A model generated the notes under the pieces. It was given only the letters and a program-made list of their open reading frames with translations. It searched no databases and was not told where the DNA came from. A program made the translations under genes and the position numbers. From a virus, in IMG/VR virus record IMGVR_UViG_3300017971_000228, positions 1 through 64,000 of that record: 64,000 bases of DNA. One strand, written 5' to 3'. This document shows positions 1 through 64,000 of this stretch, piece after piece; position 1 is the first letter of the stretch; each line of letters begins with the position of its first letter.

Positions 1-2
1 AC

Positions 3-167
3 AACCTAGGCATGTACCGCATGAGTACATTCAACCCACCAGACCCATGCCTACACCATCCTGAGCTCAAGCTCGATCTCGACACCTACGAAGATTATCA
101 AAGACTGCTGGCCAGCGGGGTGGACATAGACATGACGGCGGCTGAGATTGTGAGGTGCTTCCTATGA
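3..167 (+). CDS. C-terminal fragment of a SpsF/NeuA-like cytidylyltransferase (5'-truncated)
   Basis: Frame 3 reads ...HPELKLDLDTYEDYQRLL...RCFL*, resembling the 'RLTVDTPED' C-terminal motif; stop overlaps neuB start (ATGA). Confidence 0.6.
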   Translation, partial: NLGMYRMSTFNPPDPCLHHPELKLDLDTYEDYQRLLASGVDIDMTAAEIVRCFL

Positions 168-1222
168 CGATCACTGAAGTATTCGACAAGTCCCCATCAT
201 ATCCCCTTCTGCGTCGCCCCTATCTCATCGCTGAGTGCGGCGTGAATCATGAGGGGAGCCTGGATCTGGCGCTGGAGCTGGTGCGGCTAGCAGCGCACGG
301 GGGAGCGGACGCGGTAAAGTTCCAGGCGTACCGCGCTGAGACGCTGGCTGTTACAGACAGTCCCGCATACTGGGACTTGCGTGAAGAACCGACGCTGAGC
401 CAGCGGGAGCTGTTCGCCAAGTACGACTTGTTGGGGGATGACGACTACCGCAGGCTGAAGGAAGAGTGCGACAAGTGCGGCGTGGACTTCCTGTTGACGC
501 CCTTCGATTTGCACTTCATCGAGCTGGCGGGTGAGCTGTGTCTGGCCATCAAGATTGCGTCGGCTGACATCACCTGCAAGCCGCTAGTGGAAGCGGTGGC
601 ACAGCAGGGCAAGCCGATACTTCTGTCCACGGGTGCGGCTACGTCGGAAGAGGTGGAGGACGCTATCGTCTGGACGCATGCCCTGCCGTTGGTACTTAGC
701 CATTGCGTTCTGAACTATCCGACGAAGGACATCAACGCCAACCTGAAGTACATCCCAGCGATGAAGGAGCGGTGGCCACAGTATTGGATGGGGTACTCGG
801 ACCACACTTTGCCGGGGGGCATGGAGGCGCTGGAAGCGGCGTGGTTGCTGGGCGCAGTGGTCTTGGAGAAGCACTTCACCCACGATAAGTACCTACGCGG
901 TAACGACCATTACCACGCCATGGACTGGCACGACATCGAAGACTTCCGCAAGTGGACGGACAGGGTGCTGAGGATGAGCCAGGTGGAGGACTTGACGAGC
1001 CAGGCACCTGCCATCCAGCACGCCAGGAGAAGTTTGGTGACGGCGGGGGTGCTGCCAGCGGGGCACAGGATCGACTACGATGATCTGACTTGGAAGCGTC
1101 CTGGCCACGGCATCAGCCCGAAGTCGGTAGACATCGTGGTGGGGATGATCACGTCGGGTTCGCTGGCAGCGGATCAGGTGCTGCAGTGGGAGAACTTGGT
1201 AATGGAGGTTAAGCATGGATAG
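164..1222 (+). CDS. neuB: N-acetylneuraminate/nonulosonate synthase (NeuB/PseI/SpsE family) with C-terminal SAF domain
   Basis: IAECGVNHEGS, GADAVKFQ, KIASAD, GYSDHT, EKHFT, DHYHAM, RRSLV...KRPGHGISP. Confidence 0.95.
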   Translation: MTITEVFDKSPSYPLLRRPYLIAECGVNHEGSLDLALELVRLAAHGGADAVKFQAYRAETLAVTDSPAYWDLREEPTLSQRELFAKYDLLGDDDYRRLKEECDKCGVDFLLTPFDLHFIELAGELCLAIKIASADITCKPLVEAVAQQGKPILLSTGAATSEEVEDAIVWTHALPLVLSHCVLNYPTKDINANLKYIPAMKERWPQYWMGYSDHTLPGGMEALEAAWLLGAVVLEKHFTHDKYLRGNDHYHAMDWHDIEDFRKWTDRVLRMSQVEDLTSQAPAIQHARRSLVTAGVLPAGHRIDYDDLTWKRPGHGISPKSVDIVVGMITSGSLAADQVLQWENLVMEVKHG

Positions 1223-1415
1223 ACTGCTCTGGATGGCTTTGCACAGCGTGTTCCACATCGTGCTGATGATCGCGTTTCTGAAGCTGCTGGGCAAGGTATT
1301 GGACATGACGATGCTGGAGAAGCGGCAGAAGAAGGCGTGGAGGTGGATGCTGTTCTTGCTGGTGTTTATCTATGGGGTGAGCAAGATGTGGTTTGCGAGA
1401 ATGTGGCTAGTATGA
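1215..1415 (+). CDS. Small membrane protein
   Basis: Two hydrophobic segments; GGAGG RBS; overlaps neighbours. Confidence 0.6.
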   Translation: MDRLLWMALHSVFHIVLMIAFLKLLGKVLDMTMLEKRQKKAWRWMLFLLVFIYGVSKMWFARMWLV

Positions 1416-1426
1416 AAGGAGAAGGA

Positions 1427-1711
1427 ATGTACAGACAGGGTGACTTGCTGATAGTGCCAGTGGAGAAGATACCGGACGATGCGCGGAAGGCTGATGACAC
1501 GGTGCTGGCCTTCGGTGAACAGACGGGCCATACGCACAGGCTGGTCGGCGGCGAGGTGATGCTGACGAAGGATCAGGTCTACTTCACCGTGGCTATCCCG
1601 ACGCCACTGGAGCATGATGAGCATGCGACGCTGGTCATTCCGCCAGGGGACTGGAAGGTAGTACAACAGCGGGAGTACTACGGGGAGAGAGAACGTCCTG
1701 CGTATGACTGA
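1427..1711 (+). CDS. 'MYRQGD' His-rich cupin-like protein, usual partner of DUF6745 proteins
   Basis: MYRQGDLLI...GEQTGHTHRL...LEHDEHATLVIPPGDWKVVQQREY. Confidence 0.75.
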   Translation: MYRQGDLLIVPVEKIPDDARKADDTVLAFGEQTGHTHRLVGGEVMLTKDQVYFTVAIPTPLEHDEHATLVIPPGDWKVVQQREYYGERERPAYD

Positions 1712-2495
1712 AGCCTACGATTGGGTTGCTGAGCACATCATGGGGTTGGAATCTGGTGCTAAGTTCACAGGAACAGAACTGGCGGAACGACTCCGATCCC
1801 ATGATTTCAGCAAGCAATATGGTCCCACTGTTGACGGATTGATTCTGCATCGGGCTGACTGGGTAGGCTCATCAGGTTACTGGGACATGCGCGGCAGTTC
1901 ATGTTTCAATGGTGTCAGACTTGAGTTTGTTTGTGAACATATCAGATCCTGGGCGGCTCAGCATGTGACTCTGAGTCAACGAAGGACTGATGGGACTGAT
2001 GATGTTCGCCTCTGCCACGAATGTCACTTTTGGCAGAACTCCACTGATTCAGAGGGGAACAGTTACTGGCGATGTCATTGGCTCGCACAAGGCACCAGAA
2101 GGCCCCGAAGTTGGTGGGCTGCCCAGACACCAGACGGGGTACGTTCATGGGCAACTACGGAGGATACGCCTGGGTGTAGCGAGTGGCAGGGTCGTGGACT
2201 GCACGGCATCATCAATCAGATTGGCCAGAGATGGCACCGGCAAGACAGATCTGATCCCAGAGTTGTTGTCCGTGATCCGGATCGCAGACGAGAGTGGGGC
2301 GTGTTGGACTACAAGAAAGACTATATCCTGCTTGGCGTTAGAGGCTGGCGTCTGTTGGTCGCCAGGGATCCCAATGCTGGTGGTGGATGGCATGTTCTTC
2401 GGGTTCCACCGAATATGGAGACGGTAGAAGAAGCCCATGCATGGACCTTCGACATCAGCACAGATGATTATCACAAGATCAAGGAGCAGTCATAG
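1704..2495 (+). CDS. Cys/His-rich protein with DUF6745-like C-terminal module
   Basis: C-terminus WHVLRVPPNMETVEEAHAWTFDISTDDY; CHEC/RCH/GC motifs. Confidence 0.6.
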   Translation: MTEAYDWVAEHIMGLESGAKFTGTELAERLRSHDFSKQYGPTVDGLILHRADWVGSSGYWDMRGSSCFNGVRLEFVCEHIRSWAAQHVTLSQRRTDGTDDVRLCHECHFWQNSTDSEGNSYWRCHWLAQGTRRPRSWWAAQTPDGVRSWATTEDTPGCSEWQGRGLHGIINQIGQRWHRQDRSDPRVVVRDPDRRREWGVLDYKKDYILLGVRGWRLLVARDPNAGGGWHVLRVPPNMETVEEAHAWTFDISTDDYHKIKEQS

Positions 2496-2909
2496 GTGGT
2501 TACAAAGTGCTATAGCTGCAGTCACTATGGCCACATGGTGTATCCGCTGGCAGGTGGAGAGAAGTGGGATTGGGTATGTAACCTTTGGAAACATCCGAAC
2601 GGCCCAGAGGGTAGTTGCGAATGGCACAGTCGCAATGCAGATGCGCAATCTGCCCCTGTGACACAATCTGATCCGCGCGAAGTTCGGGAAGATCCTGAAA
2701 GACGCAGGCAGTGGGGAATCATAGATCATGATGAAGATTACATTCTCATGAGAGATATGGATCGGAGGTTCTTGCTGGCCAGAGACCCGCATCCGGCCCG
2801 GGAATGGCATGTCCTTCGCGTTCCGGCTGATATGCTAACGGTAGAGGAAGCCCATGCTTGGACGTTCGGTCTGGCAGAAGATGAGTATAGGGTAGAACGA
2901 GAGTCATGA
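2496..2909 (+). CDS. Paralogue of the preceding gene: Cys-rich N-terminus plus DUF6745-like C-terminal module
   Basis: SDPREVREDPERRRQWG...WHVLRVPADMLTVEEAHAWTFGL aligns with the C-terminal half of 1704-2495. Confidence 0.6.
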   Translation: MVTKCYSCSHYGHMVYPLAGGEKWDWVCNLWKHPNGPEGSCEWHSRNADAQSAPVTQSDPREVREDPERRRQWGIIDHDEDYILMRDMDRRFLLARDPHPAREWHVLRVPADMLTVEEAHAWTFGLAEDEYRVERES

Positions 2910-3988
2910 TTGATGAACTTCGCTCCTACATGGAACGCCTCTTCCCGCTGCCTCGCTACCTGACAGGCGAGCCCAACCGAGAGACGCTGCGGATCCTGCG
3001 CGAGATTGTGCCGTTGACCATGATAGAGTACCCCTCGGGCATGCAGCTCTACGACAAGTGGGTCGTGCCAGATGAATGGCAGTGGGGCGCCAGACCGCTG
3101 CCACATGAGCAGATTCTGGGAGACGACGGGCGCCTGGACTTGAGCAAGCACGACGGTCAGTTCGTCAAGGGGGGAATGACGGTTGGCGAGTACCGACTGA
3201 AGGGCAAGTATCCACAGGAGTATCTCGTCTCCACCTACATTTGCCACCCATCCACGGCCAACGACAACCTGAGCGGCATGGTGCTGACGGCATTCCTGGC
3301 GCGGGAATTATCAAAGCTGGAGTTGAACTATTCGTGGCGGTTCATCTGGGTGCCGGAGACCATCGGGGCCATAGCTTACTTGCACGAGAACGAAGCGGAG
3401 ATGCAGGCCATAGACTGCGGGCTGGTGGTGACGTGCGTGGCGGGGCCGGGGGAGATTGGGTGGAAGATGTCCTTTGAGCCAGGACACAGGCTCAACAACA
3501 TTGTCACTACTGTCGTGGATACGTGGGCGGGGGGAGATACCCGCTATCCCTATGACACCGACGGCTCTGACGAACGTCAGTACAGCAAGCCAGGATTCGG
3601 GATCAACTGCTGCTCCATTCATTCAGGCAAGTACTATGAGTATTCCCAGTATCATACCAAGGCCGATGATCTGAGCTTTATCAGCTACGAACGAATGGTG
3701 AGGATGCGGGATATTTATTTGCGTGTGTGCTTGGTCATGGACCTAGATTTGGTTTACCTAAACTTGCAGCCGATGTGCGAGCCGAAGCTGGGGGAACGGG
3801 GGCTGTACGGAGACGACACCGTAGACGCAACGCTGGCGCTGTGCCAGTGGGCGGATGGAACGAGGCCGTTGTCTGTCATAGCACGGGATACGGGGATAGG
3901 GTTTGACAAGCTACATGGAGCGGCGAAACGGATGGTGAGATTGGGATTGCTGAAGGAGGGGGCGGTATGCAAACATACGTTGAGATGA
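2906..3988 (+). CDS. DUF4910 / M28 aminopeptidase-like polysaccharide-biosynthesis protein with C-terminal winged helix
   Basis: LFPLPRYLTG, STYICHPSTANDNLSG, VPETIGAI, GSDERQY, YHTKADDL, CEPKLGERGLY. Confidence 0.88.
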   Translation: MIDELRSYMERLFPLPRYLTGEPNRETLRILREIVPLTMIEYPSGMQLYDKWVVPDEWQWGARPLPHEQILGDDGRLDLSKHDGQFVKGGMTVGEYRLKGKYPQEYLVSTYICHPSTANDNLSGMVLTAFLARELSKLELNYSWRFIWVPETIGAIAYLHENEAEMQAIDCGLVVTCVAGPGEIGWKMSFEPGHRLNNIVTTVVDTWAGGDTRYPYDTDGSDERQYSKPGFGINCCSIHSGKYYEYSQYHTKADDLSFISYERMVRMRDIYLRVCLVMDLDLVYLNLQPMCEPKLGERGLYGDDTVDATLALCQWADGTRPLSVIARDTGIGFDKLHGAAKRMVRLGLLKEGAVCKHTLR

Positions 3989-4269
3989 GGTATAGACCGC
4001 CTGGGAAACCGACATCTCCTGGCAAGATCATTCGAGATGAGTTGAAAGCCAGGGGGTGGACGCAGAAGTATCTCGCTAAACTGATGGGCAGGCCAGAGCA
4101 AGCTGTGAGTGAGATCGTCAATGCCAAGAAACGGATCACTCCAGAGACTGCAGTCCAGCTAGGGGAGGCATTCGGGACATCAGCACTGTTTTGGGCAAAC
4201 CTGGAGACTCGTTATCGCATGGATCTCTTAGCAGAGTACGAAAGGGCACATGCCCAAGACAGCCATTGA
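3967..4269 (+). CDS. higA: HigA-family antitoxin / XRE HTH (orphan)
   Basis: SPGKIIRDELKARGWTQKYLAKLMG...SEIVNAKKRITPETAVQLGEAFGTSALFWANL. Confidence 0.85.
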   Translation: MQTYVEMRYRPPGKPTSPGKIIRDELKARGWTQKYLAKLMGRPEQAVSEIVNAKKRITPETAVQLGEAFGTSALFWANLETRYRMDLLAEYERAHAQDSH

Positions 4270-5380
4270 CCTACTAGCGGACCAGCACCAACGCTCGCAC
4301 GGCATCCTCACCGGCTCCGGCACGTCTGCGCTCATATTGTCATTGTGGGCCCTGGGGCTGAGGGGCAAGACCGTCGCCATTCCCAACGGGGTATGCTATT
4401 CGGTGCCGATGGCGGTGTATCTGTCGGGGAACAAGCCGATGTATGTGGATCTGGACTTAGACACACTGAGCCTGGGCATCACCGAGTTTGAGAAGTGGCG
4501 AAGTTACGATGCCGTAATTGCGGTTCACAATTATGGGGCGCGGTGCCACATCGAAGCTCTGAACAGGTTCTGCGCAGATCACAAGGTGCCCCTTATCGAG
4601 GACTGCTGCGTTTCGCTGGGTGCCAAGGACATAGGCCATTGGGGCGACTTGTCGGTATTCAGCTTTGGCAGCGGCAAGATCCTGGACGCGGGTGGAGGCG
4701 GCGCGATTCTCGGGGATGACGCCAGGCTGCTCCAGACAGCGCACTTGCTCCAGCAGAGCTTTGGCCCACGGGACGGGATGTTCAACGCAGAGGCTGCGCT
4801 GTCCATGGCGCACACGGCGCTATACAACCAGCATTACGCTACATCCCGACGTAAGTTAGTGGTATTCAAGTCAATGGTGGATCTGATGGGACCAAGGACG
4901 CTATGGAGTCCGGGATTCATGCAGCAGCATGGCATTCTCTACGACCTGCTACCCAAGCTCTGGCATATCGTCGGGGAACGCGAACGCAAGTGGCAGTACC
5001 TGCATGATGAGCTGAAGGACGTGGTGGACATTTTCATTCCGCCCGAAGGCTCAGTTCATTGGCGCTTCAACTGCTTCATCGAGAAGGATCGCGACGGGCT
5101 GATGCATCATCTGCAAGCCAAGGGTTACAACGCCAGTTCGTGGCATGCGCCAGGGGATCTGTTTTTTGAGCAGGGTTCGAGATGCGGCAGTTTTGATTGG
5201 TTAGACCAGATGTTGGTTGAGAAACCCAACTACAATGATGCGTGGGCATATTGGCCCGTCACCGACTGGGTAGCAGATCACATTCTCAATCTGTGGGTGG
5301 ATCAGGCAGCGGATGAAGACTATCTGAAGGGGGTGGTGAAGGAGGTGAGGGGGTGGCACGCAACTACGACCAGCTCGTAG
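4250..5380 (+). CDS. DegT/DnrJ/EryC1/StrS family PLP-dependent sugar aminotransferase
   Basis: SGTSALILSL, VHNYG, LIEDCC, FSFGSGKILDAGGGG. Confidence 0.88.
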   Translation: MPKTAIDLLADQHQRSHGILTGSGTSALILSLWALGLRGKTVAIPNGVCYSVPMAVYLSGNKPMYVDLDLDTLSLGITEFEKWRSYDAVIAVHNYGARCHIEALNRFCADHKVPLIEDCCVSLGAKDIGHWGDLSVFSFGSGKILDAGGGGAILGDDARLLQTAHLLQQSFGPRDGMFNAEAALSMAHTALYNQHYATSRRKLVVFKSMVDLMGPRTLWSPGFMQQHGILYDLLPKLWHIVGERERKWQYLHDELKDVVDIFIPPEGSVHWRFNCFIEKDRDGLMHHLQAKGYNASSWHAPGDLFFEQGSRCGSFDWLDQMLVEKPNYNDAWAYWPVTDWVADHILNLWVDQAADEDYLKGVVKEVRGWHATTTSS

Positions 5381-5550
5381 ATCAAGAGACCTTCGCCGCC
5401 TGTGACTTCTTCCGTCTGCTGAAGGGCTGTGATACGAGGGGCCAATGGGAGCGGATGGACTTGGGGGAAGTCAGGGATGCGTTGGATCGGTGGATTGAGG
5501 CGAGGGAGGAGGTGGAGGGGTGGTCAAAGCAAGAACACTTGGGAAGCTGA
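5353..5550 (+). CDS. Hypothetical protein
   Basis: Packed ORF with GGAGG RBS. Confidence 0.45.
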   Translation: MARNYDQLVDQETFAACDFFRLLKGCDTRGQWERMDLGEVRDALDRWIEAREEVEGWSKQEHLGS

Positions 5551-5714
5551 GCGGTGTAGTTACGAAGATCAAGGAGATGCAATCCAGTGTTTGGGAGATG
5601 AAGGACACTATTGACAGCTTTGAGATGAAGCTGGAACTGGTAGGAGTGCATGAAAGACTGCAAAACGTGAAGGGAAAACTACTTGAGGTAATGGGCCTGA
5701 TAGAGCATGGCTAG
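5520..5714 (+). CDS. Hypothetical coiled-coil protein
   Basis: Packed ORF, helical pattern. Confidence 0.5.
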   Translation: MVKARTLGKLSGVVTKIKEMQSSVWEMKDTIDSFEMKLELVGVHERLQNVKGKLLEVMGLIEHG

Positions 5715-6024
5715 ATACTCCCTAAAGGATATTCCAATAGATGGCGTAGCAGTAACCGGCATAGCGCCCAAAGTACTCATCTACAAAGATTGCCGTCCTG
5801 GAGGTACTGCGACAGGCCAGTATGCCTATTGCGAGGGTTCACAGAAGTGGACGCTCTGGGACGAATGGATACGCATTCCGTACTTTCGCTTGCCAGGAGG
5901 TGAAATCATCTGGGGGCATCAGTGTTGGTGGACACTAGCTGACGGGACTGAAGGAACCGTGGAGGAAGAACAGGCCGCTTTGGAAGAACGCCTAGCAGAA
6001 ATGCGCGGGATGTTTCAGCCATGA
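5707..6024 (+). CDS. Hypothetical protein
   Basis: Overlaps both neighbours; GEIIWGHQCWW motif. Confidence 0.6.
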   Translation: MARYSLKDIPIDGVAVTGIAPKVLIYKDCRPGGTATGQYAYCEGSQKWTLWDEWIRIPYFRLPGGEIIWGHQCWWTLADGTEGTVEEEQAALEERLAEMRGMFQP

Positions 6025-6986
6025 GTTCGCGGTACTCCCTAGACCGAGTTCCCCTGGACAACGCCTGGGACGAGTTCGTTCAATCGTCTCCCGATCGCAC
6101 CATCTTCGCCCGCAAGCCTTACTTGGAAGGCGTGGGCGCTCAGCTCGGGACGTGGTTTTGCACCAAGGGGGAGCAGATCAAGGCAGCGTTCTTCGGTGTA
6201 GAGGGGGCGCATGGGCTAGAGGAAGATGACTTGGTGATCTATTCAGGCGTCCTTCACCAGAAGCCCGAGCCGGACCAGAATATCTCCCAAGCACGGTCTG
6301 ACAGGTTCAAGGTGATGGAGTTCATCGCGGCGGAGCTGCCCAAGACCTACAAAGTGATGGATTTTCAATTCAACACCAGCATCGTAGACATGCGTCCTTG
6401 GCTCTGGCATAACTATCACGAAGGCCCAAGGTATCAGGTGGAGGCGCGGTATACGAGCTACTTTGCGATTGGGCAGTATGGGTGGGGAGAGGAGGGTTCC
6501 AAGAGAGCGGGTGAGCAGATGAGCCAGAGCCGCCGGCAGCAGATCGCCTACGCGCAGCGGGACGGGATCAAGGTCATCCATACGAAGCCCTGCATAGACG
6601 CCTTCCTGAACTGGTACGGGCATACGGTAGAGGGGACGGATGCCTGGTTCGTATCACGCCTTCGGCACCTGCTGATTCATCTGGACAAGGTGAATCTGAC
6701 ACGGTGGTATGTGGCCCTGTCGCCGATGGGTGAGGGCAGGGCCTTGGCGGTCTTTGGTGTGGACGGGGGAAGGGCCTACTATCTCTGGGGAGCACGCCAG
6801 CCGGATCACAAGGACAGTCCGGCGGGCACGGAGGTGGTCTGGGAAGCGATGGTGGATCTGGCGAATCAGGGGATTCCGTGGACGGATTTGGAAGGCGTGA
6901 ACAGTCCGCGACGCGGATGGTTCAAGCTATCCTTTGGCGGAAGCCTGATTCCCTATTTCAGAGTGAGGTATGACGCATGCGTCTGA
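6021..6986 (+). CDS. GNAT/FemAB-like N-acyltransferase
   Basis: WDEFV, DMRPWLW, RAYYLWGA, DLEGVNSPRRGWFKLSFGG. Confidence 0.85.
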   Translation: MSSRYSLDRVPLDNAWDEFVQSSPDRTIFARKPYLEGVGAQLGTWFCTKGEQIKAAFFGVEGAHGLEEDDLVIYSGVLHQKPEPDQNISQARSDRFKVMEFIAAELPKTYKVMDFQFNTSIVDMRPWLWHNYHEGPRYQVEARYTSYFAIGQYGWGEEGSKRAGEQMSQSRRQQIAYAQRDGIKVIHTKPCIDAFLNWYGHTVEGTDAWFVSRLRHLLIHLDKVNLTRWYVALSPMGEGRALAVFGVDGGRAYYLWGARQPDHKDSPAGTEVVWEAMVDLANQGIPWTDLEGVNSPRRGWFKLSFGGSLIPYFRVRYDACV

Positions 6987-7174
6987 TGTGGGAGGTAACT
7001 GATTGGGAAAGATACAACTATCACCATGAATGGCCCTGGTGGGTACGTCGTTGTGATTACAACCCTGTGCGGAGAAGCGTTCTGTTTGCCAGCATGCCTG
7101 TTGCTTTGATCTGGCGGTTCACGCGATGGGTGCAACGTAGACTGTATAATTCAAGGGAGAATACTTGCGCGTAA
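6977..7174 (+). CDS. Hypothetical protein
   Basis: Packed ORF. Confidence 0.45.
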   Translation: MRLMWEVTDWERYNYHHEWPWWVRRCDYNPVRRSVLFASMPVALIWRFTRWVQRRLYNSRENTCA

Positions 7175-7377
7175 AGACTCGGGAATTTGAGGGCCAGCTA
7201 TGGATGCCGACAGGGCTTAAGTGTCCTGACTGTGGTATGGAGATGTGGGTTCAGGTTGATCCTGACTGTACTGAGCCAGGTGGGTGTCTGGAATGTGGGT
7301 ATCGCGGATGGAAGCATGGAGGATTCATGCCGAGCACTGAGGAGATGGTGGAGGAGTTTCTGAAATCATGCAAATAG
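7165..7377 (+). CDS. Small zinc-ribbon protein
   Basis: CPDC...CLEC. Confidence 0.55.
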   Translation: MRVKTREFEGQLWMPTGLKCPDCGMEMWVQVDPDCTEPGGCLECGYRGWKHGGFMPSTEEMVEEFLKSCK

Positions 7378-7850
7378 CACGACGCCAGTTCCTGAAGATG
7401 ATGGGGGCCTTCGGCGCATCATTGGCGGCTGAAGGCTTGGCACCCAAGGGGATTATCAAGCCAGCGGAGCTGGTGCTGCCCAAGGAGCCAACGGTGGTGG
7501 GGCCTATGCCAAGGAAAGGTGGTGGCATATCCAACTTCGTTGAGATAGGCTTGGCTGGGCATACAATCACAATAGAGAATCCCCTCATTACGGATTACAC
7601 AGTTGACGGAACTTTGTTGTACGTTGATCGGCCGTCGTATGCGACTGTGAACATAACGATGTTGGTAGATGGTGTAGCGTTATCTCTTGTAGATAACTGG
7701 GTCGCCACCAATATGCACGGCAAGGGGGGTATTCTTCGCATTCCACAGTATGCAGCAGAATGGCTCTGTGTTTTCTGTGGTTCGCCGCAACCGATGATTC
7801 GGACGCACTGCTCTCAGTGCGGAGGAGCTAGAGATTGGGTGGTAGAATAG
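7368..7850 (+). CDS. Twin-arginine signal-bearing protein with C-terminal zinc ribbon
   Basis: MQIARRQFLKMMGAFGASLAA; CVFC...CSQC. Confidence 0.7.
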   Translation: MQIARRQFLKMMGAFGASLAAEGLAPKGIIKPAELVLPKEPTVVGPMPRKGGGISNFVEIGLAGHTITIENPLITDYTVDGTLLYVDRPSYATVNITMLVDGVALSLVDNWVATNMHGKGGILRIPQYAAEWLCVFCGSPQPMIRTHCSQCGGARDWVVE

Positions 7851-7866
7851 ACAGAAAGGGATAACG

Positions 7867-8031
7867 ATGGATGCTCAAACTTCAGAGGTTACAATCACTA
7901 AGGCCAAAGGGGGCTACGTAATTGATCCGCTGACTGGCAAGCTAGAAGTCTATACTAATCCCGTGGTGGCCTTGGATCAGATCAGGGTGTTACTTGACAT
8001 GAGTGGGGTTGAAGTTAGGGAGAAAGAGTGA
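7867..8031 (+). CDS. Hypothetical 54-aa protein (not in ORF track)
   Basis: MDAQTSEVTITKAKGGYVIDP...VREKE*; AAGGGA RBS; stop overlaps the next start (GTGA). Confidence 0.55.
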   Translation: MDAQTSEVTITKAKGGYVIDPLTGKLEVYTNPVVALDQIRVLLDMSGVEVREKE

Positions 8032-8846
8032 CGCTCCCCATCACCGTCGCCGTCTGCACCAAGAACGCCGAGTCCTACATCGAACGCTGCCTGGAAGCGG
8101 TGATCGCCAATCAGCCAGCGCAGATCATCGTCGTGGACGCCTGCTCCGGCGACAAGACCTGGCACATCATCAAGGACTGGCCGGGGATCTTTCCCGTCGC
8201 CAAGTACGGAGTCGGGTTAGCGTCGCAGCGGCAGATCGCCTTGAGCTACACCAACCAGCCCTACTACGCAGCCGTGGACTGCTTCCACATCCTCTACCAA
8301 CGCTGCTTGCTGGACTTGATGCGCGAGATGGACTGGTACGGGTTCCAGGCCATCCAGGCCAGGGAGTGGCAGGTGCCCAGCGAGAACTGGTGGACCAACG
8401 CCCGCGCCAGTGCGAACTACGACATCACCACCATGCCGCACGTCGAGGAGACCAACATGGTGGGCAGGCCGGCGCTGTACCGAACCAAGGCACTGAGGGC
8501 CATTGGGGGCTTCGATAGCAAGTTCGACTTCGTGGGCGATGAAGACACGGACGTCAGTATCCGCATGGAGATGGCGGGCTATCGCATGGGGCACGGGACG
8601 GGCATCGCCAAGCGGCTCGACGAGCTGGATTATCATTCGGCCATGCGGAAGTTCGTCAAGTACGGACGAGGCGACGCCAGGATCGTTCGCAAGTACCCAC
8701 GGAAGCGATTGGCGATCATCCGGCACCAGCTGTGGACGTATCCCTGGAGGCGGGGGCTGAAGCATCTGGAGTATTGGCCCTACTACGCATTGTGCGGGTG
8801 GGTGAGGTTTGGAGCGATGATGAAGGAGTTGACACGTGGCGAATGA
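8028..8846 (+). CDS. Glycosyltransferase family 2
   Basis: ITVAVCTKNAESYIERCL, IIVVDACSGDKT, GGFD, EDTDVSIR. Confidence 0.9.
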   Translation: MTLPITVAVCTKNAESYIERCLEAVIANQPAQIIVVDACSGDKTWHIIKDWPGIFPVAKYGVGLASQRQIALSYTNQPYYAAVDCFHILYQRCLLDLMREMDWYGFQAIQAREWQVPSENWWTNARASANYDITTMPHVEETNMVGRPALYRTKALRAIGGFDSKFDFVGDEDTDVSIRMEMAGYRMGHGTGIAKRLDELDYHSAMRKFVKYGRGDARIVRKYPRKRLAIIRHQLWTYPWRRGLKHLEYWPYYALCGWVRFGAMMKELTRGE

Positions 8847-9078
8847 TCGGCTCTGGCTAGAGTGCAAAAAGTGCCATGAACGGATCATGCTCTACAAGTA
8901 CTATCCGAGTGGCGGTTACGTTCCGATTGATTCGATTCACAGCATCGGCGAGTTCATTCGCTATCATGCCCTGAATTGCTCAGGCGATGGATTGGACTTG
9001 GGTAGACCAGAAGATTGGCTTGGATTGGTGTCAGACTTGAAGGAGTACTGGGAGGGCTATGATGGGCGCGTGGTATGA
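8836..9078 (+). CDS. Hypothetical Cys/His protein
   Basis: CKKC...H...C; packed ORF. Confidence 0.55.
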   Translation: MANDRLWLECKKCHERIMLYKYYPSGGYVPIDSIHSIGEFIRYHALNCSGDGLDLGRPEDWLGLVSDLKEYWEGYDGRVV

Positions 9079-10099
9079 CCGACTGGCAGACACCGTTCCC
9101 GCATGGCTGGCAACGCTGAAGTCTCCCAACGGACTCTACAAGCACTCTGCTTCAGCCTACCACGAAGAATCGCTGGACGCGACGACGCTGGCGCTGGATC
9201 TGGAGCAGATGCTGAGTATGCTTCCATCGAAGTCCGGCGTCAAGTTCATCAAGTCCTGTCAGAACGGAACAACTGGTGAAGTACGGGAGCCGTTCTATCG
9301 GGAGCTGAGTGCCGAGGGACGCTTGCGCGAGATGGCGCATACCTACTCTGGTTGCCAGGTAGCGGCGCTGTTCATGGCGATAGACGCCCATCTGCAGAGT
9401 GAGTTCAAGTTCTACCGCCAGTTCCTATATCCAGGGGCGATCTCCCACTACATGATTCACAACATGCCTTGGGATACCAAACCCATGGGCGCGGGCAACA
9501 TGGTGGACGCGGCGGCGACCATGATGCGGTACAACGTCCGCATGCAGCACAAGCACGCCTACTGGCACGTCATCAATGAGATGTACCAGTGGCTAGATGA
9601 GCACCAAAGAACCTGGGAACACGGTTTCTGGGGCAGTGAGGCTGAGCAGGGCGTCAGCGGCGTAGTGCAAGCGGGCTATCACATATTGAGGGGACTGCAC
9701 TGGCAGGATGGGCGATACTATACGGACAATCACATGGAATCCACCGTCTTTGAGGCCATGGATCACCCATCAGCACCCAAGGACGCTTGTCACTACATGG
9801 ACTGCACAGTACTGGCAGAGCATTTGAGTCAGCTATGCCCTGGCTGCAAGATTGACAGGGAAATCGCGGAACTGGCAATAGAAGACCTAGAAGAGTTCCA
9901 TCGTGACGACGGCGCATTTTCATTCAGTCCCGACGGGGCCATAGACAACCACAACCTGTACGACGTGAGTCCTGGCAACCTGGAGTCCGACATCGTGGGG
10001 ACGGTGTTCTGCATGCAGGCGCTGAGATCGGCGCTGCATGTGCTGGGGGAGGAGGTGCCGTGGGGAGAATCAGCTACGCATGGAGTAAGGAGAGGATAG
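9059..10099 (+). CDS. Prenyltransferase/squalene-oxidase-repeat-like alpha/alpha-barrel protein
   Basis: Repeats such as LKSPNGLY, SCQNGTTG, EHQRTWEHGFWG, FHRDDGAFSF, SDIVGT. Confidence 0.55.
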   Translation: MMGAWYDRLADTVPAWLATLKSPNGLYKHSASAYHEESLDATTLALDLEQMLSMLPSKSGVKFIKSCQNGTTGEVREPFYRELSAEGRLREMAHTYSGCQVAALFMAIDAHLQSEFKFYRQFLYPGAISHYMIHNMPWDTKPMGAGNMVDAAATMMRYNVRMQHKHAYWHVINEMYQWLDEHQRTWEHGFWGSEAEQGVSGVVQAGYHILRGLHWQDGRYYTDNHMESTVFEAMDHPSAPKDACHYMDCTVLAEHLSQLCPGCKIDREIAELAIEDLEEFHRDDGAFSFSPDGAIDNHNLYDVSPGNLESDIVGTVFCMQALRSALHVLGEEVPWGESATHGVRRG

Positions 10100-10387
10100 A
10101 TGGCTGAAGACAAGTTCACTGCCCAAGACATTACGCATATCCAATTCTGGCGTTGGACCGTACTGGAGACGGAAACGAAGGCCGAAGCGATCACGCATCT
10201 CTACGTTCCCACGGATGCACCGCAAGAGGATCATGACAGAGCGGATGAGCTTTTGTGCATCATTCGTCCTGCGATTCAGGAAGCAGCAGATCGCGGGTGG
10301 TACTTTGAGACGTTCTACAAGATGAGTACGCCTCTGGAGCAGTTGAATGAAGAGTGGCAGGTTGTCATGAAACAGGAGGAGGGGTAA
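10100..10387 (+). CDS. Hypothetical protein
   Basis: Packed ORF with RBS. Confidence 0.55.
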   Translation: MAEDKFTAQDITHIQFWRWTVLETETKAEAITHLYVPTDAPQEDHDRADELLCIIRPAIQEAADRGWYFETFYKMSTPLEQLNEEWQVVMKQEEG

Positions 10388-10598
10388 TGCCTGATGCGAA
10401 GGTAGTGCTAGTCTGCCCGGAATGCTATGGGACGGACGTAGCGATTGAGGAACGGAAGTCGCCGGGGGGTGCGGGTGATGATGACGGAGCTACGCCAGAT
10501 CCGATTGCCGGGGTCTCTAGTAGGTGATGGGATGGTTTACTGGGTGGCGACGTGCAAGGAGTGTGGCTATGAAGTGGAGTGGGTGACGCGCAGGGAGG

Positions 10599-11192
10599 GT
10601 GGCGCTGGCGACAGCGACGTTCAGCAAGCAGAACTATGACGCCTATCGCGGCGAAGTAGAGTTCCTTGCGCCCTGCGTGGCAGCGGCAATCGTAGAAGTG
10701 CTGAATCCCAGCAGCGTAGTAGAGCTAGGCTGTGGGCTGGGGATCTATCTTCGAGAACTGGCAGAGTTGGGTGTGAAGGTACGGGGGTATGAGTTCTCGC
10801 CGGACGCTATCACCTTCACGGAAGCTCCGGAGGGGACAGTACTGCGGCACGATCTGACATCGGCGCTATTCGCTCACCGTCGGTACGACCTAGCGCTATC
10901 CAACCAGGTGGCGGAACACATCGAGGAGCGGTTCGCCGACCATCTGGTGCATCTGATGACGGACCTGAGCGACGTAGTGTACTGGTCGGCGGCAAGGCCG
11001 GGGGCCGGGGGGCAGCATCACGTAAACGAGCAGTGGCCACCCTACTGGCACAAGCTCTTTGGAAGGAGGGGATACCGACAGGACGAAGAGTTGGCAGAAC
11101 GAGTGAAAGCGGAGATCAAGACACGGTGCCCCCGCGTCGGGTGGGGGCACCACATCTATACCGATTGCATGATGTACGTCAGGGATTCATGA
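10599..11192 (+). CDS. Class I SAM-dependent methyltransferase
   Basis: VVELGCGLG, VAEHI, SAARPGAGGQHHVNEQ. Confidence 0.88.
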   Translation: MALATATFSKQNYDAYRGEVEFLAPCVAAAIVEVLNPSSVVELGCGLGIYLRELAELGVKVRGYEFSPDAITFTEAPEGTVLRHDLTSALFAHRRYDLALSNQVAEHIEERFADHLVHLMTDLSDVVYWSAARPGAGGQHHVNEQWPPYWHKLFGRRGYRQDEELAERVKAEIKTRCPRVGWGHHIYTDCMMYVRDS

Positions 11193-11899
11193 TGTCAGAT
11201 TATCATTCAGTGGCAGGCGTTGTGCCTGAGTGGGTAGAGACTAGGACAAGGAGGGCGGGATTGACGACCTGGAATGACTGTTATGAGGGGGGCATGGGGA
11301 ATCTGAGGTATCCGGATGAAGTGATCGTCCAGAGCATCCACCATCTGGGGCTTCATCCCTACCAGGCAAAGAAGGCGCTGGATCTGGGGTGCGGGAGCGG
11401 GCGGCATCTGGAGATGTTACACCGGCAGGGGTATGAGGTGTGGGCGGTAGACGGTGAAGAACGGGCGCTGAAGCTGGTACAGAGCCGCTGGGAGTTGCCT
11501 GGGCTGCATACGGTTCAGATGCGGTTCCCGCCGGTGAAGTTCCCCGACGGATTCCTGGATCTGGTGCTGATGGTGAACGTGCTGGAGCACAACGTCGCTG
11601 AGGATCGGGAAGAGTTAGTGCGGGAGGTGTACCGGATGCTGGGTAGTGGGGGCACCTTCATCTCACGCCATGCCGGGTGGACGGGCGCTCCACCGGACGG
11701 GGCCACGAAGCAGGTAGAGGAACGCAGTTGGCAGCGGGACAAGGATACCTTTGTCCATCTGTACACGGAAAGCGAACTGCTGGAGATCATGGTAGAGGTA
11801 GGATTCTCAGGAGTGCAGGTAGGTAGCCGGCGGGGGACCTACCCCTGGCTGAAGTGGGTGGATGAGAAGGAAATCTACGTGGTGGCCACCAAAGCGTGA
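11189..11899 (+). CDS. Class I SAM-dependent methyltransferase
   Basis: RYPDE, ALDLGCGSGRH, VLEH, EVYRMLGSGG. Confidence 0.88.
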   Translation: MMSDYHSVAGVVPEWVETRTRRAGLTTWNDCYEGGMGNLRYPDEVIVQSIHHLGLHPYQAKKALDLGCGSGRHLEMLHRQGYEVWAVDGEERALKLVQSRWELPGLHTVQMRFPPVKFPDGFLDLVLMVNVLEHNVAEDREELVREVYRMLGSGGTFISRHAGWTGAPPDGATKQVEERSWQRDKDTFVHLYTESELLEIMVEVGFSGVQVGSRRGTYPWLKWVDEKEIYVVATKA

Positions 11900-12978
11900 A
11901 CGAACGCGAACGCTTCCACGCAGTAATGCACTATGAGGCTGCGGACCGAGTACCCTTCTGGGAGGTGGGGTTCTGGGATGAAACGCTGATCCGGTGGTAC
12001 GAAGAGGGGTTGCCGATCACGGACAATTCCTGGGACCAACTGAAGACCTTGGGTCTGGACTGGTCCTTCGCCATGACCAACATTGCCATCGCTGAGTTCC
12101 CTCTGGCAGCGACGGAGGTGCTGGATGAGACGGACCAGCGGCAGCTATATCGGGATGAGTACGGCCGGATAGGCTGGCGACTGAAGGCACAGACAAGCAT
12201 GACGGAATTCGTCAGCTATCCGGTGACGGATCGAGAGAGCTGGGAGAAGGTACGGGAGCAGTACGTTCGGGTCTTCGACGCACGGGATCGCTACTGGATG
12301 GCGCACGCTATCGGCAGCAAGCGTCCCATCCCCATGGGGTTGACGGTAGGGAGCTTCTACGGGGAGCTGAGGGCCCTTCTGGGGTTTGAACGCTTCTGCA
12401 TCCTACTGTATGACGATGCTGACTTCATCAGGGAGATGCTAGCCTTCTTGACGAACGAGATGCTGCGACGGATGGAGGGAACGCGGCATCTGGAGTTTGA
12501 CTACGCCAAGTTCTGGGAGGACATGGCCTACAGCGGGGGGAGCTTCATGTCTCCGGCGATGTGGCGGGAGTTCCTGCAGCCCTGCTACGCAGCGGTAGCG
12601 GATGCACTACACGCACGAGACATCGACATTATCATGGTGGATTCGGACGGGGACGTGAACGAACTGATCCCGCTGTGGCTGGAGGTAGGCATCAACTGTC
12701 CCTTCCCCATGGAAGCGAGATACCATGACCTGATGGCGCTGAAGAAGCAGTACGGGCGAGAGTTGCGGATGTGTGGTGGGGTGAACAAGCAATCGCTGTA
12801 CGGCACGCGGGAGTGGATAGATCGGGAGGTGTTTCTGAAGACACGATACTTGATTCGGCAGGGGGGGTATATCCCAACGGTGGACCATGCCGTGCCGCCG
12901 CACGTAAGCCTGAGCAACTATGCGTACTTCCGGCGGGCGCTGGCGTTGGTGGCGGATGAGGTAGGGTGGGATGCGTGA
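11896..12978 (+). CDS. Uroporphyrinogen decarboxylase (URO-D/MtaA-like) family protein
   Basis: MNERERF..DRVP, WEDMAY...MSP, VDSDGD, GGVNK, GGYIPTVDHAVPP. Confidence 0.85.
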   Translation: MNERERFHAVMHYEAADRVPFWEVGFWDETLIRWYEEGLPITDNSWDQLKTLGLDWSFAMTNIAIAEFPLAATEVLDETDQRQLYRDEYGRIGWRLKAQTSMTEFVSYPVTDRESWEKVREQYVRVFDARDRYWMAHAIGSKRPIPMGLTVGSFYGELRALLGFERFCILLYDDADFIREMLAFLTNEMLRRMEGTRHLEFDYAKFWEDMAYSGGSFMSPAMWREFLQPCYAAVADALHARDIDIIMVDSDGDVNELIPLWLEVGINCPFPMEARYHDLMALKKQYGRELRMCGGVNKQSLYGTREWIDREVFLKTRYLIRQGGYIPTVDHAVPPHVSLSNYAYFRRALALVADEVGWDA

Positions 12979-13468
12979 GGTGACCAAGTTGCTACTCGTG
13001 CCGCACGCTAGTACAGACTGGAATGAGATGGGGAAGTATCAGGGGTGGCGTGATATCCATCTCAATCAGCGTGGACGGAAAATGGCTAATGAACTTGCAA
13101 GGCGACTAGCGTCTGAACCTATAGCGGCAATCTATAGCAGCGACCTAAGCCGAGCTATGGAGACAGTACGCGCGGTTTGGACCACTCACCAAGTACCTTG
13201 GTACGTTGAACCCAGGTTGCGAGAGTTCAGGCAGCCTAGCGACCAGCGGATGCTGGCAATGTGTGATCAAGTCTATGATGCCCTGGAATCCATTGCCCAG
13301 GCTTATGTAGGCATGACGGTGCTTGTCGTCATGCACGGTGGTCCGCTACGGGTGTTCCTGCGCAGGATCATCCTTGACTATGCAGATGAATGTAGGGGGC
13401 TCCAATGCCATGTGAATCGTGTAAACTACTTGGACGGCAAGTGGGAGGTGGTAACTCTGGATGAATGA
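12971..13468 (+). CDS. Histidine phosphatase (PGAM/CobC) family protein with degenerate RHG motif
   Basis: LLVPHASTDWN...YQG, IYSSDLSRA, RLRE, VVMHGG. Confidence 0.8.
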   Translation: MREVTKLLLVPHASTDWNEMGKYQGWRDIHLNQRGRKMANELARRLASEPIAAIYSSDLSRAMETVRAVWTTHQVPWYVEPRLREFRQPSDQRMLAMCDQVYDALESIAQAYVGMTVLVVMHGGPLRVFLRRIILDYADECRGLQCHVNRVNYLDGKWEVVTLDE

Positions 13469-13498
13469 GCAGCCGTATACCCAGCACGAGGATAAGGG

Positions 13499-13885
13499 GT
13501 GGTGAAGAAGGCTGAACGCAAATTGCTGTTCTCGGTAACGCGCAATGACTTCGAAGTGCAGACGTTTCGATCCGGTGGGCCGGGTGGGCAGTACCAGAAC
13601 AAGCGAGATTCGGGGATACGCATCATCCACAAAGCGTCTGGTGCTCGTGGTGAAGCGAGAGATCAACGAAGTCAGGCGCAGAACAAGAAGGCGGCATTCA
13701 GACGCATGGTAGCAACGCCAGAGTTTCAGACCTGGCTCAAGGTGCGGGCGGGAGAAGCTGCACTGACAGAGGGGCAGAAAGAGTTGCTGCGCCAGCGGAT
13801 GGAACGGGCAGTAGATAGGCAGATGGCAGGAGAGAACCTTTTGGTAGAACACAAGGTTGATGGGCAATGGGTGGTACAGACATAG
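13499..13885 (+). CDS. Peptide chain release factor-like peptidyl-tRNA hydrolase (ArfB/PrfH-like, GGQ)
   Basis: FRSGGPGGQYQNKRDSGIRIIH...RSQAQNKKAA. Confidence 0.88.
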   Translation: MVKKAERKLLFSVTRNDFEVQTFRSGGPGGQYQNKRDSGIRIIHKASGARGEARDQRSQAQNKKAAFRRMVATPEFQTWLKVRAGEAALTEGQKELLRQRMERAVDRQMAGENLLVEHKVDGQWVVQT

Positions 13886-13906
13886 ATAAGCAATGAAGGG
13901 GGAAGA

Positions 13907-14074
13907 ATGCCAACACTAGGACCGCTGGAACTGGGGATCATACTGGTCATCGCCATCGCCATCTTCGGCGTTGGTAAGATAGCCGACATCGGCAAGGAAG
14001 CCGGGCGCAGTGTGAAGGAGTTCAAGAATGCACTGCGAGAGACCAAGGGGCTTGATGACGTTATCAATGAATAG
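13907..14074 (+). CDS. tatA: Twin-arginine translocase subunit TatA/E (55 aa; not in ORF track)
   Basis: MPTLGPLELGIILVIAIAIFGVGKIADIGKEAGRSVKEFKNALRETKGLDDVINE: TM helix, FG hinge, amphipathic helix with EFK. Confidence 0.9.
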   Translation: MPTLGPLELGIILVIAIAIFGVGKIADIGKEAGRSVKEFKNALRETKGLDDVINE

Positions 14075-14085
14075 GGAGGACAACA

Positions 14086-14490
14086 ATGGATCGACGCGAA
14101 CTGCTCAAGAAGCTGCTGGGGGGAGCCGCTGGGGGAGTGATAGCCCTGGGCTTGCCCAAGGATATGGACATCGATACCTGCGATGAGGACGTGCTGGACT
14201 TACTGGCAGAGAAGATCGCAGAGAAGGTGGCAGAGCGGATAGGGCCCGCAGAGGATGATTTGATAGATGCGTCTCCGATGATGCCATACCCAGAGGAACC
14301 TATCATCACGATTAGAACGGTGCCATATCCACAGACTGTTACGGACAATTCAACTGGTTCGTATGGGATAGATTGGGGTACAGGCGGCAGTGTACTCTAT
14401 GACGACAACTCTACTGCGTGGAAGTTCTCAGGAAGTGGCGGGGTAGTATCGTGTTTGGGAGTAGCCGGATCAGCGGTTGATGTCTCCTAA
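14086..14490 (+). CDS. Twin-arginine signal-bearing protein
   Basis: MDRRELLKKLLGGAAGGVIALG; GGAGG RBS; directly after tatA. Confidence 0.7.
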   Translation: MDRRELLKKLLGGAAGGVIALGLPKDMDIDTCDEDVLDLLAEKIAEKVAERIGPAEDDLIDASPMMPYPEEPIITIRTVPYPQTVTDNSTGSYGIDWGTGGSVLYDDNSTAWKFSGSGGVVSCLGVAGSAVDVS

Positions 14491-15529
14491 CACCATCATC
14501 GCCATCCGCGCACGGACGCGGAGTTCACGGCTACACTCAAAGTGCCTGCAACCACTGGCAGGGAAGCCAGCTATCGTCCACGTAGGCGAACGGGCGGGGT
14601 TACTGCGGGACGTAGCGGATCGAGCGGTCTTCTGCATTCCTGACGGCAGGGCTGATGACGAACTGGCGGCGGTGCTAGGGGAACACTTCGGGGAGGATGA
14701 TTTCTACGCTGTCCACCGCGGACCGGAGTGGGACCCGGTGAGGCGGACGTGGGGCGCCATCGAGGAACACGAGGCGCAGATTATCATTGAGGGGCTGCAT
14801 GGGGATGCACCGCTGGCCTACATGGGATTCGTACGCCCGGCACTGCAACTGTTGGGACAACGCCCAGATCTGGACTGCGTCCGCTACGAGAACCTGGAAT
14901 GCCAGGTGACGATGGAGCATCTGGCCTGCCACGCCTGGCCAGTACGGCGAAGCTGGTGGGAGAAGACGGTCACGCTGAGGCCCAAGTCGGCAGGCTATCA
15001 GGAGCACCCCACGGCCTTCTTCACCGGCTACCCGGAGCAGTTCAAGGTGGGATTCCTGCCGGATGAGAACTTCTTCAGGCTGAGGCAGGACAGGTTTGGT
15101 CGGCCCTGGGATACCCGCTACTGCCTAGACTACCCGGAAGATCTGGTGTTCCTGGGAACGCTCTTCGAAGAGCTGTACAAAGACAAGCCCATCACGCTGA
15201 AGGAGGCAGTGCAATACGTGAACGCCCGTCCGCACCTACGGGCGCTGAACGCTTCCAGGGCAGAGTCGGTTCTGGTATACCCGACGGCGGTGCAGAAGCG
15301 GAAGTGGCGGCGGGCCTACGGGGAATGGGCGACGCCGGAGGGGTGTGAGCCGGTGCTGTGTGTGAACGGCAGCTGCTTCCTGGGGTGGGTGGATCCAGAA
15401 GACCGTGACAGGGACCAGCGACTGCATGGTTTGGACGGGAGCGTATGGAAGCGGGGGACGGTGAACTGTGAGTGCGGGGCGGGGCGAAGCGCAGTATGGA
15501 CGGGGGACAGGCGAGTCTGGCTGAAGTGA
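14477..15529 (+). CDS. SpsF/NeuA-like cytidylyltransferase with C-terminal Cys extension
   Basis: IIAIRARTRSSRLHSKCL, RGPEWD, GDAPL, QEHPT, YCLDYPEDL. Confidence 0.85.
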   Translation: MMSPNTIIAIRARTRSSRLHSKCLQPLAGKPAIVHVGERAGLLRDVADRAVFCIPDGRADDELAAVLGEHFGEDDFYAVHRGPEWDPVRRTWGAIEEHEAQIIIEGLHGDAPLAYMGFVRPALQLLGQRPDLDCVRYENLECQVTMEHLACHAWPVRRSWWEKTVTLRPKSAGYQEHPTAFFTGYPEQFKVGFLPDENFFRLRQDRFGRPWDTRYCLDYPEDLVFLGTLFEELYKDKPITLKEAVQYVNARPHLRALNASRAESVLVYPTAVQKRKWRRAYGEWATPEGCEPVLCVNGSCFLGWVDPEDRDRDQRLHGLDGSVWKRGTVNCECGAGRSAVWTGDRRVWLK

Positions 15530-15993
15530 ATGCGGGTCCGCTGACGGATGATCTGGTCGCTGAGAGGGTGATGGGGTGGCAGCGGAAGTGGGTATTGGCC
15601 AAGAGTCCCGGTGTTTTCTGGGGCGGACTCTATGCCACCAAGCTGGAATGCACCAACTACCAGCGGCGAAGCGGAATTGACAGAGATTATCATTCGACAT
15701 TGGTATGGGCAGAGGGGGATCGGATTGCAGCGTGGAGGGAGGAGTGGAAGCCGTCAACGGACGTGGGCGTGGCCATGCAAGCCGTTGAACACGTCCAGGG
15801 CTTGCCGTGTCTGGGGATAGGATTTGATCTGCATTCACGGGGAGATGTGAAGGTCCATCGGGAGAAGTGGACGGCTGAGATGAGCATGCCGGGGCTATAT
15901 CGACGGCAGGAATGGTGCGGTCATGGAGGTACGGCGGCGCTGGCCATCTGTCGTGCGCTGCTCGAATGGGCAGTATTCTTGACAGAACGCTGA
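15526..15993 (+). CDS. Phage ABA-sandwich (BC1872-like) domain protein
   Basis: DDLVAERVMGW...WKPSTDVGVAMQAVE...TAALAICRALL. Confidence 0.75.
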   Translation: MNAGPLTDDLVAERVMGWQRKWVLAKSPGVFWGGLYATKLECTNYQRRSGIDRDYHSTLVWAEGDRIAAWREEWKPSTDVGVAMQAVEHVQGLPCLGIGFDLHSRGDVKVHREKWTAEMSMPGLYRRQEWCGHGGTAALAICRALLEWAVFLTER

Positions 15994-16007
15994 TTCGGTG
16001 GTACTAT
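15979..16007 (+). promoter_or_regulatory. Sigma70-type promoter upstream of portal
   Basis: TTGACA-17 nt-TACTAT. Confidence 0.7.
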
Positions 16008-16032
16008 ATGATTACAATACAAGAGCCAACTT

Positions 16033-16080
16033 CTGAGATGTAAGGGCGACTCAGCACCATTGAGTCGCCCTTTTTTTGTT
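16033..16080 (+). terminator. Intrinsic terminator with competing antiterminator stem (leader copy 1)
   Basis: AAGGGCGACTCA/TGAGTCGCCCTT stem plus T7; alternative CTGAG/CTCAG pairing. Confidence 0.8.
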
Positions 16081-16096
16081 GCTTGAAGGATAACCG

Positions 16097-17572
16097 ATGC
16101 CAGATGAGACAAAACTGACGAGGGCCACCTTTGGCGAGTTGGGGGCGGCGGGCCTGAACCGCTATGGCGGCACGGTAGACAACGACTTCATCAAGGACCT
16201 GGAGCGAGCGACTTCCCGGTTCAAGATATTCACGGAGATGCGGCTGAACGATCCGGTCATTGGCGCGATTCTGTTCCTGGTGGAGCAGATGCTGCGCCGT
16301 GTCGTTTGGATGGTAGAACCTTCAGACCCGACGGATGACGTGGCCGTAGAACGGGCAGAGTTCATCGAATCCTGCATGGCAGACATGAGCCACACCTGGA
16401 ATGACTTCATCAGCGAAGCCATCACCTTCCTGCCCTACGGGTGGAGCTGGTTTGAACAGGTTTTCAAGAAGCGGCTAGGTCCAAAGCCGAAGAACTACTG
16501 CAAGGATCCCGCCCCATCATTGCACAACGACGGGCTAGTGGGCTGGCGCAAGTTCGCCGTTCGGGCGCAGGAATCCCTAGACCGATGGGACTTCGACGAG
16601 AACGGCGGCATCCAGGGCATGTACCAGCGACCAGCGCCGGACTACGTAGAGCGGTACATCCCTATTGACAAGTCGCTGCTGTTTCGGACGAGAGTAGAAC
16701 TGAACTCGCCGGAGGGGCGGAGTGTCCTGAGACACGCCTACCGCAGTTATCACTTCAAGAAAAATCTTGAGGTCATCATGGGCATCGGCGCGGAACGAGA
16801 TCTGGCGGGTATGCCGGTGATCTACCTGCCGCCGGGGGCCACGAAGGATGACTACGACCAGGCGCGGAAGGTCGTGGAGCGAGTAAGGGTAGACGAATAC
16901 TACGGACTTACCATCCCCGGTCCCAAGGCGACCAACATGGAGGCAGCCAGGGAGGGTGGGTGGTTGTTCGAGCTGGTCGTCAGTGGCGGGCGGCACTCCT
17001 TTGCCCTGGTGGAGATGCTGGAGTACTACGACCGACGCATGTCCATGGCCGTGCTGGCGCAGTTCATCATGCTGGGCAGCGGTTCGGTAGGCAGCTTCGC
17101 ACTTTCACGGGACCATTCGGAGATCTTCCTAAAGGCGCTGGAGGGGTGGGCGACGATGATAGCGGAGACCATCAACCGTCACGCCATCCCCAAGCTGATG
17201 CGCATGAACGGCTGGGATGAAGCACAGTCCCCGCAGCTGAAGCCTTCGGGTCTACTGAGAGCTGACATCGGCGAATTGAGTAACCTGATCATGGCCTTTG
17301 GCCAGGCGGGGTTGGATCTGCGTGACATCGAGGACCATATCCGGTCGCAGGCGAACCTGCCGCCCAGGACGGAAGAGGCGAAGCTGGTAGAGCCGATCAA
17401 GCCCATGAACCAGCGGAAGCCTGAAGTACCTGAAGAAGAAGAAGTAGAGAAGGCGGAACCCTGGCATCTGGTGGGGCGGATTCCGACGAGGGATGAGATT
17501 CTGGCGGGCTACCGGATCACGCCAGCGGATAGGGAACTGGTCGCAGCGGAGTTCGAGAAGGTGCTGGGGTGA
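16097..17572 (+). CDS. Phage portal protein (DUF935-like)
   Basis: 491 aa; EMRLNDPVIG, PYGWSWFE, SPEGRSVLRHAY, AERDLAGMP, GSFALS, INRHAIP. Confidence 0.9.
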   Translation: MPDETKLTRATFGELGAAGLNRYGGTVDNDFIKDLERATSRFKIFTEMRLNDPVIGAILFLVEQMLRRVVWMVEPSDPTDDVAVERAEFIESCMADMSHTWNDFISEAITFLPYGWSWFEQVFKKRLGPKPKNYCKDPAPSLHNDGLVGWRKFAVRAQESLDRWDFDENGGIQGMYQRPAPDYVERYIPIDKSLLFRTRVELNSPEGRSVLRHAYRSYHFKKNLEVIMGIGAERDLAGMPVIYLPPGATKDDYDQARKVVERVRVDEYYGLTIPGPKATNMEAAREGGWLFELVVSGGRHSFALVEMLEYYDRRMSMAVLAQFIMLGSGSVGSFALSRDHSEIFLKALEGWATMIAETINRHAIPKLMRMNGWDEAQSPQLKPSGLLRADIGELSNLIMAFGQAGLDLRDIEDHIRSQANLPPRTEEAKLVEPIKPMNQRKPEVPEEEEVEKAEPWHLVGRIPTRDEILAGYRITPADRELVAAEFEKVLG

Positions 17573-18168
17573 CGATTATCATTCGAAAGCAGCACCCAGC
17601 CCTTCTGGACGCTGAGACACGACGGGTACTGGCAGAGGCAAGACGAGACGCCTTTGACCGTCGGGTAGCGGCGCTGATGGCGTTGCTGAGGGATGGGGAG
17701 ATCGAACTGGTAGAGTGGGTAGAGGAGATGAAGGCGGAGATCAAGAGCCTTCACGTCTCTTCAGCCGTGATTGGCAGGGGCGGGCTGGAAGAGATGACAC
17801 CCGAGGACTGGGAAGCGGTAGAAGCTGAACTGCTGGAGCAGTACGACTACCTGCGGGGGATGGTGGATGAGCTAGTAGCCAATGACGGGCAGGACTTGGG
17901 GCCGCGTTGGGACTGGCGGGCCATTCTGTACGGAGGTGCTGCCTGGGGGACGTTCAACCAATCCGAACTGGCGTGGATGGAAGCGGAAGGGATGACGGAG
18001 TACCAATGGACTCTGGGCTACGCAGATCATTGTGCTAGTTGTGTAGACTATGCGAGCTACGGGTGGGTTCCGCTAGGAATGTTCCCCGGAGTGCCTGCAG
18101 ATGGGACAAGTACCTTATGTGGAACTAATTGCCATTGTCACCTGGAGTATAGAGAGGGGACGGAGTGA
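17569..18168 (+). CDS. Minor head protein (MuF-like)
   Basis: After portal; HCASC...CGTNCHCHL. Confidence 0.7.
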   Translation: MTIIIRKQHPALLDAETRRVLAEARRDAFDRRVAALMALLRDGEIELVEWVEEMKAEIKSLHVSSAVIGRGGLEEMTPEDWEAVEAELLEQYDYLRGMVDELVANDGQDLGPRWDWRAILYGGAAWGTFNQSELAWMEAEGMTEYQWTLGYADHCASCVDYASYGWVPLGMFPGVPADGTSTLCGTNCHCHLEYREGTE

Positions 18169-18980
18169 TGCTGAGTCTCAAGGAGCAACACGAACGGATG
18201 TTGTACCCGGAAGTGCGAGTGCGATCCGGCAAAGCGATGGGGTCGGGAACGATTCTGTACTCAGCCCCTCTGCCCGAAAGTGACGATGGCCGTCACGAGA
18301 CCTACATTCTGACCAATGAACACGTAGTGGACGATCTCATCAAGGTCGAGACCAAGTGGTCGGCGCTGCTGAAGCGGGAGCGCAAGGTAGATGTGCTGGG
18401 GACGCCTTCCATCGAGGTATTCACCTATGACTTCATGAGCCGCGTCATCGGTGGCACGATGTACCAAACGGACATCGTGTGTTACGACAAGGACGAGGAC
18501 TTGGCGTTGCTGCGGGTTCGGGCGCCTAACCAGTTCCCGCACGTCGCTGAGATGTATCCCAGGGCTGAAGTGGACGAGCTGAAGTCCTTCATGCCGGTGG
18601 TAACGGTTGGCTGTGGATTGGGTGCGAAGCCGGTCATCACCTTTGGCTACATCTCTGGGTTTGGGTACGAGATAGAGAACCGCGATTTTGTCCTCATGAG
18701 TGCAGCGAGTATCTTCGGAAACTCCGGTGGGGCTACCTTCCTGCTGGATACGGGGCAGTTCATCGGCGTTCCTTCGCGGCTGGCGGTGAACTGGGGCGAT
18801 GCGATTACGCATTGCAGCTATTCAATACCTGTGTGGAGGGTATACCAGTTCCTAGAGGATCAGGTATTCCACTTCGTCTTTGACGATTCCGTGACTAGCG
18901 CAGAGTGTGAGGAAATGCGTCGGGCGAAGCGGGAGAACGAAGAGTACCAGATGTTGGCAGAGGATCGGGGCAAGAACTAG
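18165..18980 (+). CDS. Trypsin-like serine protease (S1)
   Basis: Catalytic triad motifs TNEHVV, DLALL, GNSGG. Confidence 0.88.
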   Translation: MMLSLKEQHERMLYPEVRVRSGKAMGSGTILYSAPLPESDDGRHETYILTNEHVVDDLIKVETKWSALLKRERKVDVLGTPSIEVFTYDFMSRVIGGTMYQTDIVCYDKDEDLALLRVRAPNQFPHVAEMYPRAEVDELKSFMPVVTVGCGLGAKPVITFGYISGFGYEIENRDFVLMSAASIFGNSGGATFLLDTGQFIGVPSRLAVNWGDAITHCSYSIPVWRVYQFLEDQVFHFVFDDSVTSAECEEMRRAKRENEEYQMLAEDRGKN

Positions 18981-19106
18981 GGGTCACCTGCTGGGCCAGC
19001 ATGTCTAGTACATTCAGAGACAACACAGAACTTTGGGCGCGAGGTCTGCGCGGGTTCTAAACGGTGACGAGCGGAGGCATGGCTGGCCCAGCTTGACAAG
19101 GAATCA

Positions 19107-19391
19107 TTGATGGGATTATTGGCGCAACTGAACAAGGCCACCGAAGACTACCACCGTCGCCTAGTAGACCAACTCCGCCCCTTCGTGAGCCGTCATACTT
19201 TCGAGCACGCTCATCGCAGGGCACGGGGGTATGCTGGTGGACGGGCGAGTCCGAAGCAGCCTACAGGACTAGTAGATGCGTTGAACTCAGGCGTCTTGCG
19301 GCAAGCGTCAGACAAGGATCTGCTGAAGCTGTATGAGATGGTGCAGCAGTTGTCAGTAGTAGAGGAACAAGAAGATGACCTTACTGACTAG
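19107..19391 (+). CDS. Hypothetical protein
   Basis: Packed ORF; LLAQLNKA motif shared with 19375-20289. Confidence 0.55.
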   Translation: MMGLLAQLNKATEDYHRRLVDQLRPFVSRHTFEHAHRRARGYAGGRASPKQPTGLVDALNSGVLRQASDKDLLKLYEMVQQLSVVEEQEDDLTD

Positions 19392-20289
19392 ACTCAACAA
19401 AGGACCAACTCTATCCTCCCTCCACGTCAACCAGCCGATAGGCGCTGACGGACCGCCGCTGGAATGGCCCGAATGGGACTGGGAAGCGGTCCGTGGTGCT
19501 ATTCTGGAAGAGATGGAGAGGCGGGGGATGGAGATTGTAGACAAAGACGATGGCTTGGAGGGGGACGGGGTAGAGAAGGGCTACGAAGTCCCCATCGTCA
19601 AGTATGATGACTTCAAGGGGCTCGTGTACGGGGTTGTACTTGAACCAGGATCGGTGGATTCTCAGGGTGACATTATCTCCGAGGAAGAAATCGAGAAGGC
19701 TTGCCACGACTTCATGCGACGCGGGCATCGGCTGGATCTCCAGCACCACCGTGACGTTCAGGACGACGAAGCTGAAGTCGTCGAGAACTACATTGCGCCA
19801 GGGGACTTCGAAGGTGTGAAGAAGGGTTCCTGGGTGATGGTGACTCAACTCAAGACGGATGAATTCAAGAAGCAGGCCCAGGAAGGTGAGATAGCCTTCT
19901 ACAGCATTCGGGGGCGGGGGATGCGACAGAGCGTGGAGCTGGGGGTAGAAAAGGCGGAGACGGTAGAGGAAGTGCTGACGCTGCTGGCCCAACTCAACAA
20001 AGCCTCCTTCACCAACGACGCCTGGGACAAGAGCGTGACGAACCGGCTCAGCGCGGCGGAGTACTGCCGGTGCTGTCTGGTGGACGGGAACGCTCCAGGC
20101 GAAGAGAAGGTGAAGGCAAAGTGCAAGCTCCCCATCCGCGCCACGCCAGGGGGACCCATCTACCGGGCGGCACTGCGTAACGCGGCCTCGCGCATCTCCC
20201 AGATGACGGAAGTGTCGGCTGAGGATCGAGCCAAAGCAGCCAGACGATTGGAGAACCTGAAGCAGCAGGCGGGGGTGGGCGAGGAGTGA
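19375..20289 (+). CDS. XkdF-like prohead protease with extra C-terminal domain
   Basis: LVYGVVLEPGSVDSQGD..EIEKACHDF, DLQH, VENYIAP, KKGSWVM, YSIRG. Confidence 0.85.
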   Translation: MTLLTRLNKGPTLSSLHVNQPIGADGPPLEWPEWDWEAVRGAILEEMERRGMEIVDKDDGLEGDGVEKGYEVPIVKYDDFKGLVYGVVLEPGSVDSQGDIISEEEIEKACHDFMRRGHRLDLQHHRDVQDDEAEVVENYIAPGDFEGVKKGSWVMVTQLKTDEFKKQAQEGEIAFYSIRGRGMRQSVELGVEKAETVEEVLTLLAQLNKASFTNDAWDKSVTNRLSAAEYCRCCLVDGNAPGEEKVKAKCKLPIRATPGGPIYRAALRNAASRISQMTEVSAEDRAKAARRLENLKQQAGVGEE

Positions 20290-20468
20290 ACGCAGAACCC
20301 GCCCGACGCTGGGAGCTGGCACCGCAGGTGACACGTTCCATCTTCACCGATCAGGTAATGGGCATCTGGCTGCGACCTGGGGAGTATGTTCGCTGGAAGC
20401 TACTGAAGATGCCGGACGGGACCAGGGAGGTGATTGGGTACAAGATCATCTCCCGACTCAACGCCTAG
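20286..20468 (+). CDS. Hypothetical protein
   Basis: Packed ORF. Confidence 0.5.
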   Translation: MNAEPARRWELAPQVTRSIFTDQVMGIWLRPGEYVRWKLLKMPDGTREVIGYKIISRLNA

Positions 20469-20469
20469 C

Positions 20470-21063
20470 ATGGGCTATCACTGGGCGCCGGATGACAGCT
20501 ACAAAGAAGGGTGGCAGCGGGCAAGGGAGACCGTAGCGCGGGTAGTCCGGAACTCGGTGGGCGTCCCCTCCAGCAAGGGTGAGGTGCTGTACGTGGCGGC
20601 GCGGTACGGCCTCGGCGAGGGACGGGTGGTAGAGATCGGCGCAGCCTACGGGCGATCTGCCATCTACCTGGCCAGCGGGACCAGAGACGGCAACCGTGGG
20701 AAGGTATGGAGCGTGGACCCGCACACGGAGTATCGGAGTGGTGAGGCGTTCCTTCAGAACCTGCGCGAAGCCGACCTAATCAACTGGGTAGTGCCGCTGG
20801 TCTGCACGTCACGGGAAGCGTATCTGGGGTGGGATGGAAGCCCCATTCGGGTACTGTTTGTGGACGGCGACCATTCGACTTCAGCGGCGAGAGAGGATCT
20901 GGGGTGGTGGGTGCCGCTAGTGGTTCCCGGCGGGGTGGTCATCGTAGACGATTACGGGAGCTATAGCAGCGTGGCCACGGCGGTGGATGAGTTCTGTCGG
21001 GCGGAAGGATATGAAGTGGCCGTATGCGATCAGATGGCGATACTGAGTGTAAAGGAGGACTGA
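20470..21063 (+). CDS. Class I SAM methyltransferase (Methyltransf_24-like)
   Basis: VVEIGAAYGRSA, SVDPH, LFVDGDHS, PGGVVIVDDY. Confidence 0.88.
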   Translation: MGYHWAPDDSYKEGWQRARETVARVVRNSVGVPSSKGEVLYVAARYGLGEGRVVEIGAAYGRSAIYLASGTRDGNRGKVWSVDPHTEYRSGEAFLQNLREADLINWVVPLVCTSREAYLGWDGSPIRVLFVDGDHSTSAAREDLGWWVPLVVPGGVVIVDDYGSYSSVATAVDEFCRAEGYEVAVCDQMAILSVKED

Positions 21064-21079
21064 ACTGAGCGAAAAGAAG

Positions 21080-22411
21080 GTGTTACTGGTGTACCCTCAC
21101 GTCCGCCCCTACATGGCGGACAAATGGATTCCCACGTCTCACGTATTTCTAGCCTCATCGCTATTGGCCCTGGGCTACGAACCTATCCTCATAGACGACC
21201 GATTCAGCAGAGAGCGCACATTATCATTATTGGCCCGGCACCTGGATGATGCACTGTTGGTGGGCATCGGGACGGCGACGGGTTCCCAGCTGCGGAACGC
21301 CCAGGACCTGGCCAGGTGGTGCAAGGAGAAGCGACCGGACGTTCCAGTCGTCTTCGGGGGGCCCTTCCCCTCAGCGAAGCCGGACCTGATGCTGGAGAGT
21401 CCCTACGTGGACGCGGTGGTGACGGGGCAGGGAGAGTGGGCGCTGCCGTACCTGTGCGAGTCCTTCCACGAAGGGGTGGTCCGGGGCCAGCGGGTGAACA
21501 TCGACAACCTGCCACCGCTGCCCTATGCGGACAGAGAGTTCATGCGGGTGAAGGACTATCTCAATCCGTACACGGTGGCCCTCAACTTCGCCACGTCGTC
21601 GGGGTGCGTGGGACACTGTGGGTTCTGCTACTGGCATGAGGACTACGGGTATAGTCGATTCTCTGCCGGCAGGGTAGGGCGCAACCTGGAACTGTTGGTG
21701 GACGCCTTCGGGATCGAGAACGTCCAGTTCGATGACGGGACGTTCTTCGTGGGACAGAAGCGGACTATGGAGATCGTGGAGGCCATCGCCGGACTGGGCA
21801 TCCGCTGGCGGGCCAACGGAAGAGTGGACACGCTGGCCAGCTTCCGGGAGGGGGATTGGTGGCGGATTGCGGAGGCAGGTTGCCACCTGATCCACATCGG
21901 GTTGGAGCATGTGTCGGGGCGGATTCTGGCGCTGATGGACAAGCGCATCGACCCGGTAGGCTGTCTACCTATCGTGCGACGGGCAAAGGAAGTGGGGATT
22001 GGGGTGCGGTTCCACCTGCTGCTGGGGAACCCCACGGAGACGGTAGAGGACCTGGAAGCAGTAGGGGAATGGCTGGCGCAGATGCTGGAAGCCTACCCTG
22101 ATCTGGACTACACCTGCAACTGGTTCACGCCGTACCCCGGATGCGCGATGACGGAAATCGCCAAGCGTCATGGCTACCGAGAACCAACGACGCTGGAGGG
22201 GTTCGAGCGGCTGGAGCTGGCAAACTACGTAGCACTACCCGAAGACGACCGCGAGATTATCAAAGAGACGTCGCCCTGGGAAGTGGACTACAGAGTCCCA
22301 TGGTTCACGGATGAGGAAAACGCGGAGTACATGCAGACCTTTCGGCGGGTGATTCCGCAGAGAGGGACGATTGAGACGACGGGAGGAAAGCGAGATGAGA
22401 TCTACGCCTGA
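21080..22411 (+). CDS. B12-binding radical SAM protein
   Basis: VVFGGPFP, VTGQGE, SSGCVGHCGFC (CxxxCxxC), FDDGTF, IGLEH, TPYPG. Confidence 0.92.
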   Translation: MLLVYPHVRPYMADKWIPTSHVFLASSLLALGYEPILIDDRFSRERTLSLLARHLDDALLVGIGTATGSQLRNAQDLARWCKEKRPDVPVVFGGPFPSAKPDLMLESPYVDAVVTGQGEWALPYLCESFHEGVVRGQRVNIDNLPPLPYADREFMRVKDYLNPYTVALNFATSSGCVGHCGFCYWHEDYGYSRFSAGRVGRNLELLVDAFGIENVQFDDGTFFVGQKRTMEIVEAIAGLGIRWRANGRVDTLASFREGDWWRIAEAGCHLIHIGLEHVSGRILALMDKRIDPVGCLPIVRRAKEVGIGVRFHLLLGNPTETVEDLEAVGEWLAQMLEAYPDLDYTCNWFTPYPGCAMTEIAKRHGYREPTTLEGFERLELANYVALPEDDREIIKETSPWEVDYRVPWFTDEENAEYMQTFRRVIPQRGTIETTGGKRDEIYA

Positions 22412-23258
22412 CACCGTCTGCATCTTCCTGGGGCCGCTGAACAACCTGACGACGCTGACGGCGACGGCGCTGGCCTTCCATCCGAATGTACAGGTGCTGA
22501 ATCATGGGGCACGGTATCTGTGGGAAGCGCGGGGGTGTAACTTCCTGTGTGACTTCACCGAAGCCAACTACCAGCGATTCATTGACGAGGCCGTTACCCT
22601 GTCGCTATCATCAGGTCTGTGCCGCTATGATGGGGGGTCCATTCTCTCCTCGCATACTTTCGAGGGGAACCCGGAGATGATTGCCCGCTACATTGAGATG
22701 CACGGTTCGGGCAGTCTCAAGGATGATATCCGGTGTTTGGTATGGAAGGACCCGATGGAAGTGGAGCGGATGATTGAGGGGACGATGCTGGACTTTCACC
22801 GGCTCTTCGCGCAGGATGGAGGCCGACTGCGGTTCCTGCTACCGATTCGCAATCCTCTGGATACGATGGTATCCATATCGAATGGCCAGCACTGGAAGCT
22901 GTTACAGGGGCTGAACAACAACGAACTCAGCCCCATTCTAAACCGTCTCTTCGCCATGATTCGCCGGTTTCTGAACCGAGAGAGGGACTTCCCCAAGAGG
23001 TTCTTCCACTTCACTCAGAGCGAGTTTGCAGAAACGGAGACATTACAGGCACTGGCAGAGTTCCTGCGGCTGGAACCGGACGAGGGGTGGATGGAGGTAT
23101 GCAAGGACATCTGGCAGATAAGACCATCCTATGCGCTGGATGAGACCAGTCGGAAGATCTATGCCCTTATCAGCAGGCTACAGTTGAGCCAGTTCCCGGA
23201 GGATATGGGCAAGCTGATGGGCTTCGCTGAACTAGAGGGGACGAGGCCGTTGCCATGA
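22395..23258 (+). CDS. Sulfotransferase-like protein
   Basis: FLGPLNNLTTLTATALAFHP (PAPS-loop-like), PIRNPLD, LAEFL. Confidence 0.6.
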   Translation: MRSTPDTVCIFLGPLNNLTTLTATALAFHPNVQVLNHGARYLWEARGCNFLCDFTEANYQRFIDEAVTLSLSSGLCRYDGGSILSSHTFEGNPEMIARYIEMHGSGSLKDDIRCLVWKDPMEVERMIEGTMLDFHRLFAQDGGRLRFLLPIRNPLDTMVSISNGQHWKLLQGLNNNELSPILNRLFAMIRRFLNRERDFPKRFFHFTQSEFAETETLQALAEFLRLEPDEGWMEVCKDIWQIRPSYALDETSRKIYALISRLQLSQFPEDMGKLMGFAELEGTRPLP

Positions 23259-24145
23259 ACCCCAACACGCTCTGCCTGTTCCTGGGGCCCTATCGGAACC
23301 TGACATCACTGACGGCAGTGATGCTGTGGCTTCATCCTCAGTGCCAGGTGCTGAACCATGGCTACCGGCTGGTGGGCGGGGAGCGGATGAGATGGTTCCT
23401 GACGGCTGAGGACTCGGAGCGGTTCAACATTTTCATTCGCTTGCTTACTGAGCTATCGACGCAGGTAGTGGACAAAGAAGAGTGCAGCCCACACGTCCTG
23501 CAGGTAGTCCAGGACAACGCAGGGGTAGAGGACGCCTTCGGACGGCTGCATGGCGTTCCACCGGTGGCGATGGTAAAAGACCCGATGAAGTGTCTGGTGT
23601 GGAAGGAAAGCCAGCTGGTGATGAACGAGCTGCTGGCGATAGACATCCAGTGGGATGAACTCTTCGCCCAGAACAGCAAGCTACGGTTCATCATGCCCTT
23701 CCGCAACCCCATGGAATGTGCGGTATCGAACCACCGGCAGCGCAAGTGGATCTTCTTCTTGGGGCTCAACGACAACGACCCCCTACTGATGCTCAGGGCG
23801 GTGCTGGCAGAGTTTGCCTGGTTCGTAGGAATGGAGCAGCGGTACCCGGAACGGTTCTTCCACTTCTACGAAGACCTGACGGCGGAGACACTGACAGAGC
23901 TACAGCAGTTCCTGGGTCTGGACTACCATCAGGAGTGGGTGGATACGGTGTTGGGACTGTGGAAGATCCGCCATCCCTACCTATTCTCATTCGAATTCGT
24001 CCAGTACTATCTGCACATGGTACGCCTGCACTTCGGGGCGTGGCCGGAGGAGGAGAAGCGTCTGGTGGACTATGTAGACGGGGGCAGGGTACAGAAGCTG
24101 AGAGGAAGGGACTGGGATCGGGTGGGGCAATATGCCGACAGATAA
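23255..24145 (+). CDS. Sulfotransferase-like protein (paralogue)
   Basis: FLGPYRNLTSLTAVMLWLHP, FRNPME, FYEDL, LQQFLGL. Confidence 0.65.
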   Translation: MNPNTLCLFLGPYRNLTSLTAVMLWLHPQCQVLNHGYRLVGGERMRWFLTAEDSERFNIFIRLLTELSTQVVDKEECSPHVLQVVQDNAGVEDAFGRLHGVPPVAMVKDPMKCLVWKESQLVMNELLAIDIQWDELFAQNSKLRFIMPFRNPMECAVSNHRQRKWIFFLGLNDNDPLLMLRAVLAEFAWFVGMEQRYPERFFHFYEDLTAETLTELQQFLGLDYHQEWVDTVLGLWKIRHPYLFSFEFVQYYLHMVRLHFGAWPEEEKRLVDYVDGGRVQKLRGRDWDRVGQYADR

Positions 24146-25262
24146 CGGCAAGACACCCTACAATGTCCTGCTGCTGGTAGTGGACTGCCTGCGCTACGAT
24201 CATCTGCCGCTATTCGAGAGGACGCTGGGGCATCTGGGGACGAAGGTGTGGTTCTCCAATGCCTGGAGCATGGCCCCGATGAGTGACCCGAACTTTGCTA
24301 CGCTGATGACAGGCCAGCATTCAGATACCCACGGGGTACTGACGCAATGCATGGACACGGAGCTGATGACGCTGCAGGAGGCGTTGAGCTGGCGGGGGTA
24401 CAACACGCTGGGGGGTAGTGTGAGGTATTCAGGGGGGCCACCCGAGGGGCTGAGCGGCTTCTACTTCCGCGGCTTCGATGAATGGATATGGCTGAAGTGG
24501 CTTGACTTTGATTCGCTGGCAGTAGCGGAACGGATAGGGGCCTTGGAGCGTCCCTGGTTCGCCATGCTGCGACCGATGGACCTACATGAATCAGCACCGC
24601 AGAAGTACGACTATGATCGCTGCTGCCGCGATCTGGACCAGCGCCTGGATCTTCTACTGGGCATGGTAGTAGAAGAGAATACGGTAGTGGTCCTCACCGC
24701 CGACCATGGCCAAGGGCTGGGAGAACGGGGCATGTGGCACCATCGAGAGGGACTATGGCAGTTTCTATCACACGTGCCGGTCGTGTATGCTCACCCATCC
24801 TTTCATGCCAGGGAATGCGGGGCGCTGTACCAGCACATGGACACCACGGCGACGATTGCCGGGCTGTGCGGAGCGGACTTCGAGACCCAGGGCATCGACT
24901 GGTCACGGTACCTGACGGATACGCTGGTTCCGGACCGCATGCGGGAGTACGTGATTCTGTATTCCATGGGGTCGGAGAAGAGGGCGCACCTGGAGTTCTC
25001 AAAGCTATGGCGATATCGAGCCATCCGAAGCTACTTCTGGTCCTACTATGAGAGTCGCCGGCAGGGGGAAGAGGGGGAGCCGGAGCTGTACTTCACGCTC
25101 ACCGATCCGCTGGAAGAACACAACCTAGCGACTCTCAAGCCGACGGATAAGCTGGCGGCGCAGTGGTCACAGATGCTGAACTGGCCTGAAGATGGGGGCT
25201 ACACAGCGGAGGAAGAGGAAGTGGTTTTGGAGCGATTGAGGGCGATTGGGTACGCAGATTGA
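24132..25262 (+). CDS. Sulfatase / alkaline-phosphatase superfamily protein
   Basis: NVLLLVVDCLRYDHL, SDPNFATLMTG, TADHG, HVP, DPLEEHNL, ERLRAIGY. Confidence 0.85.
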   Translation: MPTDNGKTPYNVLLLVVDCLRYDHLPLFERTLGHLGTKVWFSNAWSMAPMSDPNFATLMTGQHSDTHGVLTQCMDTELMTLQEALSWRGYNTLGGSVRYSGGPPEGLSGFYFRGFDEWIWLKWLDFDSLAVAERIGALERPWFAMLRPMDLHESAPQKYDYDRCCRDLDQRLDLLLGMVVEENTVVVLTADHGQGLGERGMWHHREGLWQFLSHVPVVYAHPSFHARECGALYQHMDTTATIAGLCGADFETQGIDWSRYLTDTLVPDRMREYVILYSMGSEKRAHLEFSKLWRYRAIRSYFWSYYESRRQGEEGEPELYFTLTDPLEEHNLATLKPTDKLAAQWSQMLNWPEDGGYTAEEEEVVLERLRAIGYAD

Positions 25263-25289
25263 TGAGTTTGGACGTTTTGTAGTGGATTC

Positions 25290-25318
25290 TTGACATCCTG
25301 AAAGGAATCTGCTATTAT
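25290..25318 (+). promoter_or_regulatory. Sigma70-type promoter upstream of the scaffold/capsid block
   Basis: TTGACA-17 nt-TATTAT. Confidence 0.7.
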
Positions 25319-25325
25319 AGACTCG

Positions 25326-25350
25326 TACATCGTGCATTATGCACGATGTA
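25326..25350. promoter_or_regulatory. Perfect 12-bp inverted repeat (operator or 5' hairpin)
   Basis: TACATCGTGCAT-T-ATGCACGATGTA. Confidence 0.6.
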
Positions 25351-25369
25351 TCAACGGAATAGCCGTGTG

Positions 25370-25419
25370 CTGAGAAGTTCGGGCGACTCAGATCCAACGA
25401 GTCGCCCTTTTTTTGTTGC
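25370..25419 (+). terminator. Intrinsic terminator with competing antiterminator stem (leader copy 2)
   Basis: GGGCGACTC/GAGTCGCCC plus T7-GTTGC; alternative CTGAG/CTCAG pairing. Confidence 0.8.
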
Positions 25420-25430
25420 CAGGGGGGCCT

Positions 25431-26183
25431 ATGCCTGAAAAGGTGACGGAACTATTCGACGTTGAGGTGGAAACGGTGGGCCTTGTGAAACGCGGGGCCA
25501 ACAAGAGACCATGGTTTCTGATGAAATCAGAGGAGGGCAATACTATGGCAGAGGAAAAGGACGTGCTCGAAGTTCTCACCGAAATCGAGCAGGTCGAAGA
25601 GGGCGATCTGGAGATCAAGCACGTCCGCGGGCTTGCCAGCATCGTCAAGGGGCTGTTTGGTTTGACGACCAAGGAGCCAGAGCCTGAGCCAGAACCCGAG
25701 CCTGAGCCAGAACCGGAACCAGAGTTGGATGTGAGTGCCAGGTTGGATGCGCTAGAGAAGGCACACCAGACGGCGCTGGAGAAGGCGATGGTTGAGGTGG
25801 AGAAGGCACAGGCGGAGGCGGCGGAGGCCAAGGCGCAGGCGGCTGAGATGGCTGAGGCGAAGCGCAAGGTAGAGCTGGAGCCCATTGCCAAGAGTGCGGG
25901 GATGGACGTGGACATCTTCTATCGCCTGGAGAAGATGGACAAGGAGATCTTTGACGCAGTGACGGAGCGGTTCCGGGCACTGGACGCCCAGGTGACTGAA
26001 GCGGGCCTCTTCGAAGAGAAGGGCAGCACCCAGGCGGGTGAGCAGGATCCCAGCCAGCTGATTCTCAATCGGGCGGCTGAGCTCCAGAAGTCAGGCATGT
26101 CCGCTGATGAAGCCATTGCGGCTGCGGCCAGGGAAACGGGTGGGTATGGTGAAGCCCGCAACCAGGCCATGGAGGGTAAGTAA
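25431..26183 (+). CDS. Capsid scaffolding-like protein
   Basis: EVETVGLVKRGAN N-terminus, (PE)n linker, acidic coiled coil; upstream of the capsid genes. Confidence 0.7.
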   Translation: MPEKVTELFDVEVETVGLVKRGANKRPWFLMKSEEGNTMAEEKDVLEVLTEIEQVEEGDLEIKHVRGLASIVKGLFGLTTKEPEPEPEPEPEPEPEPELDVSARLDALEKAHQTALEKAMVEVEKAQAEAAEAKAQAAEMAEAKRKVELEPIAKSAGMDVDIFYRLEKMDKEIFDAVTERFRALDAQVTEAGLFEEKGSTQAGEQDPSQLILNRAAELQKSGMSADEAIAAAARETGGYGEARNQAMEGK

Positions 26184-26185
26184 CT

Positions 26186-26605
26186 ATGCCCATTGGAGCC
26201 TTCGATCATATTACCGATTACTTCCCCGGAGTGAACGCATCTCCGGACATGACTGCTAAGCAGTACTACTCGGTGTACCTGGCCAGTGCGACGCAGGTGA
26301 CACTCCCGGACGGATCGGCGTCTGAGTGCCCCATCGGCATCCTTCAGAACGAGCCGGGGTCGGGCATGACGGCCCAGGTGGCCTACCGACCCGGTGACAT
26401 CTGCAAAGCCTTTGCGAGCGTTTCTACATGCCAGATCACCTACTGGAACCCACTCTACGCTGACTCCAGCGGGTATGTCATTCGGCAGGCGACGGCTGGT
26501 TGTCCCGCCTTCGCACGGGCGTTGGTGTCCACTACGGCATCAGGCGTGATCCCGGTCATGCTGTGCAACCCCTGGCGGGTAACTACACCCAGCCTCAACA
26601 GCTAA
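26186..26605 (+). CDS. Capsid cement/decoration protein, copy 1
   Basis: DMTAKQY...PIGILQNEP...LYADSSG; position before MCP. Confidence 0.7.
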   Translation: MPIGAFDHITDYFPGVNASPDMTAKQYYSVYLASATQVTLPDGSASECPIGILQNEPGSGMTAQVAYRPGDICKAFASVSTCQITYWNPLYADSSGYVIRQATAGCPAFARALVSTTASGVIPVMLCNPWRVTTPSLNS

Positions 26606-26619
26606 GGGGGTAAGGGACT

Positions 26620-27039
26620 ATGCCAATCGGGGCGTTTGACCACATAACTGACTACTACCCAGGCGTAAGTGCATCCATCGACTTGACGGCGAAGCAGTAC
26701 CATGCGATGTACCTATCCAGTGCAACTACGGTGACCATTGCCAGGGGTTCGGCTTCGGAGGTCCCGGTAGGGATTCTCCAGAACGAGCCGAACACGGGGC
26801 ATACGGCGCAGGTAGTGTACCGAGAGGGGGACATCTGCAAGGCGTTCGCCAGCGTGACTACTTGCGACATTTCCTACTGGGATGCGCTCTACTCCGATTC
26901 CAGTGGGTACGTCATCAAGCAGGCAACGTCAGGATGTCCGGCCTTCTGCCGGGCCTTGGTAGCGACTACGGCTTCGGGCGTGATTCCCGTCATGGTGTGC
27001 AACCCATGGCGGATCACCACGGCCAGCCACAAGACGTAA
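26620..27039 (+). CDS. Capsid cement/decoration protein, copy 2
   Basis: Same length (139 aa) and highly similar to 26186-26605. Confidence 0.7.
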   Translation: MPIGAFDHITDYYPGVSASIDLTAKQYHAMYLSSATTVTIARGSASEVPVGILQNEPNTGHTAQVVYREGDICKAFASVTTCDISYWDALYSDSSGYVIKQATSGCPAFCRALVATTASGVIPVMVCNPWRITTASHKT

Positions 27040-27082
27040 TTCAACGAATCCTGAGTGATGGACGGATGAGGGGCTGAAGGGT

Positions 27083-27292
27083 ATGAGTAGAGTACAGGTG
27101 AGCTACGTTCATGGGGAGCATCCTTCCACCAGGACGGAAAGCCTGGAGGGATTGAAGGTTGGATTTGAATTTGACGATCCGCGTGATGGAATGTTCAAGA
27201 TCTGGGCGAACAGTGAGGGCAAGGAACAGACATTCTTTGTCCGTGAATCGAATGTAATCTGTTGGGATATTGAGATCGACAAGGCGCGGTGA
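27083..27292 (+). CDS. Hypothetical protein
   Basis: ORF with RBS between decoration genes and MCP. Confidence 0.5.
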   Translation: MSRVQVSYVHGEHPSTRTESLEGLKVGFEFDDPRDGMFKIWANSEGKEQTFFVRESNVICWDIEIDKAR

Positions 27293-27344
27293 ACCGAGAG
27301 GGGGGTTCATCATTTCAGGTGTAGGGCACATAGGAGGATAACCA

Positions 27345-28307
27345 ATGCCCTCACCAACTCTCAAAGATTTGCATGTTAACAGCGTGCTAACGGAGATGTC
27401 CATCGCCTATCGGAACGATGCGTACATCGCAGACCGGGTTTTTCCCTTGGTCAATGTTGACAAACAGTCTGATATCTATGCTCTGTACACCAAGCAAGAC
27501 TGGTTCCGAGACGAGGCGCAGCGGCGTGCTCCGGGTGAAGAGGTGAAGACTAGTGGGTGGAACGTTGACACAACGAACACCTACTACTGCATCAACTACG
27601 CTCTGGGCAAGGACATCCCTGACGAAATCGCCGCCGGCGCAGATGACGTGTTCGACCTGGACCGGGACGCCACCATCTTCGTGACGGACAAGCTGCAGCT
27701 CAGGCGTGAGATCGAGTGGGCGGCAGACTTCTTCACCACGGGCGTGTGGGGAACGGATGCCACCTTCAGTGCCACCACACGGTGGAATGTGTACGCCAGC
27801 TCGGATCCACTGAGCGACGTGCATGACGGCATCGAGACCGTTCTACAGAATACGGGCAAGCGGCCCAACAAGTTCGTCATGGGCTACCAGGTGTTCAATG
27901 AGTTGCTGGACCACCCGGACATCCTGGATCGGATCAAGTACGGGGCGAGTTCCGGCAATCCGGCAGTGACCACGGAGATGGCACTGGCGCAGCTCTTCGG
28001 CGTGGATGAAGTGCTGGTAGCACGGGCCATCAAGACCACGAATATCGAGAAGAACGAATCGCCTACCATGAGCTTCGTGTGGGGGCAGCATGCGCTGCTT
28101 CTGTACGTGGCGCCACGGCCCAGCAGGCTGGAACCCAGTGCGGGCTACACCTTCGTGTGGAACCCGATGGGCGGACGCGGCCCTCAGATTATCAATCAGA
28201 GGCGTGATTCGGCCCGACACTGCGACGTGGTGGAAGCCATTGGGTACTGGGATTCGAAGCGTACCGCACAGGATTGTGGATATTTCTTCTCATCGGTCAC
28301 GGCGTGA
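27345..28307 (+). CDS. Major capsid protein
   Basis: LTEMSIAYRN..IADRVFP, RRAPG, KRPNKFVMG..LLDHPDI, PSAGYTF; AGGAGG RBS. Confidence 0.88.
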   Translation: MPSPTLKDLHVNSVLTEMSIAYRNDAYIADRVFPLVNVDKQSDIYALYTKQDWFRDEAQRRAPGEEVKTSGWNVDTTNTYYCINYALGKDIPDEIAAGADDVFDLDRDATIFVTDKLQLRREIEWAADFFTTGVWGTDATFSATTRWNVYASSDPLSDVHDGIETVLQNTGKRPNKFVMGYQVFNELLDHPDILDRIKYGASSGNPAVTTEMALAQLFGVDEVLVARAIKTTNIEKNESPTMSFVWGQHALLLYVAPRPSRLEPSAGYTFVWNPMGGRGPQIINQRRDSARHCDVVEAIGYWDSKRTAQDCGYFFSSVTA

Positions 28308-28439
28308 GTTCTTAACGAATCTTTGGATGGTAACATCACCATCCGAGTATTCATCGTACTGACCGAAGCGGAGTGCGGTCTGTTTCACTCCGCATGACCG
28401 GGCCTCGGCGGTCTGTCTCCGGGGCAGGGATAACAACTC

Positions 28440-29495
28440 ATGAACAAATTCCGACGAACAACGCAACTCAACGGTCCGCTGACCGTTGGCTACAGTGATA
28501 CCGGCTATGACGTGGTGATGTATGGAGCCACGGCAGGCTGCAATGTCACCTGGGATGAGTCGGCGGATGAACTAGATATCAGCGCCACCACGGAAATCCA
28601 GGCGGCGCACAAGCTACAGTTCCGTGATACGGCCATCTTCCTCCAGTCAGGGGCGGATGGGCAGCTCGACATCGACGCCGATGGCAAGATTGATCTGGCT
28701 TCTGCCTCCATCACCATGACGGGTGAAGTCAATATCACCGGATCGCTGAACGTCACCGGGTCGCTGTCCATGACGGCAGCTTCGACCAACCTGAGCGGTG
28801 AACTCAACGTCACTGGGTCGGCGGATCTGTCATCGAGCATGAATGTGTCAGGGTGTGCGACCTTTGAAGATGCCGTTGGGATCACCAAGAACCTCAACGT
28901 AGCGGGGTCTTCCCTCTTCGGAAGCAGCGCCAGCTATAGTAGCTTTGACGCTGACGGCACGCTGACGATGACTGGTACGGCGCGGGTCATCAAGTCTCTG
29001 TGGCTCCAGCCGCGTGATGTTCGAGCCGATGTCAATGGCAACTGGACAGCAGGTTCTAATGCCAACGCGTCTACTTTCGCTTGGCAATACGGAAGCTCTG
29101 GCACGGCGGGATGTGCCCAGATCGGCTTTGCTGTACCGACGGACATGGATACTACGGCAACGGGCTGTGTAGACGTGCTGTGGTCGGCAGGGTGCGTAGC
29201 TGCGGCCAACGCCTCGATGAACATCACCTATCTCTACTATGGCATCGGGGACGGATCGACACCGGGTGGTACGGGCACACTCACAGGGGCGGAGGGATCG
29301 GGTACAGGTGGAGCCAGTGCCTTTGAGTATACGAACGTGACGGACGCACTGGTAGCACCGGCAGCAAGCACGCGGCACATGACGCTTACGCTCTGCTACA
29401 CACCCAACACAGCTCAGTCAAGTGCAGGGTCTACCTTCCAGCTTAACGGGATGGTCGTCAAGTACCTCTCGAACAAGCTCGGAACAGCGACGTAG
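28440..29495 (+). CDS. Virion fibre/decoration-like protein (Ser/Thr/Gly-rich beta repeats)
   Basis: GSLNVTG-type repeats; ends KYLSNKLGTAT. Confidence 0.65.
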   Translation: MNKFRRTTQLNGPLTVGYSDTGYDVVMYGATAGCNVTWDESADELDISATTEIQAAHKLQFRDTAIFLQSGADGQLDIDADGKIDLASASITMTGEVNITGSLNVTGSLSMTAASTNLSGELNVTGSADLSSSMNVSGCATFEDAVGITKNLNVAGSSLFGSSASYSSFDADGTLTMTGTARVIKSLWLQPRDVRADVNGNWTAGSNANASTFAWQYGSSGTAGCAQIGFAVPTDMDTTATGCVDVLWSAGCVAAANASMNITYLYYGIGDGSTPGGTGTLTGAEGSGTGGASAFEYTNVTDALVAPAASTRHMTLTLCYTPNTAQSSAGSTFQLNGMVVKYLSNKLGTAT

Positions 29496-29503
29496 GGGGG
29501 TGA

Positions 29504-30226
29504 ATGATGGAGAAAGATAGACGTCAACGCAACATCCTGGGACCGATGACGGTCGGTATGGATGATTCCGGCCACGACGTGACCTTCTACGGCGCAACGG
29601 CAGGCAGTAAGCTACTGTGGGATGAATCAGCGGACAAGCTGTACGTCCAGGGGATTCTCAATACCACGGGGGCAGTCACACTGGAGGGGGCGGGCAGGGT
29701 CTACAAGGAAAAATGGTTCGGGGCCCGTGAGTTCGATGTCACGGCTTCGGGCGCGACAGCGGGGCAGTATAGCTCTTCCATGCCCACCATCACCATCACC
29801 TCAACGAACTCGAACAATACCTTCGAAGATGTCTACGTCTGGGCACCGACACCTGATGACCTGGACACGACGGCCTGCATGACGGCCTACTGCTGGTGGT
29901 CCTGTGATACGGCAACCGGGGGTGATGCGCACTCTACCAGCCAGTATTCACAGATGGCGCTGCAGTGGGGCCACTACGCCGCTGGAGAGGCGTCACCGGC
30001 GACGACAGCTTCTACGGACGTAGCCAAGTTCATCGCAGCCAGTTCCGGCGCGAACTATATGACCAAGAGCACACTGACTTCCTCAGTCGATCCGCCTTCA
30101 GCGGGGGAGATGATGGGATTCAAGCTCCGAGTTTGGTCTAGTGGAAGTGCGACAACTGGCTCTGACATGCAGGTGCATGGCCTACAGATTCGGTATAGGG
30201 CGAACAAGCTGGGAACAGCGACGTAG
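29504..30226 (+). CDS. Virion fibre/decoration-like protein, paralogue
   Basis: N-terminus GP.TVG..D.G.DV..YGATAG....WDESAD shared with 28440; ends RYRANKLGTAT. Confidence 0.65.
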   Translation: MMEKDRRQRNILGPMTVGMDDSGHDVTFYGATAGSKLLWDESADKLYVQGILNTTGAVTLEGAGRVYKEKWFGAREFDVTASGATAGQYSSSMPTITITSTNSNNTFEDVYVWAPTPDDLDTTACMTAYCWWSCDTATGGDAHSTSQYSQMALQWGHYAAGEASPATTASTDVAKFIAASSGANYMTKSTLTSSVDPPSAGEMMGFKLRVWSSGSATTGSDMQVHGLQIRYRANKLGTAT

Positions 30227-30229
30227 CCT

Positions 30230-30841
30230 ATGCTGGAATACAACCGGATATATCAGGGTGACTTTCAGGATCTTCTCGTAGGGCTGGGTTCGGGCTGGGC
30301 AGACCTCATCTGCACCGGACCCAGCGCCTACGGGCAGGGACAGGAGCATCTGGACCGACTGACGCGGTGGGCACGACGGTTCAGGGAAGCACTCAGGCCA
30401 AAGGGAGTACTGTTTTCGATCTGGCCTGAGCTACGGGTATGGACCTTTGCCCAAGCAGCCCTGGATGCTCGGTACGTTACCATCCAGGTACAGCACAATA
30501 TCTGCCAGGGGCAGCCTCTGGCGTTGGCAGGACAGTGTACCGTCATCGCCACGCCGCAGACGCCTGAAGCTCTGCCGATGTATGATGGGGAACTGGCGAG
30601 CATCACTGCACCCCCCTGGACGTCGGGCTTCCCGGTAGAGCTAGCAGAACGGGCGATAGAGACCTATTGCCCCCCGGAAGGGGTAGTCTTCGATCCGTTC
30701 ATGGGGCTGGCCACCACGGCCATCGCTGCGATACGACTGGGGCGTCGGTGGGTGGGCTGCGAACTGGACGAGAAGCGGATCAAGTCAGCCTACGAACGCA
30801 TCACGCAGGAGACGGGATGGGAGCCAGATGCGGTTCAGTGA
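30230..30841 (+). CDS. N6/N4 DNA methyltransferase-like protein, atypical catalytic motif
   Basis: IYQGD, DLICTGPSAY (in place of DPPY), FPVEL, VFDPFMGLATT, WVGCEL. Confidence 0.75.
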   Translation: MLEYNRIYQGDFQDLLVGLGSGWADLICTGPSAYGQGQEHLDRLTRWARRFREALRPKGVLFSIWPELRVWTFAQAALDARYVTIQVQHNICQGQPLALAGQCTVIATPQTPEALPMYDGELASITAPPWTSGFPVELAERAIETYCPPEGVVFDPFMGLATTAIAAIRLGRRWVGCELDEKRIKSAYERITQETGWEPDAVQ

Positions 30842-31415
30842 GGCCCTGGAAGGACAGATCCATGCGGTAGACTGCGTAGACTTCATGCGGTCACTGGAGC
30901 CGCACTGGGCGGACGCCATCATCACCGGACCCAGCGCCAACGAACAGGGCAAGTGGGTCAAGCGTGAGCGTCGCTGGATGGTGAACTTCGCCAGGGCGCT
31001 GAGGTTCGGCGGGGTTCTGGCCCTGTTGGGCCGTCCGGGGTGGTGTAGCCGGCAGGAACGGGCGGTTCGCCGGGTAGGCTTCAACGTGCTGGGCATCTGC
31101 GGCACACCGGAATCTAGCTTCTCGGGCAAGGAAGTGCTGGTGGCGGTACTGGGAAGCCAGGTAGAAGTCAGGCAACCACCCAATCCCTGGAAGATGGTCT
31201 GTTCCAGGGTGCAGTGGGGGTCCAGTGTCCCTGTAGAGCAAGTAGTAGCGATAGTGGAAGAGTACACGAAGCCGGGGGAGCTAGTGTTCGATCCCTTCAT
31301 GGGGTTGGGAACGACGGCCATGGCCTGCGAGCGCACGGGCAGACGATGGGTAGGATGTGAGATCGAGGCTGGGCGTGCGCAGGATGCGACTAGGCGTATC
31401 GAAGCGATACGATAG
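30828..31415 (+). CDS. N6/N4 DNA methyltransferase-like protein, paralogue
   Basis: DCVDFM, DAIITGPSAN, LVFDPFMGLGTT, WVGCEI. Confidence 0.75.
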   Translation: MRFSEALEGQIHAVDCVDFMRSLEPHWADAIITGPSANEQGKWVKRERRWMVNFARALRFGGVLALLGRPGWCSRQERAVRRVGFNVLGICGTPESSFSGKEVLVAVLGSQVEVRQPPNPWKMVCSRVQWGSSVPVEQVVAIVEEYTKPGELVFDPFMGLGTTAMACERTGRRWVGCEIEAGRAQDATRRIEAIR

Positions 31416-31460
31416 ATCAGAGAGGCCAGGATTATCATTCCGGCTGAGGAGGGATAGGCA

Positions 31461-31730
31461 GTGCCGTTCAAGGCAGAGATCACCTATGTGGCAGCGCGGC
31501 CCTTTGAGTACTTCAGCGGTGAAAAGCTGAAGCGGGGGGACGAAGTCCCGTTGATGGGGGCGCCGAACGACCCGCGTCTTCTGAGTACGCCGCTGGTACG
31601 GCAGGAGATTCAGTTTGTCTGCCGGCAGCGGGGGTGCTATCGGAAGTTCCCCAACATCGCCAAGCTGTTGAGCCACGAGGCGACGCACAAGAAGGACGAC
31701 GAGGAGTCGTCCGAAGACAGCGAAGAGTAG
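31461..31730 (+). CDS. Small protein with C2H2 zinc finger
   Basis: FVCRQRGCYRKF.....LLSHEATH. Confidence 0.65.
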   Translation: MPFKAEITYVAARPFEYFSGEKLKRGDEVPLMGAPNDPRLLSTPLVRQEIQFVCRQRGCYRKFPNIAKLLSHEATHKKDDEESSEDSEE

Positions 31731-31923
31731 TTGAACCTATGCCCGGTGTACTCCCGCCTGGGCCTAAAAGACACTAGGAGCAAGTAATGATCACCACATG
31801 CAGCTCTCATCATGGGCACCGACCCACCCGCAAGGATGGGCGTGTTTGCCGTGCATGGGAGCTGCTTTACGCATGGCAGAGGCCGCAGCGTCCGGCGGTG
31901 CGGCGTTGGTAGGGGAGTGAACT

Positions 31924-32496
31924 ATGTCAGGGAAATCAGCTCCGCATCGGCAGGGCGCAGTATCGGCATGCACCAGTGGCTCGGAAGTGGCCCCCATGCT
32001 CATGGGGGGGATGTACATCGCCAGTCCATCAGCAGTCACGGATTTGGATGTCACGTGGGCGCTGACGGATTCCTACGGTCGGCTTCTGGTAGTCCCAACT
32101 GCCTATGACGGCAACTCTTCTGGGACGCTACTGGCTAGTGCCAGCCGCATATCCAGTAGCAACAGTGGGGACTTGACCAATCGAGGAGCCAGGGGTGCTG
32201 TTGTGTGGATGGACATCAGTGCCACGACCGCTGTGTCAGGTTCAGACAACTTGACGCTGGCAGTAGAAGCCAAGAACCCCGTCAGCGGCTGCTATCACAA
32301 CATGCTGGTATCAGCTTCGCTGACGGCTGTTGGGGCGTATATGTACGTTGTCTACCCCACGGGTGCATCTTGCATGACCACTGAGGAAGTGACGGAAACG
32401 GTAAGCCTGCCACTTCCCAGAACCTGGCGGGTAAACATCGCGGCGGACAGTGGGTGTTCGTTTACCTACTCACTGGGGTATGAGTATTTGATCTAG
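31924..32496 (+). CDS. Putative virion structural protein
   Basis: S/A/T/C-rich beta protein; NRGARGA...LPLPRTWRV. Confidence 0.6.
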   Translation: MSGKSAPHRQGAVSACTSGSEVAPMLMGGMYIASPSAVTDLDVTWALTDSYGRLLVVPTAYDGNSSGTLLASASRISSSNSGDLTNRGARGAVVWMDISATTAVSGSDNLTLAVEAKNPVSGCYHNMLVSASLTAVGAYMYVVYPTGASCMTTEEVTETVSLPLPRTWRVNIAADSGCSFTYSLGYEYLI

Positions 32497-32616
32497 GGGA
32501 ACATCGTGTGTGTTCAGTTACTTTGTTGGGTGCAGATTACAGTACCATTGACTGGTCCCTTGTTGAAACTGAAGCAATGAATACTGTAAACCGAACACAC
32601 ACTACAGTTCTAGGGG

Positions 32617-33177
32617 GTGAACATGGCAGACCAGAAGGTTACAGCTTTAGATGAAGAAACGACTCCAGCACTGGGAGACTTGCTCTACATAGTTGATGAC
32701 CCTTCAGGATCACCGACGAGCAAGAAAGTTACCGTACAAAATGTGCTGGACGTAACGAATTTTGAAGGGTTCAGGGCATACACAGATGGCGACCAGGCCA
32801 TAACAACTGGAACAAAGACCACCGTGCAGTTTGACCAGGAATCATTTGACATAGGGGCTAAGTATTCGGCAAGTACCTATCGATGGATACCATCAGCAGG
32901 ATATGTCGTAGTGGGCTTGAACTTATACTACAACGACTCTGAATCGGATGGACAATGGGCTCTCATTAGTATGAACGGCAGTGATGTTGCACAGACGAAA
33001 GTCAATCCAGCAACTGGCGCTGGAGTCCAAACTTCTGTGACCGCTGTATGGATGGGTGCTGCCGATGGTGATGACTATTTCGAGGGTAGGGCACTTCACT
33101 ACAAGGGTTCCAACATGAACGTGAATGCAGATAATCTGAAGACATTCTTTTGGGGGTATCGCATTCCCCAAAGTTAG
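32617..33177 (+). CDS. Fibre protein with C1q/TNF-like C-terminal domain
   Basis: MADQKVTAL...DLLYIVD....SKKVT N-terminus; FRAY...VQFD.ESFDIG..Y; AT-richer than flanks. Confidence 0.6.
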   Translation: MNMADQKVTALDEETTPALGDLLYIVDDPSGSPTSKKVTVQNVLDVTNFEGFRAYTDGDQAITTGTKTTVQFDQESFDIGAKYSASTYRWIPSAGYVVVGLNLYYNDSESDGQWALISMNGSDVAQTKVNPATGAGVQTSVTAVWMGAADGDDYFEGRALHYKGSNMNVNADNLKTFFWGYRIPQS

Positions 33178-33188
33178 CGTGGACTCAA

Positions 33189-33326
33189 ATGGCAGATAAG
33201 GTACTCAAAGAAGATAGTGATGTCATACTGCTGGAAACTGGAGATTCGCTTCTCCTAGAAGGGGAAGAAGAAGTTACAATAGTTCTACAGGCAATGTACC
33301 ACTATCGGGTGAGGAGGGCGACCTAG
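33189..33326 (+). CDS. 45-aa virion-associated peptide (not in ORF track)
   Basis: MADKVLKEDSDVILLETGDSLLLEG...; LLE(T/D)G..LLLE motif; stop abuts the next start. Confidence 0.55.
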   Translation: MADKVLKEDSDVILLETGDSLLLEGEEEVTIVLQAMYHYRVRRAT

Positions 33327-36300
33327 ATGCCCTTTCTGAAGCAAGCTACTGCGGCCTGCCTGATGATGGGGCCGTTCGTGTCGGAGGATGACGGTTATTC
33401 AGCCTGCAATGACATTTCCATTGACGCCTCCATGGTACTCTTATCAAAGGCAGGCGCAGCTATAGCTGCCATGAACTCATCCACTAGCCCAGAACACTCA
33501 GGGAGTGGGTACTTCCAGGTTACGCTGGACACGACGGATACCGGAACGCTGGGAACCCTGAAGGTCGCAGTTAGCGTTAGTCCGACTCTTCCGGTCTGGG
33601 AGACCTATGATGTGCTGAGTTCCTGCGTCTGGGATGCCTGGTTCTCCGACGGCGCCAAGATGACGGTGGATGTGGACGGCGGGGTAGTCAGTGCATCAGA
33701 TCTGGTCAGCGCTTCAGACATCACCAGTGCGGTGATTCCAGCATCCAACATAGATGCCCAGATGAGTACGCTGGCGACGGCAGCAGGTGTTATCAGTGCT
33801 TCGGATGTCCTGGCAGCTTCCGATGTTCAGGCCAGTGCCTGCGCTGCCCTTTCAGCCTACAAGTTGGATCACTTGGTCTTTGAGGCAGATGCCGACGATC
33901 CTGCCGATAACTCCATCATCGCCAAGTTGGCTGCTTCGGGTGGAGACTGGAGTACTTTCACGGCTAGTCTAAACTCCCTTGAGGCGATGACGGATAATCA
34001 ATCAGACATTGTCACAGACACAGCTGAGATAGGTGCCGCAGGGGCCGGGCTTACGGCCGTACCATGGAATAGCGACTGGGATACCGAAGTCGAATCAGAA
34101 GTCGATGATGCCCTGGGGGGTGGTACTGGAACTGCTTTGACGGCCGTACCCTGGAACAGCGATTGGGACGCAGAGGTCCAGTCCGAAGTCAATGATGCCT
34201 TGGTAGCGTTGAAGCTGGATCACCTCATCGCTACATCAGAGGCCGATGACCCAGTAAACAACTCGATCATAGCGAAGCTGGCAGCTTCCGGGGGCGACTG
34301 GAGTACCTTTACCGCCAGTCTAAACTCACTGGAAGCCATTACGGACGACGTGGGCGATGTCAACGCTGCTACCGGAATCAGCGCCAGTGACGTGCTGAGT
34401 TCCAGCGATCTGGACAAAGCCCTGACAGACATCAACCTGGATCACCTGCTGAAGACGGCGACGGCCGGTTCAGATATGACCACCGAAGTCGCTGACAATA
34501 CCGTCATGGCCCGAATCCTGGCCAATGGTGACACTTCGGCCTTCGATCAGGGAACTGACGGACTACAGCTGATTCGAGACAAGCTAACGGACATTGAGAC
34601 TGATACCGGGGAAATTGGCGCTGCAGGGGCGGGCCTGACCCAGCTCGGGGGCATGGCAACCTCCATGATGGCAGAAGTGCAGTCTGAAGCGAATGATGCG
34701 CTAGTCGCCTTGAAGTTGGATCATCTAGTTGCAGCCGCTGAGAGTGACGATCCGGTAGACAATTCAATCATCGCCAAACTGGCAGCGAGTGGTGGTGATT
34801 GGAGCACGTTCACAGCAAGCCTGAATGCTCTGGAAGCGTTGGCAGATAATCAATCAGACATCGTAACGGATACGGCGGAGATAGGTGCGGCAGGTGCTGG
34901 GCTCACAGCCGTGCCCTGGAACAGTGATTGGGACACGGAAGTTGAGTCAGAAGTCGATGACGCACTGGGCGGTGGAACCGGGACAGCCTTGACGGCGATT
35001 CCCTGGAACTCTGACTGGGATACTGAGGTACAGTCCGAAGTGAACGACGCACTGGTAGCCTTGAAGCTAGATCACCTCATCGCCACCTCGGAAGCTGATG
35101 ACCCGGCGGACAATTCCATCATCGCCAAGCTCGCAGCCAGTGGGGGTGACTGGAGTACCTTTACCGCTAGCCTGAATTCACTGGAAGCTATCACGGATGA
35201 CGTGGGCGACATCAGTGCCGCCCAGAGTATCGCTGCATCTGATGTGCTAAGCTCTAGTGACTTGGACAAGGCACTGACCGACATCAATCTGGATCACCTA
35301 CTCAAGACAGCCACCGCTGGGTCAGATATGACGACTGAGGTGGCAGACAATACGATCATGGCCCGAATCCTGGCGAATGGCGATACATCAGCCTTCGATC
35401 AGGGGACTGACGGACTGCAACTGATCCGAGACAAGCTAACGGATATCGAGACGGACACCGGGGAGATTGGAGCCGCCGGGGCAGGTCTGACACAACTGGG
35501 CGGCATGGCAACCTCGATGATGGCAGAAGTGCAAAAAGAGGTTGACGACGCGCTAGTAGCTCAGAAGCTAGATCATCTAGTAAACGTAGCCGACAGCGAT
35601 GATGCGGCCGACAATTCACTGATAGCGAAGCTGGCGGCCAGTACGGGCGACTGGAGTGACTTCACGGGAAGCCTCAACTCGCTGGTGGTCATCACGAACA
35701 ACCAGGCCAACATTGAGACTGATACCGCAGAAATAGGCGCGGCTGGTGCCGGACTCACGCAACTGGGCGGATTATCAACCTGCATGATGGCTGAAGTTCA
35801 AAGCGAAGTCAACGACGCCCTGGTGGCAGTGAAGCTGGACCACCTCGTCTTCGCAGCGGAAACAGATGATGCGGCCGACAACTCTATCATCGCCAAGCTC
35901 GCTGCGTCAACAGGCGATTGGAGCGACTATACAGCCAGCTTGAATTCGATGGTCATCCAGACCACGAATCAGGCCAATATCGAAGCGGATACTCAGGATC
36001 TACAGTCACAGATCGGAACTGCGGGGGCCGGTCTCACGCAGTTGGGTGGTATGGCTACTTCTATGATGGCGGAAGTCCAGTCAGAAGTCAACGATGCTCT
36101 TGTGGCTCTGAATCTGGACCACCTGCTGGCCACAGCAACGGCTGGCTCGGACATGACGACAGAGGTAGTGGACAATACCATCCTGAGTAGGGTACTGGCC
36201 AATGGAGATACTTCAGCCTTTGACCCGACTACGGACGGGTTGCAGCTCATCAGAGACAAGCTATCAGACATTGAAACGGATACTGGAGAGATAGGTACGG

Positions 36301-37574
36301 CCGGGGCGGGGTTGACCCAACTCGGCGGAATGTCCACATCCATGATGGCTGAAGTGCAAAGTGAAGCCAATGATGCTTTGGTTGCCCAGAAGTTGGATCA
36401 CCTAGTCGCTGTAGCTGATGGCGATGATCCGGTCAATGATTCTATCATCGCCAAGATCACTGCCAGCACCGGTGACTGGAGTGACTTCAGCGCAAGCACC
36501 CAGTCCCTGGTTGTGCTGGCGACCAACCAGGCAAACATCGAGACCGATACGGCCGAAATAGGTACGGCGGGGGCTGGCCTTACCCAACTGGGCGGACTCT
36601 CCACCTGCGCTATGGCTGAAGTCCAGAAGGAAGTTGATGACGGTCTGGTTGCACAGAAACTGGACCACCTGGTTAACGTAGCTGACTCTGATGATCCTGC
36701 CGACAATTCCATCATGGCGAAGCTGGCTGCGTCGGGTGGGGACTGGAGTACCTTCAGCCCCAGTTCTGACGCCCTGGAAGCTCTGGCGGACAACCAGTCC
36801 GATATCGTGACGGACACAGCAGAGATAGGCGCAGCCGGGGCAGGGCTGTCAGCGATTCCCTGGAACTCTGACTGGGACACGGAGGTGGAGTCAGAAGTTG
36901 ACGATGCGTTGGGCGGGGGTACGGGAACATCACTCACAGCTGTCCCGTGGAATAGCGACTGGGACACGGAAGTCCAGAGCGAGGTCAACGACGCGCTGGT
37001 TGCGCTCAAGCTAGATCACCTGGTAGCAGCATCGGAATCTGACGATCCCGTTGACAACTCCATCCTAGCCAAGCTGGCTGCCAGCGGAGGGGATTGGAGC
37101 GCCTTCAGTCCCTCAAGCGATGCTCTGGAAGCGGTGACTGACAATATCAACCAGGTCAGCACTGCGACCGGACTCAGTGCTTCAGATGTACTGAGTGCCA
37201 GTGATCTGATAGCGGCGTCGGACATCGCCGACGCAGTCTGGGATGAAACCAGCGCGGGGCATACCGATGCCGGCAAGGCCGGGCTACAGATGTGGACCGA
37301 CGTCGATGCCATCCTATCAGATACGGGAACGGACGGGGTGGTCCTATCTACGGCGACGCAGCAGTCCATTGCCGATGAAACGCTGAAGCGGGATGTGTCC
37401 AACGTAGAGAGCAGTGCTTGTGATCACTCGCTGACGACTATCGTTCTGGCCACACTGGAATCCAGTACGGCGGCCTCGGTCTGGACCATCAAGCAGACGG
37501 ATGGGTCCACAACCTACCAGACGAAGACACTGACGCTTGACGGCTCGGCGAGCGCGATCACTGGGGTGTCCTAG
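33327..37574 (+). CDS. 1415-aa modular repeat fibre/appendage protein
   Basis: Recurrent LDHL...DNSIIAKLAASGGDWS, DTAEIGAAGAGLT, PWNSDWDTEV and ANGDTSAFD modules. Confidence 0.8.
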   Translation: MPFLKQATAACLMMGPFVSEDDGYSACNDISIDASMVLLSKAGAAIAAMNSSTSPEHSGSGYFQVTLDTTDTGTLGTLKVAVSVSPTLPVWETYDVLSSCVWDAWFSDGAKMTVDVDGGVVSASDLVSASDITSAVIPASNIDAQMSTLATAAGVISASDVLAASDVQASACAALSAYKLDHLVFEADADDPADNSIIAKLAASGGDWSTFTASLNSLEAMTDNQSDIVTDTAEIGAAGAGLTAVPWNSDWDTEVESEVDDALGGGTGTALTAVPWNSDWDAEVQSEVNDALVALKLDHLIATSEADDPVNNSIIAKLAASGGDWSTFTASLNSLEAITDDVGDVNAATGISASDVLSSSDLDKALTDINLDHLLKTATAGSDMTTEVADNTVMARILANGDTSAFDQGTDGLQLIRDKLTDIETDTGEIGAAGAGLTQLGGMATSMMAEVQSEANDALVALKLDHLVAAAESDDPVDNSIIAKLAASGGDWSTFTASLNALEALADNQSDIVTDTAEIGAAGAGLTAVPWNSDWDTEVESEVDDALGGGTGTALTAIPWNSDWDTEVQSEVNDALVALKLDHLIATSEADDPADNSIIAKLAASGGDWSTFTASLNSLEAITDDVGDISAAQSIAASDVLSSSDLDKALTDINLDHLLKTATAGSDMTTEVADNTIMARILANGDTSAFDQGTDGLQLIRDKLTDIETDTGEIGAAGAGLTQLGGMATSMMAEVQKEVDDALVAQKLDHLVNVADSDDAADNSLIAKLAASTGDWSDFTGSLNSLVVITNNQANIETDTAEIGAAGAGLTQLGGLSTCMMAEVQSEVNDALVAVKLDHLVFAAETDDAADNSIIAKLAASTGDWSDYTASLNSMVIQTTNQANIEADTQDLQSQIGTAGAGLTQLGGMATSMMAEVQSEVNDALVALNLDHLLATATAGSDMTTEVVDNTILSRVLANGDTSAFDPTTDGLQLIRDKLSDIETDTGEIGTAGAGLTQLGGMSTSMMAEVQSEANDALVAQKLDHLVAVADGDDPVNDSIIAKITASTGDWSDFSASTQSLVVLATNQANIETDTAEIGTAGAGLTQLGGLSTCAMAEVQKEVDDGLVAQKLDHLVNVADSDDPADNSIMAKLAASGGDWSTFSPSSDALEALADNQSDIVTDTAEIGAAGAGLSAIPWNSDWDTEVESEVDDALGGGTGTSLTAVPWNSDWDTEVQSEVNDALVALKLDHLVAASESDDPVDNSILAKLAASGGDWSAFSPSSDALEAVTDNINQVSTATGLSASDVLSASDLIAASDIADAVWDETSAGHTDAGKAGLQMWTDVDAILSDTGTDGVVLSTATQQSIADETLKRDVSNVESSACDHSLTTIVLATLESSTAASVWTIKQTDGSTTYQTKTLTLDGSASAITGVS

Positions 37575-37834
37575 TGGCCAAGACGCGGGACCTTCTGAAC
37601 TGGGTTCTGCACTGGCTGTCGGCTGGTGCCGAACCCACGCGGAGGGTATCCGTTGACCTGACTTCTGATGTAGCGCGGAGCTTCGTGGTCATCTGTGACA
37701 TGGACCGGACTACAGACTTTACCCACGACATAGCGCGGAGCTTCACGCTCGTCTTTGACGTGGATCGCACGCCGGACTTCACGCACGACGTGGCGCGTAG
37801 TTTTACAGTGACAACGGACAGGAAAAATGCCTGA
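37574..37834 (+). CDS. Small virion-associated protein with internal repeats
   Basis: D(L/F)T.D(V/I)ARSF repeated three times. Confidence 0.55.
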   Translation: MAKTRDLLNWVLHWLSAGAEPTRRVSVDLTSDVARSFVVICDMDRTTDFTHDIARSFTLVFDVDRTPDFTHDVARSFTVTTDRKNA

Positions 37835-38132
37835 AGTTCACATGAACGATACGGGGGCCTCCATCATCTGCCTCATCCGGGAGGGGACGGCGGCCCTGGA
37901 CATAGGATCTGCTACGGCGATGGCCATTCACTATCAGAAGCCGGATGCTACAACGGGATCCTGGTCGGCGTCGCTGTACACCGACGGTTCGGACGGGAAG
38001 ATGTTCTACGAAACGGCGGCCTCTTCGGACCTGTCTGCGTCGGGGTGGTGGAGCATCCAGCCAGCCTTCACGCTGGGCGACTGGACAGGGCGGGCGGAGA
38101 CCAAGGAATTCGAGGTGCTGGCGAACATCTAG
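37827..38132 (+). CDS. BppU-like Ig-fold structural protein
   Basis: NDTG...LDIGSAT...KPD...DG...Y.....DL...G.W..Q. Confidence 0.6.
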   Translation: MPEVHMNDTGASIICLIREGTAALDIGSATAMAIHYQKPDATTGSWSASLYTDGSDGKMFYETAASSDLSASGWWSIQPAFTLGDWTGRAETKEFEVLANI

Positions 38133-38145
38133 GGGGATTATCATT

Positions 38146-38676
38146 ATGGCTTACGGTAGCGCATCGGGGGTCGCAGCCCTCTGCAAGCACCTCACTAACG
38201 AAGGCGACGGGGCCTTCAACAACGACACGACACCTACTCGTCGGCAGGTGCTGGCCTTCCTGGACGACGGCTCTGCGCTGATGGACGCGGAGATCGCCCA
38301 GCATGGGTTTACTACACCCGTCTCTGCCAGTCTGGTGGTAGCGGTACTGGACCCCATCGCGGAGTACTACGCCGCGGCCATGGCGGAGAGCATCGAAACG
38401 GTCTCCCGTTCTGACTGGCAGGGGACCAGCGAGAGCTCGAAGCCGACGCACTGGATGGACATGCACCGCGACTCCATGGACCGGATCCTGTCGGAACGGG
38501 GACGGGCGCTGGCTATTCTGGGAGCGGGGAGGGGCGTGGACCTGTCGGAGTACCTGCATGCCGGCGGGCTGAGTGAGGATGAGAAGGACACCTGGGAAAG
38601 TGACAGCGACTTCATTCAGCCACGGTTCAAGGTGGGGATGATGGAATACAAGACGGTAGACTGGAGAACGGTGTAG
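38146..38676 (+). CDS. Head-tail adaptor/connector
   Basis: MAYGSASGV...TTPT...V; position. Confidence 0.6.
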   Translation: MAYGSASGVAALCKHLTNEGDGAFNNDTTPTRRQVLAFLDDGSALMDAEIAQHGFTTPVSASLVVAVLDPIAEYYAAAMAESIETVSRSDWQGTSESSKPTHWMDMHRDSMDRILSERGRALAILGAGRGVDLSEYLHAGGLSEDEKDTWESDSDFIQPRFKVGMMEYKTVDWRTV

Positions 38677-39179
38677 TGCCGGTCCTTCTGAAGATCTCCA
38701 CCCAGGGTTTTGAGGCGACGGCGGGGCGGTTCGCACGGGCGCAGAGCTTCCTGCCGCATAGCTTCCAGCAACGGCTGGGAGAGCTGATGCGCAGCATCCG
38801 GGACGTGGTGCGGGCCGAAGCACCGCCCAATCTGAGCCGATACGTGACGCACCGAACGGAGATGCTATCCCATAGTCCGGCAAGGGCGCTGGGGAAGATC
38901 GACCTGGAGCAACCGCCGAACCCACCCTATCCAGCGGAAATCTGGGACTACATCATCAAGGGGACGAAGCCCCACCCGATTGTACCACGTCGGGCGCGGG
39001 CGCTGGCCTTCTACTGGGAGAAGGTAGGGGCGGACGTAGTACTGCCCCACGTAAATCATCCCGGTACGGACCCCAACGACTTCCCGGCGAGGGCGTGGCG
39101 CAGGATCGGGAGGGGGCATCTAGAGCGGACGGCGGCGAAGATCGGGCTGGACGTGGTGGGAGTGCTGGGGGGACAATGA
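38676..39179 (+). CDS. Neck protein (HK97 gp10-like)
   Basis: GTKPHPIVP...AL.F.....VNHPGT.PNDF. Confidence 0.7.
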   Translation: MPVLLKISTQGFEATAGRFARAQSFLPHSFQQRLGELMRSIRDVVRAEAPPNLSRYVTHRTEMLSHSPARALGKIDLEQPPNPPYPAEIWDYIIKGTKPHPIVPRRARALAFYWEKVGADVVLPHVNHPGTDPNDFPARAWRRIGRGHLERTAAKIGLDVVGVLGGQ

Positions 39180-39598
39180 GCTGGACGGGGGTACGAAGCG
39201 GGGCCTGTAGCCTGCTGATTGCGACCAGCATCTACGAAGCTGACAATAATACAGGCTGGATTGACCCAGGCGTACTGGACACGACGACATGTCGCTGGGC
39301 GGCCATCTTCGCACCGGGGCCTATTGAGATCCCGCGTACGACCTTCGGCAGCCATCACGTCACTTGGTCGCTCATCCTGCAGACCTGGATTATCAATGAC
39401 GGCAACTTCGACAACTGGCAGGACGACCACGATACGGTGATCCAGGACACGGTGGATGCGCTGCGGTCGGATGATACGCTGGGGGGGAGCTGTGACAACG
39501 CCGTCATCAGCCTGGTAGACATCAGCGTAGAGGAACGGGGAAACCGGCGGTACGACGTGTTGAGCTGGCTAATAGAAGCAGAAGAGTACGGACTGTAG
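39176..39598 (+). CDS. Tail terminator/completion protein
   Basis: ALRSDDTLGG motif; position. Confidence 0.6.
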   Translation: MSWTGVRSGACSLLIATSIYEADNNTGWIDPGVLDTTTCRWAAIFAPGPIEIPRTTFGSHHVTWSLILQTWIINDGNFDNWQDDHDTVIQDTVDALRSDDTLGGSCDNAVISLVDISVEERGNRRYDVLSWLIEAEEYGL

Positions 39599-39622
39599 AT
39601 GGACTGAGTCGAAAGGAAGGAG

Positions 39623-40801
39623 GTGCGGTTGCGATTTCTGTTCGTAGTAGCGGACAGCGCCCGCGAATGGAACTGTTCGGAATGGCGGGTGGCAATCCCG
39701 ATGAGGGCGATTAACAACACAGAGGGTCACAGCGCAGTGGCGATAAACTGGGAGCAATTCGGGCATTTTGAGAGACCGGATGTCCAAGACGTGGTTATGC
39801 CGGCGGATCTGGTGATCTACCAGCGGAATCTCTTTTGTGAACCGTACTTCTCAGCCGTCGAGTACTTCCAGGGGCTGGGCAAGCCGTTCATCCTGGACCT
39901 GGACGACTCCTATCCCATCTTGCCCTGGAGCAACCCAGCCCATGGGTTCTGGATCCAGAACGTCCGGAAGATGGACCCGGAGCCGCTGAAGGGGCTGGAG
40001 ATCGGGGTACAGCTGGTGGACGCGGTGTCGAGTCCCAGCAAGATGATCTGCCAGGACTGGGCGCATCTGAACACGCCGATCTGGCTACCCAACTTCGCAG
40101 AAGGTGGATGGTACAAGGACTTGCCGGGCAAGGCGGAAGAACTGAAGGACCGGATTGTCATTGGCTGGGGGGGCAGCATCAGCCACTATGATGGGTTCTG
40201 GCTCTCAGGGGTGCGGCAGGCGCTGGAGAACATCTGCCAACGAAGACCGGAGGTACTGTTCAAGTTCTGCGGGAACGACGGGCGAATCTATCTCCAGCTT
40301 CCGGTAGGTACATCGCAGAAGATGTGGCAGCAGGGGGTGCCGCCCAGCCAGTGGCCCAAGGTCATCTCTACCTTCGACATCGGGCTGGCGCCGCTAGACC
40401 TTATCGGGGGGTATGAATCACGCAAGAGCTGGCTGAAGGGGCTGGAGTACATGCTGGCAAAGGTGCCCTGGATAGGTAGCGATGGGCCATCCTACAGCGA
40501 CCTGCGGCATCATGGGCTGATGGTAGGCAACAGCCCGGCAGAGTGGGAAGAGGCACTGGAATACATGATAGACCATCTCGAAGAGGAGAAGGAGAAGGCG
40601 GCGGGTGAACCCTATGAATGGGCGCAGACGCTGACGATGGAGAACAACGTAGGGTTCTACGTTCAACTGGCACAGAAGATGGCGGGGCTAAGGTCGGCGG
40701 CAATGGGGCTGCCGGGGTTAATGCACGTAGGGGCGAAGCGACCGATAAGCGTGAAGGACGTGACACCACTGGAGGATCTGATCTATGTCAAAGCTGCTTG
40801 A
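39623..40801 (+). CDS. Glycosyltransferase (GT-B, GT4-like)
   Basis: WRVAIP, YQRN, DLDD, LPN, IGWGGSISH, DIGLAPL, KSWLKGLEY. Confidence 0.85.
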   Translation: MRLRFLFVVADSAREWNCSEWRVAIPMRAINNTEGHSAVAINWEQFGHFERPDVQDVVMPADLVIYQRNLFCEPYFSAVEYFQGLGKPFILDLDDSYPILPWSNPAHGFWIQNVRKMDPEPLKGLEIGVQLVDAVSSPSKMICQDWAHLNTPIWLPNFAEGGWYKDLPGKAEELKDRIVIGWGGSISHYDGFWLSGVRQALENICQRRPEVLFKFCGNDGRIYLQLPVGTSQKMWQQGVPPSQWPKVISTFDIGLAPLDLIGGYESRKSWLKGLEYMLAKVPWIGSDGPSYSDLRHHGLMVGNSPAEWEEALEYMIDHLEEEKEKAAGEPYEWAQTLTMENNVGFYVQLAQKMAGLRSAAMGLPGLMHVGAKRPISVKDVTPLEDLIYVKAA

Positions 40802-40994
40802 CGTTGAGGGGTTGCTGGACGAACGGGAGCCGCTGCAGCGCGGGGTATACCAGTTCGTGACGACTTGGTATGAACGACTGAAGCTAGAATACGAAGGAGT
40901 GAATCTGGGAGAATGCCTACAATACAACCTGAGCCAACTGTGCAACCATCGGGTGCTGGCGGAGATGGAGAAGGCACGGGCCAAACCGCTGTGA
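40785..40994 (+). CDS. Hypothetical protein (possible N-terminal partner of the next gene)
   Basis: LEYEGVNLGECL; overlaps both neighbours. Confidence 0.5.
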   Translation: MSKLLDVEGLLDEREPLQRGVYQFVTTWYERLKLEYEGVNLGECLQYNLSQLCNHRVLAEMEKARAKPL

Positions 40995-42265
40995 AGCCGG
41001 TCATCGTCCTGAGTGGGGGGCCCGCGGTCGTTCCCCTGGTAGCGAAGTTCGACGGGGACGGGAAGGTGACGGACCCGCTACTGTCGGGGGAGTACGATCT
41101 GGCATTCCTGTACCCGCAGGTAGCAGACCAGTTCAGGGGACGGGGACTGGAGTGCTTCAAGATTGACGACGGGACGACGGGGCAGGACAACAACGACGCT
41201 ATCAACTGGGCAGTTCAGAAGGCGATGCCGCTTCTGGCGTCACTGAAGGGTAGAAAGCAAAGCCGAATACGGGAGTGCTTCCCGCAGGACCAGCGGATTC
41301 TCAAAGTGGTGAGCGGGGGGTTGCTGGACTGGATGCCGGGGTACGTGGTCTCGTCGATGGCGCGGATGCACATGCGCATCACGGTCTGGAAGCGGTTCTG
41401 GGATTCGCATGACGTCCGGCTGGTGGTGACGCACGAGGACGTGGCAGAGGACACGAAGGCCCTGGTGCAGTTTGCCAGGGCGCAGGGAACGCCGACGCTG
41501 CACGTGCCGCACTTCAACCATGGCAGTCTGCCGAGGCCCATGCCGGACCTACATGACTCTATCAACTGTGACTACGCAGCGGTAGCAGGGACCTACATGC
41601 GGGGGTGGCTGGCGGAGAGGGGCATGGACCCGGACCATATCCGCATCACGGGGCATCCTGCCTGGGACCGATACGCGCACATCAACCCGGACCGCTACTG
41701 GGCGCGGGCGATGATGCGGCTGAATCCGGCAAGGAAAGCGGTCTGCTATGCAGCGGACTGGGTGCTCTGGACGACGCTATGCTACCACGAGCATACCCCG
41801 CAGGCAGGGTGGCGGGCGATGCTGGGAGCAGCCAAGGCGCTGACTCAGGAGGGGTGGATACTCATCTGCAAGGCACACCCGGGGGCCAAGGAGACCAACG
41901 CGGCATGGCACGCTAAGACAGCGGAGGACACAGGCGTGGAATGCGTGGTCACTGACAGGCATCTGGATGTGGTGCTACAGGCTGCGGATGTGTTTGTGAG
42001 CAACGGATTCTCAAACATCATCGCTGAAGCGGCCATGGCGGGGGTGCCGGGCATCACGCTGGGGCCGGGGTATCTGGATGAACCGGCGGTGCCGGGGGTA
42101 GAGTACGATGCGGAGGCGCTGTACCTGAAGATCAAGGAGGTCCAGGCGACCAGGGAGGCATGGCAGGAGAAGTTGCTGCCGGCTTTCATGACTCGCTTCG
42201 TCGGGCCGAATGACGGGCAGGCAGCGGATCGCATCGTGGAGTGGTGTCGGGAGTTGGCAGGATAA
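40991..42265 (+). CDS. GT-B fold protein (capsule-synthesis / CDP-glycerol transferase / epimerase-like); candidate CMP-nonulosonate transferase
   Basis: HVPH, ITGHPAWD, CKAHPG, SNIIAEA...GVP, DGQAADRI. Confidence 0.65.
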   Translation: MKPVIVLSGGPAVVPLVAKFDGDGKVTDPLLSGEYDLAFLYPQVADQFRGRGLECFKIDDGTTGQDNNDAINWAVQKAMPLLASLKGRKQSRIRECFPQDQRILKVVSGGLLDWMPGYVVSSMARMHMRITVWKRFWDSHDVRLVVTHEDVAEDTKALVQFARAQGTPTLHVPHFNHGSLPRPMPDLHDSINCDYAAVAGTYMRGWLAERGMDPDHIRITGHPAWDRYAHINPDRYWARAMMRLNPARKAVCYAADWVLWTTLCYHEHTPQAGWRAMLGAAKALTQEGWILICKAHPGAKETNAAWHAKTAEDTGVECVVTDRHLDVVLQAADVFVSNGFSNIIAEAAMAGVPGITLGPGYLDEPAVPGVEYDAEALYLKIKEVQATREAWQEKLLPAFMTRFVGPNDGQAADRIVEWCRELAG

Positions 42266-42273
42266 GCTGACCT

Positions 42274-42351
42274 AACGGAATAGTCTAGCGGACTTATCGG
42301 GCGACCGCGTCTCTCTGTCCTTGGGGGCAGGGGGTGGTCGCCTTTGTTTTT
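42274..42351 (+). terminator. Terminator/antiterminator leader, copy 3
   Basis: AACGGAATAG...GCGG-ACTTATC-GGGCGA-CCGC; GGGCGACC/GGTCGCCT stem followed by TTGTTTTT. Confidence 0.7.
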
Positions 42352-42363
42352 GAGGAGGATCCA

Positions 42364-42819
42364 ATGCCGCACGTACACGGCAAGAACGTCGATGTGAAGA
42401 TACTGGACGTGGACGCTGTAGAGCAGAACATCACGTCGGACGGCAACAGCGTCACGCTCACCTGGACAAATGATATCGCTGAACTTAGGGCCTTTGGTGC
42501 GGCGGCACTGGAGAAGCTGGAAGGTGTCCCGGACTGGGGCTGGGAGTTCGCCGGATACTACCATACCACGGCATCGCAGATAGACGAGATTCTGGGCAAC
42601 ATCGCTACCTGCGTGTCCAGTTCTACAGCCGCCTGCATTGCCTTCGGGGGTGCGGGGGCGACGGAAGTGGGGTGTCCCTTCTGGTATGGCAACTGTATTC
42701 TGGCAGAGTATGCAGTCGAAGCACCGTCTGACGGGCCGGTGACGGTAACAGCCACTTTCGCGGGCAGTGGTGCTCTATCGCGGGCAGCCATCGCCGCTGG
42801 CGGGTCCTGGACTCCATAA
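42364..42819 (+). CDS. Tail tube protein, copy 1
   Basis: HVHGKN...ELRAFG...LEG..DW..EFAG...YAVEAPSDGPVTVTATFAGSG. Confidence 0.8.
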   Translation: MPHVHGKNVDVKILDVDAVEQNITSDGNSVTLTWTNDIAELRAFGAAALEKLEGVPDWGWEFAGYYHTTASQIDEILGNIATCVSSSTAACIAFGGAGATEVGCPFWYGNCILAEYAVEAPSDGPVTVTATFAGSGALSRAAIAAGGSWTP

Positions 42820-42840
42820 CAGTAGGTAGGAGGACAACAC

Positions 42841-43266
42841 ATGCCACACGTGCATGGTAAGAACGTAGACCTGAAGATCATCACCGTAGACGGCAGTCTC
42901 CGCCGGATCGAAACCGACGGCAACTCTGTCACGCTGACCTGGACCAACGACATCGCTGAGCTGCGACCTTTCGGGGCAGCGGCCATGGAGAAGCTGGAGG
43001 GGGTGCCTGACTGGAACTGGGAGTTTGCAGGCTACTACCACACGGCAGCCAGCCAGATTGACGAGCATCTGGCCAACATCGCCACCTGCGTGTCCAGCTC
43101 TACATCGGCATCCATCGCCTTTGGCGGAAGCACGGCAGGCTGCCCGATGTGGTACGGCAACTGTATTCTGTCGGAGTATGCCGTGGAAGCGCCAAGTGAC
43201 GGGCCGGTGACGGTGACAGCTACTTTTGCGGGAAGCGGGGCGTTGAGCCGAGCTGCAGTAGCCTAG
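42841..43266 (+). CDS. Tail tube protein, copy 2
   Basis: Near-identical paralogue of 42364-42819. Confidence 0.8.
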   Translation: MPHVHGKNVDLKIITVDGSLRRIETDGNSVTLTWTNDIAELRPFGAAAMEKLEGVPDWNWEFAGYYHTAASQIDEHLANIATCVSSSTSASIAFGGSTAGCPMWYGNCILSEYAVEAPSDGPVTVTATFAGSGALSRAAVA

Positions 43267-43278
43267 TGAGGGAGTAGG

Positions 43279-43605
43279 ATGAACATACGGATTGACTGTT
43301 CGGTCGAAGGGCATGAAGGGGAGTATGTGGAGTACAAGCCGCTGCGGCTGAAGGACCGACGGCGGTTCATGGAAAGTGTAGGTGAGGAGAACATCTGGGC
43401 AGCCGTCCGCGACTGTTTGGTACGGTGGAAGCTCACCGACGCGGACGGTGGGGCGGTCGCGGATGTCGCGCCTGATACCACGCTGGACGATCTGGGGGAA
43501 CTGGAAGAGCCGATGTACTCCTGGCTCGTCGGTTCCTTCACCGAGTGCATCATCGAGGGGAGGCGACGGGCACAGTCCTCCCCTTTCTCCGAGACGTCGC
43601 CCTAG
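43279..43605 (+). CDS. Tail assembly chaperone (gpG-like)
   Basis: Between tail tube and tape measure; slippery C CCT TTC near the 3' end. Confidence 0.75.
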   Translation: MNIRIDCSVEGHEGEYVEYKPLRLKDRRRFMESVGEENIWAAVRDCLVRWKLTDADGGAVADVAPDTTLDDLGELEEPMYSWLVGSFTECIIEGRRRAQSSPFSETSP

Positions 43606-43925
43606 CCTATCGGGGCGAAGGGGCCCTACCCTACGAAGTGGAAGTGGTGATGACGGCGAAGGAGTTCGGCGTCACGCCCAGCGAAATTGAAGATGAAGAG
43701 GATGCACTGCTCCACATTGGGCTGGAAGGGCAAGCGGTGTTGCGGGCGCTGGCCGCCAGAGACGCCTTCCTGGGGTCCAAGGGAAGGGTCCGGTGGACGC
43801 CGGCGCAGGGGCGCATCATCATGCGGGTTGACGAGATACTGAAAGAAGAGGGGGTGGAGAAGGAACGGGAGTTCAAGGAGGACTTCGTTGAGTCGGATCT
43901 GGCGGGGATCAACATAGAGGACTAG
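43581..43925 (+). CDS. Tail assembly chaperone -1 frameshift extension (gpGT-like)
   Basis: Heptamer CCCTTTC at 43581-43587; -1 frame open to 43925; EFGVTPSEIE motif. Confidence 0.72.
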   Translation, partial: PFLRDVALAYRGEGALPYEVEVVMTAKEFGVTPSEIEDEEDALLHIGLEGQAVLRALAARDAFLGSKGRVRWTPAQGRIIMRVDEILKEEGVEKEREFKEDFVESDLAGINIED

Positions 43926-43926
43926 C

Positions 43927-46575
43927 ATGGCGTCACGAAGTGTCATTATCATTGAGGCTCAGGATCTGGCAACCCAGAAGCTGTCATCTGTTGAACGACA
44001 GATGGGGCGAATGGGTGGTGTGCTGGTTGGCATGTCCCAGGAAATCGGCCATCTCAACCTGCGGAACCAACAGAACAATGAAGAGCTAGACCAGACCCCA
44101 CCCAAGCTCAACCTGTTCAGCCAGGCCGTGGGAGGGCTAGTCAAGAATCTCGTCTCCCTCGGTTCTGCCTATGCCAGCATCAAGGGACTTCGGATCGTTC
44201 ACGATTTGGCACTACAGGGCGCCCAGGCTGAGATGACTGAGGCATCCTTCTCTCGGATGCTGGCCAGCGTGGGGGCCTCACCCGAAGTCCTGAACCGAAT
44301 GAAGGCTGCGGCCGGGGGCACCATTCCGGAAATGAAGCTCATGCAGGCGTTGAACACGTCACTGATCGGGGTCAGTGACGAGTTCGGCAACGCCATGGCC
44401 AGAGCCTACCCGCAGCTCATCCAGATGGCACGTGCGGCCAACATTGCTAACCCGGCGCTGGGCACGACCGACTTCATGCTCCAATCACTGGCCATCGGTC
44501 TAAAGCGAAACTCCATCAAGATCATCGACAACCTGGGCATTCAGGTCAAGCTGACCGAGGCGAACCAACGCGCGGCGGAGATGTACGGCAAGTCTACGAA
44601 GGCGCTGACTGAAGAAGAGAAGGCGATGGGGTTGCTGAACCTCACGCTGGAACGGGGGATGCGTCTCGTCGATCAGGTGGGCCTGTCAAACGACAATGCA
44701 GTAGTCAAGCAGCAGGTGCTGACGACGGCCGTGGCGGACACGAAGATCGAACTGGGCAAGTCGATAACAGCCATCCTGAGCTACCAAGGTGTGCTTGCCG
44801 GTGCAGTGACGATTCTCGGGGAATATGCCAGCAGGAGCAATGAGGCCAGAGATGCTGGTGTGTTGTTCCAAACTGCTCTCAATGAAGCAGCGGGGTCTGG
44901 AGAAGGCCTCCATCTTCAGGCTCGCATACTTGAGCTGCGCCTACGCAACCTACAGAACTCCTTCAAGAATGGATACATCACCGCCAACGAATTCAACACC
45001 CAACTGGTGGAAATGGCTACGGCGGCGGGTATCGACACGGAAGCCATCCGTAGACTGGACCCGGCGGTTCAGAGGCTATTGCAGGGTCTTGGAAGCATTG
45101 AATTCAAGGGCTTCACCGGCGGTGCGGAATTGGCAGAAGGTGCCTTCGATACAATAGGGGCAGCGACGGACGCTTTCAACGCAAAGTTGGCTGCACTGCT
45201 GGAGAACGAACAGGTCACGGGCGACCAGGCACTGAGACTGTCAGCGATTGTCCAGACACTGGCAGACAGCTTCGAGCCGGGTACGGTCAACACGGCTAAA
45301 CTCGTCGAGCGAATCGCGGAGTTGACCGGCACGCTGCCGGACCTTCAGGACAATGCAGTAGAAGCCGCAAAGGACATTCTCAAGACCGATAGCGCAATGA
45401 GCGCAGCAGCGAAGGGATTCAGTTCTGCGGCACCAGGGTTTGACGATATCCAGCGTGGCTACCGGGGAATTGCCGCTGAAGCCAAGGCGGCGGCTGAAGA
45501 AGCAGAAAAGGCCACGGCGAAGATCGTCGATCCTATCACTAGCCAAGCGGGCAAGATCGCAGCGGAATATGCCGACATCGTCCCGATGCGAACTTTGCAG
45601 GCACGCTACGCTCGGGTAGAAGAGTGGGCGAAGCAGAACGCCGAACGCCTAGCGGGAATGAGCGAATGGCAGCGGGACGTAGAAGTCCAGACCTTCCTGG
45701 ACGGGCTGTTCGCCAAGGAACAGGGGCTGAGGGACAGCCTGGAACGCCAGACCCAACTGCAAGAAGAGGCGGCGCGGGTTCGGGAACAGGCCAACCAGAA
45801 GATGCTGTCGGACATCCAGGGGCTGATGAAGCCGACGGTGGACGAATCCATCTGGAAGGATGCGCTACCCCGAGAAGATACGTGGGATGAATGGGCCAGA
45901 CGGGCAGCTACCGTAGCGGCTGAGGGGTGGGGGTCCGAATGGCTAGATGATATGCAGGCTCTGGATCCCGACTTCCAGGCACTGCTCGAAGAGATGGGGG
46001 ATCCGAAGGCGGCAGCCGCGGTATGGATCGACCAGTTCTACAAAGGGATGCATCCCGAAGCGGTAGATGTGGACAAAGTCGCCCAGGACTACATCGACAT
46101 GATCAAGGCGTCGGAACGGTGGGCTGAGATTGCCAATGTCGTGGCTGACAAGGTACGCGCGGCGGGATATGACCCTTCTGAGGAAGCCATAGCAGCACTG
46201 GCTCAGGGGGACAAGATCACGGCCATGGACCTCATCGAAGAAAACTTCGAGGATAACATCAAGACGACGGGTACGAGCGCCGGCACGGCACTGAGTGAGA
46301 CCTTCGGGGAGGAAGTCACCACGCCTTCCTACATCAGCGACATGCTGACGGCGTTGAACGAACAGTTTGACGAACAGCAGGATGAGTGGGATGCGCTGGG
46401 GCTGAGGATGGGGGAAACGCTGAGTACTGGAGTGCTGAAGGCTCTGACTTCCAGCGGGTTCATGGCGGGGCTGGTCAGCCGGCTGGCACCGGAGATTCTA
46501 CGCTACATCGGCGAAACGGGATGGGGGCGATGCGTGGTGCAGCAGCAACAGGCGGGGGGGAGGCCGGGGCTGTAG
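43927..46575 (+). CDS. Tape measure protein
   Basis: 882 aa, Ala-rich helical; IIIEAQD, IIDNLGI; follows the chaperone. Confidence 0.88.
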   Translation: MASRSVIIIEAQDLATQKLSSVERQMGRMGGVLVGMSQEIGHLNLRNQQNNEELDQTPPKLNLFSQAVGGLVKNLVSLGSAYASIKGLRIVHDLALQGAQAEMTEASFSRMLASVGASPEVLNRMKAAAGGTIPEMKLMQALNTSLIGVSDEFGNAMARAYPQLIQMARAANIANPALGTTDFMLQSLAIGLKRNSIKIIDNLGIQVKLTEANQRAAEMYGKSTKALTEEEKAMGLLNLTLERGMRLVDQVGLSNDNAVVKQQVLTTAVADTKIELGKSITAILSYQGVLAGAVTILGEYASRSNEARDAGVLFQTALNEAAGSGEGLHLQARILELRLRNLQNSFKNGYITANEFNTQLVEMATAAGIDTEAIRRLDPAVQRLLQGLGSIEFKGFTGGAELAEGAFDTIGAATDAFNAKLAALLENEQVTGDQALRLSAIVQTLADSFEPGTVNTAKLVERIAELTGTLPDLQDNAVEAAKDILKTDSAMSAAAKGFSSAAPGFDDIQRGYRGIAAEAKAAAEEAEKATAKIVDPITSQAGKIAAEYADIVPMRTLQARYARVEEWAKQNAERLAGMSEWQRDVEVQTFLDGLFAKEQGLRDSLERQTQLQEEAARVREQANQKMLSDIQGLMKPTVDESIWKDALPREDTWDEWARRAATVAAEGWGSEWLDDMQALDPDFQALLEEMGDPKAAAAVWIDQFYKGMHPEAVDVDKVAQDYIDMIKASERWAEIANVVADKVRAAGYDPSEEAIAALAQGDKITAMDLIEENFEDNIKTTGTSAGTALSETFGEEVTTPSYISDMLTALNEQFDEQQDEWDALGLRMGETLSTGVLKALTSSGFMAGLVSRLAPEILRYIGETGWGRCVVQQQQAGGRPGL

Positions 46576-46941
46576 ATGGCTAGTGCATGTGCAACCTATC
46601 TGGGCATCGCGGGGGCTTCAGCCCTGCTGCCCGACCCGGTAGTGTGCAACCGGGAGTTGCTGAGGATCGGCACCTACCGTCGGATGGCGGATTCGACGCT
46701 GCGCTATGACTACTCCGGCAGTGGCCTGCGCTGGCAGCTGGGGTGGCAGCTACTGGATGGGACGAACAAGGCGACGCTACAGGCGGAAGCAGAACGGACG
46801 GCGAGCATGCTCTTCAGCCCGCCGACGGCGGGCACCTGCTGGAACGTGCTGGTGATGAATTACGCTGAAGAGGCCGTCCCCATGGCGGGGGGAACGGTGC
46901 GCTGGAATGCGACCCTCACAGTGGAAACGGTAGACGACTGA
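46576..46941 (+). CDS. Distal tail protein
   Basis: Follows tape measure; RRMADSTLRYD. Confidence 0.6.
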   Translation: MASACATYLGIAGASALLPDPVVCNRELLRIGTYRRMADSTLRYDYSGSGLRWQLGWQLLDGTNKATLQAEAERTASMLFSPPTAGTCWNVLVMNYAEEAVPMAGGTVRWNATLTVETVDD

Positions 46942-48488
46942 TGGCGCAGAGCATCGCCGGCACGAGTCTGTGCGCCAACGCCATATCACACAACCGCAAG
47001 GTGCTATGCCAGGTGGACGTGGCCTGGGGGCAGACCTGGGCTACCCTGTCAGCCTCGGACTGGGTAGACGAAAGCGCCCACGTCCTGGCGGTAGACGGCA
47101 ATATGTCGCTGGCGGAACCGGGGGTGGGACTCACCCGAACGGGCGCAGCGGACGTCAACACGGCTCGGGTGACGCTGCGGAACTACGACAACCGTTACAG
47201 CCCCTGGAACACGAACAGCGCCATCTATGCCTCCACCTGTGGCGGGCAGCTCTTCATGACGCCTATCTCTGTCTGCGTCGGATTTGACGCCGCCGGCACA
47301 CCGGAGATGCTGCACCAGTTCGCTGGCGTCATCGCGCGACCCACAGAAGAAACCATCTCCAAGACGGCGACATGGGAATGCAAGGACCGAAGCTGGACCT
47401 TTCGGTCCACGAAATATGCCACCAGCGTCTGTACGGACATCACGCCTGACGCCTATCTGGGAGCACTGTGTACCCAGGCCAGCATTGCAGCAGCGGATCG
47501 GACCTTTGATGAGGGATCGCTGAGCTTTCCCTACGCCTGGATGGATGAAGAGAACATCGCCGCAGAGATGCAGGACGTGGCCCAGGCGGATGGGGGGATG
47601 CTGTACTTCAACAAGTCCGGCAGCCTGATCTATGAGAACATCAATCACTGGCTATCGGATACTGACTGCATTGACACGGCGGGAACCTTCGACTTCACGG
47701 TAAGCGACTTCCAGGAATTGCAGCCGGAGTTCACGCACAATGAAGTCTACTCAGGTGTCATTGTCGAACAGAACGTGCGAGAGCGGGGGGCCATCCATAC
47801 CGTCTATTCGCGGACGGACCCCATCTACATCGAGCCTGCGGGAACCCAGACCATCAAGTGCCGGCTGAACAAGCCCATATTATCATTGGAGACACCGGAA
47901 GAGGATACGGACTATCTGATCATGACGGGGGGCGGGCGCAAGGTGTCGGGGAGCGTAAGCATCACGTCCACTTCCTACGCCCAGCAGGTAGACGTGACCT
48001 TTACGAACTCTTCCAGCGCCTACGGCATGTATATCACGCGATTCGAGTTGCGGGGGGAGGCGCTGTGGGGTGGCCCCGTGGCGGAGAGCAAGGAAGAATC
48101 GACCGGGGGCTACATCGAGGAAGAGAAGCTGCTGGAACTGAGGGGCAATTCCTACATCCAGCGGCAAGCCCAGGCGGACATGCTGGCCAAGTTCCTGCGG
48201 GATCGGACGGAACGGCCTCGGGAGATCTACCACCTGTCGGGGGTGCCGGGCATTCCCTGGCTGGAACTGACGGACCGTATCTCCATCACCGAGGCGGACT
48301 CGGGTATCACGGCCTGCGCCCACATCTTCGGGCTGGGGTGGCGATTCATCGGCGGTGCGGGGGCGCTCTATGAGCAGGACATCACGGCGGTGAACGCTGC
48401 GAACCTATTCCCCTATGATAGCGCAAGTTACTTTGTGATCGGTTCCTGCGAAATGAGCGGTAGCGACAGTGCAATCCTGGCGTATTAG
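46941..48488 (+). CDS. Tail tip / baseplate hub protein
   Basis: VTLRNYDNRYSPWN, GGMLYF..SG.L.Y, PWLELTDRI. Confidence 0.75.
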   Translation: MAQSIAGTSLCANAISHNRKVLCQVDVAWGQTWATLSASDWVDESAHVLAVDGNMSLAEPGVGLTRTGAADVNTARVTLRNYDNRYSPWNTNSAIYASTCGGQLFMTPISVCVGFDAAGTPEMLHQFAGVIARPTEETISKTATWECKDRSWTFRSTKYATSVCTDITPDAYLGALCTQASIAAADRTFDEGSLSFPYAWMDEENIAAEMQDVAQADGGMLYFNKSGSLIYENINHWLSDTDCIDTAGTFDFTVSDFQELQPEFTHNEVYSGVIVEQNVRERGAIHTVYSRTDPIYIEPAGTQTIKCRLNKPILSLETPEEDTDYLIMTGGGRKVSGSVSITSTSYAQQVDVTFTNSSSAYGMYITRFELRGEALWGGPVAESKEESTGGYIEEEKLLELRGNSYIQRQAQADMLAKFLRDRTERPREIYHLSGVPGIPWLELTDRISITEADSGITACAHIFGLGWRFIGGAGALYEQDITAVNAANLFPYDSASYFVIGSCEMSGSDSAILAY

Positions 48489-48499
48489 GGGAGACGGGC

Positions 48500-49927
48500 A
48501 TGCTTGAGTGGGAGGATCCGCCCTCATTCTCGTCATCACAATCCAGCGGCGTTAACGTGGTACTGAGTGCCACGAAGCTGCGGATGTTGAACAAGGACGT
48601 GGACTTCCTGCAGGGCAGGGCCGACGGGCCTCACACCGTCTTTGCGGGGACGTATTGCCAAGCGACGCCCTCATCTAGCGGGACGATCTGGGAAGGGTGG
48701 ATTCGGCACAAGAAGGACGCCCTGCGTTACGGTGCTTTCGTTGCGGGTTCTTCTTCGGCCAGCATCCAGATTGAGGGGGATGAGGATGCCTGGGAGACGC
48801 TGGCGACCTGTGACTTTGGGGAAGCGACGGGGGCCTGGGTGGAGATCGGGGCCAGTACGGACATCTCTTCAGCCTGCATCACCTCGGGGTGCTGGTATCG
48901 TATGCGGGTGGGGTTGAACGGTGCCGGGGGGTCCATCCATCTGGCGATGCTGGAAGAGACCTGCCCGATTCAGGGATGGGTAGCACCACCTACTTTCTCG
49001 GCATGTACGGAAGATCTGGCTGCCAGTCTGAACACACTCCGCGATGACCTGAATGCGCTGAAGGCCAATAGTGATGCGCCTTTCGGGGCCTTCGGCGGCA
49101 TGACTACGCCCATTGAAGATTCCACCGCTTCGGACGTATGGTACAAGGACGACTCCTACAACAACGCACCGCACTATGACAACTGCTACTTTGGTGGGGG
49201 GTTCTACTATCCCGCTTGGTCAGCGGGCAGTGCCTTTGTGAAGTATGTCTACAAAGTCGGCTCTGGCAGCCTCTCGGGCAGCATTTACGCTGATGCGGGG
49301 GCGGGGCTGTCAGGCGATGCAGAGGGCACCTTCTCCTGTTCTGAAGGGGATACATACGAAGGGAGGGTGAACATCACCGGCGTAGCGGATACGGCGGGGT
49401 GTCTGTGCCGTCTGAGGATGCGAATTGAGGCAGACCCATCAGCCTGTGGGGCAGATCAGTTCAACCTTCTGTACCTGAGTGTGTACGCTGATGAGACGGA
49501 TTCCATCGCGGGCTGTTCGTTGCGCCACTGGGAAAGCGGGTGTCACATCGACTTCGCCGACCTGAACATGACGGGCAGCCGGATGGATCTGCTGGACGGG
49601 GCGGGGAAGCTGGCCTACTGGCGCAATGCAGCCATCAAGCGGATAGGTATCACGACCCCCAACGAAAATGAGGGATTTCGCATTGGTCTTCACCGGCGAC
49701 GGGGGTTCCCTATCCTTCACTACTACAGCAACAGTGGTCATGAGAACCCCCACCTCAAGTTCCCCGATCCATCAGAGAATGACTGGCATACCCAGAAGCT
49801 GGACACGGTATTGGATACTTGGCACACGATAGATCTGGACCAGGTGCGGGGGTTGTACGAGGGCATGTACTACAATGCTGATGAGGTTGAAGTAGCGCAG
49901 GAGTGGGATGAGGGCCTGAATGCCTAA
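48500..49927 (+). CDS. Minor tail / receptor-binding protein
   Basis: W..PP.F...LSA.KL..L and W..PP.F...AASLNTLRDDL repeats; position. Confidence 0.6.
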   Translation: MLEWEDPPSFSSSQSSGVNVVLSATKLRMLNKDVDFLQGRADGPHTVFAGTYCQATPSSSGTIWEGWIRHKKDALRYGAFVAGSSSASIQIEGDEDAWETLATCDFGEATGAWVEIGASTDISSACITSGCWYRMRVGLNGAGGSIHLAMLEETCPIQGWVAPPTFSACTEDLAASLNTLRDDLNALKANSDAPFGAFGGMTTPIEDSTASDVWYKDDSYNNAPHYDNCYFGGGFYYPAWSAGSAFVKYVYKVGSGSLSGSIYADAGAGLSGDAEGTFSCSEGDTYEGRVNITGVADTAGCLCRLRMRIEADPSACGADQFNLLYLSVYADETDSIAGCSLRHWESGCHIDFADLNMTGSRMDLLDGAGKLAYWRNAAIKRIGITTPNENEGFRIGLHRRRGFPILHYYSNSGHENPHLKFPDPSENDWHTQKLDTVLDTWHTIDLDQVRGLYEGMYYNADEVEVAQEWDEGLNA

Positions 49928-50381
49928 GAAGGACACCACTCGCTGGATTGACCTTCCCTACCTGAGTGAGCGTGATGCGATTGACCTGATCCGTCGTAGT
50001 ACGGACAGTAGCGAGGCTGCAGTAGCGGCCAATTACACGCGGCAGGTGCTGTTCTACGTTCCCGGTGCTGCGGTTACGGGGACCAGTGTATCGGGGGAAC
50101 CGGTATGGCGCGGTGAGGATGGGATACCGCAACGGATTGACGCAAGGGCAAAGGGAACGCCGACAGGGGCGGCACTGCAGTATACCGTCAAGGCGGGGGG
50201 AACAACCGTCGGAACCGTCACCATTGCGGATGGAGCCACAGCGGGAACGACAAGCACCATGTCGGTGAACTCCATTGATCCCAACACGGCGATTACACTG
50301 GACTGCGATCAGGTAGGGTCTACCACGTCGGGTTCGGACGTGACCGTGACGCTGGAATGTCTGGTGGCGACAGAAAGCTAG
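49920..50381 (+). CDS. Minor tail protein
   Basis: PTGAAL...ITLDCDQVGSTTSGSDVTV. Confidence 0.6.
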   Translation: MPKKDTTRWIDLPYLSERDAIDLIRRSTDSSEAAVAANYTRQVLFYVPGAAVTGTSVSGEPVWRGEDGIPQRIDARAKGTPTGAALQYTVKAGGTTVGTVTIADGATAGTTSTMSVNSIDPNTAITLDCDQVGSTTSGSDVTVTLECLVATES

Positions 50382-50390
50382 GTAGAGCGA

Positions 50391-51134
50391 ATGGCAACGA
50401 CGTGCGTTATTTCATCATGTACCTATACCTACCTTTCCATCGCTGCAGGATGTCCGGGAGCGGGTTATGGTTCCTATGATGAAGCGTCCTCACCAGCCTT
50501 TTTCTCAGCAGCGAAGCCGACGACATACAAGATCGGTCAGATGGTATATGACAACGGGGCACAGCTTATCTACTACATCAACCGTTCATATCTGAGCTTT
50601 GATACGTCGGTCATTCCAGGAGCAATTCTGGGGGCTTCGCTTTGGCTCACCGGGGCAGCAGATTATGCACTCAGTGGTCCCTACTGTACCGGGACGTGTG
50701 GTGAAGACTTTGACGTAGAAGTATACCGCTTTGACTTTACACTAGACGCCAATGGTGACCTCGCTCCTGATGATGCCACAGGTTCAGCCAACTGGTATGG
50801 TGCCTTCGGGGATGCTGCCAGCCACGTAGGTACGCTATCATCCACATCTGCTGATTACTGGGAGTACGCTGCATCTTCCCTCTCGAACTTTGGTATGGAA
50901 ATCCCAGCTTCCATGATTGACACAGCAGGATGTACGAGATTCACATTGGTTTCATCACGAGATATCAGTGCAACTGATCCTGGCATCTCAGCGAGCGATC
51001 TGAATGCCTATGACTGGTGGTGGGGGGCTGTATGGGCTGCGGGTATGCACCCCACGAGCTATGGGGGAAGTGACGGTTGGCCACGTCTAGCAGTTACCTA
51101 TGCTGCAAGTGGAGGCTATGCCTGGATATTCTGA
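50391..51134 (+). CDS. Minor tail protein (DNRLRE-like carbohydrate-binding domain)
   Basis: RSYLSFDTSVIP...ASL, PRLAVTY. Confidence 0.55.
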   Translation: MATTCVISSCTYTYLSIAAGCPGAGYGSYDEASSPAFFSAAKPTTYKIGQMVYDNGAQLIYYINRSYLSFDTSVIPGAILGASLWLTGAADYALSGPYCTGTCGEDFDVEVYRFDFTLDANGDLAPDDATGSANWYGAFGDAASHVGTLSSTSADYWEYAASSLSNFGMEIPASMIDTAGCTRFTLVSSRDISATDPGISASDLNAYDWWWGAVWAAGMHPTSYGGSDGWPRLAVTYAASGGYAWIF

Positions 51135-51146
51135 GAAGGAGACTCT

Positions 51147-52226
51147 ATGGGAGTATGGGGCGATACCCAGATGGCCATGCTGCACGAACTGGGACCCAAG
51201 GTGCAAGACAATGAGATGTCCTGGAACGATGCAGCAGAGATCATCAGCAAGACGGGGGAACGCCGGAGCGCACAGGGATGCAGGAACCGATGGAAGCGAG
51301 AGAGATTACAGCCTAGAAAAGAACAGACGCCGGAAGCTGTACCGATAGAGTTAACGGATCCCAGCGTAGACTGGGACGAGTGGATCACGCACCTTATCAA
51401 ACGACAGGAGATGGTGGAGGAAGCTGACCCCATCTTCACGTACGGCCGGACCCGCATCGACACGGACAAGCCGATCATTTACCAAGCTGTGGGCGACATC
51501 CACATGGGTTCGCGCTACGTGGAGTACAAGGAGTTCCGTGCAACCGTCCACCGGATGCTGGATACGCCCAGGGTCTACTGGGGCATGCACGGTGAGGACG
51601 TGGAGGGGTTCAATACCAGCTTCAAGGACGCTTCAGGTGTCCTGAACCAGCTGGTACAGCCGAAGATCCAGCGGGCTTTGGACCAACGGCTGCTGACGAT
51701 GCTTCACGAGAAGGGACGGCTGCTGTACGGGTGCGCCGGCACGCCCGGACACGGTGTCATCAAGATCATTGGCCAGGACTTAGTACAGGACTTGTACCAG
51801 GGACTGCATGTCTGGTACTTCGTGGGCAAGGCCATCTTCGTCCTGGAGGTGGGGGAGCAGCAATACGTGTTCATGGTGGGGCATCGACTTCCCGGAACCA
51901 GCATCTATAACCCCAACCACGCCCAGATCCGTGCGCTGCTCTACGACTGTCCGGTAGCGGACTTCATCGTCTCGGGCCACACGCATGCCTATGGCTACCA
52001 GGAGTATATGCATCACGAGTTGGCCTACCGTGCGGGGGTGATGCCGACCAACCGAACCCATCTCGTGAACGTCGGTACGGCGAAGACGGGGCCGGACCCC
52101 TACACCATGAGCAATTGGCGGCAAGGGGTGATGGAGTACCCAATGTTTTCGCTTCATCCCACACGCCATGAAATCAAAAGGGTCTATGGATGGGATGACA
52201 TGGACCATTATCTGGGACTGAACTAA
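51147..52226 (+). CDS. Calcineurin-like metallophosphoesterase with N-terminal helical domain
   Basis: GDIHMG, HGED, SGHTH. Confidence 0.75.
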   Translation: MGVWGDTQMAMLHELGPKVQDNEMSWNDAAEIISKTGERRSAQGCRNRWKRERLQPRKEQTPEAVPIELTDPSVDWDEWITHLIKRQEMVEEADPIFTYGRTRIDTDKPIIYQAVGDIHMGSRYVEYKEFRATVHRMLDTPRVYWGMHGEDVEGFNTSFKDASGVLNQLVQPKIQRALDQRLLTMLHEKGRLLYGCAGTPGHGVIKIIGQDLVQDLYQGLHVWYFVGKAIFVLEVGEQQYVFMVGHRLPGTSIYNPNHAQIRALLYDCPVADFIVSGHTHAYGYQEYMHHELAYRAGVMPTNRTHLVNVGTAKTGPDPYTMSNWRQGVMEYPMFSLHPTRHEIKRVYGWDDMDHYLGLN

Positions 52227-52237
52227 CGGGAGTTCTG

Positions 52238-52525
52238 ATGGCGGATAGACTAGAAGTCGACAGCCAATGGGTTGTCGCAACACTGAATACCATCTGCACC
52301 CAGGTCGCTGTGTTACCAAGCATAGAACAGCACCTGGCCAGACAGAACGACTCGATTGCGAAGATGCAGCAGAGAGCGCAGTTACGGGAAGACAGGTTGC
52401 GTGAACTGGAGCGACAGGCGCAAGCTAAGACGGCGCGGTGGAAGAGCTACTGCGCCTCTGGCATCAAGATCCTGGAAGCCCTGATCATTGCGTTCCTGCT
52501 GACCAAAGTTCTTGGAATGAGCTAG
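52238..52525 (+). CDS. Lysis-associated membrane protein (coiled coil plus C-terminal TM)
   Basis: HLARQN motif, hydrophobic C-terminus, upstream of endolysin. Confidence 0.55.
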   Translation: MADRLEVDSQWVVATLNTICTQVAVLPSIEQHLARQNDSIAKMQQRAQLREDRLRELERQAQAKTARWKSYCASGIKILEALIIAFLLTKVLGMS

Positions 52526-52548
52526 AGCATAGCAGGAGGGAATAGAAT

Positions 52549-54045
52549 ATGGGAAGCAAGCTGGGGATCCACGTCAACGTTCCGGAAGATGAGAATCGGT
52601 ACGTTGAGTTCTGCCGGGTAGCCAAACCTGCGGCTGTTCTACATCTGGACTTGGGCAACACGTCATTTCCAAGGCGAGTGAAGGAAGTTTCGCCCAACAC
52701 GCTCATCATCGGGCGGAAGTGGTTCGCGTCGCAACCGCTAGACAATCCAGAATCCCGAGCGGACCGTGCCGTTGGGGCAATGCTGGATTCAAGCTGTGGG
52801 CGTGAAGGGCTGATAGACGTCTGGGTAGTCTATAACGAGATTGGCCCCCACATCACCCATGACTACATGCGCTTTGACATGCGAGCCATGCAGCGACTTC
52901 ATGAAGCCAATCAGAAGGGGGCTGTTGGTAACTGGAGCGTCGGAACCCCCGACATCTATGACTGGTACTCGGGGTGGTTCCACGAGACGCTACGAGTTGC
53001 TGATTACCTTGCCATTCACGAGTACTGTGCCCCTGCGATGGATAGTCCCAGGGGGCTAGATGCTGCCAATCCAGGTGAGGGGTGGTTTACGTTGCGCTAC
53101 CGCAAGATGATGAGGGCCCTGCGGGAACAGAACCTGGGATTTTCAATCCCGCCACTGCTCATTACAGAGTGCGGCATTGATTCCGGCGCTGCTCATTGGG
53201 ACCCTGGAGCGCAAGGGGGGTGGCGTTCCTTCGCTTCGCCGCAGGAGTACCTGCGCCAGCTGAAGTGGTACGATTCCTACTTGCAGGGTGACGACTACGT
53301 AGCCGGAGCCGCCACCATCTTCTGCTGTGGGACGCACGACCCCACCTGGGACAGCTTCGACGTTCAGGGCGAGATGCTGGATCTGCTGCAGAACTACTTG
53401 GTGGAAGAGCAACAGGGCGACGACATTATCATTCCGCATCCCGACTGGCTGATGGACTTGCGCCACATACTCCCCAGGCACGTCACCAAGACCTACAGTC
53501 GGCGCAGCCTGGCCAACGTCACCCAAGTCGTCATCCACCATTCTGCCGTCGCCCCAACCGTGGGGCCCTGGCAGATAGCGGAGTATCACGTCGGTGTCAA
53601 GGACTGGCCTGGGCATGGCTATCATGCTGACATCGCCATGGACGGACGCGTGTGGCAGTGCCAGGATTGGGAGACTTGGTCCTACCATGCTGGCGCCGTC
53701 AACCCAACGTCCATCGGCATCTGCTTGCTGGGCAACTTCATGGGTGGTAGTGAACCTACGGACGCACAGATCGAGACCGCCCGCAAGCTCATCAGCCACC
53801 TGGAACAAGTGGTAGGGCATGACCTGGAAGTCGTGGGGCATCGGGAAGTCATGGACAACCGCGATTGCCCTGGCGACTCATTCCTTGGTGGGTGGAAGCA
53901 GCGGTTGTTGGATGGGGTGGAACCTGAGCCCGACTGGGAGGAGATGTACCACGCAGTTCAAGAGCGGTACGAAGCAGAAGTCGCAGAGAGTGGCAGATTA
54001 TCAACCTTGTTGGCAGATATCGAAGAGTTGGCGAAAGAGAGGTAG
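52549..54045 (+). CDS. Endolysin: glycoside-hydrolase-like domain plus Amidase_2
   Basis: YNE, AIHEY, ITECG; VVIHHSA, WPGHGYH, YHAG..NPTSIGICLLGNF, GHRE...CPG. Confidence 0.88.
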   Translation: MGSKLGIHVNVPEDENRYVEFCRVAKPAAVLHLDLGNTSFPRRVKEVSPNTLIIGRKWFASQPLDNPESRADRAVGAMLDSSCGREGLIDVWVVYNEIGPHITHDYMRFDMRAMQRLHEANQKGAVGNWSVGTPDIYDWYSGWFHETLRVADYLAIHEYCAPAMDSPRGLDAANPGEGWFTLRYRKMMRALREQNLGFSIPPLLITECGIDSGAAHWDPGAQGGWRSFASPQEYLRQLKWYDSYLQGDDYVAGAATIFCCGTHDPTWDSFDVQGEMLDLLQNYLVEEQQGDDIIIPHPDWLMDLRHILPRHVTKTYSRRSLANVTQVVIHHSAVAPTVGPWQIAEYHVGVKDWPGHGYHADIAMDGRVWQCQDWETWSYHAGAVNPTSIGICLLGNFMGGSEPTDAQIETARKLISHLEQVVGHDLEVVGHREVMDNRDCPGDSFLGGWKQRLLDGVEPEPDWEEMYHAVQERYEAEVAESGRLSTLLADIEELAKER

Positions 54046-54051
54046 CTTAGA

Positions 54052-54390
54052 ATGGATCTATTGCAGGCGTTCGCACAGGATCCGAGGGTTCGCACACTAG
54101 GGGGGCTGATTGTCCTGGATGTGGTGCTGGGCATTGCGGCCGCCCTCAGAACAGGTGAGTTTGACTGGCAGGAAGTGGGGCGGTTCTACACGTCCATGGT
54201 GCTTCCCATGATCCTGGGGTTCGCAGCGGTGTGGTTCGTGACCCCCTATCTGGTAGCGGACCTTCTCGGGCAGTACAGTGAAGTTCTGGGCCAGGCATTG
54301 GTGCTCTTGGCCTGGGGTACGTTAGTGGCACAGTTGGTGGCTTCTATCTTAGCTCACGTCAAGGAACTATGGGGCGCGGTTCCCGAGTGA
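54052..54390 (+). CDS. Holin
   Basis: Three TM segments; DVVLGIAAALRTGEFDW; after endolysin. Confidence 0.75.
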   Translation: MDLLQAFAQDPRVRTLGGLIVLDVVLGIAAALRTGEFDWQEVGRFYTSMVLPMILGFAAVWFVTPYLVADLLGQYSEVLGQALVLLAWGTLVAQLVASILAHVKELWGAVPE

Positions 54391-54537
54391 GCTAGTTTCT
54401 CCCTTCTTGGCGGGAACGCATCGGAAACCCAGGTAAGGGTCAACTCCTTCGCCCGGAGAGTCCTGCTATTCGGTGCGTTCCCGTTCCCCTGGACTTTTGG
54501 AATCTAAAAGTATGTCCTATGTGTATGAAGAGATCTT

Positions 54538-54559
54538 GAGCCGTCCTTCGGGGCGGTTC
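54538..54559. terminator. Hairpin between convergent holin and integrase
   Basis: GAGCCGTCC-TTCG-GGGCGGTTC. Confidence 0.55.
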
Positions 54560-54609
54560 TTGCATCTAGGGGATGGGTACTATGGAGATGACGCATGCAG
54601 ATGAATACC

Positions 54610-56136
54610 CTACATAGCACCCGCAAGCCAGAGACCGGTAACTTCGTCGTCTTCGATGAGGATGGCGCGTAGGACGCTGGTGAGGTTGGCGCGGAGGGCC
54701 TGCCGTTCCTGGGGGGTGAGATTATCATTCGCCAGCAGGCTGATGTGTTGGGGCAGTTCGTGGATGAGCAGATCGCGCAGCTCGTCACGTTCTCGGACTC
54801 GCTGCCGTTCTGCGTCAATCCTGGCAAGTTCCTGAGTGTTCTTGTCCAAGCGGGCCTTGAGGGCCCTGGCCCGTTCGGTGAAATCGGGAAGGGTGATGAC
54901 ACCGGATTCATAGGCTTCCCAGACACGACGCTGGCGCAGTTGGGTGTCATCCCGGTCAGCCAGTAATCGCCGTTCTTCCATCTCCCAGCCCTGGTCATCG
55001 GGGGCTTCCATCTGCCCCAAGAGTTCATCCAGTATGCGGGGGTTTCGGGCCAGCCTGATGAAGTAGTCCACCACCTTCTGGTGAATGACGTGGGTTCGCA
55101 TGGAATGGATACGCCAGTCTCGGGTAACGCTTCGACACCGATAGTACCGTCCGCCCCATTCTCGCTGATTGCCGGTGAAGAACCTATCATGGTGGACGCA
55201 GTAGAGTAGTTGGCTAAGTAAGAACGGTGCATTGCGGGAACGGGGGTGGTCCCCATCACGGCGACGCTGTTCGGCCTGTACTCTGTCCCACATGGATGGA
55301 TCATACAGTCCCTCAAAGGTGGCTTCGGCCAGTATGCAGTCTTCCCAGGGGAAGACGACGGCCGTCCGTTTTCCATTCCGCCTGATGTAGCGCCGCCGGC
55401 CGTAGGCTACCATCCCATAGTAGGCGGGCTGGTTCAGGATCCGATTGATGAGATCCTTGCCCCACTTTCCGCCTCGGGACGTGGCCAGACCGAGGCTGTT
55501 AGCTTCTTCGATGATCCACTTCTTGGTGACGCCACGAAGGAAGCTGTCTATCACGAAGCGGACGGTACGTTCGGCCTCGGGATCGACGAATTGGACGCGG
55601 GGCTTGCCCGAACCGTCCGACACGTAGGCGAACCCGAAGGGCAATCGAGATGGGGGAGAGCCGCGGCGCACCCTGGCCTTCATGCCCATCTCCCGACGCT
55701 GCTTGAGACGCAGGACTTCAGCCTCGGAGTAGCCAGACTCAATAGCCTCTCCCCAGACGTCCGCCTCCGTCCGTTCGTCGGTATTCGAGGGGGGCATGGT
55801 ACGGGAGTATACCCTGACACCGTGATCCTGCAAATAGTCGGCGACGGCCCGATTGAGGCGGCGAGTACGGGCCAGTCTATCGCGGGACTTGACGATGATC
55901 CACTGGATGTTGCCTGACGTGGCATGTTCCTGCAACGTGCGGTAGGCGGCGAGGTTCTTGACAGCATCGGCCATGCGATGATAGGATCGGGATTCGCCGG
56001 GGACGGTGATGTCCGCCACCAGTTCCCAGTCCAACGCTTCAGCCAGCGCATGGTTCAACCGATGCTGGTCATTGAGGGATTCCTTCTCAGCCTGGGGTTT
56101 GGAGGATACGGCAGCCCAGGAGATGGCTCGGGTCAT
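54610..56136 (-). CDS. Large serine recombinase (integrase)
   Basis: AVSSKPQA...SL..Q, SRDRLAR, PFGF, ILNQPAYYG, LLSQLLYC...YYRC zinc ribbon, coiled coil. Confidence 0.92.
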   Translation of the reverse strand: MTRAISWAAVSSKPQAEKESLNDQHRLNHALAEALDWELVADITVPGESRSYHRMADAVKNLAAYRTLQEHATSGNIQWIIVKSRDRLARTRRLNRAVADYLQDHGVRVYSRTMPPSNTDERTEADVWGEAIESGYSEAEVLRLKQRREMGMKARVRRGSPPSRLPFGFAYVSDGSGKPRVQFVDPEAERTVRFVIDSFLRGVTKKWIIEEANSLGLATSRGGKWGKDLINRILNQPAYYGMVAYGRRRYIRRNGKRTAVVFPWEDCILAEATFEGLYDPSMWDRVQAEQRRRDGDHPRSRNAPFLLSQLLYCVHHDRFFTGNQREWGGRYYRCRSVTRDWRIHSMRTHVIHQKVVDYFIRLARNPRILDELLGQMEAPDDQGWEMEERRLLADRDDTQLRQRRVWEAYESGVITLPDFTERARALKARLDKNTQELARIDAERQRVRERDELRDLLIHELPQHISLLANDNLTPQERQALRANLTSVLRAILIEDDEVTGLWLAGAM

Positions 56137-56606
56137 GTTTCCGATTCTGGCAGGGCTTCTCGTATGTTGATGCCGTATAGCAGCATGGCCAAGCCCACAA
56201 AGGCCGCGCCGTAGGTAATGGTGCGTTCAATTCCCCAGGCGATCTGCAAGTAGACTACACTACAGAGCATGACTGCCACGCCGATGCCGCCCACGATCCT
56301 GCCGGTCAGCGAGACGGGGCCCTTCGGCTTGTTACGCTGAGTAGAGAACGTGGGGGTGACTTCGCTCTGACAGTAGGGGCACTTGGTGGCTGCGGGGTCC
56401 ACGGTCTTCTTGCAGTAGGGACAGGGGTTGCCAGCTTCACCGACACAAAGTGCTATGATGAGGGCCAGGGGGCCCAGCAGGGCGCCGACGATGAACCACG
56501 CCAGGGCGCTACGTCGTTTGTTGCCGGCGACTATGGAGCACACAAAAGCGGAACCTAGCCAGATCAGCAGCCATGCCATCGCCCATCTCCCTTCAGCGAT
56601 TATCAT
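56133..56606 (-). CDS. Membrane protein with zinc ribbon (possible superinfection-related)
   Basis: TM helices, KRRSALAWF, CPYC...CPYC. Confidence 0.7.
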   Translation of the reverse strand: MIIAEGRWAMAWLLIWLGSAFVCSIVAGNKRRSALAWFIVGALLGPLALIIALCVGEAGNPCPYCKKTVDPAATKCPYCQSEVTPTFSTQRNKPKGPVSLTGRIVGGIGVAVMLCSVVYLQIAWGIERTITYGAAFVGLAMLLYGINIREALPESET

Positions 56607-56756
56607 TCCAGCCGTCGGATATTTCCTAGCTGATCAATCTCGAACCAGATGCGTATGGGAACATTTAGCCAGTGTGCAAGGAAGAGTTGGGAGGGTGGTG
56701 TCAAACGCTTCACAAACCAACCGAAGAGGTATTCGTTGATGCCGTTGGGGAGGTGC

Positions 56757-56966
56757 CTACTCGGCCTTGCAGGTACGCCCATCACAATACGCAGTACAGG
56801 CTTCGTGGCATCCAGGTGGGCCACAACATGAAGAACACTGCACCATGATTCTCCCGAGAAGTTGCTGCTGGCACGGTCTCAGCGACCGGATAATCTTCAC
56901 AAATAAGTCCTCTAACTCATCATGCGGGAATGCGTGTGGGTGAGTGCGGGTGTCTGGTCGCGGCAT
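56757..56966 (-). CDS. Hypothetical Cys-rich protein
   Basis: In the leftward operon with an AGGA RBS. Confidence 0.35.
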   Translation of the reverse strand: MPRPDTRTHPHAFPHDELEDLFVKIIRSLRPCQQQLLGRIMVQCSSCCGPPGCHEACTAYCDGRTCKAE

Positions 56967-57040
56967 TGGGTAGACATCCTATTGAGTTCTGTGCTGACTT
57001 TGGACGCCAGCGTAATGTGTCGGAGGTCGCTATCGTGGCC

Positions 57041-57463
57041 TCACTCCTCTAGGTCTTGACCCTGTGTGGTCGGTGGCCCTTCGTCATCTCCGATGATGCG
57101 TGGGTGTCGGGTACGCTGCTGGTGCTGCTGCAGGAATTGCACCATGTTCAGGATCGTGCGTTGTTCATCTTCTGGGAACTTACGAAAGTCATCCAGCAAT
57201 TGCCATTCGAGTTCGGTTCGGGGGGTGGAGGTTTGGTCGGCAAGCCAGTGCTGATCACTGAGACCGAGGAGATAGTCGGTAGTAGTATTCAGAGCTTCTG
57301 CAATCTTGCCCAGAGTTATTGCTGAAGCATTGGGCCGTTCGCCACTGAGCATGCGATAGATATGACCAACGCTTACACCCGAGCGATAGGACACCTGCCC
57401 CGGTGTAAAGTCCAGTGCCTCCATGCGTTCTCTGATTCTGTCGGTACGGATTCGTTCTGCCAT
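57041..57463 (-). CDS. CI-like XRE repressor (probably leaderless)
   Basis: RIRERM...VSYRSGVS..HIYRMLSGERPN...KIAEALNTTTDYLLG; divergent from cro. Confidence 0.88.
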   Translation of the reverse strand: MAERIRTDRIRERMEALDFTPGQVSYRSGVSVGHIYRMLSGERPNASAITLGKIAEALNTTTDYLLGLSDQHWLADQTSTPRTELEWQLLDDFRKFPEDEQRTILNMVQFLQQHQQRTRHPRIIGDDEGPPTTQGQDLEE

Positions 57464-57469
57464 GCGCCT

Positions 57470-57478
57470 ATTATAGCA
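57470..57478 (-). promoter_or_regulatory. Extended -10 promoter for the repressor
   Basis: TGCTATAAT on the minus strand, 6 nt before the ATG. Confidence 0.7.
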
Positions 57479-57527
57479 TATTCCGAAGGCAATTTGACCG
57501 TTTGGCGAAAGTCGTGGCAAATTGGAT

Positions 57528-57556
57528 TTGACAAGTGGCCAAAAGTATGCTATAAT
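57528..57556 (+). promoter_or_regulatory. Consensus sigma70 early lytic promoter
   Basis: TTGACA-17 nt-TATAAT with TG extension. Confidence 0.88.
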
Positions 57557-57588
57557 AGTAGCCAGGTGACAACAACGGAGGGAGGATA

Positions 57589-57825
57589 GTGAACAAGCTA
57601 TTGGAGGCACTGGAGCAGAAGCGCGGAGATACGTCGATAGTGGAGTTTGCTGAAGGACTCGGTATGCACTTCAGTTCATACTACCGACTTCTCAGGGGTG
57701 AGCGCGGGATAGGTGCGGATCTGGAACGACGGATCATGCGCCGGTATCCCGAACTCACCCTTGTTTTTTTGCAGCAATTTTCGCCAAGTGAGCACCAAGA
57801 AGTGCCAACTGAGCACCAGGAATAG
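57589..57825 (+). CDS. Cro-like HTH protein
   Basis: EFAEGLGMHFSSYYRLLRGER; GGAGG RBS. Confidence 0.8.
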   Translation: MNKLLEALEQKRGDTSIVEFAEGLGMHFSSYYRLLRGERGIGADLERRIMRRYPELTLVFLQQFSPSEHQEVPTEHQE

Positions 57826-57929
57826 CGTCTAGCAGGCCGTAGGATCAATTCTAAGCATCGGTGGGCGTGTTTCAGGGCGATTAGGACTTCCGATACCTCA
57901 AACAGCTAGAGAGCGTCTAGGGGGCTTAG

Positions 57930-58337
57930 ATGGTTACGATGACAGAAAAGATCAGCCAAGAGTTCGCAGGTAGGACACGGCAAGACGGCCCCGAGTTCCG
58001 CCCCACGTTCTCCAGGACCAACGGAAGTCTGATCTTCCAGTCACCCCGACGCGGCATCCTCAAGGGGTGGCTCGGGTGGGTGAAGATCCACCTGCCCATG
58101 TTCGCTTACGATCTGGAACGCCAATGGTGGGAAGCACCCCTGGGCGAAACGTCCTACGCCAAGGCAGTCTGGGCGGCGCATCGCCTACACGGCAAGGTGA
58201 ATTGGAGTGAGGGGATTCGGGAGTGGGCTGAGTCTCAGGGGCTAGAGACAGACGAATGGCGGGTCACCAAGCAGGAACGAGATGATGCGCTTCCCGCTTA
58301 TGTGGATCGACCAAGCCGAATGAGTATGTTCAAATGA
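57930..58337 (+). CDS. Hypothetical early protein
   Basis: Packed ORF. Confidence 0.6.
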   Translation: MVTMTEKISQEFAGRTRQDGPEFRPTFSRTNGSLIFQSPRRGILKGWLGWVKIHLPMFAYDLERQWWEAPLGETSYAKAVWAAHRLHGKVNWSEGIREWAESQGLETDEWRVTKQERDDALPAYVDRPSRMSMFK

Positions 58338-58537
58338 CGATCCGAAGATACCCCGATCCCGAACGATATCCCTACAACTGTACTCTCTGTAAGTTCTACG
58401 TGCCGACAGGCAAGCGGATGTGGGCCTGTGGGCATCTGAGGGGCTACGCGGGGTGCAAGGGGCAGAATGAATGGATAGCAAAGTCGGTCGAAGAGCGTCG
58501 TACCACCAAGGCGCCCAGATTTGCGAAGGAGGAATGA
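58334..58537 (+). CDS. Small Cys-rich early protein
   Basis: CTLC...C...C; ATGA overlap. Confidence 0.55.
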   Translation: MTIRRYPDPERYPYNCTLCKFYVPTGKRMWACGHLRGYAGCKGQNEWIAKSVEERRTTKAPRFAKEE

Positions 58538-58822
58538 TGGCAGATCCGATGGCGATAGCGTGGGGCATCTTTGCGGTAGTAGCGATCGTGCTGGCCTTTG
58601 CGCCAAGGAAGACCCAGTGATCCCCGAAGACGCGATTATCATTCGATACGGAGAAGTCCCCAGCATGAAGGCATCCCAGCGGTTTGCCAGCATGCTGAAG
58701 GGGATCATCGAGATAGGGAGGCAACATGAACGCATACATGCCATTGTTCCTGCTGGTGCTGGCCGTGCCGCTGGCGATGCTGATGGACTTGGCGCAGCGG
58801 ATACTCGGGTGAGGGAGGCCGC

Positions 58823-59095
58823 GTGAAGTTCTACCCCGATGCTGACTACTACTGTGGGGCTTGCGAAGCGGTCCGGTCCGGATGGGAGGACCCCCGACTG
58901 TGGGACATGCGATCCTACGGCGGGGGGCTGTATGTCATGGCCAACTGCCCGCACTGTCATAGTTCTAGGCTGATTGTAGAGCTGGAACGCAGACAGATGC
59001 TGGCCAGGAGTTTGGAAGGAGACCCCGATGAAAGTCATCGCCATCAACGCCTACACGCAGGACTATCCCCGAATCATCTTTTGTCGTCCGCATAG
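58823..59095 (+). CDS. Zinc-ribbon early protein
   Basis: CGAC...CPHC. Confidence 0.55.
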   Translation: MKFYPDADYYCGACEAVRSGWEDPRLWDMRSYGGGLYVMANCPHCHSSRLIVELERRQMLARSLEGDPDESHRHQRLHAGLSPNHLLSSA

Positions 59096-59210
59096 AAATC
59101 GCTGCTACGTTCTTACCCAGAAGCGGGCGCAGACGCTGATCCCGATTATCAATGACAGTGGCTCACGCCGCATTCATCATGATGGGTGGGCGTGGGTAAG
59201 GGGGGCGTGA
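59028..59210 (+). CDS. Hypothetical early protein
   Basis: AGGAG RBS; packed. Confidence 0.45.
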   Translation: MKVIAINAYTQDYPRIIFCRPHRNRCYVLTQKRAQTLIPIINDSGSRRIHHDGWAWVRGA

Positions 59211-59575
59211 TGGATATTGTGAACGAATATCTACAGGAAACTCGGAAGAGCATGGAGGGCTTGCCCCGCGGGCTTCGGGAGATGCTGGATATTAGGCCCA
59301 AGATCATCTGTGCTGATGGGTTTACCGTGTCAGTGCAAGCAAGCCTAACGCACTACTGTAGCCCTAGAGACAACTATGGGCCCTACAGTGAAGTAGAGCT
59401 GGGGTTCCCGTCGCAGGAAGAACCCGACATCATGGATTGGGCTGAAGATCCCGATGCTCCTACAGGCACAGTCTACGGGTATGTTCCCGTGACTGTAGTC
59501 GCAGCAGTCATTGACAAGCATGGTGGGATTGATCGCAATGCGACGCTGCGTGGTGGTGCGAAGGGGGGCACGTGA
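59207..59575 (+). CDS. Conserved phage hypothetical protein
   Basis: CADGFTVSVQAS..HYCSPR...EVELGFPS...TVYGYVP...KHGGI. Confidence 0.7.
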   Translation: MMDIVNEYLQETRKSMEGLPRGLREMLDIRPKIICADGFTVSVQASLTHYCSPRDNYGPYSEVELGFPSQEEPDIMDWAEDPDAPTGTVYGYVPVTVVAAVIDKHGGIDRNATLRGGAKGGT

Positions 59576-59677
59576 GATGTTCCGCTACTGTGAGCACTGC
59601 AAGGCAATGACCGTCCACCACCAGAAGCATGGTGAATGGGTATGTGGGAAGTGCGGTGAGAAGTACGGAAGGAGTGA

Positions 59678-60412
59678 ATGATGAACCAGGAACAGCTAGA
59701 ACGCCTGAAGTCTCCGTTCCCAGCTGAGGAAGTCCAGTGGCGGGCAGGTGCCACCAACAAGGATGATACCAAGGCTCTGGCCCTGGCCTACATTGACGCT
59801 CGTGCGGTAATGGAGCGACTGGATGAAGTAGTAGGGCCCATGAACTGGACCGACACCTATGATGAGTGGAAGGGTGGTGCAGTCAAGGCTGGCATCGGCA
59901 TCCGCAATGAAGAGGGCTGGGTGTGGAAGTACGACGGGGCGGATGATTCGGACTTTGAAGCTACGAAGGGTGGGTTCTCTGATGCCTTCAAGCGTGCGGC
60001 CGTCAAGTGGGGCATCGGACGCTATCTCTACCAGCTTCCAGCAGTTTGGGTTCCGTGCCAGAAGTACGGCAAGACCGTCAGATTATCAACCACACCAGCA
60101 CTGCCCAAGTGGGCCCTGCCCGACGGCGATACTTCATCCCCAAGATCCGAACCACAACCAGAACCTACCGAGGAACCAACAGCTGAAGAACCCACGACTG
60201 GGAAACCAAAGCCCTGGGTGGTCAACAATAGTACCCGTGGGCGCTTCTGGGGATGGGCCAAGAAGGCTGGCTTGTCCCACGATGACGTTCACACCGCCCT
60301 TGGCATAGACAGCCTCATGGACTGCGATCTGGACTATGGCGAGGCCCAGAAGGAAGCCCTACGCTGGCGGGACCAGCAGAAGCAAGCGGAACCCGAAGCT
60401 CTACCACTCTAA
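59678..60412 (+). CDS. Rad52/Sak single-strand annealing protein
   Basis: PFPAEEVQWR, YIDARAVMERLDEV, KGGFSDAFKRAAVKWGIGRYLY. Confidence 0.92.
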   Translation: MMNQEQLERLKSPFPAEEVQWRAGATNKDDTKALALAYIDARAVMERLDEVVGPMNWTDTYDEWKGGAVKAGIGIRNEEGWVWKYDGADDSDFEATKGGFSDAFKRAAVKWGIGRYLYQLPAVWVPCQKYGKTVRLSTTPALPKWALPDGDTSSPRSEPQPEPTEEPTAEEPTTGKPKPWVVNNSTRGRFWGWAKKAGLSHDDVHTALGIDSLMDCDLDYGEAQKEALRWRDQQKQAEPEALPL

Positions 60413-60430
60413 GTTCTGTGGGAGGATGCC

Positions 60431-60634
60431 ATGAAGCATTTCGTTGATGGGAACATGCTCTGCATAGTCAAGGATGACTTCGAGAATCTTCAGGAAAGCA
60501 ATGCGGTGTTCCTGCCCCTCAAGTCAGAATCTGCCCAGACAATCATCAATCGTGGTTTCAAGGCTCTGCCCATTGGGGATCTGATGGGTATTTACATGGA
60601 ACTACAAGGCGCTACGCCAGTAAGATTGAAGTAG
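60431..60634 (+). CDS. Hypothetical protein
   Basis: DGNMLCIV..DFENLQES.AVF; GGAGG RBS. Confidence 0.6.
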   Translation: MKHFVDGNMLCIVKDDFENLQESNAVFLPLKSESAQTIINRGFKALPIGDLMGIYMELQGATPVRLK

Positions 60635-60862
60635 TCGTGAATGCCGGCACGGAGGCTTAATGATGCTCGCTCTCTCTAGGGAAACACCGTCCGGCCCGTC
60701 TAGCCGGATACCGTGCAACGGAGAGGGGATCGCTGCTAGGGATCAGTCCGACGATCCACGTTAGGCTAGGTGGGGATAGGCCACCCCTATCCCCACCGCA
60801 ATCAGAGGCAAGGGGGTAGGGGAAGTTGAGGCCCCTGCCCCCACAATCAAAGGAGGCCAACA

Positions 60863-61239
60863 TCATGATCGACCTCCATACTGAACAGAGACGATACACT
60901 CAAAGCAGTCTGTGGGACGGGTTGACGGAACGAGGCAACCTCACCCACACAGCCATCCGACACATCGAGAACGCCCAATCGGAGTTATGGGGCGCCTGCG
61001 AAGTCTTCCTCGAACGACGCAAGGTTACCGAAGCCCGACACGCATTATCAATCCAGTTAGCAACCCTAGAAGCCAGAGAAGCGAAGCTGGTGACCAGGGG
61101 CGAGAACCTACTGCGACGATGCATGCTGGTGATGGGGGATCTGAGGCACATGCGACGAGTATGTTCTTCAGCGGAGTACCAGCAACGCGCAGACGACTGG
61201 CGCGACGGCCATCTTTACCAGGCATGTCCAAGCAACTAG
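60863..61239 (+). CDS. Hypothetical early protein (start uncertain)
   Basis: AGGAGG RBS ahead of the 3' part of ORF 60826-61239. Confidence 0.5.
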
Positions 61240-61485
61240 AGGAGGTGATCCGACTCTCTCTCCCCGGTGACACCCGCTTCCCACTTCTAGGCCCCATCTG
61301 GGAAGTACAGGATGACGGGGAGTACGTCCAAGTCGAGGGGGCCCGATGGCATAGAGAGGGGGACAGGATCATAGCAGACTACACACGTGAAGAACTTGAG
61401 TTGCTGTACGGGATGCTGGAGTACTCAGAGAACGGTGACACGAACGGGAACGGTTGGTGGTGGCTAGAGTAGAACGGAGGAATGA

Positions 61486-62409
61486 ATGAAGATCGCACTT
61501 AACAATATCAAGCCATCGCCTCACCCAATACGCACATCATGGGATGAGGACAAGCTGAATGAGCTGGCACAGTCCATCAGGGAGCAGGGGCTGATCGTGC
61601 CGGTGAAGGTGAGACCAGTGAACGGGTCGTATGAGCTGGTGTACGGCCATAGACGGACAGAGGCAGCACGTCGGGCAGGGCTAGCGGAGCTTGAGTGTGT
61701 GGTGGAGGGATTGGATGATACCGATACGCTCATTCAGGCATTGATTGAGAATGTGCAGCGAGAAGATCTGTCAGCAGTAGAGAAAGCCAAGGGTCTGCAT
61801 AGACTCATAGAGCAGACGGGATGGAGTCGCAATGAAGTGGCTAGGCGTGGGATCATGGACCTCAGCTTTGTCTCTCGATTGCTGTCTTTGCTGGAAGAGC
61901 CGGCACCGATATTGGCTAAGCTATCACCCATTGTCCAGGGCAATGACTTTCACATCACGGAAAAGCATATCAGGCAACCACGGGAGGTTGGCCTTTCCCC
62001 AAATGAGCGCATCAGCGTGATTGATAAGGCTGAGCGAGAAGAACTCACATCGACTGAGACCCGTCAAGTCGCAGAGTCGTATTCTGCTGCCGAGGATGAC
62101 GCTGAGCGCGAAGCCATCCTCAGCACTGACTACCACGATCCCGCCTTCCAGCAACTGGTAAGGGCTAAGGCTACGGTCAAGCGCCGCCAACAACGAAAGG
62201 AGCAGAAAGAACGACAAGACAACCCACGCGAGGTCAAGGAGTACATCGAAGCGGTTCAGACGTTTAGTGCCGCTGTCCAGCTAGCTATCAAGGTCGCTGA
62301 CTTCGGCAAGTTCTCACCAGAGGCAGGCCAGTTCCTGAAGGGCTGGCACAACAGTGTCCGCAATGGACTAGACAGACTAGAACAGGTATGGGAGGAAAAG
62401 AATGCCTAA
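61486..62409 (+). CDS. ParB/Spo0J-like protein
   Basis: LAQSIREQGLIVPV, YGHRRTEAA, LIENVQREDL. Confidence 0.88.
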   Translation: MKIALNNIKPSPHPIRTSWDEDKLNELAQSIREQGLIVPVKVRPVNGSYELVYGHRRTEAARRAGLAELECVVEGLDDTDTLIQALIENVQREDLSAVEKAKGLHRLIEQTGWSRNEVARRGIMDLSFVSRLLSLLEEPAPILAKLSPIVQGNDFHITEKHIRQPREVGLSPNERISVIDKAEREELTSTETRQVAESYSAAEDDAEREAILSTDYHDPAFQQLVRAKATVKRRQQRKEQKERQDNPREVKEYIEAVQTFSAAVQLAIKVADFGKFSPEAGQFLKGWHNSVRNGLDRLEQVWEEKNA

Positions 62410-62905
62410 GTTCAAGAGTGAAGAGTCACGGCAGGCGTTCTGCGAGCAGTATGCCGCCGTCAAGGAATGGAGAACCGATGTGGTGTGTGACCTGATTCGC
62501 AAGGTCATGCCCACGGGAAGCGAGAAGGCGATTCCCAAGAATGGGGTGGCCAGGGTCGCCGTTGACTACTATGAGAAGCATGCTGACGAGATCCGAGATG
62601 GTGACGCCATGTTTGATGCGCACAAGGACTCGTTCATCTGCATACGGTACATCCTCAATCACTGGTCTGACGTGACAGGGCGGCTGTCCGACATGGGGGT
62701 CACGGTCTGCTACTGCCATAAGGGGCAGTTCATCTCCGGCAAAAGGGCAGACATCGAAGCTGTGTTTACCCACAGGGACACCATCATTCGCAAGACAACT
62801 GAGAGGCGCAACTTGCTGGCTGAGAACGCCAACCGCAAGCGGTATATCGCTCTTCCGATGCTGACCCTAGACCTCTATCTGCCAGCGGTCTCTGTAGCTG
62901 CATAG
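62402..62905 (+). CDS. Hypothetical protein
   Basis: Coupled to ParB; GGAGG RBS. Confidence 0.6.
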   Translation: MPKFKSEESRQAFCEQYAAVKEWRTDVVCDLIRKVMPTGSEKAIPKNGVARVAVDYYEKHADEIRDGDAMFDAHKDSFICIRYILNHWSDVTGRLSDMGVTVCYCHKGQFISGKRADIEAVFTHRDTIIRKTTERRNLLAENANRKRYIALPMLTLDLYLPAVSVAA

Positions 62906-62991
62906 ATCATTGGGAACAGGAAACCTATACACATTATCAAAGCCTGGGGGCTGCCCCAGGTTGGACTCATACATAGAACGAGGGACACGTC

Positions 62992-63933
62992 ATGGAAGAC
63001 GCAGCCAGAATCAAGGAAGCGGTGGATTGTCGGGATTGGGTAGCAGCGACGTTAGGCGAACCAGAGTACAAGAACGGTGATCACTGGAAGTGGACATGTC
63101 CGTTTCATGGCGATACCGATCCGTCCCTTGCGGTGTACCAAAATGGATTCTACTGCTTCGGGTGTGATGCCAAGGGTGACGTGATTGACTGGGTGATGGA
63201 GTTCCAGAACCTGGACTTCAAGGCGGCAACGCAGGTGATAGAGTCCGGCATACTGACTTCGGGATCATACCGCGCCCAGGCCCAAGTCCACCAACGTATT
63301 GCCAAGGCCAAGAAGCAGCGAATCCGAGTGCTGGCAGCGGAAGTCAAGTGGCATGAAGAGTACGCTGATGCCCTACTGAAGCACGCTGAAGCGTTGGAGT
63401 ACCTAGAACAGCGGGGCGTGGACTACACGATGGCGGAACACTTCGGGCTAGGCTATCGAGAATCGCCCTGGGGCCCAGCGATAAGCATACCCTGGAAGGT
63501 GGGCGGTGAGTTACGGGGCATCCAGTACCGAATGATCCACGGGGACGGCCACATGCGCTATCGGTGGGAGAACCGCATGGAATCCAACCCGACGATTTTC
63601 AATGCCGACACCATCCATTCGGGTAGCAAGCCACTGTGGATCACGGAAGGCGCCCTCAAGAGTGTCATTCTCGTGAAGCATGGCCTGGACTCATGTGCGA
63701 TTATCAATAAGCAGGGCTGGAAGGCGGGCTGGGCCCCGCACTTCCACCAGCGCCAAGTCTATGTGGCCCTAGATCCCGATGCCCGAGATGAAGCGCAGAA
63801 GATCGCGTCCGACATAGGATCCAACGCGAAGGTGGTACAGCTGCCAAGGAAGCCGGATGACTTGTTGGTGGAAGATGGGTGGAAGGTAGAGAACTTGTTG
63901 GCGTGGGCGAGGAGTGGGAGGGTCGCTGAGTAG
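62992..63933 (+). CDS. DNA primase (CHC2 zinc finger plus Toprim)
   Basis: CPFHGDTDPS...CFGC...GDVI, YLEQRG, ITEG, LDPD, KPDD. Confidence 0.9.
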   Translation: MEDAARIKEAVDCRDWVAATLGEPEYKNGDHWKWTCPFHGDTDPSLAVYQNGFYCFGCDAKGDVIDWVMEFQNLDFKAATQVIESGILTSGSYRAQAQVHQRIAKAKKQRIRVLAAEVKWHEEYADALLKHAEALEYLEQRGVDYTMAEHFGLGYRESPWGPAISIPWKVGGELRGIQYRMIHGDGHMRYRWENRMESNPTIFNADTIHSGSKPLWITEGALKSVILVKHGLDSCAIINKQGWKAGWAPHFHQRQVYVALDPDARDEAQKIASDIGSNAKVVQLPRKPDDLLVEDGWKVENLLAWARSGRVAE

Positions 63934-64000
63934 ATGGCATATATCCAGAGCAAGCGGCACTTCATCAACTATCTGAACAAGGCGCTGCGAAACTCTGATG

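Follow-up and report, generated by a model that had tools for sequence, protein, structure and literature searches.

Terminator-gated leaders ahead of the virion gene modules of an uncultivated phage, a candidate RNA family for factor-dependent read-through

To our knowledge, little has been established about how virion genes are switched on beyond the lambdoid Q proteins, Mu C, T4 and a few Gram-positive activators, and for uncultivated phages almost nothing. The question is raised by a 98,106-bp uncultivated phage genome in which a short leader ending in a terminator occurs three times, directly upstream of the portal gene, of a scaffold-like gene heading the capsid block and of the tail-tube gene. 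A sequence-only reading of a window of 64,000 nucleotides (positions 1 to 64,000 of IMG/VR record IMGVR_UViG_3300017971_000228) had placed the copies at 16033, 25370 and 42288, and all three were confirmed in the sequence (Table 1). The virion genes are probably held off at these sites until transcription may pass the stop signal of the leader. The phage looks temperate, with a serine recombinase and a divergent repressor-type region.

Table 1. Parts of the three leader units and the genes behind them (coordinates in the window; those of the parts were counted by hand from the displayed sequence)
Feature	Position	Strand	Details
Promoter, unit 1	15979..16007	+	-35 at 15979-15984, 17-nt spacer, -10 at 16002-16007; TG-extended; 10/12 match
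Box, unit 1	16021..16027	+	diverged copy of the conserved 5' box
Candidate antiterminator hairpin P1, unit 1	16033..16054	+	5-bp stem, 12-nt loop, -3.2 kcal/mol; 5' arm 16033-16037, loop 16038-16049, 3' arm 16050-16054
Intrinsic terminator, unit 1	16044..16077	+	10-13 bp stem, arms 16044-16053 with 16061-16070; T7 run 16071-16077
Portal gene (Mu gp29-like, DUF935)	16097..17572	+	ATG at 16097, 19 nt after the T run
Promoter, unit 2	25290..25318	+	TG-extended; 11/12 match
Perfect 11-bp palindrome (or 5' hairpin), unit 2	25326..25350	+	inserted between promoter and box
Box, unit 2	25353..25364	+	first 10 nt identical to the box of unit 3
Candidate antiterminator hairpin P1, unit 2	25370..25391	+	arms 25370-25374 with 25387-25391
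Intrinsic terminator, unit 2	25381..25414	+	9-bp stem, 9-nt loop, arms 25381-25389 with 25399-25407; T7 run 25408-25414
Scaffold- or protease-like gene, head of capsid block	25431..26183	+	ATG at 25431
Major head gene, capsid block	27345-28307
Box, unit 3	42274..42285	+	begins 8 nt 3' of the stop codon of the glycosyltransferase-like gene that lies upstream
Candidate antiterminator hairpin P1, unit 3	42288..42308	+	4-bp stem, arms 42288-42291 with 42305-42308
Intrinsic terminator, unit 3	42299..42351	+	long hairpin, -31 kcal/mol, arms 42299-42308 with 42334-42343; T-rich run 42344-42351
Major tail protein gene	42364..42819	+	ATG at 42364; paralogue at 42841-43266

Leader units at module boundaries

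Each unit lies at the 3' end of an accessory (glycan) block of sugar or tailoring enzymes and is followed by the gene for a Mu gp29-like portal, by a scaffold-like gene and then the major head gene, or by a major tail gene, as expected from the claim that structural genes resume there after accessory genes. From 5' to 3' the leader comprises a box (consensus AAUAGYC), a spacer of 2-7 nt, a purine-rich arm, the motif GGGCRR plus 4-5 nt, and the terminator, which in the units of all three phages considered below ends about 12-19 nt before the start codon. The element 5' of the terminator spans ~35 nt, of which ~15 positions are conserved. Units 1 and 2 constitute a 62-nt direct repeat (81% identity) located 10-45 nt 3' of TG-extended sigma-70 promoters; these had been predicted ahead of the first two copies and rank among the best in the window. 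A signature of GGGCGAC plus T run was found exclusively at the three unit sites in the whole 98,106-bp genome. The box shared by units 2 and 3, likewise proposed earlier, measures 10 nt; the window contains exactly two occurrences of it, equally distant from their terminators. Comparison of these two units revealed identical blocks (10/10 and 7/7) interrupted by diverged segments, a pattern of selection rather than of recent copying. The palindrome of unit 2, a 25-nt insertion, is absent from the other units.

No promoter is present for unit 3. The major tail protein gene behind it opens ~12 kb of tail and lysis genes in which no recognisable promoter was found, and read-through at unit 3 is therefore obligatory.

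Two related uncultivated phages, with portal proteins 67% and 56% identical to that of the phage described here, have the module too, again ahead of the portal gene and of the scaffold gene; the unit before the tail gene is absent from the 56% relative. This gave seven instances from three genomes, which are not independent, and three further relatives (portal 52-55% identical) lie outside the set. The covariance-model search of phage genomes and Rfam that had been suggested for the element was productive in the first part, with held-out instances recovered at E = 1.5e-6, 4.8e-5 and 8e-4. The models had no match at E <= 1 elsewhere in 682 kb of distant relatives and the rest of the genome, and no further match in ~0.9 Mb of other phage DNA. 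Searches of Rfam 15 yielded no match at gathering thresholds in the 64 kb, nor at E <= 5 when 12 kb surrounding four units were searched, leaving no known riboswitch or other Rfam family as a candidate. Protein-guided searches of viral, metagenome and genome collections returned the two close relatives and no more, collection scans for the terminator pattern and for promoter-plus-box combinations hit unrelated sites exclusively, and the more distant relatives (portal 51% identical or less) were without the element.

The terminator and a candidate alternative hairpin

The hairpins of the units are intrinsic, factor-independent terminators, with folding energies of -18 to -31 kcal/mol and tails of T7, T7 and a T-rich run in units 1, 2 and 3, respectively. 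In strength, those of units 1 and 2 lead all canonical terminators of the 98-kb genome, and a genome-wide scan detected no other terminators in the late region. In the alignment the terminator helix is 100% paired, with changes on both sides in six of nine pairs, and its covariation score was reached by none of 500 shuffles.

An upstream stem, mutually exclusive with the terminator and backed by covariation, had also been claimed. Such a stem (P1; 4-5 bp, loop of 9-13 nt) can be drawn in all seven instances, and in every one of them the whole 5' arm of the terminator lies within the P1 loop and 3' arm, which bears out the geometry of the claim. P1 is, however, very weak (-1.3 to -3.6 kcal/mol); minimum-energy folding always picks the terminator over it, and it is often outside the minimum-energy fold of the nascent RNA. 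Covariation was strong for the terminator helix; for P1 the picture was mixed. The terminator arm differs in unit 3 and in the two units of the 56% relative, and each time a compensating change is found in the upstream arm, with three pairs of unit 3 altered on both sides relative to units 1 and 2. Compensating changes occur in three lineages, with modest statistical support. Register-free tests gave p values of 0.008-0.15 per instance, and in unit 3 and one unit of the 56% relative the unit's own P1 arms fitted better than swapped arms. Energy shuffles were not significant for most instances, and in the terminator-fitted alignment the column-wise covariation count of P1 equalled that of shuffles.

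Proposed regulated read-through and competing explanations

Our preferred reading, to which we give a probability of roughly 0.4, is that the leaders represent a new RNA family gated by terminators and that a trans-acting factor releases the virion genes by permitting read-through. We infer that read-through would be regulated, with recognition at the RNA level, local rather than processive relief and a phage-encoded factor. Host RNA polymerase would start at the near-consensus sigma-70 promoter (units 1 and 2) or enter from upstream genes (unit 3), transcribe the short conserved leader from the box through the spacer and purine-rich arm to GGGCRR plus 4-5 nt, and meet the strong terminator before the ribosome site of the portal, scaffold/capsid or tail-tube gene. 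Without the factor the terminator would fold and an RNA of 60-90 nt would be released. A factor made earlier in infection, most likely a phage RNA-binding protein, may bind the nascent RNA at the box and at the weak P1. The terminator's 5' arm would then be retained within the loop and 3' arm of P1, which would block the terminator. Each unit would be relieved locally, as suggested by unit 3, which is equipped with a box and P1 of its own despite lying 17 kb downstream of unit 2.

A promoter precedes the terminator in six of the seven instances (units 1 and 2 and the four units of the relatives), an order that has a rationale only under regulated read-through, or where the short RNA is the end product. 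One explanation dispenses with a switch: ordinary terminators would end or insulate the glycan blocks, the promoters would yield abundant short RNAs, either by-products or small regulatory RNAs with the box as seed, and virion genes would be expressed by constitutive leak-through. The position of every unit at the end of an accessory block, the resemblance of the promoterless unit 3 to a plain end-of-operon terminator and the want of firm statistical support for P1 are in keeping with this. Small regulatory RNAs, moreover, are usually built of a single-stranded 5' stretch and, behind it, a terminator hairpin with a U tail, and insulating virion genes would be useful in a lysogen of this seemingly temperate phage. 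We nevertheless judge it unlikely, because the promoter-before-terminator order was kept in six units of three diverged phages and plain termination does not require the conserved blocks 5' of the hairpin. The low-copy portal and the high-copy scaffold, capsid and tail tube alike have the same strong terminator in front of them, which does not suit a tuning of amounts, and the entire tail and lysis block depends on passage of a -31 kcal/mol terminator. As to the seed variant, complementary target sites of the box were found in none of the three phage genomes.

The spacing of the parts bears on processive antitermination of the lambda type, with the overlap of P1 and terminator being incidental. 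The modifying complex might be Q-like and loaded at the promoter or a promoter-proximal pause, N-like and assembled on the box-plus-hairpin RNA, or put-like, with the leader RNA itself acting. A strong constitutive promoter, short RNA, terminator and late genes follow the logic of PR'-tR', and the succession of box and small hairpin recalls the boxA-boxB arrangement of nut sites. Five of six promoters have a similar sequence just 3' of their -35 element, and the paired promoters within each relative agree at 24/29 and 27/29 positions, which a DNA site for a loader could explain. Hexamers resembling a -10 element also follow several promoters at ~5 nt after the -10, but in the 56% relative the same hexamers stand behind unrelated promoters too. 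The box and GGGCRR keep a fixed distance to the terminator while that to the promoter varies from ~12 to 84 nt, which ties the motif to the terminator and the RNA and not to the promoter; the promoterless unit 3 and the 25-nt insertion between promoter and box of unit 2 illustrate this. Furthermore, a complex formed at unit 2 would need no fresh site at unit 3, and the element is far smaller than the put or canT RNAs. Neither full genome contained a match to NusG or, at E <= 1, to PF06530, the one Q family tested, although Q-like proteins can escape Pfam through divergence, as with BrrG (10.1101/2024.11.20.624540). On balance we regard processive antitermination as doubtful.

The box may alternatively pair with GGC in the P1 loop to form an H-type pseudoknot that binds a metabolite and thereby blocks the terminator; a nucleotide-sugar made by the neighbouring accessory genes would be an example of such a ligand. 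RNAalifold picked this three-pair contact in the nascent segment and it is present in all seven instances, the conserved positions within ~35 nt are about as numerous as in the smallest riboswitches, and a glycan-pathway block precedes every unit. The contact amounts to 3 bp and is invariant, hence devoid of covariation, nothing points to a ligand and Rfam gave no match even at the relaxed threshold, all of which makes a small riboswitch very improbable.

With respect to factor-dependent read-through, the earlier proposal of a late attenuator worked by a phage RNA-binding antiterminator gained from the conservation of the modules at the same boundaries in two relatives, but no such protein was identified. 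No known antiterminator protein was found, nor was any N-like protein recognised; of the 33 Pfam families matched by 62 early-region proteins, the 25 listed included no antiterminator family and no CAT/PRD protein. What the two full genomes have in common at the protein level is mainly structural, sugar-pathway or packaging proteins. This conserved set includes a single basic zinc protein (82069-82470 of the 98-kb genome), which was considered as Q and set aside as a probable packaging nuclease on the basis of its HNH-type motif pattern, and winged-helix proteins of the early region were dismissed as they are not conserved in the relative. A sigma factor was rejected (weak helix-turn-helix matches only), as was ops/RfaH-like recruitment, which the NusG search did not favour; the box has just a short core in common with ops. 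No consistent duplex resulted when the box was matched to the ribosome site or to the start codon, and a leader peptide was discarded because a tiny frame occurs in unit 2 only, without a ribosome site, and in no other unit.

It is quite unlikely, in our estimation, that the leaders are a new and very small class of RNA switch that times virion production, either as the target of an RNA-binding antiterminator or as a metabolite-sensing pseudoknot. The former would bring a new kind of phage RNA-binding protein acting locally at every module boundary, and the latter would make the expression of virion genes depend on what the phage's own glycan pathway produces. The module is compact, repeated and conserved in three phages, and offers a testable RNA target and a bait for the factor. 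If relief is local, the leaders would be RAT-style attenuation serving as a phage developmental timer; if it is processive, a new loader family would be indicated. The short leader could also be a ready-made tight off/on part for synthetic circuits.

Comparison with known systems

The lambdoid late gate (PR', 6S RNA, tR' and Q, including the Q21-like BrrG of the Bartonella gene transfer agent) shares with the leaders a strong sigma-70 promoter followed immediately by a terminator, so that a short RNA would be the sole product until a factor opens the way into the virion genes, an arrangement seen in units 1 and 2 and the four units of the relatives but not in the promoterless unit 3. There is one such gate in lambdoid genomes, whereas two or three per genome lie at module boundaries here, one of them without a promoter; the motif tracks the terminator, the 5' arm falls within an alternative hairpin, and a Q homologue was not found.

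Lambda nut sites, recognised by the arginine-rich N protein, are characterised by a boxA consensus and a boxB hairpin with a GNRA-like pentaloop. The leaders are alike in having a single-stranded box a few nucleotides 5' of a small hairpin in the nascent RNA, and a promoterless copy could serve for re-loading. They differ in a box unlike boxA, a hairpin that overlaps the terminator, a loop of 9-13 nt and the lack of a recognised N-like gene. In HK022 put and Tn916 canT, as here, an RNA element of a mobile element lies just 3' of a promoter and 5' of terminators. put comprises ~70 nt with two stems and canT needs >300 nt (PMC11658703), compared with ~35 nt before the terminator in the leaders. 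Moreover, no regulation would result from a factor-free antiterminator situated immediately 5' of its own terminator, which sets the leaders apart from put and canT.

The RAT leaders of BglG, SacY and LicT resemble the units in that a strong terminator shares its 5' arm with a weak, overlapping hairpin, which cannot compete unaided, with one copy per terminator, and P1 is unstable in the same manner. In contrast to RAT (~29 nt), P1 has a stem of 4-5 bp with a loop of 9-13 nt, an additional single-stranded box lies 5' of it, and the operons concerned are late phage operons. Phage Mu has late promoters at the same three boundaries, namely before the portal, scaffold/capsid and tail genes.

Leader units and their instances in related phages

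Every element that the sequence-only reading had described was found in place when the window sequence was read. The coordinates of the parts of units 1 to 3, the terminator leaders ahead of the portal, scaffold-like and major tail genes, were counted by hand. A repeat search identified units 1 and 2 as a 62-nt direct repeat with 81% identity (family D12), and a 10-nt box common to units 2 and 3 occurred exactly twice in the 64 kb, at an equal offset upstream of the terminator at both sites. In the whole 98,106-bp record, the signature of GGGCGAC plus a T-run was restricted to the three unit sites, and a hairpin-plus-T-run scan ranked the terminators of units 2 and 1 as the two strongest in the genome. 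The promoters proposed ahead of units 1 and 2 scored 10/12 and 11/12, respectively, carried a TG extension and were among the best in the window; no plus-strand promoter was found in the 2 kb upstream of unit 3. Between its promoter and box, unit 2 alone carried an insertion of 25 nt, a perfect palindrome with 11-bp arms around a 3-nt centre. It may serve either as a stabilising hairpin on the 5' side or as the operator of a DNA-binding protein that acts as a dimer.

Portal-guided searches yielded two close relatives, L021, a 22-kb metagenome contig (67% portal identity), and G001, a 98,979-bp IMG/VR genome (56%). Each contained the module twice, ahead of the portal and of the scaffold-like gene, with all four copies behind 12/12 promoters. 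No module was found upstream of the G001 tail gene, and the L021 contig stops short of the tail-gene region. The element was not found in relatives with a portal identity of 51% or less.

Covariance-model searches, proposed with the sequence-only reading, retrieved instances in these two phages as well as unit 3, and nothing else that was credible. A model built from three instances recovered the L021 portal unit (E = 1.5e-6), the G001 scaffold unit (4.8e-5) and unit 3 (0.6); over 682 kb from distant relatives, together with the rest of this genome, it gave no match at E ≤ 1. A second model, based on five instances, recovered the G001 portal unit, which had been held out, with E = 8e-4; in both full genomes its matches beyond the units were confined to the reverse strand of unit 1, and a single weak match (E = 4.9) fell within coding sequence in a distant relative. 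Rfam gave no match at gathering thresholds over the 64 kb, nor at E ≤ 5 in 12 kb around four units. A riboswitch is considered a long shot.

The seven instances from three genomes share, in order, an optional promoter followed by a leader that varies in length, a box with the consensus AAUAGYC, a spacer of 2–7 nt, a purine-rich arm, 3–7 nt followed by GGGCRR, an arm of 4–5 nt complementary to the purine-rich arm, the remainder of the terminator with its U tract, and 12–17 nt including a Shine-Dalgarno sequence before the start codon. In three units the -10 element lay ~12 nt from the box; this distance was 28 and 37 nt in two others and 84 nt in a sixth, and unit 3 is promoterless; the spacing of box and GGGCRR is thus fixed to the terminator, not to the promoter.

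In G001 (L101), near-consensus promoters at 7267, 8797, 12959 and 17355 precede small genes and form a second stereotyped class, with a common sequence behind the -35 element and an identical 8-mer behind the -10 element, distinct from the promoters of its two gated units. Five unrelated IMG/VR contigs (L233, L254, L262, L268 and L296) contain a consensus promoter and, behind it, a conserved ~80-nt leader that ends in a terminator, which may represent another leader or small-RNA family.

Genome organisation around the units

The window covers bases 1–64000 of the IMG/VR record, which has direct terminal repeats. As had been proposed, the units are preceded by accessory enzymes, including cytidylyltransferase-like, B12 radical SAM, sulfatase-fold and glycosyl/glycerophosphotransferase-like proteins; a stand-alone RF-1 (GGQ) domain protein is also encoded among the accessory genes. 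The virion region holds all three tandem paralogue pairs, and a protein of 1415 amino acids consists of shuffled repeat modules (periods of 87, 267, 279, 351 and 852 nt) that have diverged at the DNA level.

Based on the position of the terminase genes, ~30 kb, mostly of sugar-pathway genes, lies between terminase and portal (window 16097), an interval of mostly sugar-nucleotide and tailoring genes that runs across the record ends. Such a split of the packaging/head module is unusual; G001 shares it. A temperate phage is suggested by the serine recombinase together with a divergent region of repressor type that carries a 12/12 promoter. A small minus-strand frame lying within a plus-strand frame of 1043 amino acids may be an overlooked antisense gene.

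Features of the phage genome (window positions unless marked as genome)
Feature	Position	Strand	Remarks
RF-1 (GGQ) domain protein	13499-13885
Unit 1 terminator	16044-16077		directly followed by Mu gp29-like portal gene (DUF935)
Unit 2 palindrome	25326-25350
Unit 2 terminator	25381-25414		directly followed by scaffold/protease-like gene, first of capsid block
Tandem paralogue pair	26186-26605, 26620-27039		139-aa head-associated protein, copies 75% identical
Tandem paralogue pair	30230-30841, 30828-31415		short methyltransferase-like protein
1415-aa repeat protein	33327-37574
Unit 3 terminator	42299-42351		directly followed by first of two major-tail paralogues
Tandem paralogue pair	42364-42819, 42841-43266		major tail protein
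Lysogeny-type module	54610-57610	minus	large serine recombinase, small genes, 189-aa repressor-like gene
Lysogeny-type module, 12/12 promoter (57528) driving a Cro-type HTH gene	57528-57825	opposite to the minus-strand genes
Small frame	genome ~76302 (L123 ~12300)	minus	10/12 promoter, good ribosome site, cysteine-rich
Terminase small and large subunit genes	genome 84182-86299

Pairing in the terminator helix and in the candidate hairpin P1

The covariation claimed in the sequence-only reading held for the terminator helix. In the seven-instance alignment, which was fitted to this helix, 100% of its cells were paired and six of nine pairs were changed on both sides; the observed score was reached by none of 500 shuffles, and slid controls paired at ~50%. 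The claim fared less well for P1, the small candidate antiterminator hairpin overlapping the 5' arm of the terminator. Each of the seven instances allows P1 to be drawn, with arms CUGAG/CUCAG (twice), two wobble variants thereof, GCGG/CCGC, AGGGA/UCUCU and GGGU/ACCU. Its energy is just -1.3 to -3.6 kcal/mol. Minimum-energy folding of the nascent RNA often leaves P1 out, and for most instances shuffling did not show its energy to be significant. A fixed-column count gave 84% pairing versus 16–63% in slid controls, with no excess over shuffles, in an alignment whose fit to the terminator mis-registers three rows. A register-free test, in which the arm of each instance was set against swapped arms and against shuffled versions of the upstream sequence, resulted in p values of only 0.008–0.15 per instance, the own arm being clearly preferred in unit 3 and in the portal unit of G001; Fisher's method applied by hand to these values over four lineages gave ~1e-3. 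A P1 hairpin with some compensatory changes is plausible, not established.

Proposed regulated read-through of the terminators and the search for a factor

The succession of strong promoter, strong terminator and a gene 12–17 nt further on is kept in six units from three diverged phages, and this conserved order argues for regulated read-through of the terminators. Behind unit 3, tail and lysis genes extend over ~12 kb with no recognisable promoter, which points in the same direction. Since the leader motifs travel with the terminator and recur in unit 3, 17 kb further downstream than unit 2, the favoured explanation is that an RNA-binding factor relieves termination locally, with a RAT-like logic; such a factor would hold the 5' arm of the terminator in or around P1. 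Processive antitermination of the lambda type is the main rival, and is less favoured on the same evidence. A third reading takes the hairpins to be ordinary terminators with an insulating role, whose short RNAs are by-products or regulators.

Neither full genome contained a NusG domain or a match to PF06530, which was the single Q family searched. When 62 early-region proteins were compared with Pfam, 33 families were matched; the 25 listed include recombinase, SSB, DnaB, Rad52, ParB, methylases, primase, RNA ligase, a Cro-type HTH protein and two winged-helix proteins, and none of these 25 is a known antiterminator family. The winged-helix proteins were rejected as the factor, not being conserved in G001. 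Outside the virion and sugar modules few proteins are common to both genomes, and the sole basic zinc protein among these resembles an HNH nuclease. Among the early-region proteins, one matched glutaredoxin and another the Vut_1 transporter family, the YhhQ family of queuosine-precursor transporters. Of the late-gene attenuator RNA switched by a phage RNA-binding antiterminator that had been proposed, regulated read-through is the part that the conserved order speaks for; the antiterminator has no counterpart among the 25 families listed.

A sequence look-up returned no look-alike of the element. The PR'-tR'/Q gate of lambdoid phages and its Q21-like relatives (preprint 10.1101/2024.11.20.624540) are nearest to the module in logic, whereas RAT-terminator leaders are nearest in anatomy; compared with the canT cis-acting RNA (PMC11658703), the present module is much smaller.

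Follow-up and report, generated by a model that had tools for sequence, protein, structure and literature searches.

What is the role of the Ser and Cys residues that directly follow two small residues in the virion proteins of this phage? An earlier note had proposed that they are acceptor sites for dense O- and S-linked glycosylation, the nucleophile being what is conserved. We examined this proposal in the window, the whole stretch of 64,000 nucleotides of viral DNA that was analysed (IMGVR_UViG_3300017971_000228:1-64000). The strings that the note had quoted (YGATAGC and YGATAGS, the tail tube segments and the repeats of the giant protein) are all present, and its Cys counts, 13 in the protein at 48500 and 1 in the tape measure protein, are correct. 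Its statement that the virion proteins are rich in Cys compared with the rest of the genome was mistaken, as Cys makes up 1.6% of virion and 1.8% of non-virion residues within the phage (p=0.34).

Small residues precede Cys and Ser in the accessory virion proteins

The head and fibre proteins concerned, with the major capsid protein (MCP) as a contrast, are as follows.

26186..26605, +, head decoration-like protein, paralogue A, 139 aa; 5 Cys, 2 in the motif (VSTC, TAGC)
26620..27039, +, head decoration-like protein, paralogue B, 139 aa; 5 Cys, 2 in the motif (VTTC, TSGC)
27345..28307, +, major capsid protein (contrast); PHROG 1005, E=1e-85
28440..29495, +, fibre-like protein, 351 aa; 6 Cys, 5 in the motif
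29504..30226, +, paralogue of the 28440 protein, 240 aa; N- and C-termini common to both
31924..32496, +, virion-block protein, 190 aa; 4 of 4 Cys in the motif
33327..37574, +, repetitive fibre-like protein, 1415 aa; 7 of 7 Cys in the motif

The tail proteins are listed below.

42334..42819, +, tail tube protein, long paralogue, 161 aa; PHROG major tail protein; Cys at the toggling site
42841..43266, +, tail tube protein, short paralogue, 141 aa; Ser at the toggling site
46576..46941, +, distal tail protein, 121 aa; 3 Cys, 2 in the motif
46941..48488, +, tail tip protein, 515 aa; 11 Cys, 3 in the motif and 8 outside it
48500..49927, +, protein of three CBM-like beta-sandwiches, 475 aa; 13 Cys, 8 in the motif (7 of them in loops)
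50391..51134, +, tail-end protein, 247 aa; 6 Cys, 5 in the motif

Across 15 virion proteins, 43 of the 75 Cys residues have [GAST][GAST] at positions -2/-1, compared to 11.9 +/- 3.1 expected from within-protein shuffles (z=10.0). The enrichment over composition persisted under a null drawn from the local +/-4-residue composition (43 vs 17.3, z=7.7), under which Ser was also found more often than expected in the small-small context (133 vs 86, z=6.1), and removal of the giant protein and of all but one member of each paralogue pair left z=6.1 for Cys and z=3.6 for Ser. In the 125 non-virion ORFs, 33 of 465 Cys residues have this context, with 33.5 expected, and there is thus no enrichment. The motif has a polarity, Cys being 3.0-fold enriched after two small residues and 0.49-fold before them, and Thr is the residue at -3. 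Gly has a similar upstream context in the phage (z=4.6) and in its relatives (z=5.6). Synonymous codons at -2, -1 and 0 vary from one motif site to another, so the motif exists at the level of amino acids and is not a DNA motif. When all 140 ORFs were ranked, unsupervised, by density of [SA][GAT][SC], ranks 1 to 12 were all taken by accessory virion proteins; values per 100 aa were 0 for the MCP and the scaffold, 0.11 for the tape measure and 0.41 for the portal. None of the 3 Cys of the MCP is a motif Cys, and [SA][GAT][SC] does not occur in this protein.

The motif is limited to the virion proteins and to the phage's own clade. About 100 loci with related capsids contain 170 motif-context Cys where 195 are expected, showing no enrichment (z=-0.6 for Cys and -0.2 for Ser); Cys frequency in their homologous structural regions is 0.78%, about half that of the phage virion proteins. 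L050 and L053, two related loci with NeuB, show no motif, a point against glycosylation. In 128 distant homologues of the 48500 protein the motif is likewise not enriched (55 vs 46.7 expected), while in three close, 70%-identical homologues of this protein motif Cys account for 8 of 13, 8 of 15 and 7 of 14 Cys residues.

The -2/-1 preferences (S/A, then G/A) resemble those of the lipobox, [LVI][ASTVI][GAS]C, with its invariant Cys; here, however, -3 is Thr rather than Leu, and Ser substitutes for Cys. Lipoprotein processing was rejected, as 35 of the 43 sites lie beyond residue 35 (8 lie within it), single proteins hold up to 8 sites, and there is no signal peptide.

Ser and Cys replace each other at motif sites

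Comparison with relatives separates two classes of Cys. At motif Cys columns, 22 of 37 vary, and the partner residue types are Ser in 15 cases, Gly and Asp in 2 each, Thr, Asn and Leu in 1 each, and Ala in none, whereas the partners at non-motif Cys columns are Ala (9), Thr (4), Val (3), Leu (2) and Ser (2). The interchange is specific to the motif context: Cys-to-Ser replacements make up 11 of 16 changes within it and 2 of 14 outside (p=0.004), and Ser-to-Cys replacements 6 of 24 within and 2 of 90 outside (p=0.001). Context Ser is retained as Ser or Cys in 82% of alignment cells, compared to 62% for other Ser; its replacements by Ala and by Cys are equal in number (6 each). Motif Cys residues taken individually are no better conserved than the average residue.

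The two decoration paralogues, of which paralogue A lies directly upstream of the MCP gene and has 32 homologues at the same place in related loci, are 75% identical. The Ser/Cys exchange is also seen between individual proteins. The 28440 protein exchanges Cys and Ser at four motif columns relative to its 61-67% identical relatives, and its YGATAGC is YGATAGS in the 29504 paralogue; two homologues in locus L001 show the same split, with YGATSGC and YGATSGS. The giant protein contains GG[ML][AS]T-S-MMAEVQ four times and GGLST-C-[MA]MAEVQ twice, with Ser encoded by TCC, TCG and TCT and Cys by TGC. The AGTC of the distal tail protein (46576) is TSAS in locus L102.

The tail tubes provide the clearest single site, in a nearly invariant segment that reads SSSTAAC-IAF in the 42334 protein and SSSTSAS-IAF in the 42841 protein. 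Over 14 family members this site is Ser in eight, Cys in six and nothing else, with at least four independent switches and three well-supported sister pairs that are discordant. A site that admits only Ser and Cys disfavours both a thiol-only role, which would tolerate no Ser, and a requirement for a mere small residue, which would admit Ala.

Ser partners of motif Cys use both AGY and TCN codons, so the exchange does not follow from a mutational shortcut. No match to a reverse transcriptase (RVT_1) was found in the genome, and hence there is no diversity-generating retroelement, an origin that the swaps across two Ser codon families also led us to reject. Together, the column partners, the context-specific exchange and the toggling of the tail tube site provide good support for the equivalence of Ser and Cys at motif sites.

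Motif Cys occupy loops in predicted structures

We located the Cys residues in AlphaFold2 (AF2) models of the 28440 protein (pLDDT 68.8) and the 48500 protein (pLDDT 87.6), whose fold matches CBM22 and Cry protoxin domains. In these two models, 10 of 13 motif Cys are predicted to lie outside helices and strands, while all six non-motif Cys lie inside strands. Five of the 13 stand exactly one residue ahead of the next strand or helix, including C34, C139 and C252 of the 28440 protein, and two more are at strand starts (C225 and C243 of that protein, in which the non-motif C319 is inside a strand). Motif Ser in the 48500 protein are not specific to loops, with 9 in secondary-structure elements and 5 in loops. 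In distant homologues, motif Cys columns hold D/N/G/T/S/Q/K, and non-motif Cys columns Y/V/W/F. The models and these polar or small residues indicate that motif Cys are not buried, as the earlier proposal requires. On each point where that reading could have failed and could be examined, namely enrichment, exposure and conserved pairing, the outcome favoured it.

These positions could instead reflect an unmodified structural motif in which Ser or Cys closes a small-residue turn before a strand or helix, in the manner of an ST-turn or N-cap; both residues would fit, and Cys would be common because the lineage comes from anoxic sediment and has a Cys-rich proteome. Consistent with this account, D, N, G, T and S, found at these columns in distant homologues, are classic turn and cap residues, Cys makes up 1.8% of residues genome-wide, and the DNA comes from sediment samples. 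In addition, the 42334 tail tube has a homologue of solved structure, the tail tube protein 'Antigen A' (8qhs). In this monocin-type tube the position matching the Ser/Cys site is a Cys that begins a strand, in a context that is not small-small; the alignment hints at a structural small-residue site. However, non-virion proteins also have turns and caps yet show no excess of the motif, and neither do the roughly 100 relatives with homologous folds. Caps should also take D, N or T, but partners in the close clade are Ser in 15 cases and these three together in 4, and Cys is a poor hydrogen-bond cap. The account leaves unexplained why Ala, the commonest partner of non-motif Cys, never appears at motif Cys columns. 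Overall, we consider an unmodified turn motif unlikely.

Candidate modifying enzymes and other possible roles for the motif

Three phage-encoded glycosyltransferase genes, as in Che8-type systems, are present.

39623..40801, +, glycosyltransferase candidate, GT-B-like, in the tail operon; PHROG 7162 'glycosyltransferase', E=2e-10
40913..42265, +, TagF-like protein (CDP-glycerol glycerophosphotransferase fold); PF04464, 26.8 bits vs a cut-off of 22.1
8028..8846, +, GT2 glycosyltransferase in the sugar cluster, 272 aa; Pfam Glycos_transf_2 (PF00535), 56.5 bits

The first two lie between the tail terminator and the tail tube genes, with 40913 directly upstream of the latter. The 39623 protein shares 25% identity with proteins annotated as glycosyltransferases in Streptomyces phage Zuko and Arthrobacter phage Atuin, and its match to Pfam Glyco_trans_1_4 is below the cut-off. 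The sugar genes of the phage are NeuB, a DegT aminotransferase, a cytidylyltransferase and the GT2 at 8028. The earlier note had named the latter as a candidate. We rejected it as a SunS-family S-glycosyltransferase, a type of GT2 enzyme with a C-terminal substrate-binding domain, since it scores 19.7 bits against a cut-off of 350 for TIGR04195, over residues 5-52 only; its match to PDB 7msk has E=0.058 over 58 aa. A Maf/MptE-like transferase (PF01973) gave no match in the 98-kb genome, in which the controls matched, and we found no member of any family with a known activity in glycosylating protein Cys or in attaching nonulosonic acids to proteins.

The equivalence of Ser and Cys points to a nucleophile and not to a particular donor, and the same hydroxyl and thiol sites might therefore serve other chemistry: phosphoglycerol, sulfate or another group attached through 40913, 24132 or 21080, or autocatalytic ester or thioester bonds that cross-link subunits. 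The head module does encode a B12-binding radical SAM protein (21080) and a sulfatase-superfamily protein (24132), between the prohead protease and the scaffold, and the TagF-like enzyme adjoins the tube genes; transferases of the sulfatase superfamily place phospho-forms on pilin Ser. All of these enzymes, however, fall short of the cut-off of any family defined by a protein-modifying activity (65-79 bits for the best matches of the radical SAM protein, against cut-offs of 280-750), and they are as easily explained as sugar-tailoring enzymes. Formylglycine modification was rejected, as its motif, (C/S)x(P/A)xR, is not enriched in virion proteins (4 in 4793 aa vs 17 in 26152 aa) and is missing from the sulfatase-fold protein itself; the radical SAM protein is of the B12-binding class, where a SPASM radical SAM or FGE maturase would be expected. 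We regard chemistry of this kind as improbable.

The many exposed Cys and the sediment habitat could also suggest a role specific to the thiol, such as disulfides between subunits that form after release, or binding of metals or minerals, which would stabilise the virion or anchor it in sediment; five motif Cys of the 48500 protein are indeed conserved in two 70% relatives. Ser, however, neither forms disulfides nor binds soft metals, yet it is the partner in 15 of 22 cases and alternates with Cys at the tail tube site. Odd numbers of Cys occur and differ by single residues (13, 15 and 14 in three close 48500 homologues), and the genome has no thioredoxin-fold gene. Structural disulfide or metal-binding Cys, which would be conserved and lost only in pairs, are disfavoured by the same variation at 22 of 37 columns, mostly to Ser and one residue at a time; a thiol-specific role in general seems very improbable to us.

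An artefact of composition, repeats, paralogy or mutational bias at the DNA level was tested and is not supported, and we consider it hardly credible: A, S and T are over-represented in virion proteins (1.5- to 1.9-fold) and the repeats of the giant protein inflate Ser counts, but Cys keeps z of at least 6 in shuffles, against the local null and once the giant protein and paralogues are taken out, the codon variation and the missing reverse transcriptase speak against a DNA-level cause, and relatives of the same composition show nothing.

Discussion

O- and S-glycosylation is the best reading of the motif because phage glycosyltransferases sit in the tail operon. That motif sites are putative acceptors for these enzymes, with O-glycans on Ser and S-glycans on Cys, is in our judgement a real possibility that falls a little short of probable. 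Of the original proposal of dense glycosylation, the Ser/Cys equivalence has stood up well; that a transferase uses the motif sites, which enzyme it would be and which sugar it would add, we infer from gene context. In such a model, the accessory virion proteins (the two decoration paralogues, the fibre-like proteins, both tail tubes and the distal tail proteins) carry [S/A]-[G/A/T]-[S/C] at exposed loop ends, where selection would act on the side-chain nucleophile, Ser OH or Cys SH. The transferases at 39623 and 40913, and possibly 8028, would act on these sites, with nucleotide sugars supplied by the phage's own genes. A more far-reaching version, which we consider doubtful, holds that the virion is densely O- and S-glycosylated by phage enzymes alone, possibly with nonulosonic acids, and that, by rapidly alternating Ser and Cys at given sites, the lineage would switch in evolution between a linkage that can be cleaved and one that resists hydrolases.

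Targets of virion glycosylation in mycobacteriophages include the tail tube. To our knowledge, phage virion glycosylation is described from a handful of actinophages and without a defined sequon, and, a few small bacteriocins apart, protein S-glycosylation is described solely in engineered or rare eukaryotic cases. The capsid of mycobacteriophage Che8 is glycosylated by the phage's own enzyme (Freeman 2023, as cited in PMC13445384). The present phage resembles such mycobacteriophages in having its own glycosyltransferases and in the proposed targets, virion surface proteins including the tail tube. It differs from Che8 in its full nonulosonic-acid-type sugar cluster, in an internal loop motif spread over about 12 proteins and in Cys that is as frequent as expected for an alternative acceptor, and it is an uncultured phage found in sediment metagenomes. 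That the MCP, the glycosylated protein in Che8, has no motif site here counts against glycosylation.

Enzymes that accept either nucleophile have precedents. Among the glycocin O/S-glycosyltransferases (SunS, ThuS, GccA), one enzyme takes Ser OH or Cys SH at acceptors in small-residue loops, and the thio-link is the more stable (PMC12457901); ThuS prefers Cys over Ser, and S-links resist chemical and enzymatic cleavage (PMC12457901). The loops here are likewise built of small residues. Unlike in the glycocins, there is no SunS-family enzyme, and the acceptors would be large structural proteins that assemble in the cytoplasm rather than small disulfide-stapled bacteriocins. OGT, a GT-B O-glycosyltransferase, still modifies a site whose Ser has been exchanged for Cys, yielding S-GlcNAc (bioRxiv 10.1101/2023.07.31.551258). 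There the swap was made in the laboratory, in eukaryotic substrates, whereas the equivalence here is seen in evolution, and we found no homology to OGT.

A short motif thus predicts candidate sites on about 12 virion proteins, and an internal evolutionary control, the comparison of motif with non-motif Cys and Ser, indicates that OH and SH are interchangeable at these sites. If glycosylation were refuted, a well-documented, clade-specific structural Ser/Cys loop motif would remain. If the far-reaching version is true, this would be the first S-glycosylated virus particle, with a new protein S-glycosyltransferase unrelated to SunS. Confirmation of glycosylation would add an S/O-glycosyltransferase to those known, together with a sequon for making stable thio-linked glycoconjugates, and modified virions would become recognisable from their sequence alone.

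Genome organization

The virus record is 98,106 bp long with direct terminal repeats, and the window takes up its first 64 kb. DNA of the record is contained in sediment metagenomes and in those of a marine-sediment study, and no RNA dataset was among the sequencing runs listed for the phage DNA. The genome is siphophage-type, with the following structural genes (ORF starts):

16097, portal
19375, prohead protease
25413, scaffold-like protein
26186 and 26620, two decoration-like paralogues, 139 aa
27345, MCP
28440 and 29504, two fibre-like paralogues
33327, 1415-aa repetitive protein
42334 and 42841, two tail tube paralogues (long and short)
43927, tape measure
46576, 46941, 48500, 49920 and 50391, distal tail proteins

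The endolysin and serine integrase genes come after the tail block. A megablast search of the phage DNA against GenBank phages gave zero matches, and because the MCP is at most 40% identical to those of cultured phages, which span many hosts, the host could not be inferred. Within the window, the first ~67 codons of the ORF at 37945-38676 are Arg-rich and look out of frame; its true start is probably an internal Met near residue 68.

Enrichment of the motif in virion proteins

The earlier note had described the virion proteins as rich in Cys residues that follow two small residues. All of the strings it quoted were found in the sequence and its Cys counts were correct. Cys richness as such did not hold up against the rest of the genome (1.6% in virion proteins versus 1.8%, p=0.34), whereas the small-small context of the virion Cys proved strongly enriched: 43 of 75 Cys in the 15 virion proteins follow two residues drawn from G, A, S and T, compared with 11.9 +/- 3.1 expected from within-protein shuffles (z=10). 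Among the 125 other ORFs, 33 of 465 Cys were in context, with 33.5 expected. The motif has [S/A] at -2 and [G/A/T] at -1, Thr is frequent at -3, and there is no downstream preference. It is also polar, Cys being 3.0-fold enriched after a small-small pair and 0.49-fold before one.

Under a local null, in which residue composition within +/-4 positions is preserved, enrichment persisted for Cys (43 versus 17.3 expected, z=7.7) and was found for Ser as well (133 versus 86, z=6.1); with the giant protein excluded and each paralogue pair reduced to a single member, z was 6.1 for Cys and 3.6 for Ser. Gly has an upstream context similar to that of Cys and Ser, both in this phage and in its relatives. 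Codons vary synonymously at all three motif positions, and the TGC:TGT ratio of 24:19 is like that of the genome overall, so the signal lies in the protein, and a DNA-level motif was rejected.

When all 140 ORFs were ranked by density of [SA][GAT][SC], the top twelve were accessory virion proteins. The MCP and scaffold have no such motif, and the tape measure and portal have 0.11 and 0.41 per 100 aa. In this phage, 0.67% of virion residues are non-motif Cys, which is the background level of its relatives, and another 0.90% are motif Cys; the motif Cys resemble an extra class that only a small clade has. At the N-terminus of the 247-aa protein (50391-50460), three Cys lie within 21 residues, with a lipobox-like I-A-A-G-C at the end and no basic n-region. 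A lipobox was tested as an account of the motif and rejected, the likeness being superficial.

Exchange of Ser and Cys at motif positions

We aligned eleven virion protein families with their paralogues and with relatives of 50-85% identity (from contigs L001 and L102 and proteins P0002, P0003, P0006 and P0007). Two classes of Cys emerged. Motif Cys occupied 37 columns, 22 of them variable, with Ser as the partner in 15, Gly and Asp in 2 each, Thr, Asn and Leu in 1 each, and Ala never. Non-motif Cys occupied 35 columns, 21 of them variable, in which the partners were Ala (9), Thr (4), Val (3), Leu (2) and Ser (2). Counted pairwise, Cys-to-Ser accounted for 11 of 16 changes in context versus 2 of 14 outside (p=0.004), and Ser-to-Cys for 6 of 24 versus 2 of 90 (p=0.001). 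Context Ser was kept as Ser or Cys in 82% of cells, compared with 62% for other Ser; its changes to Ala and to Cys were equally frequent. Codons of both the AGY and the TCN type encode the Ser partners, and no reverse transcriptase was found in the genome; therefore neither a single mutational route nor a DGR explains the swaps, and both were rejected.

The clearest case of toggling was the tail tube. Inside a nearly invariant segment, the 14 tail tube sequences (60-83% identity) have either Ser (8) or Cys (6), and nothing else, directly following S-S-S-T-A-A. A maximum-likelihood tree required at least four Ser/Cys switches, and three well-supported sister pairs were discordant. The long tail tube type, with its AGGSWTP tail, has Cys at this site in all three known members. 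The paralogues (42334-43266) are homologous to a solved "Antigen A" tube protein, 8qhs (E=9e-8), in which the toggling site is aligned with a strand-start Cys.

Comparison of the decoration proteins (26186-27039) with those of 32 related loci places three Cys of the phage at positions where the relatives carry Ser (25/32) or Thr: the non-motif Cys73 replaces a Ser conserved in 25 of the 32, and Cys127 replaces a Thr. A hydroxyl-to-thiol change thus occurs outside the small-small context too.

Location of the sites in structure models

An AF2 model of the 475-aa, 13-Cys protein at 48500 (65-row alignment, pLDDT 87.6, pTM 0.88) has three beta-sandwich domains that match carbohydrate-binding modules (CBM22, Cry protoxin domains), and from this modelled likeness the protein probably serves as a receptor that binds glycans. 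Its distant homologues number about 130 and mostly cover the first domain. In the model, 7 of 8 motif Cys are loop residues, all 5 non-motif Cys are strand residues, and motif Ser show no loop preference. In the weaker model of the fibre-like 28440 protein (pLDDT 68.8), three motif Cys immediately precede a strand or helix, two more open a strand, and the sole non-motif Cys is inside a strand. Across both models, 10 of 13 motif Cys fall outside helices and strands, compared with 6 of 6 non-motif Cys inside them; by a stricter count of residues in the interior of an element, the figures are 1 of 13 and 4 of 6 (p=0.017). In distant homologues, motif columns hold surface or turn residues (D, N, G, T, S, Q, K) and non-motif columns core residues (Y, V, W, F).

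Distribution among related phages

We collected ~100 related loci, with MCPs 26-69% identical, and scored them from the MCP onward. In these 216,946 aa there are 1699 Cys (0.78%), of which 170 are in context versus 195 expected; under the local null, z was -0.6 for Cys and -0.2 for Ser. The motif is not general to such phages. Across 128 distant homologues of the 475-aa protein, Cys content is 0.74%, with 55 in context versus 46.7 expected; in the three close relatives of that protein (about 70% identity), the share of Cys in context is 8/13, 8/15 and 7/14. IMG/VR searches with the 48500 and 46941 proteins, the tail tube and both tail-operon transferases yielded no further close relatives. A longer contig of the close clade was not found in the collections scanned, one metagenome scan giving only the 4.6-kb L102.

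P0008, a 320-aa relative of the 28440 protein, carries the N-terminal module (TG-DV-FYGATAG-x-WDESAD) in three copies, with Q, A or S-A at the position of this phage's C or S. The module is therefore repeatable, and its S/C site is no nucleophile in distant relatives. The closest related contig, L001 (MCP 69% identical), starts with a response-regulator receiver-domain ORF (3-464) overlapping the decoration gene region, and may be mis-joined or prophage-border sequence there.

Sugar and transferase genes

The phage encodes NeuB, a DegT aminotransferase, a GNAT, a cytidylyltransferase and a GT2 (8028); a GT-like gene (39623, a weak GT-B match only) and a TagF-like gene (40913) are placed between the tail terminator region and the tube genes. 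The GT2 was rejected as a SunS-family enzyme, no Maf-type enzyme was found in the genome, and the three transferases had no usable match in sequence searches of the PDB. Searching the sugar and GT genes by tblastn against the ~100 loci (L001-L101) recovered only NeuB, in L050 and L053; the flanks of those loci stop short of the tail operon. These NeuB homologues (30% identity) lie upstream of the MCP, at about 5461-6171 in L050 and 5539-6249 in L053; the structural proteins of both loci are Cys-rich (1.6% in L050), without small-small-Cys enrichment.

In the head module, the interval from the prohead protease to the scaffold gene (21080-25262) contains a B12-binding radical SAM enzyme (443 aa), whose best matches, RiPP and hopanoid methylase families, are far under cut-off; two ORFs without a family match; and a sulfatase-fold protein of the sulfatase superfamily, which has no (C/S)xPxR motif.

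Candidate modification of the motif sites

Ser and Cys both have a nucleophilic, hydrogen-bonding gamma atom, which Ala lacks. That the motif is confined to virion proteins and to a single clade suggests a factor outside the proteins themselves and not a rule of folding. The obvious candidate enzymes are the transferases that the phage encodes beside the tube genes, and single glycosyltransferases that use either Ser or Cys have precedents in ThuS (PMC12457901) and OGT (bioRxiv 10.1101/2023.07.31.551258). Given the Ser/Cys equivalence, these transferases and these precedents, we tentatively hold O-/S-glycosylation of the motif sites, as the earlier note had proposed, to be the best explanation.

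A purely structural loop-end motif is a less likely reading, which we retained because of the weak or missing transferase families, the Ser-to-Ala changes, the placement of motif Ser, the Gly context and the 8qhs Cys. The sites are located just before strands, and their columns have a D/N/G/T/S history; however, such a motif leaves unexplained why non-virion proteins and relatives lack it and why Cys is favoured over D, N and T. A different reaction at this nucleophile (phosphoglycerol, sulfate or ester/thioester cross-links; candidate enzymes 40913, 24132 or 21080) seems improbable, and the formylglycine signature, when tested, was not enriched. Roles that need a thiol, for instance in disulfides or metal sites, are disfavoured because Ser repeatedly takes the same place, and no thioredoxin-fold gene was found in the genome. 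Chance, composition, mutation bias and a neutral drift of Cys into loose loops are likewise disfavoured by these facts. Ser outside the context varies more than Ser within it, but hardly ever turns into Cys.

The systems closest to the proposed O-/S-glycosylation are mycobacteriophage virion glycosylation, for which this phage is only a candidate, and glycocin S/O-glycosylation, of which it is not a member, having no match to the defining enzyme family. If the proposal is true, the system would be a new one of its kind, combining a sequon-like loop motif across roughly twelve virion proteins with Cys that regularly serves as the other acceptor and with an S/O-transferase whose family has yet to be recognised.
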